A stretch of DNA of 54,971 nucleotides from positions 1-54,971 of the IMG/VR virus record IMGVR_UViG_3300024999_000135; one strand, given 5' to 3'. The position numbers were made by a program, and so were the translations under genes. The notes under the pieces are model-generated. The model did no database searches, had not been told where the DNA came from, and saw only the letters and a program-made list of their open reading frames with translations. Below, in pieces: positions 1 to 54,971 of the stretch (positions are counted from its first letter, which is position 1; each line of letters opens with the position of its first letter). Source of the stretch: a virus (lineage: Duplodnaviria; Caudoviricetes).

Positions 1-704
1 AAAGAATGTTAACGGAAGTGTACCCAAATGGAATGTTTTCATATGTTAGCGATAGTTGGGACTTATGGCATGTGTTAACTAATTATCTACCAAAATTAAA
101 AAATATTATTATGAATAGAGATGGTAAGATCGTAATTCGCCCTGATTCTGGTGATCCAGTTAAGATTATTTGTGGTGATTCTGAATCAAGTAATGAAAAT
201 GAACGTAAGGGTGTAGTAGAAATTTTATGGGATATTTTTGGTGGAACAGTCACAGATAAAGGATACAAAGTTTTAGATTCCCATATTGGTTGTATTTATG
301 GCGATGCAATAACCATTGAAAGATGTAAGGAAATTTGTGAACAATTAATGAAAAAAGGATTTGCTTCTACAAATATGGTTTATGGTATTGGTAGTTTTAC
401 TTATCAATACAATACTCGTGATACTTTTGGTTTTGCTTTAAAATCCACATTTGCACAAATTGATAGAGAAGAAAAACAATTATTCAAAGACCCTGTAACA
501 GATAGTGGAATTAAAAAGTCACAAAAAGGTATGGTTGTAATTAGCAATATTAATGAAAAAATTGAATATATTGATGAATTAAATGAAAATGGAAGAAAAT
601 ATTATGAAAATATTGATATTCTTGAAAATGTATTTGTTGATGGAAAATTATTAAGAGATGAAAGTTTAACAGAAATTAGAGAAAGAGTGTTAAGCAATAT
701 GTAA
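1..704 (+). CDS. nadV: Nicotinamide phosphoribosyltransferase (Nampt/NadV), C-terminal part; 5' end lies outside the window
   Basis: Motifs SYVSDSWD, VIRPDSGDP, GCIYGDAIT, GIGS...TRDTFGFALK and KDPVTDSGIKKSQKG; frame is open to the window edge. Confidence 0.9.
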   Translation, partial: RMLTEVYPNGMFSYVSDSWDLWHVLTNYLPKLKNIIMNRDGKIVIRPDSGDPVKIICGDSESSNENERKGVVEILWDIFGGTVTDKGYKVLDSHIGCIYGDAITIERCKEICEQLMKKGFASTNMVYGIGSFTYQYNTRDTFGFALKSTFAQIDREEKQLFKDPVTDSGIKKSQKGMVVISNINEKIEYIDELNENGRKYYENIDILENVFVDGKLLRDESLTEIRERVLSNM

Positions 705-717
705 AATATTAATAAGC

Positions 718-764
718 ATACTATATGTAGTAATATGAAAATAAATATTTACTACATATAGTAA
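718..764. promoter_or_regulatory. Tandem NrdR-box-like pair
   Basis: CTATATGTAG (721) and CTACATATAG (752), 31 nt apart; resembles the NrdR consensus acaCwAtATaTwGtgt. Confidence 0.6.
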
Positions 765-769
765 TAAAA

Positions 770-797
770 TCATGATAAAAGGAATCTTTGGTAGTAA
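770..797. repeat. dif-like 11-6-11 core site
   Basis: tcatgataaaa ggaatc tttggtagtaa. Confidence 0.6.
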
Positions 798-835
798 TTA
801 TAATAAAAAATAAATATAAAAAGGAGAAATGAATT

Positions 836-1459
836 ATGAATAAAAATTTAACTGAGATTGTCTTCATCCTTGATCGTTCAGGATCAATGGGACATTTAAC
901 TGATGACACAATAGGAGGATTTAATACTTTTATTGAAAATCAAAAGAAAGAAGATGGCGAAGCAATCTTAACAACTGTATTATTTGATCATCATTATGAA
1001 TTATTATATGATGGAATTAATCTTAAAGATGTTAATCCATTAACTAATAAAGAATACTTTGCTAGAGGTACGACAGCATTGCTAGATGCTATTGGGAAAA
1101 CTATTAATACTATTGGTAATAGATTAAATAATACTAAAGAAGAAGATAAACCTTCTAAAGTGATTATAGTTATTACTACTGATGGAGCAGAAAATGCAAG
1201 TATGGAATTTACACAACCTCAAATTAAAGAAATGATTGAACATCAAACTAATAAATATGACTGGCAATTTATGTTTTTAGGAGCAAATATTGATGCGGTA
1301 TCTACAGCACAAAGTTTTGGTATTAGTGGTCAATTTGCTGCTAATTATACTGCAAGTTCTGTAGGTACAGATGCACTTTATTCTACTTTGAGTAAATCAG
1401 TTTCTTGTGTCAGAGGTATGGGAGTATTAGAAGATAATTGGAAAGATGATTTGAAATAG
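836..1459 (+). CDS. von Willebrand factor type A (vWA) domain protein
   Basis: MIDAS motif DRSGSM, TALLDAIG, ITTDGAEN, FLGAN; good RBS. Confidence 0.9.
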   Translation: MNKNLTEIVFILDRSGSMGHLTDDTIGGFNTFIENQKKEDGEAILTTVLFDHHYELLYDGINLKDVNPLTNKEYFARGTTALLDAIGKTINTIGNRLNNTKEEDKPSKVIIVITTDGAENASMEFTQPQIKEMIEHQTNKYDWQFMFLGANIDAVSTAQSFGISGQFAANYTASSVGTDALYSTLSKSVSCVRGMGVLEDNWKDDLK

Positions 1460-1471
1460 GTTTGATTGATT

Positions 1472-1550
1472 GTACTACATATAGTGTTAATATATAATAT
1501 AATGCTATATGTAGTATGTAAATTTAGATCGAAAATATATTTGTTATTAA
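1472..1550. promoter_or_regulatory. Tandem NrdR-box-like pair followed by a dif-like core site
   Basis: CTACATATAG (1475), CTATATGTAG (1505); core tttagatcgaa aatata tttgttattaa at 1523-1550. Confidence 0.55.
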
Positions 1551-1581
1551 ATATAAAACTAATAAAAAGGAGAGAATAATC

Positions 1582-2136
1582 ATGGAAAATATTTTTAGAT
1601 GTTCTATTTGTAAAAAAGAATATAGTGGATATGATGCAGAAAAAGATTGTTTAAATGATGAAATCAATTGTCTTAATTTAAAAAGTAAATTAGATGAAAT
1701 TGTTAAAGAGTCTATTAAAATATTAACTGAAAAGTATGAAGTAAAAATAATTGAAGAAAAACATAATGTTCAAGCAAGTTCTAGTAATCATGGACAAGAC
1801 TATGAAATTTATGAATATTTTAATGGTGTAGCAGAATATAAAGGAAATATTTTTAAATTTTATACGAGTAGTGATAGTGTTGGAGATGGAAGATGTGAAC
1901 CTACATTAAATTCAGTTGAAACATTAGTAAATAATTTTATATATAAATATTTAAGAGAAAAAGAAATTGAATCTAACGAAATCATTGGTGTAGTAGAATT
2001 TTATGAAAGTGATGAAATAGATGAGAGCAATGAATATCATTATTATGATAAAGGATATAAGATTGGAAATCAAAATGTAGAAAATTTAATGTATGATTTA
2101 CGAGGGAAGAAAATTAGGATTGAAGTAATTGAGTAA
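1582..2136 (+). CDS. Hypothetical protein with N-terminal CxxC
   Basis: ORF with AGGAG RBS. Confidence 0.7.
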   Translation: MENIFRCSICKKEYSGYDAEKDCLNDEINCLNLKSKLDEIVKESIKILTEKYEVKIIEEKHNVQASSSNHGQDYEIYEYFNGVAEYKGNIFKFYTSSDSVGDGRCEPTLNSVETLVNNFIYKYLREKEIESNEIIGVVEFYESDEIDESNEYHYYDKGYKIGNQNVENLMYDLRGKKIRIEVIE

Positions 2137-2155
2137 AATTTTGCTTTTGTGATGA
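2128..2155. repeat. dif-like core site overlapping the stop codon
   Basis: attgagtaaaa ttttgc ttttgtgatga. Confidence 0.5.
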
Positions 2156-2177
2156 TTTAAGAAAGGAGTAATATTAT

Positions 2178-2360
2178 ATGATAACCATCAAGGGTAAGGC
2201 TTCGATTAATTACATAGTAAATATACCTGTTAATTCTTTCTCAGAAATTGAAGAAGATAATATGTCTATAAAAGATTCAGACGAAATGATAGGACAATTA
2301 ATATTAAAAAAATATGGGTTTATGCCAGATGATATTTGGGTAGATAAAGAAGTAAAATAA
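2178..2360 (+). CDS. Small hypothetical protein
   Basis: AAGGAG RBS; bracketed by core sites at 2128 and 2360. Confidence 0.65.
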   Translation: MITIKGKASINYIVNIPVNSFSEIEEDNMSIKDSDEMIGQLILKKYGFMPDDIWVDKEVK

Positions 2361-2405
2361 TTTAATAAATCACACATTTTATATAGATGTATTAAGGAGA
2401 TAATT

Positions 2406-2495
2406 ATGGAAGAATTTAAAGATATTTGTACAATTATATTTATTTGTTGGATTGTAGGATTAATATTTTTAAAATTAAATGGCATTATTAAATAG
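2406..2495 (+). CDS. 29-aa putative membrane peptide (MEEFKDICTIIFICWIVGLIFLKLNGIIK)
   Basis: AAGGAG RBS and hydrophobic stretch; below the ORF-track cutoff. Confidence 0.55.
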   Translation: MEEFKDICTIIFICWIVGLIFLKLNGIIK

Positions 2496-2512
2496 TAGAA
2501 AGGAATTTAAAT

Positions 2513-2797
2513 ATGAAACTTACAGAAGGTAAAATGGTTAAAGGTGGTCTAAATGATTCACCTAAAACTACTAGACCAGAAAATAAACCATCAGCACAAG
2601 GTATAAATAAAAATATGAAAACTTATATATGTTTTTATAATGAAGAATATATAATGAATCATTGTGTAAAAATTCAAGCACTAGATTATAATGATGCTGA
2701 AAATAAGTTTAGAAAACATTTAATAGAAAATGAAGTTGAATATATTGATAATGATAAATTGTATATTGAAGATATAGAGGAGATAGAAAGGATATAA
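2513..2797 (+). CDS. Hypothetical protein
   Basis: ORF with RBS. Confidence 0.65.
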   Translation: MKLTEGKMVKGGLNDSPKTTRPENKPSAQGINKNMKTYICFYNEEYIMNHCVKIQALDYNDAENKFRKHLIENEVEYIDNDKLYIEDIEEIERI

Positions 2798-2799
2798 TA

Positions 2800-3234
2800 A
2801 TGAAATTTAAAAGTAAAACACTATTAATTGATGAAGATGAAAACAATAAAATAAGAGCATGTTATCATAATTATGCAAGAATGAGTATATTAGAATTTAT
2901 GTATAGTGAATTATTTATATGGAAGAGTGTGCAAAGAAATATTATTTATGCTTTTAAAGAAATCATAGAACCAATTAAAGAAATATCTTGGTTTGTATTT
3001 AATATTATTACATTACCAGTATTACCTATTATATTATATTTTCATGCTAAAAAAGAAATAGGAAAAGCAAAGAATGAAGTGTGGGAGAATAAATGTTATA
3101 ATTGTAAATATAGAAAAAACATTCCTTTAATAAAAGGTAGAATTGAAGATATTATAGGAATAGACGAATGTATAAAGTGTAAATTAGTTGATGGGATGCC
3201 TACTGAATTTGTAGAAGATTTAATAGATAGTTAA
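2800..3234 (+). CDS. Hypothetical protein, one likely TM segment and C-terminal CxxC pairs
   Basis: Coupled to the upstream ORF; GAGGAG RBS. Confidence 0.65.
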   Translation: MKFKSKTLLIDEDENNKIRACYHNYARMSILEFMYSELFIWKSVQRNIIYAFKEIIEPIKEISWFVFNIITLPVLPIILYFHAKKEIGKAKNEVWENKCYNCKYRKNIPLIKGRIEDIIGIDECIKCKLVDGMPTEFVEDLIDS

Positions 3235-3267
3235 AATAAAAAATTAGATTTGTTACGATTTTGGGTA

Positions 3268-3296
3268 TTGACAGAATGTAAAAATAATTATATAAT
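3268..3296 (+). promoter_or_regulatory. SigA-type promoter
   Basis: TTGACA-17 nt-TATAAT. Confidence 0.85.
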
Positions 3297-3316
3297 ATGA
3301 GAGGAGAAAAATAAAT

Positions 3317-4621
3317 ATGAGTTATAATGCATACATAGTTAAAGTTAAAAACATTAGAAAACACTCTAATGCAGACAGACTTCAAGTTGCTACAGTATTT
3401 GGCAATGATGTTATTGTAGGATTAGATGTTAATGAAAATGACTTGATGATTTACTTTCCTACAGATGGTCGGCTTAATGTAGAGTATTGCAGACAGAATA
3501 AACTTCTGAGAGAAAAGGATGAGCAAGGTAATAATATTGGTGGTTATATGGATGAATCAAAATGTCACGTAACTACAATAAAATTAAGAAATGAACGCTC
3601 TGATGGATTATTAATGCCTATAAGAAGTTTAGAAAAATTCACCGATATTAACACTCTAAAAGAAGGAGATATAATCACTACTCTTAATGGAATATTAATA
3701 TGTGAAAAATATATTCCAAGAGGAAAGAATAGAAATAAAGTAGAAGGTACGCCTAAAGATAAGAAAAAGAAGAAAACTGATACAATATCTTACCCTTTCT
3801 TTGAAGAGCATAGAGATACATCACAATTGGCATATAATACAGCACAATTTAAAGAAGGTGATTTGTGTATTATTAGTTTGAAATGCCACGGGACATCAGG
3901 CAGGTCAAGTCATACTATAAAAGAAAAGAAAAAATTGCTTCCATATTGGCTGTATAAAGCACTAAAAATTATTAAAATAAATATACCAAATAAAAAGACA
4001 TGGGATTATGTTACTGGCACAAGAAGAGTAGTGTTGAAAAACTATGATGGTGGATTTTATGGTAATGATAATTTTAGAAAAGAATGGCATAAATTTTTTG
4101 TTGATAAACTTCACAAAGGAGAAACTGCATATTATGAAATAGTTGGTTATGTAAATGAAAATACAACTATTATGCCAGAATGTAATAATAAGAAAACAAA
4201 AGATAAAGAATTTATTAAACAATATGGTGAAACTACTAAATTTACATATGGATGTGGTGTAGGGCAGAATGATATTTATGTTTATAGAATGACTAAAACT
4301 GATGAAGATGGTAAAGTGGTAGAGTATTCAACAAAATATACTCAAATTAGATGTGAACAAATGGGAGTAAAATTTGTACCAGTGTTTGATAAATTCATAT
4401 TTACTACGGTTGATGATTTAATGGAAAGAGTTAATACATATGTTGATGGTACTGATCCTATTGGTAAGAATCACATTAAAGAAGGAATCGTTGTGAAAAT
4501 TGAAGATCGTGAGAAATTTACTGCATTTAAACACAAATCGTTTATGTTTAAACTTTTAGAAGGTATTATTAAAGCAGATGATATTATCGACATGGAGGAG
4601 AATGAATATATTGAAGCATAA
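3317..4621 (+). CDS. RNA ligase, Rnl2/DRB0094-like, with N-terminal OB-type domain
   Basis: N-terminal IRKHSNADRLQ; motif I LKCHGTS, YYEIVG, KEGIVVK, KHKS. Confidence 0.85.
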   Translation: MSYNAYIVKVKNIRKHSNADRLQVATVFGNDVIVGLDVNENDLMIYFPTDGRLNVEYCRQNKLLREKDEQGNNIGGYMDESKCHVTTIKLRNERSDGLLMPIRSLEKFTDINTLKEGDIITTLNGILICEKYIPRGKNRNKVEGTPKDKKKKKTDTISYPFFEEHRDTSQLAYNTAQFKEGDLCIISLKCHGTSGRSSHTIKEKKKLLPYWLYKALKIIKINIPNKKTWDYVTGTRRVVLKNYDGGFYGNDNFRKEWHKFFVDKLHKGETAYYEIVGYVNENTTIMPECNNKKTKDKEFIKQYGETTKFTYGCGVGQNDIYVYRMTKTDEDGKVVEYSTKYTQIRCEQMGVKFVPVFDKFIFTTVDDLMERVNTYVDGTDPIGKNHIKEGIVVKIEDREKFTAFKHKSFMFKLLEGIIKADDIIDMEENEYIEA

Positions 4622-5357
4622 ACAAATTGTTGATTATGAAATTATTATTTATGAAGATGAAATAATCGGTAAAGTATTTTCTAGCAAGTACGGAGAATAT
4701 AAAGTTCTTGGTGCAACTAATAAAAAAAATTATAGTAATATTTTATTTGCTTGTATTTTTATAAAAACAGGATATATAAATATATTTAAAAAACAATCAA
4801 TAATAAAAGGTAGTGTTAAAGACCCTTATTATCCTAGTATTTGCAATGTTGCATGTTATGGAATAGTTGAAAGTAATCATTTTTTATATCATAGATGGTC
4901 TGATATGATTCATAGATGTTACAATATTAATGATAAGGATTATGAATTTTATGGAAAATGTGGAGTTACAGTGTCAGATGAATGGTTATGCTTTGAGAAT
5001 TTCGTCAAAGATGCATCGTTGATAAAGGGATGGGATGAATATAAAGTTAAAAAAGGATTGTTAGAGTTAGATAAAGATAATGCTAATAAGAAAAAATATT
5101 GTTTAGAATATTGTGAATGGATACCTAGAAATAAAAATGTATATTTAGCTAATAAAAATCAAGTTAATAATCTAAGAACATTTATTGCTACAAATAAATT
5201 GAATGGTGAAGTTATTTATTCTAAAAGTATTACTCAATTTGCAAAAGACCATAAATTAGATAAGGGCAATATTTGTAAATGTTTAAAAAATAAATATAAA
5301 CAATATTTAGGTTGGGAATTTAAATACATAGAAGAAAAAGAAAGTAAATCTAATTAA
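4602..5357 (+). CDS. Putative HNH-type homing endonuclease with C-terminal NUMOD-like HTH
   Basis: LYHRWSDMIHRCY...YG..GVTVSDEWL.FENF, LELDKD, Y...CEW; GGAGGAG RBS before ATG at 4602; overlaps the ligase stop. Confidence 0.75.
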   Translation: MNILKHKQIVDYEIIIYEDEIIGKVFSSKYGEYKVLGATNKKNYSNILFACIFIKTGYINIFKKQSIIKGSVKDPYYPSICNVACYGIVESNHFLYHRWSDMIHRCYNINDKDYEFYGKCGVTVSDEWLCFENFVKDASLIKGWDEYKVKKGLLELDKDNANKKKYCLEYCEWIPRNKNVYLANKNQVNNLRTFIATNKLNGEVIYSKSITQFAKDHKLDKGNICKCLKNKYKQYLGWEFKYIEEKESKSN

Positions 5358-5443
5358 AACAATAAATTAATAATATAATTATACTTATATCTAATCATTT
5401 TTACATATTAGATATAAGTATAATATAAAAAAGGAGATTATAT

Positions 5444-5800
5444 ATGTGTGATTTAGATAAAAGATTCAAAGAAGTCCAAGAATTAAGAAATGAATTAAAT
5501 ATGTATCATACAGAATTGCAAAGTAATCTAAGTATTGTTGATAAAGAAATAGTAGATTTAGAACATTATATTGAATTTTATAATTTTAATGCATCTCAAG
5601 GATTTAAAGCATATAAAATGTTACAAGAAAAATTAATTAAAAGAAGAGAACTTAAAAAATCAATTGAAAAATGTAATATTATTTGGAACGGAAATATACG
5701 AGATTTTGCAATAGGAAAAAGTATAGATAAGCAAATGAAAAATATTGAAAATAAAAAATATACTGCAAGGATACTTAAAGAATTATTTGATAATCAATAA
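5444..5800 (+). CDS. Hypothetical coiled-coil phage protein
   Basis: ORF with RBS. Confidence 0.7.
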   Translation: MCDLDKRFKEVQELRNELNMYHTELQSNLSIVDKEIVDLEHYIEFYNFNASQGFKAYKMLQEKLIKRRELKKSIEKCNIIWNGNIRDFAIGKSIDKQMKNIENKKYTARILKELFDNQ

Positions 5801-5828
5801 GAGGAAGAAAGGAGAATTTTAAAATTAT

Positions 5829-6755
5829 ATGACTAAATTAATTTGCCTTGTAGGTTTACCAGCATCAGGTAAATCATATTACGCAAAGCAATTATCAGAA
5901 CAATACAATGCAAAAATATATTCATCAGATAATCTTAGAGAAGAATTATTTGGAGATGTAAATGAATGTAGCAGAAATGAAGAATTATTTAAAGAATTAT
6001 ACAAAAGGGTTAAAAATAGTTTATCTAATAAAGAAAATGTTATATTAGATTCAACTAATTTGTCATATAAGAAACGTAAAGCAATATTAGAAGAAATGAA
6101 AAAATATAATTGTGAGAATATATGTTATTTAATTGCAACACCTTATGAGAAATGTTTAGAACAAAATTTACATAGGGAAAGAAAAGTACCTGAATATGTA
6201 ATTAAGAAAATGTATATGAATATTAATATTCCTCAGACGTATGAGGGATGGAATGAAATACATATAATATATAATAAAGATAATATGATGTTTAATATAA
6301 GTGAATTATTAAATTCTTTAGATTTTATTAATCAAGATAATAAGTATCACACATTAACTATTGGTGAACATTGTAGAAAATGTGCTGATAATATTAAAAG
6401 TAAAATGTATTATAATAAAATAGTTAATGAAAATTCTGAAAATTTTTATTTAGCAGGTTTGCTTCATGATATAGGAAAACATTTTTGTAAATCATTTAAA
6501 AATAGTAAAGGTGAAATAACTGAAAATGCTACATATTATCAACATCATTTAGTATCTGCTTATGATAGTTTATTTTATTTGAAAGAATTAGGGATGAGTA
6601 AAGATGATATATTAGAAATTACAAATTTAATACAATGGCATATGAGATTATTTAATGAAACTGAAAAGAGTAGGAAGAAATTTATTGATATGGTCGGGCA
6701 AGAATTTTATAATGATCTATTATTGTTGCATGAAAGTGATATAAATGCAAAATAA
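5829..6755 (+). CDS. Polynucleotide kinase (AAA_33) fused to an HD phosphoesterase
   Basis: Walker A GLPASGKS, SSD.LR, DSTNL; HD motif LLHDIGK with HH, H and D residues. Confidence 0.9.
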   Translation: MTKLICLVGLPASGKSYYAKQLSEQYNAKIYSSDNLREELFGDVNECSRNEELFKELYKRVKNSLSNKENVILDSTNLSYKKRKAILEEMKKYNCENICYLIATPYEKCLEQNLHRERKVPEYVIKKMYMNINIPQTYEGWNEIHIIYNKDNMMFNISELLNSLDFINQDNKYHTLTIGEHCRKCADNIKSKMYYNKIVNENSENFYLAGLLHDIGKHFCKSFKNSKGEITENATYYQHHLVSAYDSLFYLKELGMSKDDILEITNLIQWHMRLFNETEKSRKKFIDMVGQEFYNDLLLLHESDINAK

Positions 6756-6758
6756 ATG

Positions 6759-6787
6759 TTGACAAGTAAGTAACAGAATGTTAAAAT
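6759..6787 (+). promoter_or_regulatory. SigA-type promoter with extended -10
   Basis: TTGACA-17 nt-TAAAAT with TG. Confidence 0.8.
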
Positions 6788-6820
6788 AATAATAATTAAT
6801 AAAGATGGGAGGAATCTTAA

Positions 6821-7866
6821 ATAAAAACAAACATATTTATACCAAAAACCATCAAAGTAGGTTTTCAAAATCGTTCTGATACATATACTCAAAAATTAGC
6901 CTACGTGATTTACTATGATCAAAAAGGTAAATTAAGGAAGGAAGTTAGCTGGAACGGCTGGAGGGACAAAAGTATTGAACCACAAGAATTCTCAAATGAA
7001 CCAACTTCAGGATTTGTATTAAATAAAAAGGTTGGTGATTATAAAAGTTCTTGGAGTCATCGACATGCTTACTGTAGAGTATATGACCCTCGCAATTTTG
7101 AGATAGAAATATCAATAGAAAATTTACTATATATTTTGGAAAATAATTCATCAATTAAAGGAAAAGGATTAGAAGGATTATTTGTTTATGGTTGGGATGA
7201 TAAGAATCTCATATTAATTCCTACAGATTCACCTGACTATAAAGAAATGATGGAACTTAATGATTTAAGACATGAAAAGAAGAAATTTGATAGTAAAAAT
7301 ATGATTATTGGAGCAACATACAAAACCGACCAAAATTATGAATTAATATATTTAGGTAGATTTTATGAAAGCAACGAAGATAATAAAGAAACTAAATCAT
7401 ATTTCTTCTATGATAGAGATAATAAATGGAGTAAGATTACTATTATTAAATCTCTAACAGGAAATATTATTGATGTAGTAAATGAAAATTGTGTTGAAGA
7501 CTATGCAGAATTAATGGATGAATTATTAAAAAGTAGTTATTATTCTACTAGAGAACAAAAATATGATGAATATAAAGATTATACATTAGAAGAATTTAAA
7601 AAGAGTTTAGATAAACGCAATGGATTTTATAGTAGTAGATATTATATAGAAATTAATGATAAATTAGAAAGATATTATATAAAAAGGAATATAGTTATTG
7701 GAGATATAATTCAGAAACTAAATATAGTGTATATACAATGAATAGAGGTCATAAAGATGAAAGAATTATTGATGAAAAATCAATAGAATATGTTTATAAT
7801 CAAATAAAACCAAAATATTTAGTAACTTATGATAAAAATAAAAATATAATAAAAGAGTGGAGGTAA
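6821..7866 (+). CDS. Conserved phage protein; probable ATA start at 6821 and apparent frameshift at the A-run 7681-7685
   Basis: GGGAGGA RBS 7 nt before an in-frame ATA; the alternative frame after 7681 reads ...KEYSYWRY...IIKEWR* to 7866, abutting the next gene. Confidence 0.65.
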
Positions 7867-7870
7867 TATT

Positions 7871-8287
7871 ATGTCAAAACAAAACATAAATGATGAGAAG
7901 ATTCTACAATTGAAAGCACAAATTAAGGAGAAGAAAGGTAAATTAAAAGGTAAAAAGAGATTTACACCTGTCACGAATTGTAGTTTAGAATTAAGAGGGA
8001 TTAGATATAATTTAAATGTATTAAATAAAGAACAATTAACTACATTATTATTAGAATTAAATTTGTTTAAAATGTCGGCAATTGATTTGGATTTAGAAGA
8101 TGAATACATTGTAAGTGGATTTAGCGTTGATGAATGGATTAAAGATATTAAGGCAAAGTTAGAAATTATAGTTATGATGGAAGAAGAAAGAAAATTGCAA
8201 GAATTGGAACAGAAATTGGAATATATGTTGTCTAATGAGAAGAGGATTGAATTAGAGATTAATGAGATAGAATCAATGATTAAATAA
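7871..8287 (+). CDS. Hypothetical protein
   Basis: GGAGG RBS; coupled to the upstream gene. Confidence 0.75.
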   Translation: MSKQNINDEKILQLKAQIKEKKGKLKGKKRFTPVTNCSLELRGIRYNLNVLNKEQLTTLLLELNLFKMSAIDLDLEDEYIVSGFSVDEWIKDIKAKLEIIVMMEEERKLQELEQKLEYMLSNEKRIELEINEIESMIK

Positions 8288-8306
8288 CATTAAAAGGAGA
8301 AAATAT

Positions 8307-8687
8307 ATGTCAACTAGAAAACAATTATATTCAGATGAATTTTATAAATTAGCATTTGCAAATTTCCCTACATCAGATAAACATAATAATTCTGAATATT
8401 ATATTCATTTAGAAATAATTAAAGGACAATATGATTCAGTAAATATTGCCGAAGAATTAGAAAAAACAATAAAAGGTAATTTCTATTATAGAGATTATAC
8501 AAAGGATGGATTACCTTTTGTTGAAGAAGGAAATATTTACTGGTCTGAATTTTGGTTTCAATATAAAAATGATGCAATTAACTTTGCAAATAGTTATAAA
8601 GGTGTTTGTAAAGGGAATTGGGAAGAAGGATATAAGGAATTTATGCTGGATTGCAATAGGAAGAGGAATAATGATTATAAATCATAA
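8307..8687 (+). CDS. Hypothetical protein
   Basis: AAGGAG RBS. Confidence 0.7.
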   Translation: MSTRKQLYSDEFYKLAFANFPTSDKHNNSEYYIHLEIIKGQYDSVNIAEELEKTIKGNFYYRDYTKDGLPFVEEGNIYWSEFWFQYKNDAINFANSYKGVCKGNWEEGYKEFMLDCNRKRNNDYKS

Positions 8688-8715
8688 AAATTAAGAATTA
8701 GAGAAAAATGTGTAT

Positions 8716-8783
8716 TCACAAACCCTTGATTTTATTGGGTTTGTGAAAACCAAAATCATTATAAAAGACGCATTTGGAAGCAA
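8716..8783. repeat. Composite element: ACAAACCCTT palindrome plus dif-like core
   Basis: cacaaacccttgattttattgggtttgtg, then tcattataaaa gacgca tttggaagcaa. Confidence 0.7.
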
Positions 8784-9010
8784 AATAAAAGGAGGAATAA
8801 TTGTATGGTAATGAAACCAGAAGAATTTGATAATTTGTATCTATCGTTTTTAAATGGCAATGAATTATCTAGAGAAGATGTTAAAAATTTATTTGATACT
8901 TTTGGAGAATTAATAAATGAATATAAAGAATTATTAGAAGGATGTAAGAGATTATCATCATGTAATTTATAATAATTAAAAATAAAAATAAAAAAATTAG
9001 GAGGAATAAT

Positions 9011-9889
9011 ATGATTATTTTAACGCATTCAGATTATGACGGGATTTCAGCAGGAATTGTAGGTAAAGTAGTATACCCTAATGCAAAAGTAGAATTCTGT
9101 AATTATGATGATATTAATGAAAAGGTATTAGAATACTTAGGTAAGGATACTATCATGATCACTGATATATCAGTTAATGAAGAAGTTGCAGAAAAGATTG
9201 AAAAGAATAATTCTGAATATAATGATTGTGCATTATTATTTGATCATCATAAAACTGCAAAATGGTTAACTAAATATAATTGGGTTACATTTGCAGATGA
9301 TAAATGTGGTGCTAAAGTATTTTATGAATGGTTATTAAATTATTGCATGGAATTAAAACTTGATTGGTTATCATACGAACTAACAAAATATGTTGATTTA
9401 ATTACATATACTCAAGATTATGACCTTTGGTATCATAAATATCCTATGAGTAAAAAGTTAAATATGCTTGCTTATGAATATGGATTTGAAAGATTTATGA
9501 ATAGATTTTTAGATAATCCAGATTGTACCTTAACTAAATCAGAAGAATTAATATTAGAATTAGCAGAAGAACGTAAAATGAAATTTATCGAAGAACAAAA
9601 GAAAAATATGAAATTGTATAAAGATAATCAGAATAAAACTGTTGCTGTATTTTTATCTACACAACATGCAGGAGAAATTAGAGATTTTATCAATGATGAT
9701 AATATTGATTATTATTTATTCTTTAGTTTAAATAAAGACATTGCTAGTTTAAGAACTAAAGGAGAAGTAGACTGTTCTGAGGTTGCGAAGAAGTTTGGAG
9801 GAGGCGGGCATATGAAAGCTGCTGGATTTCAATTTAAATTTGATTTAGATAGTTTTGTGAGGAAATATGGTTTGGTTGAAAGATTATAG
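9011..9889 (+). CDS. DHH/DHHA1 family phosphoesterase (NrnB/oligoribonuclease-like)
   Basis: HSDYDG, ITD, FDHH, SLR and GGGGHMKAAG motifs. Confidence 0.9.
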   Translation: MIILTHSDYDGISAGIVGKVVYPNAKVEFCNYDDINEKVLEYLGKDTIMITDISVNEEVAEKIEKNNSEYNDCALLFDHHKTAKWLTKYNWVTFADDKCGAKVFYEWLLNYCMELKLDWLSYELTKYVDLITYTQDYDLWYHKYPMSKKLNMLAYEYGFERFMNRFLDNPDCTLTKSEELILELAEERKMKFIEEQKKNMKLYKDNQNKTVAVFLSTQHAGEIRDFINDDNIDYYLFFSLNKDIASLRTKGEVDCSEVAKKFGGGGHMKAAGFQFKFDLDSFVRKYGLVERL

Positions 9890-9918
9890 TTGACATGGAG
9901 TAAAAAGAATGTTAAAAT
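9890..9918 (+). promoter_or_regulatory. SigA-type promoter
   Basis: TTGACA-17 nt-TAAAAT with TG. Confidence 0.75.
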
Positions 9919-9953
9919 AAATAAAAACAAAAATATTTAGAAAAATCCAATTT

Positions 9954-10020
9954 TACAAACCCTTGAAATATAAGGGTTTGTAGTACCTAATATTTGAACA
10001 AAATCACAGTTTGGTTATGA
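9954..10020. repeat. Composite element: palindrome plus dif-like core
   Basis: tacaaacccttgaaatataagggtttgta, then tttgaacaaaa tcacag tttggttatga. Confidence 0.7.
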
Positions 10021-10053
10021 TATTATAATAATATAAATAAATAACATTAGGAG

Positions 10054-10100
10054 AACTTGCAAGTTAACATAGGATAGCTATCCCTCCTAGACGTAGGAGG
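10054..10100 (+). promoter_or_regulatory. Structured leader; hairpin sequesters the RBS of the GIY-YIG gene
   Basis: aacttgcaagtt, ggatagctatcc and cctccta-gacg-taggagg. Confidence 0.65.
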
Positions 10101-10110
10101 TAATATAGAG

Positions 10111-11028
10111 TTGGAAGATAGAAATTATATATTATATATGCATATTAATAAAATAAATAATAAAAAATATATTGGTATTACATGTCAAAATCCAGAAAAA
10201 CGATGGAGAAAAGGCAAAGGATATAAATATTATTTTAAAAATGCAATTCAATTATATGGATGGCATAATTTTAAACATTTAATTTTAGCTTCAAATTTAA
10301 CTGAGACAGAAGCTAAAAATTTTGAAAAAATACTCATTGATAAATTACGAAGCAATAATATAAATTATGGATATAATTTAACTAATGGTGGTGAAGGGAC
10401 TAGAGGATATAAACATACAGAATTATCAAAACAAAAAATGAGTGAAAATAAAAAGGGTAAATATACTGGAAGTAATAATCATTTTTATAAAAAAACTCAT
10501 AGTAATGAAATTAAAGAAAAATTTAGTCAAGATCGCAAAGGTAGAAAACTATCAAAAGAATGGAAAGAAAAATTAAGGGAATCACATTTTAAAAAAATAA
10601 TCAATATAGATACGGGAGAAATATTTGATAGTATTTTAGATGCTTCAAAAAAATATAATGTTACAAATACTAATTTAGTAAAATGTTGCAAAGGAAAAAC
10701 AAAAACTTGTAAAGGATATAGATGGATGTATTTAAAAGATTATGAAAATAGTGATAAATGTTTTATACCTCTTAATGAATTTTTATTAGGAATTGAAAAA
10801 ACAAAATATAAAAACAGTGGTAAAAATAAAAAATCTGTTATTTGCTTAAATACTAAAGAAATTTTTAACTCAATAAGTGAAGCAAGTATAAAATATAAAA
10901 TATCAACCGGAAGTATATGTAATTGTTGCAAAAAGAAAATTAATTCAGTAAAACATCCAGAAACAGGTGAACCTTTAAAATGGATGTATTACGATGAATA
11001 CATAGAACAACAAAATAAAAGTGCTTAA
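10111..11028 (+). CDS. Free-standing GIY-YIG homing endonuclease with NUMOD3/NUMOD1-type DNA-binding repeats
   Basis: ILY...KKYIGIT, YGYNLTNGGEG, HT/HS.E.K.K repeats and two IF.SI..AS...CC HTH repeats. Confidence 0.9.
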   Translation: MEDRNYILYMHINKINNKKYIGITCQNPEKRWRKGKGYKYYFKNAIQLYGWHNFKHLILASNLTETEAKNFEKILIDKLRSNNINYGYNLTNGGEGTRGYKHTELSKQKMSENKKGKYTGSNNHFYKKTHSNEIKEKFSQDRKGRKLSKEWKEKLRESHFKKIINIDTGEIFDSILDASKKYNVTNTNLVKCCKGKTKTCKGYRWMYLKDYENSDKCFIPLNEFLLGIEKTKYKNSGKNKKSVICLNTKEIFNSISEASIKYKISTGSICNCCKKKINSVKHPETGEPLKWMYYDEYIEQQNKSA

Positions 11029-11048
11029 AATAAAGGAGGTTATATTTT

Positions 11049-11271
11049 ATGCGTAAAAAGAAAATTATTGAAATAAAAAGAAATAATGACGGAGTTGTAA
11101 AAGAAGTAAGGCTTGATGGGAATAAAACATTCACTAAATTAAATACAGTATTAAATATGGCTAAAAATAATGAAATAGAAAATGTTCATGTATCTACTTC
11201 ATTAAAAAAACAATGAATATTTAAGGTCTAATCCAAATAAAAACAAAAAAGATAATTTAAATAATATTTAA
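11049..11271 (+). pseudogene. DUF3892-like protein, frameshifted at A7 (11204-11210)
   Basis: MRKKKII...NVHVSTSL continues in another frame as NEYLRSNPNKNKKDNL. Confidence 0.65.
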
Positions 11272-11273
11272 GT

Positions 11274-11451
11274 AATTAATAAAATCTTCGTTTTATCATG
11301 ATATAGGTAAAATTACGCAATATCGTAATAATATTAATTTTACCTATATCAATACCAACAAACCCTTAATATATAAGGATTTAAGAGCAATTATATACAT
11401 AAAATAAAAGTATAATATAAATATTAACACCAAAGAAAGATTTGGTTCAAA
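11274..11451. repeat. Two dif-like cores (11274-11301, 11424-11451) enclosing an inverted repeat and an ACAAACCCTT motif
   Basis: aattaataaaa tcttcg ttttatcatga; gatataggtaaaatta...taattttacctatatc; caaacccttaatatataagg; ttaacaccaaa gaaaga tttggttcaaa. Confidence 0.55.
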
Positions 11452-11455
11452 CTTC

Positions 11456-11484
11456 TTGTCAAGTTATCATTAAAATGTTAAAAT
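11456..11484 (+). promoter_or_regulatory. SigA-type promoter
   Basis: TTGTCA-17 nt-TAAAAT with TG. Confidence 0.65.
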
Positions 11485-11506
11485 AAATAAAGGAAAATTA
11501 ATTATT

Positions 11507-11797
11507 ATGGAAAATAATAAAACATTAGAAAAAATAAATAATACATATCAAAATAATTTAGAGCAAATTGAAAAAGTATTATTAAATATTGGAATTAATA
11601 TAAGAAAAGATAAAGATGAATTGAAATCATTATCAGAAGTACTTGAAGAAATATCTACAAAATGGGATGAATTATCTACAGAAGAAAATAAGTTTATTAA
11701 TAAATGGATTTGTATGAATATAGCAGGTATAAAAGATGAGAATTATTTAAGGGTTTTAATTGATAAATTGAATAATAATATAGATAAGGAGAATTAA
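11507..11797 (+). CDS. Small protein resembling an internal segment of phage tail tape-measure proteins
   Basis: EKVL.NIGINIR..DE.KSLSEVLEEIS.KWDELS...IAG pattern. Confidence 0.5.
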   Translation: MENNKTLEKINNTYQNNLEQIEKVLLNIGINIRKDKDELKSLSEVLEEISTKWDELSTEENKFINKWICMNIAGIKDENYLRVLIDKLNNNIDKEN

Positions 11798-11798
11798 A

Positions 11799-12032
11799 TT
11801 GAAAGATATTCGTTGTTTATTTGGTATTCATGATTGGAAATATGAAGCAACAGCAATTCGTAGTTGTGGTTCTGAATTAGAAAAACATTATCGTTGTACA
11901 AGATGTGGAGAAAGAAAATATATGGGTTGTGATACAAGTCCTGAAGGATGTAAATATTTTAAGTTTCCTAGATGTATTTATGTTACAGTAGATAATCCAG
12001 AGTGTTATAGAATGAGAAATAATAAATCTTGA
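11799..12032 (+). CDS. Cys-rich small protein (DUF1660-like)
   Basis: RCLFGIHDWKY...CTRCG. Confidence 0.6.
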   Translation: MKDIRCLFGIHDWKYEATAIRSCGSELEKHYRCTRCGERKYMGCDTSPEGCKYFKFPRCIYVTVDNPECYRMRNNKS

Positions 12033-12057
12033 CAGAATGTAAATATAATGATAAAAT
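12029..12057 (+). promoter_or_regulatory. SigA-type promoter
   Basis: TTGACA-17 nt-TAAAAT with TG. Confidence 0.8.
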
Positions 12058-12100
12058 ACGTTTGGAATGAAAATAAATTTTTAAAAAGGAGAATAAAAAT

Positions 12101-12493
12101 ATGTCAAATGAATTATGGAATAAATTAGCACAACAATCAATGTTATCTATTAATACAAATAATGAATATGATAATCCTATCAACACAATAGAGAAAGATA
12201 ATAAAAAGTATTTACAGTATGAATTAATAGGGTTGAATAGCAAACATATTAAAGTTGAGAAGAAATTTGTTAACAGAACTAGAGAGTTATTTGTTATTGT
12301 AACTGGTAAATTCAAAGATGAAGTAACTGGATGGGAAAATGATATTAATATTAATTTAAGAGTAGATTGGAGAGTATATGATAAGGTTACATATAATATT
12401 CAAGACGGTATTTTAACTATTATATTACATGAAATTATTAATGAAGAACCAGAGGTAGAATTATATCCTGATTATGGTTGGATGAATTTATAA
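12101..12493 (+). CDS. Possible Hsp20/alpha-crystallin-like protein
   Basis: ELIGL...IKV and TYNIQDGILTIIL pattern. Confidence 0.5.
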   Translation: MSNELWNKLAQQSMLSINTNNEYDNPINTIEKDNKKYLQYELIGLNSKHIKVEKKFVNRTRELFVIVTGKFKDEVTGWENDININLRVDWRVYDKVTYNIQDGILTIILHEIINEEPEVELYPDYGWMNL

Positions 12494-12509
12494 TATTTGA
12501 AATTAGGTA

Positions 12510-12538
12510 TTGACAGAATGATAAAATAATGTTAGAAT
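12510..12538 (+). promoter_or_regulatory. SigA-type promoter of the ligase-macrodomain-PARP operon
   Basis: TTGACA-17 nt-TAGAAT with TG. Confidence 0.8.
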
Positions 12539-12570
12539 GTGAATAGTTAAAAATTGAAGGAGGTTATATT

Positions 12571-13899
12571 TTGCAAGAAGTATTAAAGATTGTTAATCAA
12601 TTAGCGAGTACATCTAGTCGTTTAGAAAAAGAATCTATTTTAAAGAAAAATCAAAATAATCAATTATTTAAAGACATTCTTACATTTGTTTATAATACTT
12701 TAGAAGTAAAAACAGGTATTAAACGTAAAAAACTTGAGAAAAAAGTTAAATCTAAACCAACAGTAATTATAAATAATTTCTATGATTTAAGAAATTATTT
12801 ATCTAATCATAATACTGGTTCAGATGAAGTAATTGCAAATATTCAACAATTTTTATCTCAACAAGAAGATAATATGAAAGAATTCTATATTCAAATTATA
12901 CTTCAAGATTTACGTTGTGGATTAAAAGAAAAAACTATTAATAGTGCTTTTGGATATGAATTTATCTACATACATAAGTTAGAAAAAGGTGAAGTCGCAG
13001 AAGAAAAACATCTTAAATGGCTTAAAGGTAAAGAGTTTGGTATTTATAAAAAGGCCGATGGATATAGAAGTGAGATTGAAGTAGGTAATGGAAAAGTTAA
13101 AATAATGTCTTCTGGTGGAGAAATTTATAAAGAATTAGTAGATATTGAAAAAGTATTATCTGAAACTGATTTACCACATGGAGTATTTGCTTGTGAATTA
13201 TTAGCAGTAGATAATGAAGGTGTTATGTCTAGGATAGAGAGATTTAATAAAACTGGTTCCATTCTCAGAAAAGATGGAGAAAAACATGGAATAGAAGTTA
13301 ATATATTTAACTTTATACCTGATGATGGATTTTATAAAGGTTTTCATTCTATGATTTGCAGGGATAGAAAGAATTTAGCAAAAGAATTAGTTGATAAGAT
13401 CAATTCTCCTTTAGTTAAAAATATCGATCCTTTTTATGTAGGAAAAGATATTGCTCAAATTGATTATTGGTTTGAAAAAATGATGGATCAAGATGATGAG
13501 GGTGTCATGGTTTTACCTTTAGATGCTAAATATGAAGGTAAAAAATCTTATAAACAAATGTTAAAGGTTAAGACTGAAAAAGAAGCGGATTTGGTTATCA
13601 TAGGTTTTGAGAAAGGTGAAAAAGGGAAAGAATTTGAAAATACATTAGGGAAAATAATTGTAGATTATAAAGGTAAACCTGCAAAAGTAATGTGTGGTTA
13701 TAAAGTAAAATATAATCCAGATAAATACGATAATAGAATGGTAAGAGATTATATTTGGAATCATCAAGATGAATTGATGGGAAAAATTGTTAAAGTGAGA
13801 TATACAGATGAAAATGTTAATGAAAAAGGTGAATTAGATTTAAGATTGTGTAGATTGATTGAATTTAGGGATGATAAGAGTGAACCTAGTTATAATTAA
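12571..13899 (+). CDS. lig: ATP-dependent DNA ligase
   Basis: Motif I KADGYR, EGVMV, LKVK; OB domain GKIVKVRY; C-terminal FRDDK. Confidence 0.92.
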   Translation: MQEVLKIVNQLASTSSRLEKESILKKNQNNQLFKDILTFVYNTLEVKTGIKRKKLEKKVKSKPTVIINNFYDLRNYLSNHNTGSDEVIANIQQFLSQQEDNMKEFYIQIILQDLRCGLKEKTINSAFGYEFIYIHKLEKGEVAEEKHLKWLKGKEFGIYKKADGYRSEIEVGNGKVKIMSSGGEIYKELVDIEKVLSETDLPHGVFACELLAVDNEGVMSRIERFNKTGSILRKDGEKHGIEVNIFNFIPDDGFYKGFHSMICRDRKNLAKELVDKINSPLVKNIDPFYVGKDIAQIDYWFEKMMDQDDEGVMVLPLDAKYEGKKSYKQMLKVKTEKEADLVIIGFEKGEKGKEFENTLGKIIVDYKGKPAKVMCGYKVKYNPDKYDNRMVRDYIWNHQDELMGKIVKVRYTDENVNEKGELDLRLCRLIEFRDDKSEPSYN

Positions 13900-13927
13900 A
13901 ATATAAAAATAAAAGGAGGAAATTATT

Positions 13928-14350
13928 ATGATTTTAAAAGAAGAACAAAGGGATTTATTTTCAGTACCACATGGTTATTATTTTGCACATTGTATTTCTG
14001 GTGACTTTGCTTTAGGTGCAGGAATTGCAGTAAAATTTAATGAATTATATAATATGCGTAAGAAATTGAAAGGTTTATATGATTATGAGATTACTGATAA
14101 TTGTGCTATTCTAATTGACAATGTATTTAATCTAGTAACTAAACGAAGAGCATTTCATAAACCTACATATGAAAGTTTACGAGAAGCATTAGAGGATATG
14201 ATTGAGACAATTGAGACATTAGAAATTGAAAAAATTGCTATGCCGATGATAGGATGTGGACTAGACAAACTTTCTTGGGATAGAGTAAAAGAAATTATTG
14301 AAGAAGTATTTGAGGATGTAGATGTTGAAATTTTAGTTTGCTATTTATAG
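13928..14350 (+). CDS. Macrodomain ADP-ribose hydrolase, TARG1/OARD1/DarG-like
   Basis: AHCISGDFALGAGIAVKF, NLVTK, AMPMIGCGLDKLSW. Confidence 0.9.
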   Translation: MILKEEQRDLFSVPHGYYFAHCISGDFALGAGIAVKFNELYNMRKKLKGLYDYEITDNCAILIDNVFNLVTKRRAFHKPTYESLREALEDMIETIETLEIEKIAMPMIGCGLDKLSWDRVKEIIEEVFEDVDVEILVCYL

Positions 14351-14362
14351 GAGAGTGGATAT

Positions 14363-15586
14363 ATGCAAAATCCATTATATCTAGTTAAGGTAGAACCTAA
14401 CGCAAATAATAATAAGATGTATAGAATGATACCTAATGGAGATTATTTTGAAGTGCAATTTGGTAGAATTGGCAATTCAGGTTTTCAAACTACTTCTTAT
14501 CCTATGTCACAATGGGATAAGAAACTAAAAGAGAAGATTAAAAAAGGATATGTAGATCAGTCAAGATTAGTTGCAGAAACTACTATTACACCAAACAAGA
14601 AGAAAAAATATCTTGATATTAATAATCCTTCTATAGCACAAATTGTAGCAAGGCTTCAATCAATGGCACGACAAGCAATTAAAGATAATTATACAATAAA
14701 TTCTCAGAATGTTACTCAGGTTATGGTGGATGAGGCACAATTAATTTTAAATAACTTAATTGATACTGAAGATATTAAATTATTTAATAAAATATTAGTT
14801 GATTTATTTAAAACTATTCCTAGAAAAATGGGAAAAGTTAAAGATTATCTTGCAAAAGATGATAAAGATTTTTCAGAAATAATTCAAAGAGAACAAGATT
14901 TGCTTGATGTAATGAAATGTCAGGTTGTTGAACATTCGATAGAAGAAAAAAATGAAAATAATGTAACAGAAGTAGAAAATAATAAAACAATATTAGATGC
15001 AATGGGATTGCAATTTGAAGAAGTTACACAAGAAGAATTAAAAATGATTAAGAAAGAATTAGGTGAAATTAGTAATAAGTTTTATTCTGCATGGAAAGTT
15101 ATTAATTTAAAAACACAGGAAAGATATGATAGGTACGCACATAATAATAATATAAAAGATAAAAAATTGTTATGGCATGGTTCTCGCTCAGAGAACTTTT
15201 GGAGTATTATTAATATGGGATTATCTTTAAAACCACAAGCAATATTAACAGGATCTCTCTACGGAAATGGGATTTATTTCGCTCCAAAAGCACGTAAAAG
15301 TCTAGGCTACACATCTTTAAATGGTAGTTATTGGGTAAGAGGTAATAGTAATTCAGGGTTTATGGCTTTATTTGAAGTTACGTATGGGAAACCTTATGAT
15401 GTGTATACTTTTGATAGTAAATATCATAATTTAAATTATGAAAATCTTCAAAAGGTATGTTTTGGAGCAAATTGTTTACATGCACATGCAGGAGCAAATA
15501 TTGGATATTCAACATTAAAGAATGATGAAATAGTAGTATATAAAGAAGAACAATGTACTATTAAATATTTAATTGAATTGAGGTAA
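14363..15586 (+). CDS. PARP-like ADP-ribosyltransferase (WGR-like, helical and catalytic domains)
   Basis: NNNKMY...VQFGRIG...K.KKGY (WGR-like), TIPR, LLWHGSR, GSLYGNGIYFA...KSLGY and NDEIVVY: H-Y-E triad. Confidence 0.9.
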   Translation: MQNPLYLVKVEPNANNNKMYRMIPNGDYFEVQFGRIGNSGFQTTSYPMSQWDKKLKEKIKKGYVDQSRLVAETTITPNKKKKYLDINNPSIAQIVARLQSMARQAIKDNYTINSQNVTQVMVDEAQLILNNLIDTEDIKLFNKILVDLFKTIPRKMGKVKDYLAKDDKDFSEIIQREQDLLDVMKCQVVEHSIEEKNENNVTEVENNKTILDAMGLQFEEVTQEELKMIKKELGEISNKFYSAWKVINLKTQERYDRYAHNNNIKDKKLLWHGSRSENFWSIINMGLSLKPQAILTGSLYGNGIYFAPKARKSLGYTSLNGSYWVRGNSNSGFMALFEVTYGKPYDVYTFDSKYHNLNYENLQKVCFGANCLHAHAGANIGYSTLKNDEIVVYKEEQCTIKYLIELR

Positions 15587-15592
15587 TGATTA

Positions 15593-16324
15593 TTGATAAA
15601 AGTAAAAGAAGATTTAACAGGTAGAAAATTTGGAAGATGGAAAGTAATAAAACAAGCAGAAGATCATATTGGTAAAAGTGGAAAATCAAAAATAGCATAT
15701 TGGGTAGTTCAATGTTCTTGTGATAAAGGAACAATTTCTGAAGTGAGTGGATGTAGTTTAAAAAGAGGAGAAAGTAAAAGTTGTGGTTGTCTAAAAAGTG
15801 AAATAATAACAAAAATTAAAAATAATCAAATTAAATTTAATACATATGATTTAACAGGAGAATATGGAATAGATTATGATAGTGACAATAAAGAATTTTA
15901 TTTTGATTTAGAAGATTATGATAAAATTAAATCATTAGAAAGATGTTGGAAATTAGATAATAAAGATTATGTATATGCTAAACATAAAGATCGTAGAATT
16001 GGTTTACATAGATATTTAATGGATATAGACGATCCCAATATCATTGTTGATCACAGAGATAGAAAACCAAATAATAATAGAAAATATAATTTACGTGTTG
16101 CAGATAAACCTAAAAATGCTTTTAATCGTAAATTAAATTCAAATAATATATCTGGAGTTACAGGAGTACATTTTCATGAAAAGAAAAATAAATGGGTTGC
16201 AAAAATAAATGCAAATAGTTTAGAATTAAGGGAAAGTTTTGATTTATTTGATGATGCAGTAGAACAAAGAAAAATATGGGAAAAAGAATATCATAAAGAG
16301 TATTCTAATGGAAGATTAGAATAA
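15593..16324 (+). CDS. HNH homing endonuclease with AP2-like C-terminus
   Basis: DLTGRKFGRW, SCGC, LHRYLM, VDHRDR..NNNR..NLR, SGVTGV. Confidence 0.85.
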   Translation: MIKVKEDLTGRKFGRWKVIKQAEDHIGKSGKSKIAYWVVQCSCDKGTISEVSGCSLKRGESKSCGCLKSEIITKIKNNQIKFNTYDLTGEYGIDYDSDNKEFYFDLEDYDKIKSLERCWKLDNKDYVYAKHKDRRIGLHRYLMDIDDPNIIVDHRDRKPNNNRKYNLRVADKPKNAFNRKLNSNNISGVTGVHFHEKKNKWVAKINANSLELRESFDLFDDAVEQRKIWEKEYHKEYSNGRLE

Positions 16325-16340
16325 TGTAATTAAGTATTAA

Positions 16341-16441
16341 ATTTTGTTCAAGGGAAAATAAATTAAAAATAAATAAAATTTCCCTTGACAAAATGTAAAA
16401 ATAAATATATAATGTAAAAGGAGTAAGGAGTAAGGAGTAAG
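16341..16441 (+). promoter_or_regulatory. SigA promoter (16385-16413) with the -35 inside an inverted repeat, followed by (AAGGAGT)x3
   Basis: attttgttcaagggaaaat...attttcccttgacaaaat; TTGACA-17 nt-TATAAT. Confidence 0.75.
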
Positions 16442-16500
16442 AAACTTAATCCAAAAAACAAATTCAAAAAATTAAATTGAAAAGGAGAAATGATTTATTT

Positions 16501-16833
16501 ATGGTAGAAATTAAGGTTGATCCGTACAAATCAGTAGTAATTTTAGATGCAGATGGTGAAGAATTAACTATTTCAGAAGGAGATAGCATCCAATTCTGTC
16601 TTGATTCTGGTCTAGTAAAGGAAGGTAGAATAACAAAACTACAAGGTAAAGGAGATAAACTTAAGATTCAAATGATGCCAAAAGAAAAGGAATGTGAGGA
16701 AATTTGGCCTGCTGTAGTTATTAGTGAAGGTAGTCTTAGGTTAATTGAGGAAGATGAAAGTGGTGATGATGGAGAGGATAGTAAGGATAGTAAGGATGAT
16801 AAGGATGATAATGGTAGCGAAGATGAAGAATAG
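16501..16833 (+). CDS. Hypothetical protein with acidic tail
   Basis: AAGGAG RBS favours ATG at 16501. Confidence 0.7.
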   Translation: MVEIKVDPYKSVVILDADGEELTISEGDSIQFCLDSGLVKEGRITKLQGKGDKLKIQMMPKEKECEEIWPAVVISEGSLRLIEEDESGDDGEDSKDSKDDKDDNGSEDEE

Positions 16834-16950
16834 GGTTTAATCGGTAGATTTATTAGGATTTTGGCATATTGGTAAATTATTTAAATAGCTACATAGTTAC
16901 ATAGGAATATAAAAATAAAAATATAAATTTAAAGGAGATTAGATATACAT

Positions 16951-18000
16951 ATGGCAGAAAAAGTTAAAAAAGGTCACGGAGAACATGGTCTACCTATGAC
17001 TGAAGGGCAATTTAAAGTTAGAGGATTAGTTACTGGAACAAAAAAAGGTGATAAATTCTTTTCACAAAAGACTCAAAAAAATGGTTTTGAACGTAATAAT
17101 GTAAACTTTGCTGTAAAAACTTCGGAAGACAATGAAGTATATGTTCAAATTTCAGATTCAGAAAAAGAAGATGCCTTTTTCTATAAAAAATCTGATACAA
17201 AAGGAGAACCAGGAACTACTAAAAAGATTTCTTGGGGTCAGCGTAAAAATTTTAAAGAAGAAGGATTTACCCCTATTGGTGTCATTATAGGACTTGAAAA
17301 AGATGAAAAGAATAAAAATATAAGTAAAAGTTTATTTGAATATGATGCTGCTGAATATCTTTCTCAAAAACTTAAAGACGATATGGCAGTAATGATTGTA
17401 GGAGAATTAGAATTTAGTTCCAATGAAGGTGAAAATGGTAAAAATAGATATAAAAAACTTAAAATAAAGAAACTTTATAATTCTATTGTAGATTTTTCTA
17501 AAGAGGATTTTAAAGAAGAAAGTCATTTTAAACAAAAGTGTATCTTTATGGACATTACTCAAGCTAAAAAAGATAATAAACCAGATATCGAAGATCCTCG
17601 TTGGATTGTAAAAGCTAAAATTGTTACTTATAAAACACTTGAAGATATTGAATATATTATAAGGAATAAAGTTCTTGCAAATAATTTTAAAAAGCATTTA
17701 AAACCTTATAATAGAATTTCTGTTCATGGAGTAATAAATAATAAGCGTATGGCAGAAGAAATTAAAAATACTCCTAATGACGATTGGGGTGGAGAATCAG
17801 ATCCATTTAATTTTATTGGTACACCTCGTAAATTTGAGTTTGAAATTACAGGTATTGATACAAAAGATATTGATACCAAAACTTATTCAGAAGATATTAT
17901 AATTAATGCATTTAAAGCACAAGATGAATTTGGAAGCGAAGATGTACCTTGGAACAGTGATGATAATACAATAGAAGAAGATGATGAAGTAGGTTGGTAA
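16951..18000 (+). CDS. Putative single-stranded DNA-binding protein (SPbeta YorF-like position)
   Basis: Beta-rich with acidic/aromatic C-terminal tail (EEDDEVGW); first gene of the replication cluster. Confidence 0.55.
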   Translation: MAEKVKKGHGEHGLPMTEGQFKVRGLVTGTKKGDKFFSQKTQKNGFERNNVNFAVKTSEDNEVYVQISDSEKEDAFFYKKSDTKGEPGTTKKISWGQRKNFKEEGFTPIGVIIGLEKDEKNKNISKSLFEYDAAEYLSQKLKDDMAVMIVGELEFSSNEGENGKNRYKKLKIKKLYNSIVDFSKEDFKEESHFKQKCIFMDITQAKKDNKPDIEDPRWIVKAKIVTYKTLEDIEYIIRNKVLANNFKKHLKPYNRISVHGVINNKRMAEEIKNTPNDDWGGESDPFNFIGTPRKFEFEITGIDTKDIDTKTYSEDIIINAFKAQDEFGSEDVPWNSDDNTIEEDDEVGW

Positions 18001-18008
18001 TATCTGTT

Positions 18009-18083
18009 TTATTAATTATTAATTATTAATTATTAATTATTAATTAAATATTAGTAGTAAGTAATAATTATTACTTACTACTA
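18009..18083. repeat. (TTATTAA)x5 tandem repeat and a perfect 32-bp palindrome
   Basis: Repeat at 18009-18043; tagtagtaagtaataattattacttactacta at 18052-18083. Confidence 0.9.
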
Positions 18084-18124
18084 TAATAAAAATAAAAAAT
18101 AAAAATAAAGGAAGGTAATTATAT

Positions 18125-19294
18125 ATGGCAAGAGCAAGAATTGGTAGTAATGTAGAAAAAGGATTAAAGTATTTTGTTTATGGTAAACATGGTACAAGAA
18201 AAAGTAACTGTGTGGCTGATTTTGCAAAAATGAAAAAAAATGATAGACCTTTAAGAGTATTATATCTTGACTGTGAAACAGGTAGTATTGATGGTTTTGG
18301 TTTAGATAGACTTGAATCTGAAGGGGTAGACCTTAGAAATATTTACATAGTTTATACTTCTGCACTATCTGAAGTTAGATATTATTGTGATAAAGCTATT
18401 AAAAATGAAACATTATATCATCTTGATGAAGAAGGAATCGAAACAGAAGAAATAGTATTAGATGCTGATGGTAATGAATTTATAGCAGATGCTATTATTA
18501 TAGATGGTATTACTGTTATTGCTGATAATGTTTCTGATGCAGCTATTAATTTATCTGAAAAAAGAGCATCAATTAGAGCTGAGTTACAAGGTAAAACATC
18601 AGACGAAAAAGAAGTAATGATTGGAACTGCTGGTTTAGAATTTAAGGATCATAATAAAATCAAGTCTAATGGTAAATCACTAGTTAGAAATCTTATTACA
18701 AACACAGATAAATATGTTGCTATTACTGGTAGAGCAAAAGATAAAAAAGAAATGGTTAAAAATAATAAAGGTGAAATGGTACTTACAAATATGGGTTATG
18801 AAGTACCTGAATCTTGGGATTTTTGTCAGTATGAAGTATTTACAGTAATTCATAATATGATAGATGCAGATGGAGAAGTTTATGGTGTAATTGAACAAAA
18901 AGATAGAACTGGTAAATATAAACCTAATGAAGTTATTAAAGAACCTTCTGTTGCTTTATGGCAAGATGTAATTGATAATAATAAAAATAGGGGTAAAAAT
19001 GTAGGAATGTCACAAGGCAATATTAATGAAGTGACAAGGAAAAATGAAGAGACATATAAAGAAATTGTGGGGTATACTGATAAACCATTAAATAACACAA
19101 ATCCACCTTCTGATGAAAATGTATCAGTAGAATCTTTAATTAAAACCTTAGAAAAAATTAAAGAAAATATGCCTCCAGCAAAACGTAAATCAATGAAACC
19201 TTTACTTGAAAATGAAGGTTTACCAATCAAATTTACATCTGATTTATCTATTGAAACACTTCAAAAAATATACGAAGTAATGACTAAAAACTAA
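18125..19294 (+). CDS. AAA_24/Sak4-like ATPase (recombination/annealing)
   Basis: YGKHGTRKS, YLDCETGS, IIIDGIT, KDRT. Confidence 0.75.
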   Translation: MARARIGSNVEKGLKYFVYGKHGTRKSNCVADFAKMKKNDRPLRVLYLDCETGSIDGFGLDRLESEGVDLRNIYIVYTSALSEVRYYCDKAIKNETLYHLDEEGIETEEIVLDADGNEFIADAIIIDGITVIADNVSDAAINLSEKRASIRAELQGKTSDEKEVMIGTAGLEFKDHNKIKSNGKSLVRNLITNTDKYVAITGRAKDKKEMVKNNKGEMVLTNMGYEVPESWDFCQYEVFTVIHNMIDADGEVYGVIEQKDRTGKYKPNEVIKEPSVALWQDVIDNNKNRGKNVGMSQGNINEVTRKNEETYKEIVGYTDKPLNNTNPPSDENVSVESLIKTLEKIKENMPPAKRKSMKPLLENEGLPIKFTSDLSIETLQKIYEVMTKN

Positions 19295-19307
19295 TGTAAT
19301 ATTAAAA

Positions 19308-19337
19308 TTAATAGGTAAGTATATACTTACCTATTAA
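19308..19337. repeat. Perfect 30-bp palindrome
   Basis: ttaataggtaagtatatacttacctattaa. Confidence 0.85.
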
Positions 19338-19364
19338 TAAATTTTTATTCTAATAGGTGATAAA

Positions 19365-20045
19365 ATGAAGGATATTTTAAGAAAATGTACATATTGTGAT
19401 AGTAAAGGAATTAAAAGTATAAAAATTGGTAGAGATAAATTTATTTACTATAATAATAAATATTATCATTATGATTGTTTTATTGATTATAAAATTAAAA
19501 ATAATGAATATAATTTATCCCAAGAACAGATTATTAATATAGCAAATGAAATGGTATTAAAAACCAAAACAATAAAATCAGTAAAAGATTCAATTAATAA
19601 AGATAGACTTATTTATTGGCTTTATGATTATTATAATGTATCAACTTTTTCTAATTTATTTTTTCAAAAATTAACAAAGATTAATAATGGAACATATAGT
19701 GATAAATTAATTGTACCAATATCTTGTTATGATTTATTACAAATATATAAAAAAATGAAGTCTTATCTTAATAAAGTAAACAGTAATAACGAAAGAAATG
19801 GTAAAAATATAAGTTTAACTAATAGAATACATTATGATTTAGCCATTATCTTAAATAATTATGATGAATATATAAAATGGAAACAAAAACAAAAAACCGA
19901 AAATGTTGAAAAAATAAAATTACAAGAAGAGATAAAATCTAAAAAAGATATATGTATTAATAATATAACTAGTATCAAAAAAAATCAAAATCAAAATAAT
20001 AATAAAGAAATAAATATAGCAGAAATACTAGATGAAGTATTTTAA
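19365..20045 (+). CDS. Zn-finger replication protein upstream of the helicase (possible loader)
   Basis: CxxC...HxxC N-terminus; position in the operon. Confidence 0.55.
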   Translation: MKDILRKCTYCDSKGIKSIKIGRDKFIYYNNKYYHYDCFIDYKIKNNEYNLSQEQIINIANEMVLKTKTIKSVKDSINKDRLIYWLYDYYNVSTFSNLFFQKLTKINNGTYSDKLIVPISCYDLLQIYKKMKSYLNKVNSNNERNGKNISLTNRIHYDLAIILNNYDEYIKWKQKQKTENVEKIKLQEEIKSKKDICINNITSIKKNQNQNNNKEINIAEILDEVF

Positions 20046-20057
20046 AAATGTTTATAA

Positions 20058-21626
20058 ATGAGAGTAGGTGTTACAATATTAATAGAAATTAAGAATCACA
20101 ATATTGCTAATGAAACACTTTTAGTAGGAAGTATGTATAAAAATCCTGATATTTATGTTGAATATGGACATGTAATGCGTCCTAAATATGATTTTTATGA
20201 TAGTTCTTGTCAATTTTTTTATAATAGTTTTGAAATTATGTATCAAACATTTTCACAAGATTTTAATGAAAATAATATAAATATTTTTATGTCACAGGAT
20301 AAAAAAAGAAATAATCAGTATAAAGAATATGGTGGTTATAAAACAATTGAAAAAATGATGGAACTTTCAAATATAGATGATTTTAAAAACTATTTTAATA
20401 TAGTTAAAAAGTATTCTCTTATTAGGGAATATGAACGAAATGGATATCCAATACAAAAAATATTGGAACATAAGAAATTTGATTTATTTACTGCCACTGA
20501 TATTTATAAAATGATAAAATCTAAAGCGGATAAGATAAATACAGTCATTAGTGGTGGAGAAGATAGTATTTTATTAGGTAAAAAATCTAAAAATAGAATT
20601 AAAGAATGGATTAAAAAACCAAGTTTTGGTATTACTTTTCCTTGGAATTATTGGAACATATTTTTTAGAGGATTTAGAAAGAAAAAATTAATAGTAGAAG
20701 GAATGCTATCAAATGAAGGTAAGTCAAGAAAAATGGTTGCACTTGCTACACATATATCATTGGTTGAAAAAAAATCTGTATTAATAATGACTAACGAAAT
20801 GTCAGAAGAAGACATTGAAGCTTGTAAAATTGTAACTGTTATAAATGACCCAATACATAAAAAAAACTTTGATTTTGATTTAAGTAAAACAGAAGAAGAA
20901 ATTGTTCTTGGAAGATATAGAAATGACACCGGAAATTTTATAATTAGAGAATTAGATAAACACGAAAATCCTGTTTTAACAGATGAAGAATATGAAGAAA
21001 AACTATTTAATGAATCGACAGAATATAGAAATACTCTCCAAATTGCTGAATGGATAGAAGAAAATACTAAAATATATTTTAAAGAAATGAGAGAATATGC
21101 TGATGATGATTTAGAAATGGAAATACGAAAACATGTTCTTTCTAAAAATGTTGGATATGTAATGTATGATACCTTAAAAGGTTACAGAACTGATGATTGG
21201 GGAACTATTAAACAAACTGCAACAAGACTTGAAGAACTTGCTAAAGAATTAAATATCGGTATTTATGCTAATTTCCAACTAACAGATGATTCAGTTTATC
21301 TTGAAGTATTTGACCTTAATAGTATGAATTTAGCCAATAGTAAACAAGTATTTCATGTTCTTGATTATTTAGTTTTAGGTAAAAGACTATTTCGGGATGA
21401 TTATGATAAATATTCTATTATTGACGATTGGGGTGGAGAAATACCACTTGATATTAATAAAACATATTATGGACACAGATTTGCAAAAAGTAGAACTGGT
21501 GGGAAAGGTAAAGTTACTGTATGTGAAGTAGATTTAGATAAAAATACATGGATTGAAGTTGGATTACTTATAAAAAAAGGTAATAAAAATAGCGATTCTA
21601 AACCAAAACAGAGAATTGGGGCATAA
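20058..21626 (+). CDS. dnaB: Replicative DNA helicase, DnaB family (start uncertain)
   Basis: SNEGKSR Walker A, TNEMS, YDTLK, ANFQL, KSR.G. Confidence 0.85.
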   Translation: MRVGVTILIEIKNHNIANETLLVGSMYKNPDIYVEYGHVMRPKYDFYDSSCQFFYNSFEIMYQTFSQDFNENNINIFMSQDKKRNNQYKEYGGYKTIEKMMELSNIDDFKNYFNIVKKYSLIREYERNGYPIQKILEHKKFDLFTATDIYKMIKSKADKINTVISGGEDSILLGKKSKNRIKEWIKKPSFGITFPWNYWNIFFRGFRKKKLIVEGMLSNEGKSRKMVALATHISLVEKKSVLIMTNEMSEEDIEACKIVTVINDPIHKKNFDFDLSKTEEEIVLGRYRNDTGNFIIRELDKHENPVLTDEEYEEKLFNESTEYRNTLQIAEWIEENTKIYFKEMREYADDDLEMEIRKHVLSKNVGYVMYDTLKGYRTDDWGTIKQTATRLEELAKELNIGIYANFQLTDDSVYLEVFDLNSMNLANSKQVFHVLDYLVLGKRLFRDDYDKYSIIDDWGGEIPLDINKTYYGHRFAKSRTGGKGKVTVCEVDLDKNTWIEVGLLIKKGNKNSDSKPKQRIGA

Positions 21627-21629
21627 TCT

Positions 21630-22694
21630 ATGGAAGTAAAAGAATTATTTAGTAAAATTATAAAACATAATGATATTAGAAAAATACTTGAAAACTTAGA
21701 TATGCACCATATTAACGATAAAGGAGAGTATTATACTTGTGGGTTTCCAGATGGAGACAATATTAAAAGTGTTGTCATTTATAAAGATAATTTATGGATA
21801 AATGCCTATACAAGAGATATATCAGATAAATATGGTTATACAAATATAATATCTCTTGTTACTTTTATTAAAGGTTTATATTTTACTCAATCAATTAAAT
21901 GGATATGTGATATTTGTAATTATAATTATTACGAAGAACCAAAATCTAAAACAGAAATGATAAAATTTTTAGATTATATTTATAATGAAAAACATGGTAA
22001 CGATAAAAAAGAACAAGATGAAGTAATTTATTTAAAACCAATAGATGAAAATATTTTAAAATATTATGGAAACTATTCAAACAAATTATTTTTACAAGAT
22101 AATATAGATATACAAACACAAATTGATTTTGGTTTAGGATATGATTTAGAAACTCATTCAATCACTATCCCTATAAGAGATGAATTAGATATTCTTATAG
22201 GTGTAAAATCAAGATTATATAAAAAATCTTGTGAATTAGAAGAATGGGAAAGTAAATATTTTTATCTTATACCATGTGCTAAATCTAAAATATTATATGG
22301 ATTAAATAAAACTATGCCATATATTAAAAGGGCAGGTTACGTTATTGTAGGTGAATCAGAAAAAATGCCCATGCAATTATGGTCATATGGAATTAAAAAT
22401 GCTGTTGCTATTGGTTCACATACAATATCAAAATATCAAGCAAAAAAACTTACTCATTTAGGTGTAGATATTGTTTTAGCTTATGATAAGGATGTAATGT
22501 TTAATGAGAATGGTAAGTTTAATAAAAAATTTTATGATAAAGAATGTGCAAAGTTTTTAGATAATCAAATAGTATATTGTTTATTTGATGAAGATGGAAT
22601 ATTAAAAGAAAAAGAATCACCTACTGACAATTTTGAAAAATATAAAATATTATACGAAAATAGACGTATTTTGAAAGGAGTAAATATAAAATAA
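21630..22694 (+). CDS. DNA primase (TOPRIM)
   Basis: IPIRD, LYGL, VGESEK, LAYDKD; follows the helicase. Confidence 0.85.
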   Translation: MEVKELFSKIIKHNDIRKILENLDMHHINDKGEYYTCGFPDGDNIKSVVIYKDNLWINAYTRDISDKYGYTNIISLVTFIKGLYFTQSIKWICDICNYNYYEEPKSKTEMIKFLDYIYNEKHGNDKKEQDEVIYLKPIDENILKYYGNYSNKLFLQDNIDIQTQIDFGLGYDLETHSITIPIRDELDILIGVKSRLYKKSCELEEWESKYFYLIPCAKSKILYGLNKTMPYIKRAGYVIVGESEKMPMQLWSYGIKNAVAIGSHTISKYQAKKLTHLGVDIVLAYDKDVMFNENGKFNKKFYDKECAKFLDNQIVYCLFDEDGILKEKESPTDNFEKYKILYENRRILKGVNIK

Positions 22695-24386
22695 ATGAAA
22701 TTTAAAATAATAGGTGAAAATAATTATAATGCTAGTAATTTAATTTATGAGATATTAAAAAATAGAGGTATTAAAGACATTGATAGTTTTCTAAATATAA
22801 ATGAAAGCGTTATTACTAATCCGTATGTCTTTAAAAATATGGATATTGCTATAAAGTGTTTATTGAAACATTTAGAAAATGAATCAAATATATTAATTAT
22901 TCCTGATACAGACGTAGATGGCATCACATCATCAAGTTTACTTTATAACTATATAAAAGAAATATATCCAAATGCAAAATTATTTTTTAAAAACCATACT
23001 AAAAAAACACATGGTATTATGTTAGATGATTTACAAGATATATTACCACAAATACAACTTTTAATACTTCCAGATGCTTCAAGTGAACAATTCAAAGAAC
23101 ATAAAATAGTAAAAGATATGGGAATTGATATTATAATTATTGATCATCATAGTGTAAAAGATTATAGTGCTAATGCTATTGTGATTAATAATCAATTATC
23201 TAAAATATCAACTAACTTGTCAGGGGTTGGTATGATTTATAAATTTTGTAAAGCATTGGATGAAGAATTATGGGAAGATAAGGCAGACAATTATTTGGAT
23301 TTAGTAGCAGTTGGACTTATAGCGGATTATATGAATACGAGAGATTTAGAAGTACAATATTACATAAGAAAAGGTTTAAGTAATATAAAAAGTCCTGCAT
23401 TAAAGGCATTAATAGAAATACAAGAATTTTCTCTTAAAGGAGAAATTAATCCAATTGCTATAGCATTTTATATAGCACCATTAATTAATTCAGTATATAG
23501 ATTAGGTACAATTGAAGATAAGGATTTAATGTTTAAATCATTTGCTAATATTGATACAGATAAAATTTTTATATATAAACCTACTAGGGGTTCTCGAAAA
23601 GGTGAAGAAATTGAAGAAACTATATATCAAAATTGTGCCAGAATGTGTGCAAGTTATAATGGTAAAAGAAAAAGATTATCTGATAAATTAATTAAACCGA
23701 TAGAAAGTCAAATAGATTTAAATAATAAAATTATATGTGTAAAAGTTGATAAAGAAGAATCTGAAGGAATGTCGGGTTTATTGGCAAATGCTTTATTGGG
23801 CAAATATAATAAACCATCAATTGTATACTCTATTAATGAAAAAAATGAAGTAAAAGGTAGTATGAGAGCAAATACAGGAGATTTTAAAGAAAAACTTCAA
23901 AATACAGGATTATTTGTATTTGTTTCTGGACACCAAGATGCAGCAGGGATACAGATAAAAGAAAAATATTTAAAAAATATTAATGATAAATTAAATGAAT
24001 ATTTTATAAATGAAAATTTTGAAAAAATATATGAAGTTGATTTTAAAATACCGTTTGAAAAAATTTCATTTGAATTTATTAAAGATATCACAGATTTAAA
24101 ATACATATATAGCACTAATATACAAGAACCATTAATATATATTGAAAATATAAAAGTAAGTACACAAAACATTAAATTACTAGGTGAGAAAAAGAATACT
24201 ATAAAAATAGAAACTGACGAAGTTGATTTTATTAAATTTAAAAGTAATGAAGAAATTTATAGTAATATGGTTGATTGGAAAGATGAAGTAATATTAAATA
24301 TTATTGGTAGAGCAAGTATTAATGAGTATAATGGTAAATTAACTGGGCAGATAATGGTTGAGAAATGGGAAATAATTGATTTATAA
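22695..24386 (+). CDS. recJ: RecJ-like ssDNA exonuclease
   Basis: DTDVDG, IDHH, LSGVG, GSMR, SGHQDAAG. Confidence 0.9.
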   Translation: MKFKIIGENNYNASNLIYEILKNRGIKDIDSFLNINESVITNPYVFKNMDIAIKCLLKHLENESNILIIPDTDVDGITSSSLLYNYIKEIYPNAKLFFKNHTKKTHGIMLDDLQDILPQIQLLILPDASSEQFKEHKIVKDMGIDIIIIDHHSVKDYSANAIVINNQLSKISTNLSGVGMIYKFCKALDEELWEDKADNYLDLVAVGLIADYMNTRDLEVQYYIRKGLSNIKSPALKALIEIQEFSLKGEINPIAIAFYIAPLINSVYRLGTIEDKDLMFKSFANIDTDKIFIYKPTRGSRKGEEIEETIYQNCARMCASYNGKRKRLSDKLIKPIESQIDLNNKIICVKVDKEESEGMSGLLANALLGKYNKPSIVYSINEKNEVKGSMRANTGDFKEKLQNTGLFVFVSGHQDAAGIQIKEKYLKNINDKLNEYFINENFEKIYEVDFKIPFEKISFEFIKDITDLKYIYSTNIQEPLIYIENIKVSTQNIKLLGEKKNTIKIETDEVDFIKFKSNEEIYSNMVDWKDEVILNIIGRASINEYNGKLTGQIMVEKWEIIDL

Positions 24387-24419
24387 ATAATTAATAAAAT
24401 ATTATAAGGAAGTGATTGT

Positions 24420-27400
24420 TTGAGTAAACCAGAATATAGAACTGAATTACATACTCATAGTTACTATTCTCTCCTTGATGGTCTACCAAGTCCTACAGAA
24501 ATTATTGAAAATGCAATCAATAAAGGAATGAAAAGTATTGCTCTTACTGATCACGGATTTCTTGGAGGTATGGCAGAATTCTTTTTACAAGCAAAGAAAA
24601 ATAATATTAAACCTATTTATGGTATAGAAGCATATGAAACATCTGATGTTTTAAATAAAGATAAAGATAATAGATATTATCATTTACTTATACTCTGTAA
24701 AAATAATAATGGGATGAAGGAACTTAACAAAATAGTAAAAAGGTCTACACAAGAAGAAAATTTTTACTATAAACCACGTATTGAGATTAATTGGTTAGAA
24801 CCATTTGCAGATGATTTGATTATTAGTACAGCTTGTTTAAATGGAAGAATTAATAAAATAGGTAAGGATGAAAAAATAGAATTTGTCAAACAAATGAAAT
24901 CTGTTTTTAAAAATTTTTATATCGAACTTCAAAGTCATGATACTGAAGACCAAATTGTTTGTAATAAGGAATTGATAGAAGTTTCAAAAATAACTAATAC
25001 TCCTATTGTTATTACATGTGATTCTCATATGCTTAATGAAGAAGATTTGGAATTACATAGTAGATTTAAATCTATAGTAATGAATAGTAAAAAGACTCCT
25101 GATGAAATTGGCGAAGCATATAAAGATTGTTATATACAAACTGTAGATGATATTTATAAAAAAATGTCTTACTTACCAGAAGAGACTATTTATGAAGGTA
25201 TAAATAATAGTAATTTAATAGCGAATATGTGTAATGTTGAAATAGATTTTTACAATATAAAATTTCCAGAAATTAATATTCCACTACAGTATAAAGATAT
25301 TAGACAATTTATTGAGTCAAGGATAAATGAAGGTTGGCAAGAAAGAGAGTATTATTTAAAATCACAAAAAAGACAACAGGAAGCTAAAGAAAGAATTAAA
25401 TATGAATTAGATGTTATTGATACTAAAGGTTACTTAGATTACTTTGCAATTGTAGATGATTTTTTGAGATATAATAAAGAACAAGGATATTTACCACCTA
25501 AAGGTAGGGGATCTGCAGGAGGATCATTAGTAGCATATTTTATGATGATTCATGATATTGATCCATTAGATTATGATTTGTTATTTGAGAGATTTCTTAA
25601 TCCAGATCCTAACGATACTCATATTCCGGATATTGACATAGATTTTAGTCATTTAGTTAGACAGGATATAGTTGATTATTGTATAAAAAAGTATGGTAAT
25701 AGTAAAGTTTGTAATATTGGACTTTATTCTTATATGAAAGCAAAAACAGCAATTAAAGATGTTGGTAAATCTCTAGAAATACCATTTTTTGTAACCAATG
25801 AGATTTCTAAGACATTATCAGATGATACAAAATTATCAGAATATATAGAAGAAGAAAAACATCTAAAGTGGATTGAAAAATATAGTAAATTTCAAATCAA
25901 AGAAATGTTTGAATTTGGAGCAAAACTTCAAGGAATCCCTAAAAGTTTTGGTAGTCATCCTTCAGGCAAAATTATATCAAATATGATTCTTGAAGAAGAA
26001 ATGGGAATGGCAGTGATAGATGGTGAAAATGTATGTATGTATGATATGCACTATGTTGAAGATTTAGGGTTTATTAAATTTGATTTTCTTGGATTAAAAA
26101 CTAATACAACAATTTATGAAACTTTGAAATTAATTAATAAGGATGCAAAATTCATTGAAACTGCAAGACTAGATTTTAATGATGACAAAGTTTACGAACA
26201 ATTCAGACTAGGAAATACATCAGGTATATTTCAATTTAGTTCTTATGGGATGAGAGAAGTATTATCTAAGATGCAAGTAGACTGTATTGAAGATTTAATC
26301 GCTGCTAATGCTTTATTTAGACCAGGAGCTATGGATTATATTGATGCTTTTTGCCATAATAAACAACATCCAGAAGATATTAAATATATAAACGATAGTC
26401 TTAGTGATATACTTAAAGTTACATATGGGCAACTTGTATATCAAGAACAAATGATGGCTGTTGGTAAAATGGCTAATGTACCTTCTATAGATGATTTACG
26501 TCGAGCTTGCGGTAAAAAGAAAATTGATCTAATGAAACAACAAGAAGTTTTCTTAAAAGAAGGATTGCTTAAAAAGGGATGGAAACAAAAAGAAGTAGAT
26601 ATCATATGGGAACAGATGGTAAAATTTGGATCATACGCTTTTAACAAATCGCATTCCGCAAGTTATGCAATTATTGCATATATTACTATGTATTTAAAAG
26701 TATATTATCCTGTTGAATTTATGACTTCTTTATTAAATGCTTATAATAATGATAATCAATTAACCAGTAAATATATTGCTGAAGCACAACGAATGGGAAT
26801 TAAAATTAAAACACCTAATATTAATAAATCAGAAAAAAATTTTACAGTAAATGATGGTTCTATACTTTTTGGTTTAAAAAATTTAAAAGATTGTGGCGAA
26901 GTATTTGTTAATAAATTATTAGAAGAAAGAAATAAAGAACCATTTAAAAATTTTACAGATTTTTATAAGAGATTAAAACCAGATAAACCTTCAGTTGTTT
27001 CGCTTATTAAAGCGGGAGCATTTGGTATTAAAAATAGAGAACAATATCTTTTAAATTTTATAGAATCTCTATTTGAGAAAAAAGAATATTCTCCAGTTAC
27101 TACTTCATTACCAACTATTAAAAAACTTAAAGAACAATGGGGCATAGAAGCAAAAAATAAAGAAGATAGATTAAAATATTATAATGCAAAACGTAAGATA
27201 TTATTTGACGAAGAACAAATAGTTAAACATGAAAAACATGTTTCAGAATTAAAAGAAAAATATATGAGTAATTATGAGATGTGGGAATATGATACCATGT
27301 CAATGTTTATTACTTTTAATCCATTAGAAAAATATAGTAAACATATTAGAAATTTTGAATCAGTTGAAGAAGGTAATGAAATTGTATTAATAGGTGTTAT

Positions 27401-27635
27401 TGCTAGTGTCCAAAAGAAAACAGATAAAAATAAAAAACAATTTGCATTTTTAGATATTTATCAAAATGGAGATTTAATAGAAGTTATATGTTGGCATACT
27501 CAATTTAAAGATTATGTAAACATGTTAACTAGAGGTAAAGTGGTGGTTATATTAGGTAAAAAAAGTGAAAGTAAAGTAATATTAAAAGAATTAAAAACTT
27601 TAGAACAATGGAAATTGCAAAAGGGGATTAGTTAA
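24420..27635 (+). CDS. dnaE: DNA polymerase III alpha subunit (DnaE)
   Basis: PHP HTHS/TDHG, GRGSAGGS, FERFLN, PDIDID, KFDFLGL, YAFNKSHS. Confidence 0.97.
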   Translation: MSKPEYRTELHTHSYYSLLDGLPSPTEIIENAINKGMKSIALTDHGFLGGMAEFFLQAKKNNIKPIYGIEAYETSDVLNKDKDNRYYHLLILCKNNNGMKELNKIVKRSTQEENFYYKPRIEINWLEPFADDLIISTACLNGRINKIGKDEKIEFVKQMKSVFKNFYIELQSHDTEDQIVCNKELIEVSKITNTPIVITCDSHMLNEEDLELHSRFKSIVMNSKKTPDEIGEAYKDCYIQTVDDIYKKMSYLPEETIYEGINNSNLIANMCNVEIDFYNIKFPEINIPLQYKDIRQFIESRINEGWQEREYYLKSQKRQQEAKERIKYELDVIDTKGYLDYFAIVDDFLRYNKEQGYLPPKGRGSAGGSLVAYFMMIHDIDPLDYDLLFERFLNPDPNDTHIPDIDIDFSHLVRQDIVDYCIKKYGNSKVCNIGLYSYMKAKTAIKDVGKSLEIPFFVTNEISKTLSDDTKLSEYIEEEKHLKWIEKYSKFQIKEMFEFGAKLQGIPKSFGSHPSGKIISNMILEEEMGMAVIDGENVCMYDMHYVEDLGFIKFDFLGLKTNTTIYETLKLINKDAKFIETARLDFNDDKVYEQFRLGNTSGIFQFSSYGMREVLSKMQVDCIEDLIAANALFRPGAMDYIDAFCHNKQHPEDIKYINDSLSDILKVTYGQLVYQEQMMAVGKMANVPSIDDLRRACGKKKIDLMKQQEVFLKEGLLKKGWKQKEVDIIWEQMVKFGSYAFNKSHSASYAIIAYITMYLKVYYPVEFMTSLLNAYNNDNQLTSKYIAEAQRMGIKIKTPNINKSEKNFTVNDGSILFGLKNLKDCGEVFVNKLLEERNKEPFKNFTDFYKRLKPDKPSVVSLIKAGAFGIKNREQYLLNFIESLFEKKEYSPVTTSLPTIKKLKEQWGIEAKNKEDRLKYYNAKRKILFDEEQIVKHEKHVSELKEKYMSNYEMWEYDTMSMFITFNPLEKYSKHIRNFESVEEGNEIVLIGVIASVQKKTDKNKKQFAFLDIYQNGDLIEVICWHTQFKDYVNMLTRGKVVVILGKKSESKVILKELKTLEQWKLQKGIS

Positions 27636-30073
27636 TGGAGGAATTAATATTAGATTTAAAGAAAACCAAAGAAAAAATAGATATGGATAAATTATATGAA
27701 TTTATCGCTACAATTACATTTCCTTTATATTATAATCAAAATAATAATTTTGGTGTATATGAATTTACTTGTGATGAAGAATTACCATATACTATACCAT
27801 ATGTTTATAAGGATAAAAATAAATATGTAGGTTGCTTAAATGGTAATATGCAAGAACTATATTGTGAAACTGAATATAAGGTAAAAGCAAAATTAAAATA
27901 TAATAAAAAATATAAAAAATATGATTATAATGTTGAAAGTATTATTAACGAGCAACCTAAAACTTTAGATCAACAAAAAAAGTTTTTAGAAGTATTATGT
28001 ACACAAAAACAAGCCGATTCTTTATTATCAGTTTATCCTAATATAGTTGAAGATATTATGACAGGTAATTATATTGATATAACTAAAATAAATGGTATAG
28101 GAAATATCACATTTGAAAAAATTAAAGATAAAATATTAGATAATTATATAATTCAAGACGTTTTAGTATTACTTAGACCACTTGGAGTAACTTTTAATAC
28201 AATAAAAAAGATGATAGGTTATGAAAATAATCCTTCTCTTTTAAAACAAAAAATAATCGAAAATCCTTATATATTAACTTCAGTGCATGGTTTAGGATTT
28301 ACAAAAGTTGATATATTGGCCTTGAAATTAGCACCTGATTTAAGAGTAAGTTTACAAAGAGTTAAAGCATTCTTATTTTATAAATTAAAGGAAATTGCTA
28401 ATTCAGAAGGTCATACTTGGATTAGTAAGCGAGATTTAATTGGATATATTAGAAAAGATTTAAGAGAATGTATCGATATCTATAAGGAATTTATTGAAAA
28501 GGAAATAAAAGAACCTGAATTGCTATATATTGATAATGATAAAGTCGGATTATTAAATTATTACAATAAAGCAAAAAATATAGTTGAACAATTATATTGG
28601 TTGGATAGTTTAGAAAGTATGATTGAACCATTTACAGAAGAAGAAATGGACAAATCAATATTAGAAACGGAAAAAGAATTAGGTTTTAGTTTTACTGAAG
28701 AACAAAAAAAGGCAATTAAAAGTATTAATGAAAATAATGTTATTATTGTGACAGCTCCAGCCGGATCTGGAAAGACTAGTGCTGTCAAAGGTATATTTGA
28801 TTTATTTACAAAAGCAAAAATAAAAGAAAAATTTATTAAAAGTGAATATAATCAAATACATGAAGAAGATAAAATGAAAGAAGATGAATTAGATTTGTTT
28901 GGAAGTTTGACACAAGGAAAATACAATGGTTTATCTGCTATAGATGACACTACAATTATAAGAATTGGTCAATGTGCATTATCAGCAAAAGCAGCAAAAA
29001 GAATGAAAGAGGTATCTGGTCAAGATGCTATGACTATGCATCGTATGTTGGGATTTGGTAATTCAGGATTTGCTTATAAAAAAGATTTTCCTATGAGGTA
29101 TCATAATAACGTACTTGATGAAGGTTCAATGGTAAATAAATCACTTATAAATAATTATATAAATGCTATTAAACCTCATAGTAAACTTATTATAATATTT
29201 GATTTTGCACAATTGCCACCTATTGGTTCAGGAGATTTTACAAGAGATTTATTAAAAAGTAAATTATGTATAAATAAATTTAATAAAGTACATCGTCAAG
29301 GTGAAAAAAGTGGAATTTTAATGGATGCTAATAAAATTAGAATTGGTGTTAATCCAATTGATAAATTAGAAAGAAAAATTGTTCATGGTGAACTAAAAGA
29401 TATGTTTTATATATTTGATACAGATAAAGAAAAAATGAGAGATTTAGCTATTAAATCTTATTTAAAATCTGTTAAAGATATTGGATTAGATGAAACAGTT
29501 ATAATTACTCCAAGAAGAAGAAAATGTATTAATAGTGCTGTAGAAATTAATAAAATAATTCAAGACAAATTGATACCGAATGATGTATTGCAAATGATAA
29601 GATGGAAAGATGGAGAAAAATGTATTTTTAAACTTGGTGCAAAAGTAATGCAAAAGAAAAATAATTATGATAAAAATGTATTTAATGGTGATGAAGGTTA
29701 TATCACTGATATCCAAAAAGATTATTTTACTGTTACATTTAATTTAGAAAATGGTCAAAAACCAATAATATATTCTAATAATGAATTAGATCAAATGGAA
29801 TTAAGTTATGCTATTTCTGTACATTCTGCCCAAGGAAGTCAATACCATTCAATTATTTGTGTTTTTGATATGAGTAGTTATATAATGTTAAATAGAAAAA
29901 TATTATATACTGCTATTACTAGGGCAAGAAAAAGATGTATGTTAATAAGTGAACCAAGAGCATTTAAAGCATGTTTAGATGATGAAAATAATAAACCAAG
30001 AAATACATTTTTAAGTGAAATGTTTGAAATTTACGATAAAGAAAATGGTTGGGATAATATATTAAATATTTAA
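27635..30073 (+). CDS. recD2: RecD2-like SF1B helicase
   Basis: HhH motifs, APAGSGKT, DEGSM, QLPPIG, HRQ, HSAQGSQY, YTAITRA. Confidence 0.93.
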   Translation: MEELILDLKKTKEKIDMDKLYEFIATITFPLYYNQNNNFGVYEFTCDEELPYTIPYVYKDKNKYVGCLNGNMQELYCETEYKVKAKLKYNKKYKKYDYNVESIINEQPKTLDQQKKFLEVLCTQKQADSLLSVYPNIVEDIMTGNYIDITKINGIGNITFEKIKDKILDNYIIQDVLVLLRPLGVTFNTIKKMIGYENNPSLLKQKIIENPYILTSVHGLGFTKVDILALKLAPDLRVSLQRVKAFLFYKLKEIANSEGHTWISKRDLIGYIRKDLRECIDIYKEFIEKEIKEPELLYIDNDKVGLLNYYNKAKNIVEQLYWLDSLESMIEPFTEEEMDKSILETEKELGFSFTEEQKKAIKSINENNVIIVTAPAGSGKTSAVKGIFDLFTKAKIKEKFIKSEYNQIHEEDKMKEDELDLFGSLTQGKYNGLSAIDDTTIIRIGQCALSAKAAKRMKEVSGQDAMTMHRMLGFGNSGFAYKKDFPMRYHNNVLDEGSMVNKSLINNYINAIKPHSKLIIIFDFAQLPPIGSGDFTRDLLKSKLCINKFNKVHRQGEKSGILMDANKIRIGVNPIDKLERKIVHGELKDMFYIFDTDKEKMRDLAIKSYLKSVKDIGLDETVIITPRRRKCINSAVEINKIIQDKLIPNDVLQMIRWKDGEKCIFKLGAKVMQKKNNYDKNVFNGDEGYITDIQKDYFTVTFNLENGQKPIIYSNNELDQMELSYAISVHSAQGSQYHSIICVFDMSSYIMLNRKILYTAITRARKRCMLISEPRAFKACLDDENNKPRNTFLSEMFEIYDKENGWDNILNI

Positions 30074-30092
30074 CAGAATATAAAAATAAATA

Positions 30093-30179
30093 TTGACATC
30101 CAAGCCTTAAACAATTATAATAATAACCAAGGGAAGAGATAAAATCCATAATAAATTTTCAACACAACAATCTCTTCCC
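30093..30179 (+). promoter_or_regulatory. SigA promoter and leader inverted repeat upstream of tnpB
   Basis: TTGACA-17 nt-TATAAT at 30093-30121; gggaagagat (30131) / atctcttccc (30170). Confidence 0.7.
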
Positions 30180-30200
30180 AAAATAATAAATAAAAAGGAG

Positions 30201-31400
30201 GTGAAAATTATATTAATTTATAAAACAATAATTGTACCAGTCAATTGTAATAAGTCAGATTATAATTATCTAATGCAGTGTAATAAATATTCAGCTATAA
30301 TTTGGAATAACTGTGTGAAAGCAGATCAAAAGAGCAGAGAAGAAAATAATAAATCACTTACACGATCAGAATTACAATTTATGATGAAGAAGACAGTACC
30401 ACATATATTGGCAAATAGTATCAATATGGTTATATTTAAGTACATTACTGCTAGAGACGCAATGTTTCGTTCCATTAAAGCAAAACATGAAAATAGTAGT
30501 AAAGTAAAATTACCATATAAGGAAAAGAAATTTTATAACACAGGATGGACTTATCAAAATATAAGAATATATAAAGATAAGGGATATTTAACTTTAGCTA
30601 AACCATTATTACCAGGTCATACAAAACAAAAACCCATGAAATGTCACTTAAAAAATATTCCAGATAATATTGTAGAGATTGAATTGATTTATCATAATAA
30701 ATTATATCTTTATATTAAAACTAAACAAGAAAATGATAATATTTTAATTCAATCCAATAATGAAGCAAGTATTGACCTTGGAGAGATACATAGTATTACA
30801 AGTATAGACAATAACCAAAATGCAATTATAATTACTGGTAGAAAAATTAGAGAAACAAAACAATTAAGAAATAAACATATGGGTAAATTAAAAAGTCGAA
30901 GAAGTAAATGTATTAAGGGTAGTAGGCAGTATAAAAAATATAGCAGAGCAATAAAGAAGTTAATGTATAAAACAAATAATAAAATTAAAAATTATGTACA
31001 TAAGATTACAAAATATTACTTAGATTATTGTATTAAAAATAATATTAGTAAAGTTTATTATGGTGACTTAGATAGTTGCACTAGAAATACTAAAAAAGAA
31101 CATCGTGGTAGTAAAAAAATACATCAAAAATTAAATGAATGGAATTATGGACAAATAATGAGAGAACTTACAAATAAATTAACAAGATGTGGTATTCAAT
31201 TAGTTAAGGTTAAAGAGTATTATACATCTAAAAAATGTCCTGTTTGTAATAAATTAAATAGTCCAAAGGGAAGAAATTATAAATGTGATTGTGGATACGT
31301 AATGCATAGGGATGTAAATGGAGCAATTAATATACTTAACGATAATTCACAATATAATATTAATAAGTATAAAAGTTTAAAGTATCTACAAATTACTTAA
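30201..31400 (+). mobile_element. tnpB: Solo TnpB RNA-guided nuclease (IS200/IS605-IS607 superfamily), no adjacent tnpA
   Basis: RuvC-I SIDLG, YYGDL, KEYYTS, CPVC/CDCG zinc finger, HRDVNGAINI. Confidence 0.92.
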
Positions 31401-31550
31401 TATAATTTATTAAGTATGAGTAGTAGATGTTCAGGGACAGAACCTAGTTAATGACTGGTAGCCTATTGTAATTGAATAGGAAAATTTAAATAGAAATATT
31501 TAAATGTGTTCCGAACCTCGATTTCGTCATAAATATTCTAACAACATAAC
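31380..31550 (+). ncRNA. Putative omega/reRNA of TnpB (boundaries approximate)
   Basis: GC-richer structured tract after the stop: cctatt/aatagg stem and atttaaata-GAAA-tatttaaat hairpin. Confidence 0.5.
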
Positions 31551-31621
31551 TTCACAAAATAGGGTATAATAAAAACAAACATAACCATAAAAACAAAACT
31601 CAGAAAGAAGGTATTCCACAT

Positions 31622-32148
31622 ATGCAAAAATTAGAAATAGGTCAACCCTACACCCTATTCACCGGAAAATAACATGAAAAATCAAACTGGATGCCTCTTT
31701 GAATGTATAAAAGATGGTACACTACTTCTCAATATCTATATCAACAATATGACAGCATCAGAAAACAATCACTTAGATTTGATAAAATTGAAGTACGTAT
31801 CATAGAAGAAAATAATTTCCTCTACACATTACTTAAATTTGGTGAAACTCTCATGTTTGAATTAGATTTCGATCCTACCTTATATAAAGACGATAGAATT
31901 ATTAACATTATTAAAAGTAATCTTGTACATTTAATTAGTACAGAAAGTAATAATAATCTAATTCAAACTCTCCGTTTAGTAAACGTTCCATTAAAATTAT
32001 TCATAAAATGGCACACTATTTGGATTAATGCTAAAGATATTGATAACTATAGTAAAAAATATAAAAATTGGGTATTTGACTTGCAAATAGATATTCACCT
32101 ACTGAATTATGGGAATATGGAAAATATATTGGAAAGATGGGAGAATAA
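31622..32148 (+). pseudogene. Frameshifted hypothetical gene; ORF 31703..32359 is probably a chimera
   Basis: MQKLEIGQPYTLF..., then NQTGCLFECIKDGTLLLNIYINNMT in another frame, then back; a plausible true end YSPTELWEYGKYIGKMGE* is again out of frame. Confidence 0.55.
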
Positions 32149-32152
32149 AAAT

Positions 32153-32359
32153 ATGAATTACTCTATCAGTCTAAGTGAAGTAATCAATATAATTAAAGAA
32201 AATCAAATATTTAAGGCAAATTATGCAATAAATCAATATTGGTATATAACTAAACATGCTGGATTTATATGGTATTGTGATGAAAATGGTATAATTGATG
32301 AAGTTGTTCCTTTAACATATAGTAATATAAATGCAAAATATGAATTAATTAAAGAATAA
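32153..32359 (+). CDS. Small hypothetical protein
   Basis: GGGAG RBS before ATG at 32153. Confidence 0.55.
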   Translation: MNYSISLSEVINIIKENQIFKANYAINQYWYITKHAGFIWYCDENGIIDEVVPLTYSNINAKYELIKE

Positions 32360-32380
32360 AAATAAAAAGGAGAATATATT

Positions 32381-32566
32381 ATGGATGAATACAAACAATG
32401 TGCCGATTGTGGCAAACTTTTAAAATTATCAGAATTAAAACCTCATAATAAATACGAGCAATATAATGATGTGTTTTGCGATGAATGTTTAGAGCATTGT
32501 CCTGTATGCGGAGTATTATTTGCTGATTATACTGAATCAGGTAAATGTGATAGGTGTGCAGATTAA
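32381..32566 (+). CDS. Cys-rich small protein (four CxxC)
   Basis: RBS; CADC, CDEC, CPVC, CDRC. Confidence 0.7.
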   Translation: MDEYKQCADCGKLLKLSELKPHNKYEQYNDVFCDECLEHCPVCGVLFADYTESGKCDRCAD

Positions 32567-32631
32567 ACAAAAGGAGATATAATTTATGATTAATAATATA
32601 ACTATATTGAAATGGATGGAGATTAAAAATT

Positions 32632-32898
32632 ATGATAACTAAGAAACAATTTTGTGAAATTCAAATTAAAAAATTTTGTTACAAAAATAATACTACTAAA
32701 GATGTATTAGGTGATGGATGGATATATAATTCATCAACCTTGGCAGTATGTATGGAATATTTAAATATGTTAAAATCTGAAGAAGCAAAAGAATATGTTC
32801 AATCCAGAGATGGAATATTATATACGTATTGGGACGAAGATAAAACTAAAGTATGTGCTTTATCAGTTAGAGAATTTCTTGATTTGTTGCCTGATTAA
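32632..32898 (+). CDS. Hypothetical protein
   Basis: GGAG RBS. Confidence 0.65.
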   Translation: MITKKQFCEIQIKKFCYKNNTTKDVLGDGWIYNSSTLAVCMEYLNMLKSEEAKEYVQSRDGILYTYWDEDKTKVCALSVREFLDLLPD

Positions 32899-32927
32899 AA
32901 ATAATAATTAAAGGAGGTTAATTTACA

Positions 32928-33200
32928 TTGAATAACATCCTAACTAAACAAATAGATAATATAATAAATAATAAAAAATTAATTAAAGAGAAAATGACAG
33001 TTTTATTTAAAGAAGAATTAGAAGAAAATACAAAACTTAGTAATATAGAAGATACATTAAACATATCAATTTCAAATTGTAAAAAATGCTATGGTACTGG
33101 TGAAATTTCAGATAATAGTGGTTATGGTGGATGCTCAATATCATATTATACTTGTGAAAAATGCAATGGAAAAGGTTATATAATTACTGAGAAAATATAA
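32928..33200 (+). CDS. DnaJ-type CxxCxGxG zinc-finger protein
   Basis: CKKCYGTG and CEKCNGKG. Confidence 0.7.
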   Translation: MNNILTKQIDNIINNKKLIKEKMTVLFKEELEENTKLSNIEDTLNISISNCKKCYGTGEISDNSGYGGCSISYYTCEKCNGKGYIITEKI

Positions 33201-33219
33201 AAGAAAGAAGGTATAAATC

Positions 33220-33570
33220 ATACATAATACAGAAGAAGATAATATTGAAGAAAACAATGAAGATGATAATATAGAAAATATTACAGATTTCACAGAATCA
33301 CCTAATCAAAACAATTGTCCAAATTTAATCACTGAAATTATTAAAAAAGAATGGTATCCAGAAGGATTTGAAAAAATGTACATAGAGTTTCCAAGAAGTA
33401 CATGCAAAGATAAAACCGTGAAAGGGATTGTTGGTTGTTGTGGCAATATTAAACAGTGTGATAAGAAATTAAGTAAGGATAAGAAAGAAAAAGGCAAAGA
33501 TGAAAATAATAGTAAACTAGCCTTAGAAATTAAAAAAGTTAAGAAAAAACAAAAAAATAAAGGAGAATAA
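33220..33570 (+). CDS. Hypothetical protein with probable ATA start
   Basis: AAGAAGGT RBS before an ATA that is in frame with ORF 33376..33570. Confidence 0.55.
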   Translation: MHNTEEDNIEENNEDDNIENITDFTESPNQNNCPNLITEIIKKEWYPEGFEKMYIEFPRSTCKDKTVKGIVGCCGNIKQCDKKLSKDKKEKGKDENNSKLALEIKKVKKKQKNKGE

Positions 33571-33571
33571 T

Positions 33572-34274
33572 ATGAATAATTATCTACAAACAATAATTAA
33601 TAAATACACTGAATTTGATACATACTTAAAAGAAATCAATATAAATGAATTTAAACAATTCACAAGAGAAGAATTAACTCAATTTAAAAATGAATTACCC
33701 TCTTGTTTTTCATTTAGATATTTAACATCAGAAATCAATGATATTATAGAAGAAAAGAAACTACAAGAATATCCTGAATTATTAGGTGTGCATCATTATC
33801 CTGAAATTAAAGAATTAAACTGTATATCAGAAGAAGATAAGATTAAATTAGATAACTTCCTAGTAGAATGGAGACTTCATTCTTATCTACATAAATATAC
33901 TCATAAATTACGTGAAATGTCAAAAAATTGGTCAGACAAAATTATTAATGAGATATTAGAATTCTTAGTATCAAAAGAAATATTAAAGAAATATTATAAA
34001 TTTTATATATGCTGTGATTATATTATTATAGATGAAGAAAAAATAAATAAGTATCTTAGATCGTTTGAATTATCTAAGATTAAAGAATTGTCGGATGGTG
34101 AATGGGAAGAATATAATAAACTACAACAAGAATTAAATTATGTTTATGATTATTGCCCCCGAATGTGATAATGAAATTGAAATCACAGAAAAAATGATTA
34201 TGGATACAATTAATAATCCTGATTATTTGTATAAGATAATTAAGGAAAGAGATAAGAGTTATGATAAATTGTAG
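33572..34274 (+). CDS. Hypothetical protein; apparent frameshift in the C5 run near 34155
   Basis: Removing one C gives YCPECDNEIE... open to TAG at 34274. Confidence 0.6.
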
Positions 34275-34287
34275 AAAGGAGAATATA

Positions 34288-37016
34288 ATGTCATATAAAA
34301 AATGGGAAACAAAAATAACTTGTACAGAATACGTTGAAGCAGTTATTAATATAGATATATTAAATTTAAGAATAAAATATTTACTTGATAACTTAGAATG
34401 GTATGATCGTATTTATTTAAGCAATGAATTAAATTGTATTTTGTTAAAGTATGAAAATGAAATAGAAAATCAATAAAGGAGAATAAATACCAATGAAACT
34501 AACTTTCACAGTAGAATTATCTGATTATGATAATCCATCAACAATAGAAGATAAAATAGTAGAATCCGCAGCAAGACAAATGATTAACGAGGTAATGAAT
34601 AATAGGTATGAAAAATCAGGTAAAACTTTTAGAGAAAAATTAATAAATGAAGTAAAAATAATGATGTTAGATATTATGGATACAGACTTTAAAGAAGAAG
34701 TTAAAGATAGTTTAGTTGATGATTTAAATAAAAAATATATAAAAACAAAACAATATAAAGAAGTTAAAGAGCAATTTGATATTAAATCTGATACGGAGAT
34801 TAAGAATGGATTGAAAGTTATTGTATCTGAATTAGTTGGTAGTGAAATGAAAAAGAGATTCAAATAAAGGAGATATAATAGTATGTCTAATTTTAAACTT
34901 TTCAATGTTATTGATACAGATGAATCATTACAATATTTATATAATATTTCAATTGAAAGAGATACAGATAAATTTTTAATTAAAAAACTTACATTGGATG
35001 TACGTAATAATAATGATGCATTCTATATATTCTTAATTTATAAAATTGATAATAAAAGTATTATAGAAGTAGATGGAATTAAATATGAAGTTATTAGGTG
35101 TAATATAATTGATAAAAATATTTATGTTTATGTGTAAAGGAGTAATGATATTAAAGGAATTGGTAATAACATATAATTAATAAAATTCTCTCCGAAGGAT
35201 TATTATATACCATATATTATTGCTTCTCCACCAACTCCTCTAATAGAAATTATAACCTTAATTAATATAAAATATTCTGGGAATTAAAGGAGATAAAATC
35301 ATGAATAATAAATTAAATTTAACTTGGAAAGATGTATTTAATAGTCAAAAAATGTGGCCTATGAATTACAATCAATGTAGAGAATGGGCAGAAAGAACAG
35401 GATATAAGTATTTAGCATTTAATGGTGAAATATTTAGTGTAGATGATATAAATATGAAAAATATTATATGTTTAGATAATGAATTAGAAAGTAGATAATA
35501 TTTTTAAAGGAGAAATTTATGGAATATACATTGAAAGAACTAAATTATGATCTACAAATATTCATAGAAGAAAATAAACTATCAGATGAACAAAGAATTA
35601 AAATTATCGATATGGTAAATAATGCGTATAATTTAGGCTATAAAGCAGGAAGATTAGAGAGTAAAATATTGCTTGATATAAAAGATGAATAAAAAATCAA
35701 TTCCAAATAAAAATATGTCACAAATTTATCAAAGGAGAATAATTATGCCAATAATATATTTTCAAGATTATCCTGACGAACAAAGTTTAATTAAGGGATG
35801 GATTGATTCAGAAACAAAAGAAGGATTGGCAGAAATATTTAAGAAAACTACAACAATAGGAATAGATATTAACGAAAATGGTGCAATGAAAAATCCAAGC
35901 ACTAATAAACAATATGCGTATAAGTTTGCATCGGAAGCATTGGATAGATTAAAATAAATCTTTTATTTTATGAAGAAAGGAGTAATAATCAAGTGGTAAC
36001 TAAACAACAATATATTGATAGCATTTTTAATGAGAATCAAAAAAGAAAATATTGTACAGTTCCATATAAAGATTTAAATATAAGAAATGAATGTATTTGT
36101 GACTGTGGAAATGAAAAGTTTTATCGTCTAGTAGATGACTACATTGTTTGTTCAAAATGTTTTGCTGGTTATGGAGTAAATATTGATCAATGTTATTTAC
36201 AAGCAAGAAAATAATTAATTAAAATGTTTGGAGTAAAGGAGAATAATCATGAGAGAAAGATTATATGAAATTTTAAAAGAAAAAGATCAATATCTACAAG
36301 ATGATGAAGTAATAATACTTGTTAAAAATGGAGAAATGATCGCTGAATATAATAATGGTGAAGAATTGTGTGAAGTCAACGGTATTGTAAATAAAAGATT
36401 AGAATGGTTTTTAGATTGGCTATATGACGAAAATGAATATTAATTCCAATCTTTTATTTACTATGAGAAAGGAGAAAATATGAATATTATTTGCATACAC
36501 TACACAGAAGAACAAGTTGAATGTTTAATTAATGATGAAAAGTGTCATTGTGATTTAGGATTAAAATGTCCCAAAGAATTTCAATGTCCACAATATGAAA
36601 CAACAAAATAATAATTAATTTAAACTGTTTTATTTGTGATGAGAAAAGGAGTAGAAATTATGAATATCAAAATAATTCAAGAAGCAATAGAACAATTTAA
36701 AACTTCTAAAGAATTTGCTTTTGTTGATGAAAATATAAGAATGGAACAATTTTATGAATTAGCAATTAAAGTATTAGAAGAAAAATTAAAATTACTAAAT
36801 AATTGTAGTAGCAAAAATAATATTAATGTGACAGACGAAGAAATAGAATTTAATCAAGAAACGGAAGAACAAATTGAAATTTATACATGTTCTGATTGTG
36901 GTAAACAATTTCCGTCAATTTGTAATTCTGCACCATATAAAAATTTTGATTTATGTATAAATTGTTTAACAAATAATGAAAAGAAAAAATTACTATATAA
37001 TAGAGTTGACATATAA
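34288..37016 (+). other. Array of small hypothetical genes, each with an AGGAG RBS (e.g. 34493, 34883, 35301, 35745, 35993, 36249, 36480, 36660)
   Basis: ORF track plus RBS; dif-like cores at 35949-35976, 36440-36467 and 36615-36642 separate several of them. Confidence 0.65.
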
Positions 37017-37045
37017 AAAATTCAATATAAAAGAAAATTGCAAGT

Positions 37046-37113
37046 CTATAAACACTTGTAAAATAAGGGTTTGTGAATTTCAATATTATGATCAAATACA
37101 CGATTTATAATGA
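37046..37113. repeat. Composite element: palindrome plus dif-like core
   Basis: tataaacacttgtaaaataagggtttgtg, then ttatgatcaaa tacacg atttataatga. Confidence 0.65.
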
Positions 37114-37133
37114 AATTAAAATGAGGTATCTAT

Positions 37134-37442
37134 ATGACAGGTCAAGATAAATTAAATTTTAAAGAAAAATATCAAAATAATCCTGTTGCCTTTGTTGAAG
37201 ATTTTTTAAATGTTAAACTACAATCTTGGCAGAAATTATATTTAAAAACTATAATTGCAAAAGATAAAATTGTTTCATATTTCACTCCTTATAGGTATGG
37301 GAAAGCAATATTATATAAAGGACAATTAGAATACATGAAAGCAATGGAAATGGATTTTCAGATATGGAAAACAGATGGTATTGATGTTTATAAAAAAGGC
37401 GTATTAGTTAAAACAATTAAACATAAAATAATGGAGGAATAA
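37134..37442 (+). CDS. Small protein resembling the N-terminus of a terminase large subunit
   Basis: Y..NPVAFVEDFLNVKL..WQK.YL followed by a degenerate P-loop-like YRYGK. Confidence 0.5.
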   Translation: MTGQDKLNFKEKYQNNPVAFVEDFLNVKLQSWQKLYLKTIIAKDKIVSYFTPYRYGKAILYKGQLEYMKAMEMDFQIWKTDGIDVYKKGVLVKTIKHKIMEE

Positions 37443-37653
37443 TTAATATGTATTTTGTAAGTTATAATTGTGCTAATGAAGATTTATTTTTATGTAAATC
37501 CTATCCTGGAAATGCAATAATCTTTAAAAATATCGAAGATGCTAAAACTGCAATATTACAAAGTATTAATAAAGATGAATTCAAATTAAAACATAACTAT
37601 AAAATATTAAAAGTTATTTGCGAACAAAAATAAAATAAAGGAGAGATAATATT

Positions 37654-37857
37654 ATGTCAACAGAATTTGCTCCAACACTACAATTCGAATACAAAAACTG
37701 GTTAGGGAAAGTAAGTATAAGAAAAGTAGTACCTTATGATATTTGGTTTGGTAGTACAGAATTTCATCCAGAAGATCAATGGTTTTTACATGTGTTTGAC
37801 ATGGATAAGGGAGAAGAAAGAAATTTTGCTTTAAGGGATATTATTAAGTTTTTGTAG
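37654..37857 (+). CDS. Stand-alone WYL-domain-like protein
   Basis: FEYKN..G..SIRKV.P...W.L...D......RNF.L..I. Confidence 0.75.
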   Translation: MSTEFAPTLQFEYKNWLGKVSIRKVVPYDIWFGSTEFHPEDQWFLHVFDMDKGEERNFALRDIIKFL

Positions 37858-37870
37858 GAGGAAGTTTAAT

Positions 37871-39259
37871 ATGTTAAATAGTATAAAAAGGTATCAATTA
37901 AAATCTGATATTACTAAAGAAAAATTAATTGAAGTAGGATTTAAAAATAGTGATTGGCAAGAGAAATTTAAAAAACCAATGGTAAACTATTTTGCAAACC
38001 TTATAGATGACATAGAATTACACATAGAAATTAAAACAGATTTAATGGAATTTGATGATTTTGAAAATGTGTTAGTGTTAGATAGTAATTTTGGTCAACC
38101 TTATACTCCTTTCTATAATGCTAAAATTAGTTTTGAATTTTTAGATAAGGTAATTGAAAATTATAATATGCAGATGGATAAATTAGTGGATAAAGGTATA
38201 TTGGATTATAAAATTAATTAAAGGAGTAATAAATAATGAATATTCCATTAGAATGCGAAGGTTGCTTATGTTATAACTGTAAAAAGAAGAATATTTGTAA
38301 TATATGTATATATTGTTTAAATGCAGAGTATTATCCTATATATGATTGTAAAGAAGGAGATAAAATATAATATGAAAACAGGTAAAGAAATAATACTTGA
38401 CTATTGTGATAATATTAAAACAGGTGATATAGAACATCTTCAAGGATGTATAAATATTAGAGAATCATTGAGAAGAGATGAAAATGATAGAAATTATTTA
38501 ATAAGTCATTGTCCTAGTGCGTTTGGATTAGATGATTTTACTGGAGATTGTGAAATAGAAAATGTGGGAATAGATTCTAAAGAACAATTAAAACAGTGTA
38601 AAAAATGTTGGAATAGAGCGTTGAATCTGATTGAATAAAATGAAGGAGAAATAAATATGTATTGTTTAATATGCGAACCAACAGTTAAATTAACAGAACA
38701 AGAATTAGACGAAAATGAAGGTTTGTTCTACCAATATTATATATGCCCTGAATGTAATACAAGACATTATTGCACTTCACAATCAGGTGATATGATTCAA
38801 GAATATTTAAATTTGTGTGAATGTTAAAGGAGTAAATTATGGCAAATTGTAATATATGTTTAAACAAAAATAAAGCATGTCATATTTGTGGAATAGGTTA
38901 CTATTGGGTGATGTATTTAAAACCTAAAAATAAAAAGTGAGGTGATTATTATTAATTATTGTGCTGAATGTAATTCACCAACTAATTCTATATATTACGA
39001 TTATTCAATAGGTTTTCTATGTGGAAAATGTGTAAAAGAACATGGAGAGTATAAAATAGAAGAATTAAATAAAGATAAAGATAAAATAAATAAACAAATT
39101 CAAGAAATAAAAGAACAAATTACAATAGCAATTCAGTCTGATTGTAAACATGAAAATTCTTATGGCTTATGTTATGGATATTACAATTATGACAAACATA
39201 AATTTATAGAAAAATATGAATGTCCTAATTGTAAATTATTATTTTATAAAGAATGTTAA
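37871..39259 (+). other. Run of small hypothetical, often Cys-rich, genes (37871, 38351, 38657, 38839, about 38950)
   Basis: ORFs with RBS. Confidence 0.6.
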
Positions 39260-39299
39260 TATATAAAACAAAAACAAAAATAAAGTGAGGTGATATGTA

Positions 39300-39905
39300 A
39301 TACTTTTAAATGAAAACTATAATAAAAATGAGTCAAGAGAACATTACGAGCTTAAGCAAATTGCCAAATATATTCTATACTCAAAAGGTTACAATTGTAT
39401 AGCAACAGAAGTACAATTCCCTAAAAATTCTAATTATCTAAAAGATTATGAATGGTTTAATGGTAAAGCAGTAACTAAAAATATCATAGATGTAGTTGGT
39501 ATTAAAGGCAATCTATTAAATCTTAAAGAAAATAACGTAAATAAATATAAAGTTATGGGCATTGAAGCGAAAGCAAGTTATTCAGATTTTCTAAATGGTT
39601 TTTGTACTCAATGTGAATACACATACATAATTGCACCTGTTGGGATTATACCCGTTGATAAATTACCTAAAGGTATAGGATTAATTACTGTCGATCTTTC
39701 AAACTATAAAATAAGGTTAAAAAATAAATTTGAATTAATTAAAGGTATTACTACAATTAAACAATGCTCTAGCAGGAGAAAAGAGATATATAAACGCAAT
39801 GATATTTATCTCATAGATACCTTCAATATTTTAAGAAAAATTGCATATCGTAATACTGTTAACGATTTATTTAAGAAAAATGAGATTGAAATTCAAGGAT
39901 TGTAA
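39300..39905 (+). CDS. MmcB-like PD-(D/E)XK nuclease-fold protein with probable ATA start
   Basis: Frame open 255 nt upstream of the ATG at 39555: IATEV...IDVVG...GIEAKASYSDF; GAGGTG RBS before ATA at 39300. Confidence 0.65.
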   Translation: MLLNENYNKNESREHYELKQIAKYILYSKGYNCIATEVQFPKNSNYLKDYEWFNGKAVTKNIIDVVGIKGNLLNLKENNVNKYKVMGIEAKASYSDFLNGFCTQCEYTYIIAPVGIIPVDKLPKGIGLITVDLSNYKIRLKNKFELIKGITTIKQCSSRRKEIYKRNDIYLIDTFNILRKIAYRNTVNDLFKKNEIEIQGL

Positions 39906-40057
39906 AGGAGGATACAAATTATGCCAGAAGATTGTCCTTATTATTCAAATTTTAAATGCCCATATGTGGGTATGTATTTCTGCATTTCGCCTTGTTGTGA
40001 TTGTTTTTATGGCGAAATTAATTAAAAATAAAATATAATAAAGGAGAGTAAATTAAC

Positions 40058-40360
40058 ATGAATACAATTATAATCAACGGAACAAAAATACAAACTAGTG
40101 GTAAAAGTATTTCAGTAGATGGTAATCTCATAGTAGATAATTTAAAAGGTACTGTAGATATTAAATTTGAAGGGGATTTAGCAAGTTTAAAATGTCAAGG
40201 TAGTGCAATTATTTATGGTAATATTAAAGGAAATGTTGATGTTGGAAGTTCTTTAAATTGTAAAGATATAATAGGGAATGTGGATGCTGGTGGATCTATA
40301 AAATGTGGAAGTGTTAGCGGTGATATTGATGCAGGTGGAAGTGTTAGTATAAAAAGATAA
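40058..40360 (+). CDS. Gly-rich beta-solenoid-like protein
   Basis: Repeated GNVD(A/V)G(G/S)S units. Confidence 0.6.
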   Translation: MNTIIINGTKIQTSGKSISVDGNLIVDNLKGTVDIKFEGDLASLKCQGSAIIYGNIKGNVDVGSSLNCKDIIGNVDAGGSIKCGSVSGDIDAGGSVSIKR

Positions 40361-40377
40361 GAAAGGAGAATAATCTG

Positions 40378-40605
40378 ATGTTCACAATTAATACAGATAA
40401 TACACTTTTAGGAGAAATTAAATGCTCTTGTGGTTCTAATGAAATCGAAATTATTTATCACAAAACTGGTGTATGTATAATGTGTAAATCATGTAATAAT
40501 CAAACAACATTACATAATAAAGAATATGCATTTGAATATTATAGACAAGAAAATAATACAAAAATTAATTATCATTGTGGTTGTATGGAAGATATTTATA
40601 ATTAA
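40378..40605 (+). CDS. Small zinc-ribbon protein
   Basis: CSCG and CKSC; RBS. Confidence 0.6.
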   Translation: MFTINTDNTLLGEIKCSCGSNEIEIIYHKTGVCIMCKSCNNQTTLHNKEYAFEYYRQENNTKINYHCGCMEDIYN

Positions 40606-40618
40606 TTCATAAATATAC

Positions 40619-40647
40619 TTGACAAGTAAGTTACAAAATGTTAAAAT
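40619..40647 (+). promoter_or_regulatory. SigA-type promoter, nearly identical to the one at 6759
   Basis: TTGACAagtaagttacaaaatgtTAAAAT. Confidence 0.8.
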
Positions 40648-40687
40648 AAATATAAATTAAGAAGTATTAAATAAAGGAGGTGATATT

Positions 40688-40858
40688 TTGTGTAATTTAA
40701 CTTTGTGTAGAAATGATGATTGCAAGAAAGCACAGAATTGTCTTAGGTTTCTGGCAAGACCAGATAAATATCAAAAATATATGAATGAAAATGATGATTG
40801 TGACGAGGATAATGGTTATGAATATTTTATGGAAGTAAAAATGTTGAATAAATGTTAG
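40688..40858 (+). CDS. 56-aa Cys-rich protein, paralog of the next gene
   Basis: AGGAGGTG RBS, TTG start; LC.N..C.....C.RFLA.PD. Confidence 0.7.
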   Translation: MCNLTLCRNDDCKKAQNCLRFLARPDKYQKYMNENDDCDEDNGYEYFMEVKMLNKC

Positions 40859-40893
40859 AATAATAAAATAAATATATGAAAGGTGGTGATAAT

Positions 40894-41094
40894 TTGCCTA
40901 ATGTTGCACTTTGTCTAAATAGTAGTTGTGTAAAAATTAATGATTGTTATAGGTATTTAGCAAAACCTGATGTTGAACAACTTTATAATATGAGAATGGA
41001 GATAATTTGTAATAAAAGTAATGATTATGGAGAGTTTATCAAGGTGAAGAAAGGAGATAAACTGAATAAAAGTTTGGGTAAGGTTAAAAGTTAA
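40894..41094 (+). CDS. Cys-rich protein, paralog of 40688
   Basis: AGGTGGTG RBS, TTG start; LC.N..C.....C.RYLA.PD. Confidence 0.7.
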   Translation: MPNVALCLNSSCVKINDCYRYLAKPDVEQLYNMRMEIICNKSNDYGEFIKVKKGDKLNKSLGKVKS

Positions 41095-41125
41095 AAATAT
41101 TTAAAAAATTAAAAATAGTATAGCC

Positions 41126-41192
41126 AACAAACCATTGATTTTATTGGGTTTGTAAAACTGAAAATCATGATAAAAGGAGGATTGATTATTAA
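41126..41192. repeat. Composite element: palindrome plus dif-like core whose spacer is the tnpB RBS
   Basis: acaaaccattgattttattgggtttgt, then tcatgataaaa ggagga ttgattattaa. Confidence 0.65.
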
Positions 41193-42405
41193 AGTAAATA
41201 GAGTGGAAAAACATAGAATAAGAAATAAAAGTCCTGCATGGGAAATAATAGATGGTTTAAGTTTTAAATCAAAAAACTTATATAATTATGCTAATTATTA
41301 TGTAAGACAGGAATTTATAAATAATAAAAAATATATAGGCTATTATGATTTAAAAAAGATTTTAAAAACTCATAAACCTTATAAAGAATATGGTTCACAA
41401 ACTGCACAACAAACATTAGTAGTATTAAATCAAAATTGGCAATCATTTTTTGTAGCAATTAAAGATTGGAGTAATAATCCCACCAAATATTTAGGTAGAC
41501 CTAAATTGCCAAAATATAAAGATAAAGAAAAGGGTAGATTCCCAGTAATTATAACTAATATTCAATTTACAATTTTAGATGGATATATTAGATTTAGTTG
41601 GACACCATTAAAATCTCTTAATAAAATGTTTAAAACAAATATTAAACATAAACTGATGCAGATTAGATTCATTCCCAAGGGTGCTGATTATATTTTAGAA
41701 ATAGTCTATGAAATAAACATACCTGAAATAAATCAATATAACCAAAGAATTGCAGGGATTGATATAGGTGTTAATAATCTTGCAACAGTATCTAATAATA
41801 TAGGAGTGATGCCTTTTATAATTAATGGTAAACCACTTAAATCTATAAATCAATATTACAATAAAAAGAAAGCACAGATGCAATCAGATTTAAAGAAAAA
41901 TCATAATAAGAATTGGAGTAAGAGATTAGAAAAACTAACTTCAAAACGTACTAATAAAATTATTGATTATATGCATAAAACAAGTAAATACATAGTGAAT
42001 TGGTGTATTGAAAATAACATTGATTTATTAGTAGTAGGTTATAATAAGAAATGGAAACAAAGTAGTAAATTATCTGAAAGAGTAAATCAAAATTTTGTAC
42101 AAATACCTTATCAGATGTTTATTAATCAATTAAAATACAAATGTCAGAATATAGGAATAGAATTTGTTATATCTGAAGAAAGTTATACTTCTGGAACATC
42201 TTTTTTAGATAATGAGAAACCAATAAAGGAATATTATAATAAAAATAGACGTAAATATCGTGGTTTATTTATTAGCAATAAAAATATTAAAATTAATGCA
42301 GACTTAAATGGAGCATACCAAATTATTAAGAAAGTAGCACCAAATGTTTTTAACAATGGTGTAGAGGATGTATGTTTACATCCAGTTAGGGTTAATATAA
42401 TCTAA
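41167..42405 (+). mobile_element. tnpB: Second solo TnpB (true start probably at 41182-41188)
   Basis: KNLYNYANY, PKLPKYK, GIDIG, VVGYN, EESYTS, NADLNGAYQI. Confidence 0.92.
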
Positions 42406-42450
42406 TAAATTAAACTGAAAAGTTTAAATAAATGGAGGGTTTTATTCAAA

Positions 42451-45400
42451 TTGAAAGTTGTTAAAAGAAATGGAACAATAGTTAGTTTTGATGAGAGTAG
42501 AATTATTAATGCAATAGAAAATGCTATGAGAGAAACAAAGATTGGATTAGACAATGAAATAAGTCAATTAATTGCTAAACAAATTAAAAATCAAAACATT
42601 GATGTAATTCAAGTAGAACAAATACAAGATATGGTTGAAGAATTACTTATGAATACTGACAGAAAAGACGTTGCAAAAACATATATATTATATAGAAATA
42701 ATAGAAATAAAACAAGAAATAATAAAAATAATGGATTATTATCTGAAGAATTTTTAAGTAAATATAAACATAGACCATCTCCTATGAATCAATTAGGTAG
42801 TTTTGTTTATTATAGAACTTATTCTAGATGGTTGCCAGAAGAACAAAGAAGAGAATATTGGTGGGAAACTGTAAAAAGAGCAGTTGAATATAATTGTAGT
42901 CTTGTACCAACATCAAGAGAAGAAGCAGAAAAATTATATGATAATATTTATAATTTACGTCAATTTTTAAGTGGTAGAACATTATATATAGGTGGAACAT
43001 TGGTATCAGAAAAATTTCCTACTTCTAATTATAATTGTTCATTTTCAGTAGTTGATAATTTTGAAGTATTTAAAGATGCTTTTTATCTTTTAATGATTGG
43101 TTCGGGATTTGGATTTCGTATTTTGAAAAGCGATGTTTTAAAATTGCCTAGAGTAAAATCGAATGTGGAAATTATACATAAAGAATATACATCAATATCA
43201 AAAGATAAACGAGAAGATAATACATCTATTCAATTTGTAAATAATAATATGATTAAAATTACAGTAGGAGATAGTAAAGGTGGATGGGTTCAGGCATTAG
43301 ATTATTATCTAAAAATTTTATGGGATAAAGATTTTACTGATATTGAAACAATTATATTTATTTATGATCATGTTAGACCAAAAGGAGAAAGATTAAAAAC
43401 ATTTGGTGGCACTGCTTCAGGATATGAGAGTCTAAAATCAATGTTTACTAAAGTAAGTAAAATAATTAAAAACGAAGGAATTAATCAAAATAAAGAAAGA
43501 ATTAAACTTAAACCAATTAATTGTTTGGACATATTAAATGCTATTGGTGAAAATGTTGTAATTGGTGGTGTACGGAGAACTAGCGAAATAGCATTAATTA
43601 ATTCAGATGACGAGGAATGTATTAAAGCAAAAAGCAATCTTTATAAACAAACAATCAATGGTAAATGGGAAATAGATACAGAAATGACACATAGACAAAT
43701 GAGTAATAATTCTATTTACTATAAAGAGAAACCTTCTAGAGAACAGATACATTGGCAAATTGAACAAATGAGATATTCTGGTGAACCAGCTTTTGTTAAT
43801 GAAATTGCAGGAAATAAACGTAGACCAAATTTTAATGGTGTTAACCCATGTGCGGAAATTTTACTTGATTCTAATGGATTATGCAATTTAACTACTGTGA
43901 ATGTTTTTGCATTTGTTGAAAATGGTAAATTGAATATTGAAGAACTTTTAAAAGCACAAAGATTATCAGCGAGATCAGGATATAGAATGACATGTGTAGA
44001 ATTAGAACTTCCAAAATGGGATACAGTACAACAAAGAGACAAACTTACTGGTTGTTCATTAACAGGTTGGCAAGATATGGTTAATGCAATATCAATGTCT
44101 AAAAATGAAGAAATTGAATTATTGAAAAAATTACGCCAAGTGGCTCATGAAGAAATTAATACATATTCACAAGAATTGGGATTAACAGAATCATTGTTAA
44201 TTACTACCTGTAAACCAGAAGGATGTTGGACTTTAGATCATATTAGAACATTGGATAATGGTTTACTTAGACTTGATGAAATTAATGAAAACATAGAGAT
44301 GGAAAATGGATTTAAAGAGATCGATGGATATACTAAAAATGGTTATAAAATAACTAAAACTTATTCAAATGATATTAAAGATATTTTAAAGATAAAATTA
44401 AAAAATGGCAGAGAATTAAAAATTACTAATTCACATCCTATGTCTGTTAATGGAGAATGGATTGAAGCACAAAACATTAAAATTGGAAATATTATTGATT
44501 ATAAATTAGGAGAATATAAAAATAATAAGCATTATGAATTAATAGATGTTACTGTTGATGAATTTAGAAGTGATATAAGAGACTACAAAACTCCAAAATA
44601 CATAAATGAAGATGTTTCATGGTTAATTGGAGCGTATATGGCAAATGGTTCATTTACAACAAATGATAGAATTAAATTTCATTGTCAACATCTTAATGTT
44701 CATGAAAAAGTACAAAGAATATGGTTAGAACAATTTGGTGTAGAAACTAATATAGTAAAATCAACAGATAGGGATTCTTACACTCAGGATTTTAGAAGTA
44801 CAAAAATTATAAAATGGTTGAATTTTAATTGTTTAGATAAAGAATATAATTATAAATTGGGGATAATACCAAAAGCAATAAGACAATCATCGGTAAATGA
44901 TATAATTAATTTTATTGTTGGATATGCAGATAATGATGGATGTTTTTATAATAATTCTTTTTGTATAGATAGTATAAATGAACCATTAATGAGACATATG
45001 CAAGAAGTAGGAGAAGCAGTAGGTATTTCTTTTGGAATTAGTATTAACTCAAAAAGAAAAAGTTTTGGAAGAAATCCAGTTTATAAAATACATTTATCAA
45101 GAAGTTTTTCTAATGAAGATGTTATAAATTATATTAATCAAATTTCAGTGAAGGCACAAGACAATCCTATTATAAAATCTCATAATATTCGTTCTACTAA
45201 TCCTTATAAAGTTGTAGAAATAAGTGAAATTAAACAACAAAAAACATATGATATTGAGATTGATACTGAACATTGGTATTATCAAGGTGGTTTAAAATCG
45301 CATAATACACTTAGTCAATTACCAGGAGTTACATCTGGTGTTCATTATTCTGAATCTGAATGGTTTGTTAGAAGAGTAAGAATCAATTCTCACGATCCTT

Positions 45401-45867
45401 TGGTAAAAGTATGTGAAGAATTAAATTATCCTATTTTTCCTGAAGTTGGTCAAACAATAGAAAACTGCACAACAAAAGTAATAGAATTTCCTATGAAATC
45501 ATCTGGTGGAAGAACTAAATATGATGTATCAGCAATTGAACAACTTGAAAATTATAAAATGTTTATGACTTATTATGTAGATCATAATGCTTCAATTACT
45601 GTTACTGTTCGTGATGAAGAATGGGAAGAAGTAAAAGAATGGGTATATAATAATTGGGATGATATTGTTGCCGTAAGTTTTTTATCCTTGTCAAATTCAT
45701 TCTACCAATTAATGCCATATGAAGCAATTACGGAAAAAGAATATAATAAAAGGGTAAAAAACATGAAACCATTTATACCATCATTAATTAGTAAATATGA
45801 AAAAACTGAAACTGAATTTGATATTGGCAATGAAGGATGTGAATCAGGAGTTTGTCCGATCCGCTAA
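42451..45867 (+). CDS. nrdJ: Class II (adenosylcobalamin-dependent) ribonucleotide reductase with N-terminal ATP cone and an intein
   Basis: VVKRNG ATP cone, YYRTYSR, NCSF, GGVRR, NPCAE, CNL, KPEG/T, C-terminal CESGVCPIR. Confidence 0.92.
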   Translation: MKVVKRNGTIVSFDESRIINAIENAMRETKIGLDNEISQLIAKQIKNQNIDVIQVEQIQDMVEELLMNTDRKDVAKTYILYRNNRNKTRNNKNNGLLSEEFLSKYKHRPSPMNQLGSFVYYRTYSRWLPEEQRREYWWETVKRAVEYNCSLVPTSREEAEKLYDNIYNLRQFLSGRTLYIGGTLVSEKFPTSNYNCSFSVVDNFEVFKDAFYLLMIGSGFGFRILKSDVLKLPRVKSNVEIIHKEYTSISKDKREDNTSIQFVNNNMIKITVGDSKGGWVQALDYYLKILWDKDFTDIETIIFIYDHVRPKGERLKTFGGTASGYESLKSMFTKVSKIIKNEGINQNKERIKLKPINCLDILNAIGENVVIGGVRRTSEIALINSDDEECIKAKSNLYKQTINGKWEIDTEMTHRQMSNNSIYYKEKPSREQIHWQIEQMRYSGEPAFVNEIAGNKRRPNFNGVNPCAEILLDSNGLCNLTTVNVFAFVENGKLNIEELLKAQRLSARSGYRMTCVELELPKWDTVQQRDKLTGCSLTGWQDMVNAISMSKNEEIELLKKLRQVAHEEINTYSQELGLTESLLITTCKPEGCWTLDHIRTLDNGLLRLDEINENIEMENGFKEIDGYTKNGYKITKTYSNDIKDILKIKLKNGRELKITNSHPMSVNGEWIEAQNIKIGNIIDYKLGEYKNNKHYELIDVTVDEFRSDIRDYKTPKYINEDVSWLIGAYMANGSFTTNDRIKFHCQHLNVHEKVQRIWLEQFGVETNIVKSTDRDSYTQDFRSTKIIKWLNFNCLDKEYNYKLGIIPKAIRQSSVNDIINFIVGYADNDGCFYNNSFCIDSINEPLMRHMQEVGEAVGISFGISINSKRKSFGRNPVYKIHLSRSFSNEDVINYINQISVKAQDNPIIKSHNIRSTNPYKVVEISEIKQQKTYDIEIDTEHWYYQGGLKSHNTLSQLPGVTSGVHYSESEWFVRRVRINSHDPLVKVCEELNYPIFPEVGQTIENCTTKVIEFPMKSSGGRTKYDVSAIEQLENYKMFMTYYVDHNASITVTVRDEEWEEVKEWVYNNWDDIVAVSFLSLSNSFYQLMPYEAITEKEYNKRVKNMKPFIPSLISKYEKTETEFDIGNEGCESGVCPIR
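44224..45306 (+). mobile_element. 361-aa intein with LAGLIDADG homing endonuclease
   Basis: KPEG|CWT...TxxH (TNSH)...TYDIE...SHN|T; WLIGAYMANG and FIVGYADNDG. Confidence 0.93.
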
Positions 45868-45908
45868 TAAGAAAAAATTATAAATTAAAAAGGAGATTAA
45901 ATATACAT

Positions 45909-46412
45909 ATGACAAACATAAACAACACAAACAAACAAATTAATTGTGTAATAGACGATCAAAATATCACTCTTCCCAAATACGAATCAATCTGTGCCTC
46001 CGGTATGGATTTAAGAGTATGGAAATATTCATTACCGGAAAATCTAAAAGAAACACATGATTTTATTGAGGAAGGTATTGATTTATATCCAGGTGATAGA
46101 ATTTTAATTAAAACAGGATTACATATCCAATTACCACCAAATACAGAAGCACAAATTAGACCACGTTCTGGTTTAGCATTAAAACATGGCATCTCAATTG
46201 TTAATTCTCCAGGCACAATTGACGAAGATTATGTTGGTGATGTAGGAGTTGTTCTTATTAATATGGGTACTGAACCATTCAATATTAAACAAGGTGATAG
46301 AATCGCTCAAATGGTATTTCAAGAAGTTAAAAAATATAATTTAAAAATTGTTGATAAATTATCTGAAACTATTCGTGGCAAAGATGGTTTTGGTTCTACT
46401 TTAGTAAAATAA
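45909..46412 (+). CDS. dut: Trimeric dUTPase
   Basis: SGMDL, RPRSG, GTIDEDY.G, RIAQ, RG..GFGST; RBS before ATG at 45909. Confidence 0.95.
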   Translation: MTNINNTNKQINCVIDDQNITLPKYESICASGMDLRVWKYSLPENLKETHDFIEEGIDLYPGDRILIKTGLHIQLPPNTEAQIRPRSGLALKHGISIVNSPGTIDEDYVGDVGVVLINMGTEPFNIKQGDRIAQMVFQEVKKYNLKIVDKLSETIRGKDGFGSTLVK

Positions 46413-46421
46413 ATAACTAAC

Positions 46422-46448
46422 TTAGCGGGGACTAAAAATCCCTGCTAA
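46422..46448 (+). terminator. GC-rich hairpin after dut; possible terminator (no clear U tract)
   Basis: ttagcgggga-ctaaaaa-tccctgctaa. Confidence 0.5.
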
Positions 46449-46484
46449 ATATTAAATAAAAATAGAAAATAATGAAAAATGTCA

Positions 46485-46513
46485 TTGACAGAACAAAAAA
46501 ATAAATGTATAAT
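46485..46513 (+). promoter_or_regulatory. SigA-type promoter
   Basis: TTGACA-17 nt-TATAAT. Confidence 0.85.
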
Positions 46514-46535
46514 AACTACATAGAAAGGACAACCA

Positions 46536-48493
46536 ATGGAAGAAAAAGAATTTAAATGTATTAAAGAAAAATGTTTTCTATATTTTTCTAGTGACAACTA
46601 CTATGAAGTTTGTCAATTAGTAAGTAAATATGTTCTACTAGATAAGTGTTATGGTATTAAAGAAATTCCTAATAAAAAAGAAGAAGTTGTTTGTAAAATT
46701 GCAAACTTAGTAAAAGAATTAAACTGTTTGAATGAATTAGAGGAATTAATTAGAAGTAACCAAAATTAAATTTAATAATATAATACAAATATAAAATATT
46801 AATATAAAAGGAGATTATAACTATGAAATCATTATTTATTTGTGAAAAATGCGATGCTCAATTTCAAACTGAACAAGAGTGTATTGATCATGAAAAAGAT
46901 TGCAATCCAATGATTACATATATATGTGATAAATGTGGGAAAACAAAATCCTACAAACCAGATGAAAATATTCCTCCTATATGGCATTCTATTGATTTAG
47001 GTACGCCAAATTATGGAAGTTTATTAGAAAATCGAAATGTGAGATTTGAACTATGCGACAGGTGCTTATATGATTATATTAATTCGTTTAAATACAAAGA
47101 TAATATTTTAAATAGTAATGAAGAACAATGGGATGAAAGATATAAATTAAATATAGATATAACTGAAGAAATGTTTGAAGGATTGCAATTAGTTAAATAA
47201 TTAATACAATATAAATATATTAAAAAAGGAGATTAAATATGCCTGAATCAACTGAAATAGTTGAAATAAACAATCCAACCAATCCTCATCACATTGCAAT
47301 TGAAAATCCAGATTCTACATGTTTTAATTGCCTACAATCATATCCACAATTACACACAATTCATATTCCACAACTTAATCATGGTAGTGAATTTAAACAT
47401 TTCTCATTTAAACTAAATTTATGCTCCAATTGCCTATCCCTAACAAATCCTAATTGGTGGAAACTGGAAATAATAAAATCATATTCAGAAGATAATATGA
47501 TGCAATTAAATTATAAATACGAAAAAGAAATATTAGAATTCATAAACCAAATGCCACTTTCTGGTCAAGAATTGTTTTATGCTAGATTTGGTCAAGGTGT
47601 ACGTTCCGATCTTATGCGTGGTCAAGATTGGATTGATTATTCACTAGGTATTCTACCACACGAAAAATGTAAAAAATACGGTTACTACTCACCTCAAGAA
47701 ATTCAAGCATATAAAGAAAGATTTCCTAAATGTGAACATCCTGTTAATAGAATTTGTAATAATGAATCAAAAAATACTTGGTGTTCATTTGGTGCTATTG
47801 GAGAATATAATCAAAAATACTATAAAAATGGAAAAGATGATAATTGTTATGAGTGTGAATATTTTCAAGAAAGAATAACTCCTATCAGAGATATTATGGA
47901 ATGTGAATGGAATGATTATGAAATATATTATAAAAGTAAAATAAATATGGATAAATATAAAGGGATGTTTGAGAGAGGAGAATTAAATGATTAACAAAAT
48001 AAAGCAATACATTAACAATATAAAAATAAAATCATATCGTATATTCTATAATATTCAATATTTCCTAGAACTAAGAAAATATAAAAGACTTTATTCAGAT
48101 TATGCTGATGATGAATATAATAATGGTCATCTAAAATTTATTTGGGGAATCACTTCATGGGATGATTTAACTGGAAAAGATTCTAATTTATTCACAATGA
48201 ATGATATTGATATAATTTATAATAGAAAATCTAAATTATACATGTTAGGTATTGAAACTGCTTGGATATTTGATGGAAATGCAGAAGAAATAAAGAAGGG
48301 CGAATGTAGATATTTAAGACAATTATTAGATGCTTTTACTAAATTTATGGACGATAATGGATATTTAAAAGATTATGGTACTTGTCTTTATATGCGTAGA
48401 CCGCGTTTAAATGATTCAGCTGAATCAATAGGTGAATTATATTTTAATTTTAAGGTATTTGTTGAAGGATACTGTAATATTTGTGGTTGTTAA
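46536..48493 (+). other. Four Cys-rich hypothetical genes (46536, 46823, 47239, 47987)
   Basis: ORFs with RBS; several CxxC pairs. Confidence 0.7.
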
Positions 48494-48539
48494 TTAAAAA
48501 AACAAATAATTATTAAAAGAAATCATAAAATCACCAATT

Positions 48540-48605
48540 CATAAACCCTTGATTTTATTGACTTTCTAGCACTTAATATTGTTCCAAAGAGAAATTTTGT
48601 CATGA
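48540..48605. repeat. Composite element: degenerate palindrome plus dif-like core (inverted)
   Basis: ataaacccttgattttattgacttt, then attgttccaaa gagaaa ttttgtcatga. Confidence 0.65.
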
Positions 48606-48627
48606 TTTAAGGAGGGAATTTATTATT

Positions 48628-48837
48628 ATGAAAATTTTTAAATGTAGTAAATGTGAGTATTTTGAAAAGGCAGATTGGTCAAATGGTGATTTAGAACAAA
48701 AAATATTTGGTGTGTATGGTCATTGTATGGATATTATGAATCCAGATTTTAATTTATTTGCACAAACATTTGGAAGAGGCATACCTAAATCACAGGTAAT
48801 ACTTAGTCCTAAATGGTGTAGATTAAGAAATAAGTAA
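48628..48837 (+). CDS. Small Cys-containing protein
   Basis: AAGGAGG RBS; CSKC...SPKWC. Confidence 0.65.
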   Translation: MKIFKCSKCEYFEKADWSNGDLEQKIFGVYGHCMDIMNPDFNLFAQTFGRGIPKSQVILSPKWCRLRNK

Positions 48838-48853
48838 ATTAAAGGAGAATAAA

Positions 48854-49945
48854 ATGAATCTGATTAAAGACATTCACATATCAAAAAGTTTTTATTGGTT
48901 AGGTAGTAGTCTTGAAAAATGTTTTGATTGTAAATATTGCAGAGCAAAACCTAAGCAACCATGTAGTTATGATGTATTACCATCAAAAATAAATAAAAAT
49001 TTTATTAATTTACCTGTAGTTATTAATCTATTCTATGGCGATCCTTTACTTCAAATTGAAAACACAAAAAGATATTTAGAGTTGCTTGAGCAAGTAAATC
49101 ATAAAGCACCTGCAATAATAATTACTAAAGGAAATTTACATCAATTAGGAGAATTAAATTATAATTTAGACATACATATTGCATTAAGTACAATAGGAAA
49201 AAATAGTTGGGTAGATAATATAGGACATAATAATTTCATAAATAATTTAAAGTATATTGAAAGCAATAAAAACAGTAAAATAAAATTTTCATGTGAATTT
49301 AGACCAATTATGTATCAAATAAATGATGATAAAGAAACAATAGATAATGTGTTTAAATTATGTTCAGAATACAATTTACCTATAGGGTATAGTGGTTTGC
49401 AAGGCTCACCTGATTTAGTTGAATACTGGAAAGAGAATAATATAGATTTAAAACCTTTTCCCAATTATGATTTTAGTATTAAAAAACCAATATCTTATGA
49501 ATGTGAACAAATAATTAAAGAAACATCTAGTAAATATAATGTACCAATATTTAAGAAAACATCTTGTTTAATTAGTTATAGTCATAATTTAGAACGAGAT
49601 TATAATGCACACTACTATAGACCAAATGAAATGAATTGTACTGAGTGCTTAATGAAAAATAAATGTACGGAATATAAAAATAAACAACATACAAATAAAG
49701 AATTATTAAAACATATTATACCATTTGATTTTCAAATTGAATTTAAAACTAAACATAAATGTTTACTACATAATTCATGTCCACATCCTCATTCTGATTG
49801 CACAAATATTAATGGTAATTTAATTATCATAGATAAGAAAATAACTACTGCTGATGTTAGAGTTATAAAATGGTTAACTGGATATACAGTTGTAGCACCA
49901 TTTGTAGAATCAAGTTATTTAAGTGTTGAATGGGATGAGAGGTAA
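48854..49945 (+). CDS. Radical-SAM-like Fe-S protein with an atypical CxxCxxC motif
   Basis: CFDCKYC, YGDP, IITKG, FRPI; extra C-terminal Cys clusters. Confidence 0.6.
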   Translation: MNLIKDIHISKSFYWLGSSLEKCFDCKYCRAKPKQPCSYDVLPSKINKNFINLPVVINLFYGDPLLQIENTKRYLELLEQVNHKAPAIIITKGNLHQLGELNYNLDIHIALSTIGKNSWVDNIGHNNFINNLKYIESNKNSKIKFSCEFRPIMYQINDDKETIDNVFKLCSEYNLPIGYSGLQGSPDLVEYWKENNIDLKPFPNYDFSIKKPISYECEQIIKETSSKYNVPIFKKTSCLISYSHNLERDYNAHYYRPNEMNCTECLMKNKCTEYKNKQHTNKELLKHIIPFDFQIEFKTKHKCLLHNSCPHPHSDCTNINGNLIIIDKKITTADVRVIKWLTGYTVVAPFVESSYLSVEWDER

Positions 49946-49969
49946 AATAAAATTTAAGATTTATTATGT
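49942..49969. repeat. dif-like core site
   Basis: gtaaaataaaa tttaag atttattatgt. Confidence 0.45.
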
Positions 49970-50003
49970 ATAAGAAATACTAATATAAAAGGAGGTTATA
50001 ATT

Positions 50004-50864
50004 ATTCAATTTAATAAAGAAAATTTAATAAAATCTCCACTTAACTACGTCGGAGGAAAATACAAATTACTTCCTCAAATTCTACCATTATTCCCTGAAG
50101 ATATAGATACATTTATTGATTTATTTTGTGGTGGAGCAAATGTAGCAGTTAATGTAAAAGCAAATAAAATATATGGAACAGATATTCAAAAAGAAGTTAT
50201 TCAATTCTTAGACCATTGCGTACATAATAAATCTGAAGAAATGTTAAATGTAATTAATAAATTAGTTGATAAATATCAATTAACTAAAACAAATAAAGAA
50301 GGATATTTAAAAATTAGACAAGAGTATAATAATGGCAATAAATCATGGGATATGTTTTATACTCTTATATGTTATTCTTTTAATAATCAAATAAGATTCA
50401 ATTCAAAAGGTGAGTATAATATGCCTTTTGGAAAAGACCGAAGTAGTTTTAATCCTACTTTAGAACAAAAATTTATTAGATTCATAGATTGTTTAAAGAA
50501 TATAAATATAAAATTTATACATAGTGATTTCAGAAAATTAAAAATTAATAACTTAATTACAAATGATTTTGTGTACATTGATCCTCCATACCTAATAACT
50601 TGTGCTTCATATAATGAAAATGGTGGATGGAAAGAAAAAGATGAAATAGACTTATTAAATCTACTTGATAAATTAAATCATAATAGTGTTAAGTTTGCTT
50701 TATCAAATGTGCTTGAAAGTAAAGGTAAGAGCAATGACTTATTAAAAGAATGGTCTAAGAAATATAATATACATAGATTGAATGTTAAATATGGTAACGC
50801 TAATTATCAAAGAAAAGAAAAAGATGATAGTACAACTTTAGAAGTTTTAATTACAAATTATTAA
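50004..50864 (+). CDS. Dam/D12-class DNA adenine methyltransferase with ATT start
   Basis: Frame upstream of ATG 50241 encodes SPLNYVGGK and DLFCGG (SAM binding); DPPY; AAGGAGG RBS before ATT. Confidence 0.9.
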   Translation: MQFNKENLIKSPLNYVGGKYKLLPQILPLFPEDIDTFIDLFCGGANVAVNVKANKIYGTDIQKEVIQFLDHCVHNKSEEMLNVINKLVDKYQLTKTNKEGYLKIRQEYNNGNKSWDMFYTLICYSFNNQIRFNSKGEYNMPFGKDRSSFNPTLEQKFIRFIDCLKNINIKFIHSDFRKLKINNLITNDFVYIDPPYLITCASYNENGGWKEKDEIDLLNLLDKLNHNSVKFALSNVLESKGKSNDLLKEWSKKYNIHRLNVKYGNANYQRKEKDDSTTLEVLITNY

Positions 50865-50872
50865 TATAAATA

Positions 50873-50900
50873 ACATCACAAAATTTAGTATTTATTCAAT
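50873..50900. repeat. dif-like core site
   Basis: acatcacaaaa tttagt atttattcaat. Confidence 0.5.
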
Positions 50901-51142
50901 AATTAAAAAGGAGATATAATTTATGAAATTTACAATAAATAATCATATTACATATGAAGTAGAAGAACAATTATTTTATAATCTTCTTAAGCAAGAGAAT
51001 ATAACTATAGAAGATTATAAGAAAGTAGTATGTAATGATTTTAAAGAAATGCTAAAATCAGAAATTGGTACATCAGAACAAATTAAAAATGTTGTAATCG
51101 AAACGGATATTCAAATATTATAAATAAGGAGAACAATCTAGT

Positions 51143-51305
51143 ATGAACAGTAAATGGCATTTATATTTATCAAATTTAAAATCATTAATAAGAATTGCAG
51201 GTTGTTCATTATCATTAATATATAATGAATGGTCTATATTAGTAATTAGCTTTGTGATAGGCAGAGGTACTTGGAGTATTAGAAGAAATTAAAGATGAAA
51301 GATAA
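51143..51305 (+). pseudogene. Small membrane protein gene with an apparent +1 frameshift near 51260
   Basis: ...ILVISFVI continues as AEVLGVLEEIKDER* in the adjacent frame. Confidence 0.45.
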
Positions 51306-51332
51306 AATAAATAAAAGGAGAAAAATATACAT

Positions 51333-51854
51333 ATGAAAAACAAAACAAATTGTAAAAAGTGTCATTGGAATGGTAACGATTCTTTTTGTTGGACAACACC
51401 ACCTGAGATATGTAATCATTTCAAACCTAAATACAAAGTATATCTAGCAAATCCTTATGGATTCTCAAAACAACAAAAAGAAGAATTATTACCTAAATTA
51501 GTATCTAAAATTGAATCTTTAGGATATGAAGTATGGGAACCGTTTGAAAGAAATAACCAAGTAGACTTTTCAAACGAAAATTGGGCATATGACGTAGGTC
51601 AAGCAGATAAAAATGACGTAGAAAACTGTGATATTGTTTTTGCTGTTGTTAATGGCACTCCACCAGATGAAGGAGTGATGATTGAATTAGGAATGGCAAT
51701 TGCTTTAAATAAGAAAGTATATTTATTTAGAGATGATTTTAGAAAATGTACAGATTCAGGCAAATATCCATTAAATTTAATGTTGTTTACAGGATTACCT
51801 AAAGATGATTGGGAGAAATATTATTTTACTTCAATGGAAGAAATAGATTTTTAA
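51333..51854 (+). CDS. Nucleoside 2-deoxyribosyltransferase family protein
   Basis: VYLANP.GF, D...V..CD, DEGVMIELGMA, NLML. Confidence 0.88.
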   Translation: MKNKTNCKKCHWNGNDSFCWTTPPEICNHFKPKYKVYLANPYGFSKQQKEELLPKLVSKIESLGYEVWEPFERNNQVDFSNENWAYDVGQADKNDVENCDIVFAVVNGTPPDEGVMIELGMAIALNKKVYLFRDDFRKCTDSGKYPLNLMLFTGLPKDDWEKYYFTSMEEIDF

Positions 51855-51878
51855 TAATAAATATAAAAGGAGATAATT

Positions 51879-52133
51879 ATGACAGTACAAGAAATATTAT
51901 TACAATTAAATAAAGAAAAAGATATAATTACAAAAGAAATATTAACTAAAGAAAAAGAATTACAAGAAATAAATATTACAATAGCAAATTTAACAAAAAT
52001 AATAAATAATGTTGAATTAATTTGCAATAAATGCAATGGTACAGGTAAAATATTTAAACGTGCTTGTGCGGAAGATGATGGTGATTATTATATGTGTAAT
52101 AATTGCAATGGGAAAGGTAGAATTAAATTATAA
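51879..52133 (+). CDS. CxxCxGxG zinc-finger protein, similar in layout to 32928
   Basis: CNKCNGTG and CNNCNGKG after a coiled coil. Confidence 0.7.
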   Translation: MTVQEILLQLNKEKDIITKEILTKEKELQEINITIANLTKIINNVELICNKCNGTGKIFKRACAEDDGDYYMCNNCNGKGRIKL

Positions 52134-52159
52134 ATACATAAAGGATGATAATATATATG

Positions 52160-52372
52160 AAAGGTTTATATCAAAAATACATAATTCAAAAAGCAGACGG
52201 AACACCTATAGATCTTAATGCAGATTATTTTGTATTAAGATTAGATACGGATAAATATGCTAGAGAAGCATTAAAATTTTATGGGAGTGCTATTTATCAA
52301 GACAATCCTGAACTTGCATATGATATTTTTAGAAAATTAAATTGTTATTGGGAGAAGGAGCAATTAATATGA
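52160..52372 (+). CDS. Conserved small phage protein
   Basis: GLYQKY.I.KADG...YFVLRLDTD..AR.AL..Y. Confidence 0.65.
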   Translation, partial: KGLYQKYIIQKADGTPIDLNADYFVLRLDTDKYAREALKFYGSAIYQDNPELAYDIFRKLNCYWEKEQLI

Positions 52373-52566
52373 CAAAACCACTCATAGAATTAATAACTTG
52401 CAATGCAGGTGATTGGAGTGTATTAAGAGTTAATTTAGGTGAAGATTTTGAATTTCAAGGTCATTCAATACCTGATCATGAATGGATTAGATTATTAGAA
52501 TTGTTAGGTTATAAAGTTGAAGAAAGAAATATTAATGATGAAGATATGGAATATGGAAATTATTAA
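52369..52566 (+). CDS. Hypothetical protein
   Basis: AAGGAG RBS before ATG at 52369. Confidence 0.6.
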   Translation: MTKPLIELITCNAGDWSVLRVNLGEDFEFQGHSIPDHEWIRLLELLGYKVEERNINDEDMEYGNY

Positions 52567-52588
52567 TAGATAAAAAGGAGAAATTACA

Positions 52589-52774
52589 ATAGAAAAACTT
52601 CTAAAATCTTTAACAGAGCAAGAAAAACAAATATTAAAAATTGCTACTAATGCAATATATTTTAATGATAATTCAGATTATTTATCTGCTCTATGGGATA
52701 TTGTGAACGAAATTTCAGGTTCAAAAATTGAATATTGTGACAGTAAATTATTTAATTTATTAAATTATGATTAA
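52589..52774 (+). CDS. 61-aa hypothetical protein with ATA start, missed by the ORF track
   Basis: AAGGAG 8 nt before ATA; the open frame exactly fills the gap between neighbours. Confidence 0.6.
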   Translation: MEKLLKSLTEQEKQILKIATNAIYFNDNSDYLSALWDIVNEISGSKIEYCDSKLFNLLNYD

Positions 52775-52788
52775 AGGAGAATGAATTT

Positions 52789-53001
52789 ATGGCAAAGATA
52801 ATATGTTGTGATAAATGTAAAAGTACAAATATAAATAAAATTGGTGAAGAAAAAAGAAATCAACATACAACTAAAGAAGAAGGATGGTTTGGTCTTGGAG
52901 GTAGTTGGGACGTTATATATCATTCACATTATAATTTATATGGTAAATATAAATGTAACGAATGTGGTTATGAATTTAGTGAGTTAGAATATAGTCATTA
53001 A
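52789..53001 (+). CDS. Zinc-ribbon protein
   Basis: CDKC and CNECG. Confidence 0.65.
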   Translation: MAKIICCDKCKSTNINKIGEEKRNQHTTKEEGWFGLGGSWDVIYHSHYNLYGKYKCNECGYEFSELEYSH

Positions 53002-53192
53002 TAAAAGGAGAATTATTATATGAGAAGAAAAGTTAAAGCAAAAATTAAAGGTAATTTTAGTGGAATTGCTATTGTTATTTTAGATAGCAATGGTAATATC
53101 GAAGAAATAGATGAAGTATTAGAAATTGATGAAGTGGATGATTGTGAAATTATTGAAGAAATATATCAAGTTGGTGGATAATAACTTAAAAT

Positions 53193-53273
53193 ATACTAGA
53201 TATAGTGTGTAAATGAGAGTTAAACCACTATATCTAGTATTAAAATCATTACAAAAGTTCGAATTGGTGTTGA
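53193..53273. promoter_or_regulatory. Tandem NrdR-box-like pair followed by a dif-like core
   Basis: CTAGATATAG (53196), CTATATCTAG (53228); tcattacaaaa gttcga attggtgttga at 53246-53273. Confidence 0.6.
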
Positions 53274-53294
53274 TTTATAAATTAATCTAAAGAG

Positions 53295-53990
53295 GTGTTT
53301 ATTATAAGTAAAAAAAGATATAAATATGAAGAATATCATAAAGAAATAGATAATGTATTATATAAAAAATGTGCATATCATGAAGAAATATTTGGAGAAG
53401 AAAAGTGGTTACCATGTAATGAAGATTACTTTTATAAAAATCCTAAAAATAAATCTGATGGGTTATATCCAGAATGTAAAGAGTGTGCTAAAGTTAAATC
53501 TATTAAATGGAGTAAAGAAAATTATGAAAGACGTAAAGAAATTTTAAGTAAATCCCAAAGTAAACCAGAAAGAAGAGACTATGTTAATGGGATTAAAAAG
53601 AAACAAAAAGAAAGAGGAATGTTTACTAAATGGAGAAGAGAAAATAAAGATAAAGTAAAAGAATATAATAAATTAAGATATCATAAAAAACATAAAATAT
53701 CTAACAAAGAATAGTTAAAATGTAAAGAATATTTTAATTATCAATGTGCATATTGTGGTATGTCTGAGATTGAACATAAAAAATTATATAATGAACAATT
53801 ACATAAAGAACATGTTATTCATGATGGTAGTAATGATATAAAAAATTGTATTCCTGCGTGTAAATCATGTAATAGTAGCAAGAGAAACTATGACATGCAA
53901 GATTGGTATAAACAACAAAAATTTTATGATATAAATAAATTAGATAAAATAATACTATGGTTAAAATGGATGAAATCAAAATATAAATAA
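53295..53990 (+). pseudogene. HNH endonuclease interrupted by an in-frame TAG (53712-53714)
   Basis: Both ORFs are in one frame: ISNKE*LKCKEYFNYQCAYCG...EHV...N..PACKSCNSSK. Confidence 0.8.
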
Positions 53991-54214
53991 ATAAAAGGAG
54001 AATAAACTATGAAAAAATATGTTGTAGAAATAGCAGTAGGATTTTGTGCTAGTTTAACTGTTGATGCTAGAAATAAAGAAGAAGCAATTATAAAAGCAAA
54101 AGAATTAGTATTAGAAGATGCTACTGAATATTATGATGGTAATTTAGAGATAGAAAATGTTAATTTTGTTCAAGAAGTAGAATAATATAAAATAAAAATT
54201 AAAGGAGATATATT

Positions 54215-54802
54215 ATGACTTGTATTATAGGATTACTAGATAAAGAAAAAGATTGTGTTTACGTAGGAGCAGATTCTTTAGGTTCGAGTTGGTGTAATCA
54301 AGCAATATTCAAAAATCGTAAAGTATTTAAAGCAAAAGACAATACTAATATATTAATGGCAATATGCGGAGATTTCAAATTGCAAAATATCCTTTCAATT
54401 GAAGAAAATATTATTGAAGAAATAAAACATTATAAAAACGAAATTAACTTTGAACATATGGTTAAATATGTTTCTCCAAAAATAATGAATTTAGCAAATC
54501 AATATTATTGTCTTAAATATAAAGATGGTTATCGAAGTATGGAAGGTGATATTATATTTGCCTATAAAAATCAATTATACATAATTGAATCTAATGGTCA
54601 AGTGTTAGAACCAGAGGATGAATATATTGCTGGTGGTTCAGGTGGTAATTTTGCTATTGCAGTTTTATCACAAAATAAAGATAAAGATACTATTGCAAGA
54701 ATCAAAGAGGGATTAGAAGCAGCAGAAAAACATGCGGTAGGAGTAAAAAGACCATTTTATATAATGAATACTTTAGATGATGAAATTGTTGTGATTGAAT
54801 AA
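54215..54802 (+). CDS. Ntn-hydrolase, HslV/proteasome-beta-like protease
   Basis: N-terminal MT-CIIG, GADS, RKVF, GGSGG.FA. Confidence 0.75.
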   Translation: MTCIIGLLDKEKDCVYVGADSLGSSWCNQAIFKNRKVFKAKDNTNILMAICGDFKLQNILSIEENIIEEIKHYKNEINFEHMVKYVSPKIMNLANQYYCLKYKDGYRSMEGDIIFAYKNQLYIIESNGQVLEPEDEYIAGGSGGNFAIAVLSQNKDKDTIARIKEGLEAAEKHAVGVKRPFYIMNTLDDEIVVIE

Positions 54803-54971
54803 GATAAATTATTAAAGGAGAATAAATTATGGATAATATATTTAATACATTTTATAATACTTTCACTTATGCAATTTTATATATTTCTTGGGATGGATTA
54901 AGAATTATTAAATGTGAAAACGAACAAGACATGGATAAAAAATTTGATGAATATTCAAAAATATACACATA

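Follow-up and report, generated by a model that had tools for sequence, protein, structure and literature searches.

Dyad boxes at the heads of small accessory genes of a phage, tentatively read as portable control cassettes

We found dozens of copies of a two-armed box at the heads of small accessory genes of a large uncultivated phage, often behind a hairpin. The window, that is, the whole stretch of DNA analysed, is an entire virus record of 54,971 bases with 25% G+C and almost all genes on the plus strand. The phage is not related to T4: for its DnaE-type polymerase, identity to the Brevibacillus phage Sundance enzyme is 35%. In this record the box is a degenerate dyad, approximately AAWA-TYATNAYMAAA-N6-TTTKRTNATRA-TWTT. 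Our preferred reading, held tentatively, is that the boxes are portable intergenic control cassettes, resembling the promoter-early stem-loops (PeSLs) of T4-like phages, that double as patches of homology for gene shuffling.

Arms come in two types, called L (TCATGAYAAAA) and D (TTTGMAYAAAA), and stem-loops likewise in two, A and C. An earlier, sequence-only reading had listed 17 sites, and all 17 of its coordinates carry the sequences it quoted. From these sites we built a 34-nt scoring matrix; since it was trained there, its matches within the window are circular. With each site left out in turn, 12 of the 17 scored at least 9, and the weak scorers were those at 1523, 36615, 41165, 49942 and 36440/36441. 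The stem-loops (all on the plus strand) and boxes are listed below, with leave-one-out scores (LOO) for the 17 sites. Those at 3231 and 31505 are our additions.

719..763, + strand: A-type stem-loop (ACTATATGTAGTA...TACTACATATAGT), -19.8 kcal/mol, z -4.1
770..797: dyad box, strong left arm, behind A-type stem-loop; LOO 18.2
1472..1517, + strand: A-type stem-loop, arm order flipped, -21.5 kcal/mol, z -3.4
1523..1550: weak dyad box, behind A-type stem-loop; LOO 4.9
2128..2155: dyad box, strong right arm, left arm overlapping the stop codon, SD 7 nt on; LOO 13.3
2360..2387: moderate dyad box; LOO 11.3
3231..3258: added box-like site, 9 nt 5' of the sigma-70 -35 hexamer at 3268; score 12.4
8714..8747, + strand: C-type stem-loop (TTCACAAACCC...GGGTTTGTGAA), z -3.0
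8756..8783: dyad box, strong left arm, behind C-type stem-loop; LOO 12.1
9953..9983, + strand: C-type stem-loop, z -2.5
9993..10020: dyad box, left arm D-type, right arm L-type, behind C-type stem-loop; LOO 17.9
11274..11301: dyad box opening a 290-nt noncoding block conserved in relatives G004 and G006; LOO 12.3
11424..11451: dyad box, D-type right arm, TTGTCA -35 hexamer 4 nt on; LOO 13.2
31505..31532: added box-like site, 3' border of the TnpB unit; score 13.2
35949..35976: moderate dyad box directly adjoining the SD; LOO 9.8
36440..36468: weak site, register uncertain by 1 nt; LOO -12.5 (+1 register)
36615..36642: dyad box, strong right arm; LOO 7.3, also scored 14.6
37047..37075, + strand: C-type stem-loop, z -1.8
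37086..37113: dyad box, both arms good, behind C-type stem-loop; LOO 19.3
41127..41153, + strand: weakened C-type stem-loop, z +0.5
41165..41175: half box, left arm alone, the TnpB gene and its RBS beginning inside the box; LOO 5.8
48578..48605: dyad box, strong right arm, behind degenerate C-type stem-loop; LOO 9.0
49942..49969: weak box before Dam; LOO 3.6
50873..50900: moderate dyad box, 3' of Dam; LOO 10.2
53193..53240, + strand: A-type stem-loop, -23 kcal/mol, z -4.7
53246..53273: dyad box, top score, behind A-type stem-loop; LOO 22.5

The box family is genuine, which confirms the earlier observation. The arm TCATNAYAAAA occurs 12 times (both strands; 7 of the 12 intergenic), compared to 2.99 ± 1.71 expected from 100 dinucleotide shuffles, none of which reached 12. 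In related records, with genes called, as in the window, by a simple in-house ORF caller, matrix matches of at least 12 on the plus strand numbered 16 in 23.2 kb of intergenic DNA and 15 in 176.7 kb of coding DNA. G006, an independent relative of 151.8 kb, has 45 matches of at least 12, mostly where genes are small. Its noncoding DNA has 32 matrix matches, compared to 1.5 ± 1.3 in 100 mononucleotide shuffles (maximum 5) and 3.7 in neighbour-preserving shuffles (n=20, maximum 6). The enrichment over shuffled sequence, proposed in the sequence-only reading as a check, is present for both the arm and the matrix. In an unbiased motif search of RBS-trimmed intergenic DNA, the fourth motif to emerge matched the right half of the sites; the three ahead of it were the sigma-70 promoter and two pieces of the C-type stem-loop module. 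The replication operon at 16.9-30 kb is, as described earlier, free of sites; its single match (17814, score 10.6) is in coding DNA.

Most sites do lie between a stop codon and the next RBS. An SD-like motif starts 0-14 nt past the box in 49 of 103 boxes (mode 5-9), compared to 8.7% of 5000 random positions. At least six boxes stand instead 4-9 nt 5' of TTGACA or TTGTCA, a sigma-70 -35 hexamer; this layout at 3231 is repeated in G006 and G004. Boxes and promoters also interchange in front of the same genes: orthologues of the genes at 1582, 8805, 16501, 37134 and 11799, and of Dam, are headed, depending on the genome, by a stem-loop plus box, a box alone, a sigma-70 promoter, or nothing. The G006 orthologue of the gene at site 36440 has a box upstream.

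Stem-loops precede 29 of 74 boxes (14 A-type, 15 C-type); the other 45 have none. A-type stems have energies of -19 to -23 kcal/mol (z -3.4 to -4.7). For C-type stems, 74.8% of cells were paired, compared to 24-53% in slid controls. The stem-loop-plus-box modules are portable and recur between unrelated gene pairs. Window 8664-8765 matches 14833-14933 of the related record L008, and window 720-798, with the A-type stem-loop at 719..763, matches L008 20078-20156; in both cases the flanking genes differ. Paralogous modules have 60-80 nt in common at 77-84% identity, and the homology stops at box position 10-12. The shared homology spans 70-100 nt (stem-loop plus arm), beyond the 28-bp core.

The boxes had been called imperfect palindromes with one conserved and one looser arm, in both orientations. 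They are palindromic, but weakly so, with 4-8 of 11 Watson-Crick pairs compared to a background mean of ~3.4 (8% of all window positions reach at least 6). The description of the arms holds: in noncoding DNA the conserved arm is forward in 3 cases and reverse in 4 in the window, and forward in 7 and reverse in 8 in G006. Among 103 boxes, 22 are LL, 12 LD and 10 DL, in both orientations. The arms did not covary across 74 boxes, with odds ratios of 1.29 for positions 7/22 (p = 0.63), 1.14 for 8/21 (p = 1.0) and 0.80 for 2/27 (p = 0.81), and p = 1.0 for 5/24. Mispairs between arms were G-T (43) and A-C (29), a ratio near that expected from base composition, and each arm by itself fits a degenerate consensus common to both. 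Because the arms vary independently, we read the box as a candidate protein-binding site in double-stranded DNA, not a hairpin. The 6-nt centres differ among nearly all sites, even within pairs flanking one unit; the centre of box 11424, GAAAGA, is kept in four genomes. Reverse-complementary centre pairs numbered 10, compared to 1.7 ± 1.3 expected (2000 shuffles, maximum 6), and one orthologous trio (window 11424, L001 11687, L008 18825) has compensatory inner-arm changes. These two observations are a hint that the arms may pair at some stage.

In the cassette we propose, the box would come after a stop codon, often with a stem-loop (13-18 bp, from either of two sequence families) in between, and would be followed a few nucleotides on by the SD or sigma-70 -35 hexamer of the next unit. 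The box would be the downstream half, with the SD-like motif 0-14 nt on or the -35 hexamer 4-9 nt on. As a double-stranded dyad of ~34 bp with a variable 6-bp centre, it would bind a dimer of a sequence-specific protein or two related subunits. Upstream transcripts would be kept out of the unit by the stem-loop, and the box, acting as operator, roadblock or factor-dependent start, would govern how the next unit is expressed. The roughly 45 similar copies in a relative, all aligned with transcription, would provide short homology for the general recombination of the phage, so single genes could be swapped, gained or lost at these joints, as happens at PeSL cassettes in T4-like phages. Candidate binding proteins were not apparent: no HTH family was found among 10 small proteins scanned, and searches of 5 records with each of the HU/IHF, sigma-70 region 2 and sigma-70 region 4 families were negative. 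No sigma-70-like promoter lies within the box in fixed orientation, and the box is often too near the SD for a start site in between, points that count against control by cassettes, as do the flipped centres and a junction described below that falls between two arms.

PeSL cassettes are known from T4-like phages (Arbiol et al. 2010, PMC2839356; Comeau et al. 2014, PMC4122927). They run from stop codon through an AT-rich region and a promoter with stem-loop to the SD, with about 50 per genome. PeSLs and the elements here are alike as small composite intergenic motifs with a stem-loop, placed from stop codon to next SD; both number ~50 per genome, cluster where genes are small and variable, and are seldom present in core operons. 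Both flank single ORFans and lie at insertion, deletion and replacement borders of related phages. In contrast, the stem-loop is paired here with a conserved dyad box that can face either way, whereas its partner in PeSLs is a sigma-70 promoter; canonical sigma-70 cassettes occur separately in this phage, which is not related to T4. Promoter and terminator activity, and mini-circles, have been demonstrated for PeSLs.

It is also possible, though unlikely, that host RNA polymerase, aided by a phage factor, reads the box as a directional promoter belonging to a later temporal class, the stem-loop then being the terminator of the preceding unit. Boxes replace sigma-70 promoters before the same genes and stand close 5' of the SD, and some D-L copies resemble TTGAAY-16-(TG)NATGAT. 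PeSLs couple terminator and promoter in a like manner (PMC2839356). However, L-D (12) and D-L (10) orders both occur although almost all genes are on one strand, which argues against a directional signal, since such a signal should not flip. In addition, 12 of 103 boxes have the SD at 0-4 nt, leaving no space for a start site, and some boxes lie 5' of a complete sigma-70 promoter. No sigma factor was found in the 5 records searched.

The sequence-only reading had taken the sites for dif-like 11-6-11 tyrosine-recombinase sites bracketing single accessory units. The family, its geometry and its unequal arms stand, and boxes do lie at the borders of single-gene units shuffled between related phages. 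The mechanism was not supported. It seems rather improbable to us that a site-specific recombinase, either host XerC/D as at pdif or a phage serine recombinase, uses the boxes as core sites and cuts and joins cassettes at the 6-bp centre. The 28-bp 11-6-11 geometry, the two arm types (one better kept, one looser), the variable centre, the two orientations and the flanked gene modules do resemble Xer/dif and pdif sites. In the pdif modules of Acinetobacter plasmids, 28-bp 11-6-11 sites with variable centres flank discrete gene modules, and site orientation alternates. Along the window it does not, box position follows that of the next SD or promoter, and PF00589 (tyrosine recombinase) gave no match above cut-off in the window, as the earlier reading had it, or in 10 related records (11 records in all, including one of 151.8 kb, 82% complete). 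The inner arm is AAAA/TTTT here, compared to ATAA/TTAT in dif as given in PMC3025954. Taken 2 nt further out, the D-type right arm (TTATGCAAACT) has 10 of 11 positions of the B. subtilis dif right arm given there; the match needs this register shift, the left arm then misfits, and by a rough estimate it is near chance level over the comparisons made.

Like integron attC sites, the boxes are imperfect inverted repeats between promoterless, co-oriented cassettes. attC acts as a folded single strand, its structure conserved and its sequence not; here the arms lack covariation, and the search with PF00589 gave no integron integrase. Small serine recombinases cross over at sites (hix, gix, res site I) that are likewise dyads of 26-28 bp, built from an outer hexamer and inner A/T tract, but crossover there requires an identical central dinucleotide, which varies here. 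In favor of a recombinase, 2 of 5 related records encode a large serine recombinase; it is the only kind present in relatives and is of the integrase type, and such enzymes act on much longer sites.

Gene junctions gave a mixed result for the proposal that breakpoints map to the 6-nt spacers. In favor, the identity between G006 and L046 (99.2% over 8210 nt) sets in at a point between the arms of a box, with centre CAGTAG in one and CTACTG in the other, as at a crossover site, and centres flip above chance. Against it, of three junctions between near-identical genomes only this one starts in a box; the second is graded, within an ORF, and the third is in a leader after a sigma-70 promoter. Between the window and G006, 31 of 38 broken junctions have no box, and breaks show no enrichment of boxes (with a box, 7 broken and none kept; without, 31 and 9; Fisher p = 0.32). 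The heterogeneous centres also argue against crossover there, as does homology of downstream genes, which begins past the right arm (box offset 26-28) and not in the centre. The interchange of boxes with sigma-70 promoters and the 70-100-nt extent of module homology, wider than the 28-bp core, count against this mechanism too. Homology to L002 stops at ~31515, within the added site at 31505..31532.

We doubt still more that the site is a hairpin in RNA or single-stranded DNA, serving in processing, stability, termination or priming. The flipped centres and the compensatory changes in the trio would fit, and loop flips are typical of hairpins in chloroplast spacers; a true stem-loop also lies just 5' of the box. 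Against this, besides the lack of arm covariation, positions 3-5 are paired at background level, G-U is not above composition expectation, minimum-energy folds of the modules have no consistent box hairpin, and Rfam gave no family match.

An equally doubtful notion is that the stem-loop and box together form a small selfish element (REP- or MITE-like) inserted between genes, with no role for the phage. Modules are discrete units of 70-100 nt, present or absent before the same gene; the TnpB unit, with its C-type stem-loop and half box, is an insertion relative to G006 (site 41165 is reduced to its left arm because the TnpB gene starts inside the box), and 1 of 5 records has a Y1 transposase fragment. 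However, terminal repeats and target duplications are absent, the position relative to the SD or -35 hexamer is fixed, 45 of 74 boxes have no stem-loop, and the 82%-complete relative has no intact Y1 transposase.

That the sites are chance matches in AT-rich spacers, as weak palindromy (4-8 of 11 pairs) and 5 low scorers among 17 might suggest, is very improbable: a 4- to 20-fold excess over shuffles and a ~8-fold excess over coding DNA, in independent genomes, refute it for the family as a whole, while for single weak copies, as the sequence-only reading had allowed, it still stands. Two of these are probably genuine, since 1523 sits behind an A-type stem-loop and the Dam orthologue in G006, the counterpart of 49942, has a near-perfect dyad in front; that in G002 has a stem-loop plus box.

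The dif-like sites listed by the sequence-only reading belong to a real family of repeats. The quoted sequences are present at all 17 positions, and the window has 12 copies of the conserved arm TCATNAYAAAA, compared with 2.99 ± 1.71 after shuffling; none of 100 shuffles reached 12. Seven of the 12 copies are intergenic. An independent motif search of intergenic DNA, with ribosome-binding sites trimmed, ranked these sites next after the sigma-70 promoter and two parts of a conserved stem-loop module. We refer to the sites as boxes, each a two-armed dyad of roughly 11-6-11 with a 28-bp core. They had been called imperfect palindromes, and they are modest ones, with 4-8 of 11 pairs matched and a background of about 3.4. 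We built a 34-nt matrix from the 17 sites; with leave-one-out scoring, 12 of the 17 scored at least 9. The caution that some copies are weak was justified for those starting at 1523, 36440/36441, 36615, 41165 and 49942, which had low leave-one-out scores.

The matrix also performed well on DNA that it had not seen. In related loci, it matched 16 times in intergenic DNA (23.2 kb) and 15 times in coding DNA (176.7 kb). G006, a related virus record (151.8 kb, 82% complete), has 45 matches. Its noncoding DNA contains 32, compared with 1.5 ± 1.3 in mononucleotide shuffles and 3.7 in neighbor-preserving shuffles. Two additional members of the family are at 3231 and 31505 in the window. The replication operon, reported to lack sites, had a single match, in coding DNA (score 10.6). 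Some copies are weak, but given the excess over shuffled DNA it is scarcely credible that the boxes are chance matches.

A logo of 74 boxes spans ~34 bp: an A-rich flank, T1, Y2, A3, two unconstrained positions, A6, Y7, M8, AAA, six free positions and then the mirror image. In a dyad test, positions 1, 2 and 6-11 mirrored positions 18-23, 27 and 28 around an unconserved 6-nt center; pairing at positions 3-5 was at background level. The arms vary independently. Odds ratios in the 74 boxes were 0.7-1.6, with p of at least 0.63, at pairs 2/27, 5/24, 7/22 and 8/21. There were 43 G-T and 29 A-C mispairs, an excess of G-T close to that predicted from composition. Because the arms do not covary and each half-site fits one consensus by itself, the box looks like a putative protein-binding site, probably for a dimer on double-stranded DNA and not a hairpin in RNA or single-stranded DNA.

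There are two types of arm, L (TCATGAYAAAA) and D (TTTGMAYAAAA). Among 103 boxes from the window and six related records, the left-right combinations included L-L (22), L-D (12) and D-L (10). The conserved arm is found in both orientations, as had been claimed, with forward/reverse counts in noncoding DNA of 3/4 in the window and 7/8 in G006. We weighed sites for IHF, CodY, LexA, Spo0A, ParB and CRP by eye against consensus sequences and dropped them. Pfam searches with 10 small conserved proteins gave no clear DNA-binding family; all that emerged was a WYL match below threshold and zinc-finger-like matches.

Boxes are frequently part of a larger unit placed just ahead of a gene. A Shine-Dalgarno-like motif started 0-14 nt 3' of 49 of the 103 boxes, mostly at 5-9 nt, compared with 8.7% of random positions. 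At least six boxes instead have a canonical -35 hexamer 4-9 nt on their 3' side (3231 and 11424 in the window, 16990 in the related record G004, 63606 and 75870 in G006, and 518 in the related record G005). Twenty-nine of 74 boxes were preceded by a member of one of two stem-loop families. The A-type stem has 13-18 bp and is a variant of ACTAYATATRTAGTA (-19 to -23 kcal/mol, z of -3.4 to -4.7). The C-type stem, ACAAACCC...GGGTTTGT, was paired in 74.8% of cells, compared with 24-53% in slid controls. Covariation in the C-type stem was not above that in shuffles, and RNAalifold found no consensus fold for 18 copies of the C-type stem-loop. Separately, a 290-nt noncoding block at 11217-11506, kept in G006 and in the related record G004, includes a long stem-loop (~11302-11350) as well as two boxes and a C-type stem-loop. 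No Rfam family matched the block, which might encode a small RNA.

We found that these modules (stem-loop plus box) are portable. Related loci were obtained by protein-guided searches of virus contigs, and five records were taken whole. The window and G006 are collinear from 3.3 to 52.6 kb, and about half of the window genes have no counterpart in G006. Relative to L008, a locus from a related contig, the order of single genes is scrambled. Two modules are shared with L008 and have unrelated genes on both sides:

Window 8664-8765, similar to L008 14833-14933: stem-loop and box
Window 720-798, similar to L008 20078-20156: stem-loop and box

Paralogous modules have 60-80 nt in common with 77-84% identity, and the homology stops at box position 10-12. 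Homology of downstream genes starts at box offset 26-28 or later. That is, the center and the looser arm belong to neither side. In addition, what heads one orthologous gene varies from genome to genome: a stem-loop with a box, only a box, a sigma-70 promoter, or none of these. Such interchangeable heads were seen for the genes at 1582, 8805, 16501, 37134 and 11799 and for Dam, which is the behavior of an optional expression or punctuation cassette. Based on these comparisons, we tentatively infer that the boxes are portable control cassettes that would double as patches of homology, a reading to which we give nearly even weight.

It is possible, if unlikely, that the boxes are factor-dependent promoters. 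No -35/-10 pair in a fixed orientation was found inside the box, and arm order flips even though nearly all genes point in one direction, which argues against a directional signal such as a promoter. We also tried the box itself as a sigma-70 promoter in several registers by eye, and dropped this, since arm order is not fixed and transcription would start within the Shine-Dalgarno sequence. Ten canonical sigma-70 promoters (TTGACA-17-T(A/G)TAAT) are present in the window as separate repeated cassettes; one of the scans covered positions 1-20000. The leader that follows the promoter at 16385 has three tandem AAGGAGT/GGAGTAA purine repeats (16414-16440), and in G001, another related record, the orthologous gene has a similarly purine-rich leader.

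The sequence-only reading proposed that accessory genes are exchanged as cassettes by a tyrosine recombinase, and noted that the window has none. Consistent with the latter, neither the window nor any of ten related records had a match to PF00589 over the cut-off; the same search found the family in all 14 control genomes. Modules do recur at the borders of shuffled units, as the proposal would have it, but the recombinase mechanism is not supported. In the comparison with G006, box-bearing junctions were broken in 7 cases, kept in none and uninformative in 10, and box-less junctions were broken in 31 and kept in 9 (Fisher p = 0.32). Since 31 of the 38 broken junctions were box-less, most breaks need no box. 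As to whether breakpoints map to the 6-nt centers, one of three junctions resolved at the base level in pairs of near-identical records starts between the arms of a box. Between G006 and the related locus L046 (99.2% identity over 8210 nt), identity starts between the arms of a box whose center is CAGTAG in one and CTACTG in the other. Between G004 and L043 (99.7% over 15,149 nt), the rise in identity is gradual and lies inside a methyltransferase-like open reading frame. Between G005 and L003 (97.7% over 6019 nt), the break falls within the leader that follows a sigma-70 promoter, and the replaced piece has its far end at a box.

We consider it quite unlikely that the boxes function as crossover or flip sites by which accessory genes enter and leave a large virulent-type phage genome one at a time. 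The enzyme would be a host Xer-like recombinase or a serine recombinase of the lineage, and such a system would correspond, in a phage, to pdif modules or integron cassettes; flipped centers (below) and the between-arm junction in the 99%-identical pair would be its footprints. The boxes resemble Xer/dif and pdif sites in having two inverted arms of ~11 bp around a 6-8-bp center. In contrast, the dif sequences considered from PMC3025954 have inner arms ATAA and TTAT, and the boxes have AAA(A) and TTT(T). The D-type arm matches the right arm of the B. subtilis dif sequence from that source at 10 of 11 positions, but only with a 2-nt shift in register that spoils the left arm. Integron attC sites have a single-strand fold kept by covariation and an integrase nearby; the box arms are independent, and PF00589 had no match over its cut-off in the window and ten related records. 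Sites of serine invertases and resolvases have an identical central dinucleotide and a small recombinase. In contrast, the centers differ between nearly all boxes and the Resolvase-domain proteins are 505-541 aa. The 505-aa protein, with Resolvase, Recombinase and zinc-ribbon domains, is a large serine recombinase. It is encoded in the related locus L042 at 463-1980, which corresponds to 143.7-145.3 kb on the minus strand near the end of G006. Another related record, G009, has an open frame of 541 aa that contains a Resolvase domain. Large integrase-type serine recombinases act on longer sites. One of five records has a fragment of a Y1 transposase. The 505-aa recombinase gene sits in the sole stretch of G006 with several minus-strand genes, and the lineage may be temperate or carry an integrative element.

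Flipped pairs of box centers are commoner than expected by chance. Among the 103 centers, 10 pairs were reverse complements, compared with 1.7 ± 1.3 (largest, 6 in 2000 trials) when letters were shuffled within each center. In homologous modules, the center is CATAAA in the related locus L004 and TTTATG in G004, and GCCTGA in G004 and TCAGGC in G006. One orthologous trio has kept its inner stem through double changes. Together, these findings suggest that the arms may pair occasionally, for instance during replication. Alternatively, a protein may turn the center over. Chloroplast spacers are known to undergo small loop inversions. The double changes would suit a hairpin signal in nucleic acid; with arms that are otherwise independent, we regard such a signal as improbable. 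A selfish small element is improbable to a similar degree.

The closest described system is the PeSL of T4-like phages. PeSLs combine a stem-loop with an early promoter in the space that separates a stop codon from the following Shine-Dalgarno sequence; a genome has ~50 of them, located in the midst of variable genes, where they are points of exchange (PMC2839356, PMC4122927). Promoter or terminator activity and mini-circles produced by excision are further features of PeSLs. Box modules are likewise intergenic composites between a stop codon and the next Shine-Dalgarno sequence, with a stem-loop recognizable for some of the boxes. They are present in dozens of copies among small variable genes, and the same cassette is found between unrelated genes and at the borders of indels and replacements. 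Unlike in PeSLs, there is no sigma-70-type early promoter in the box. By analogy, this phage may use the logic of PeSLs with a different part, a putative dyad protein box that replaces the promoter or stands beside it.

Large phages constantly swap small accessory genes, and to our knowledge little is known about how this happens outside the T4 group. This lineage may have a second solution of the PeSL kind, with portable joints of stem-loop and box heading single-gene units. If a regulator binds the box, there would be a large regulon in a phage with no recognizable sigma factor. Binding by a recombinase would make this the first such cassette system in a phage. Either way, the motif is a handle for delimiting gene units and recombination joints in the clade.

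The phage lineage is a clade known from metagenomes alone. A megablast search with the polymerase region found no match among phage records and thus no close cultured phage, and the best protein match of the DnaE-type polymerase is 35% identical (Brevibacillus phage Sundance). The window, a whole IMG/VR virus record (54,971 b, 25% G+C), was judged 38% complete, and nearly all of its open reading frames are on the plus strand. Pfam matches include NAPRTase, a weak vWA, RNA ligase, a kinase/HD protein, DHH phosphoesterase, a GIY-YIG homing endonuclease, ATP-dependent DNA ligase, Macro, PARP, two TnpB genes, a class II ribonucleotide reductase with an intein, dUTPase and Dam methylase. Scans of the window detected no Rfam family and no tRNA, and the protein of 48854-49945 had no relatives in the viral contigs. 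A sequence pattern for the stem-loop and arm also had 0 matches in viral contigs, a blank of doubtful value given that L004 would be expected to match. Three RNA runs compared with positions 600-10500 contained almost none of this sequence. Several features are of separate interest:

6-704 and 13928-15586: NAPRTase, Macro domain protein and PARP/WGR protein, an NAD/ADP-ribose tool kit
4578-5357: free-standing homing-endonuclease-like gene (sub-threshold I-HmuI NUMOD-like match), missing at the corresponding place in G006
10111-11028: free-standing homing-endonuclease-like gene (GIY-YIG and NUMOD), also missing there
18010-18045: run of TTAATTA units and an adjoining 14-bp palindrome, between two replication genes
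44235-45318: intein of the ribonucleotide reductase (Intein_splicing and HINT matches), a stretch missing in six related loci (L011-L016)
49995-50864: Dam (D12 class) frame, open just 3' of a strong Shine-Dalgarno sequence, where none of ATG, GTG and TTG is present; translation may begin at an unusual codon

Both TnpB genes lie next to box-like DNA. The second, with a C-type stem-loop and half a box (41095-42425), is an insertion relative to G006, in which a small Cys-rich gene runs directly into ribonucleotide reductase at this place. The first (30201-31515; OrfB_IS605 and Cas12f-like TNB domains) is followed by ~115 nt of G+C-richer noncoding DNA, taken to be the omega-RNA scaffold; the noncoding DNA 3' of the gene is conserved with the related locus L002 up to ~31515. 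The flank past this TnpB unit resembles a box center and right arm in both the window and L002, despite the different locations of the element.
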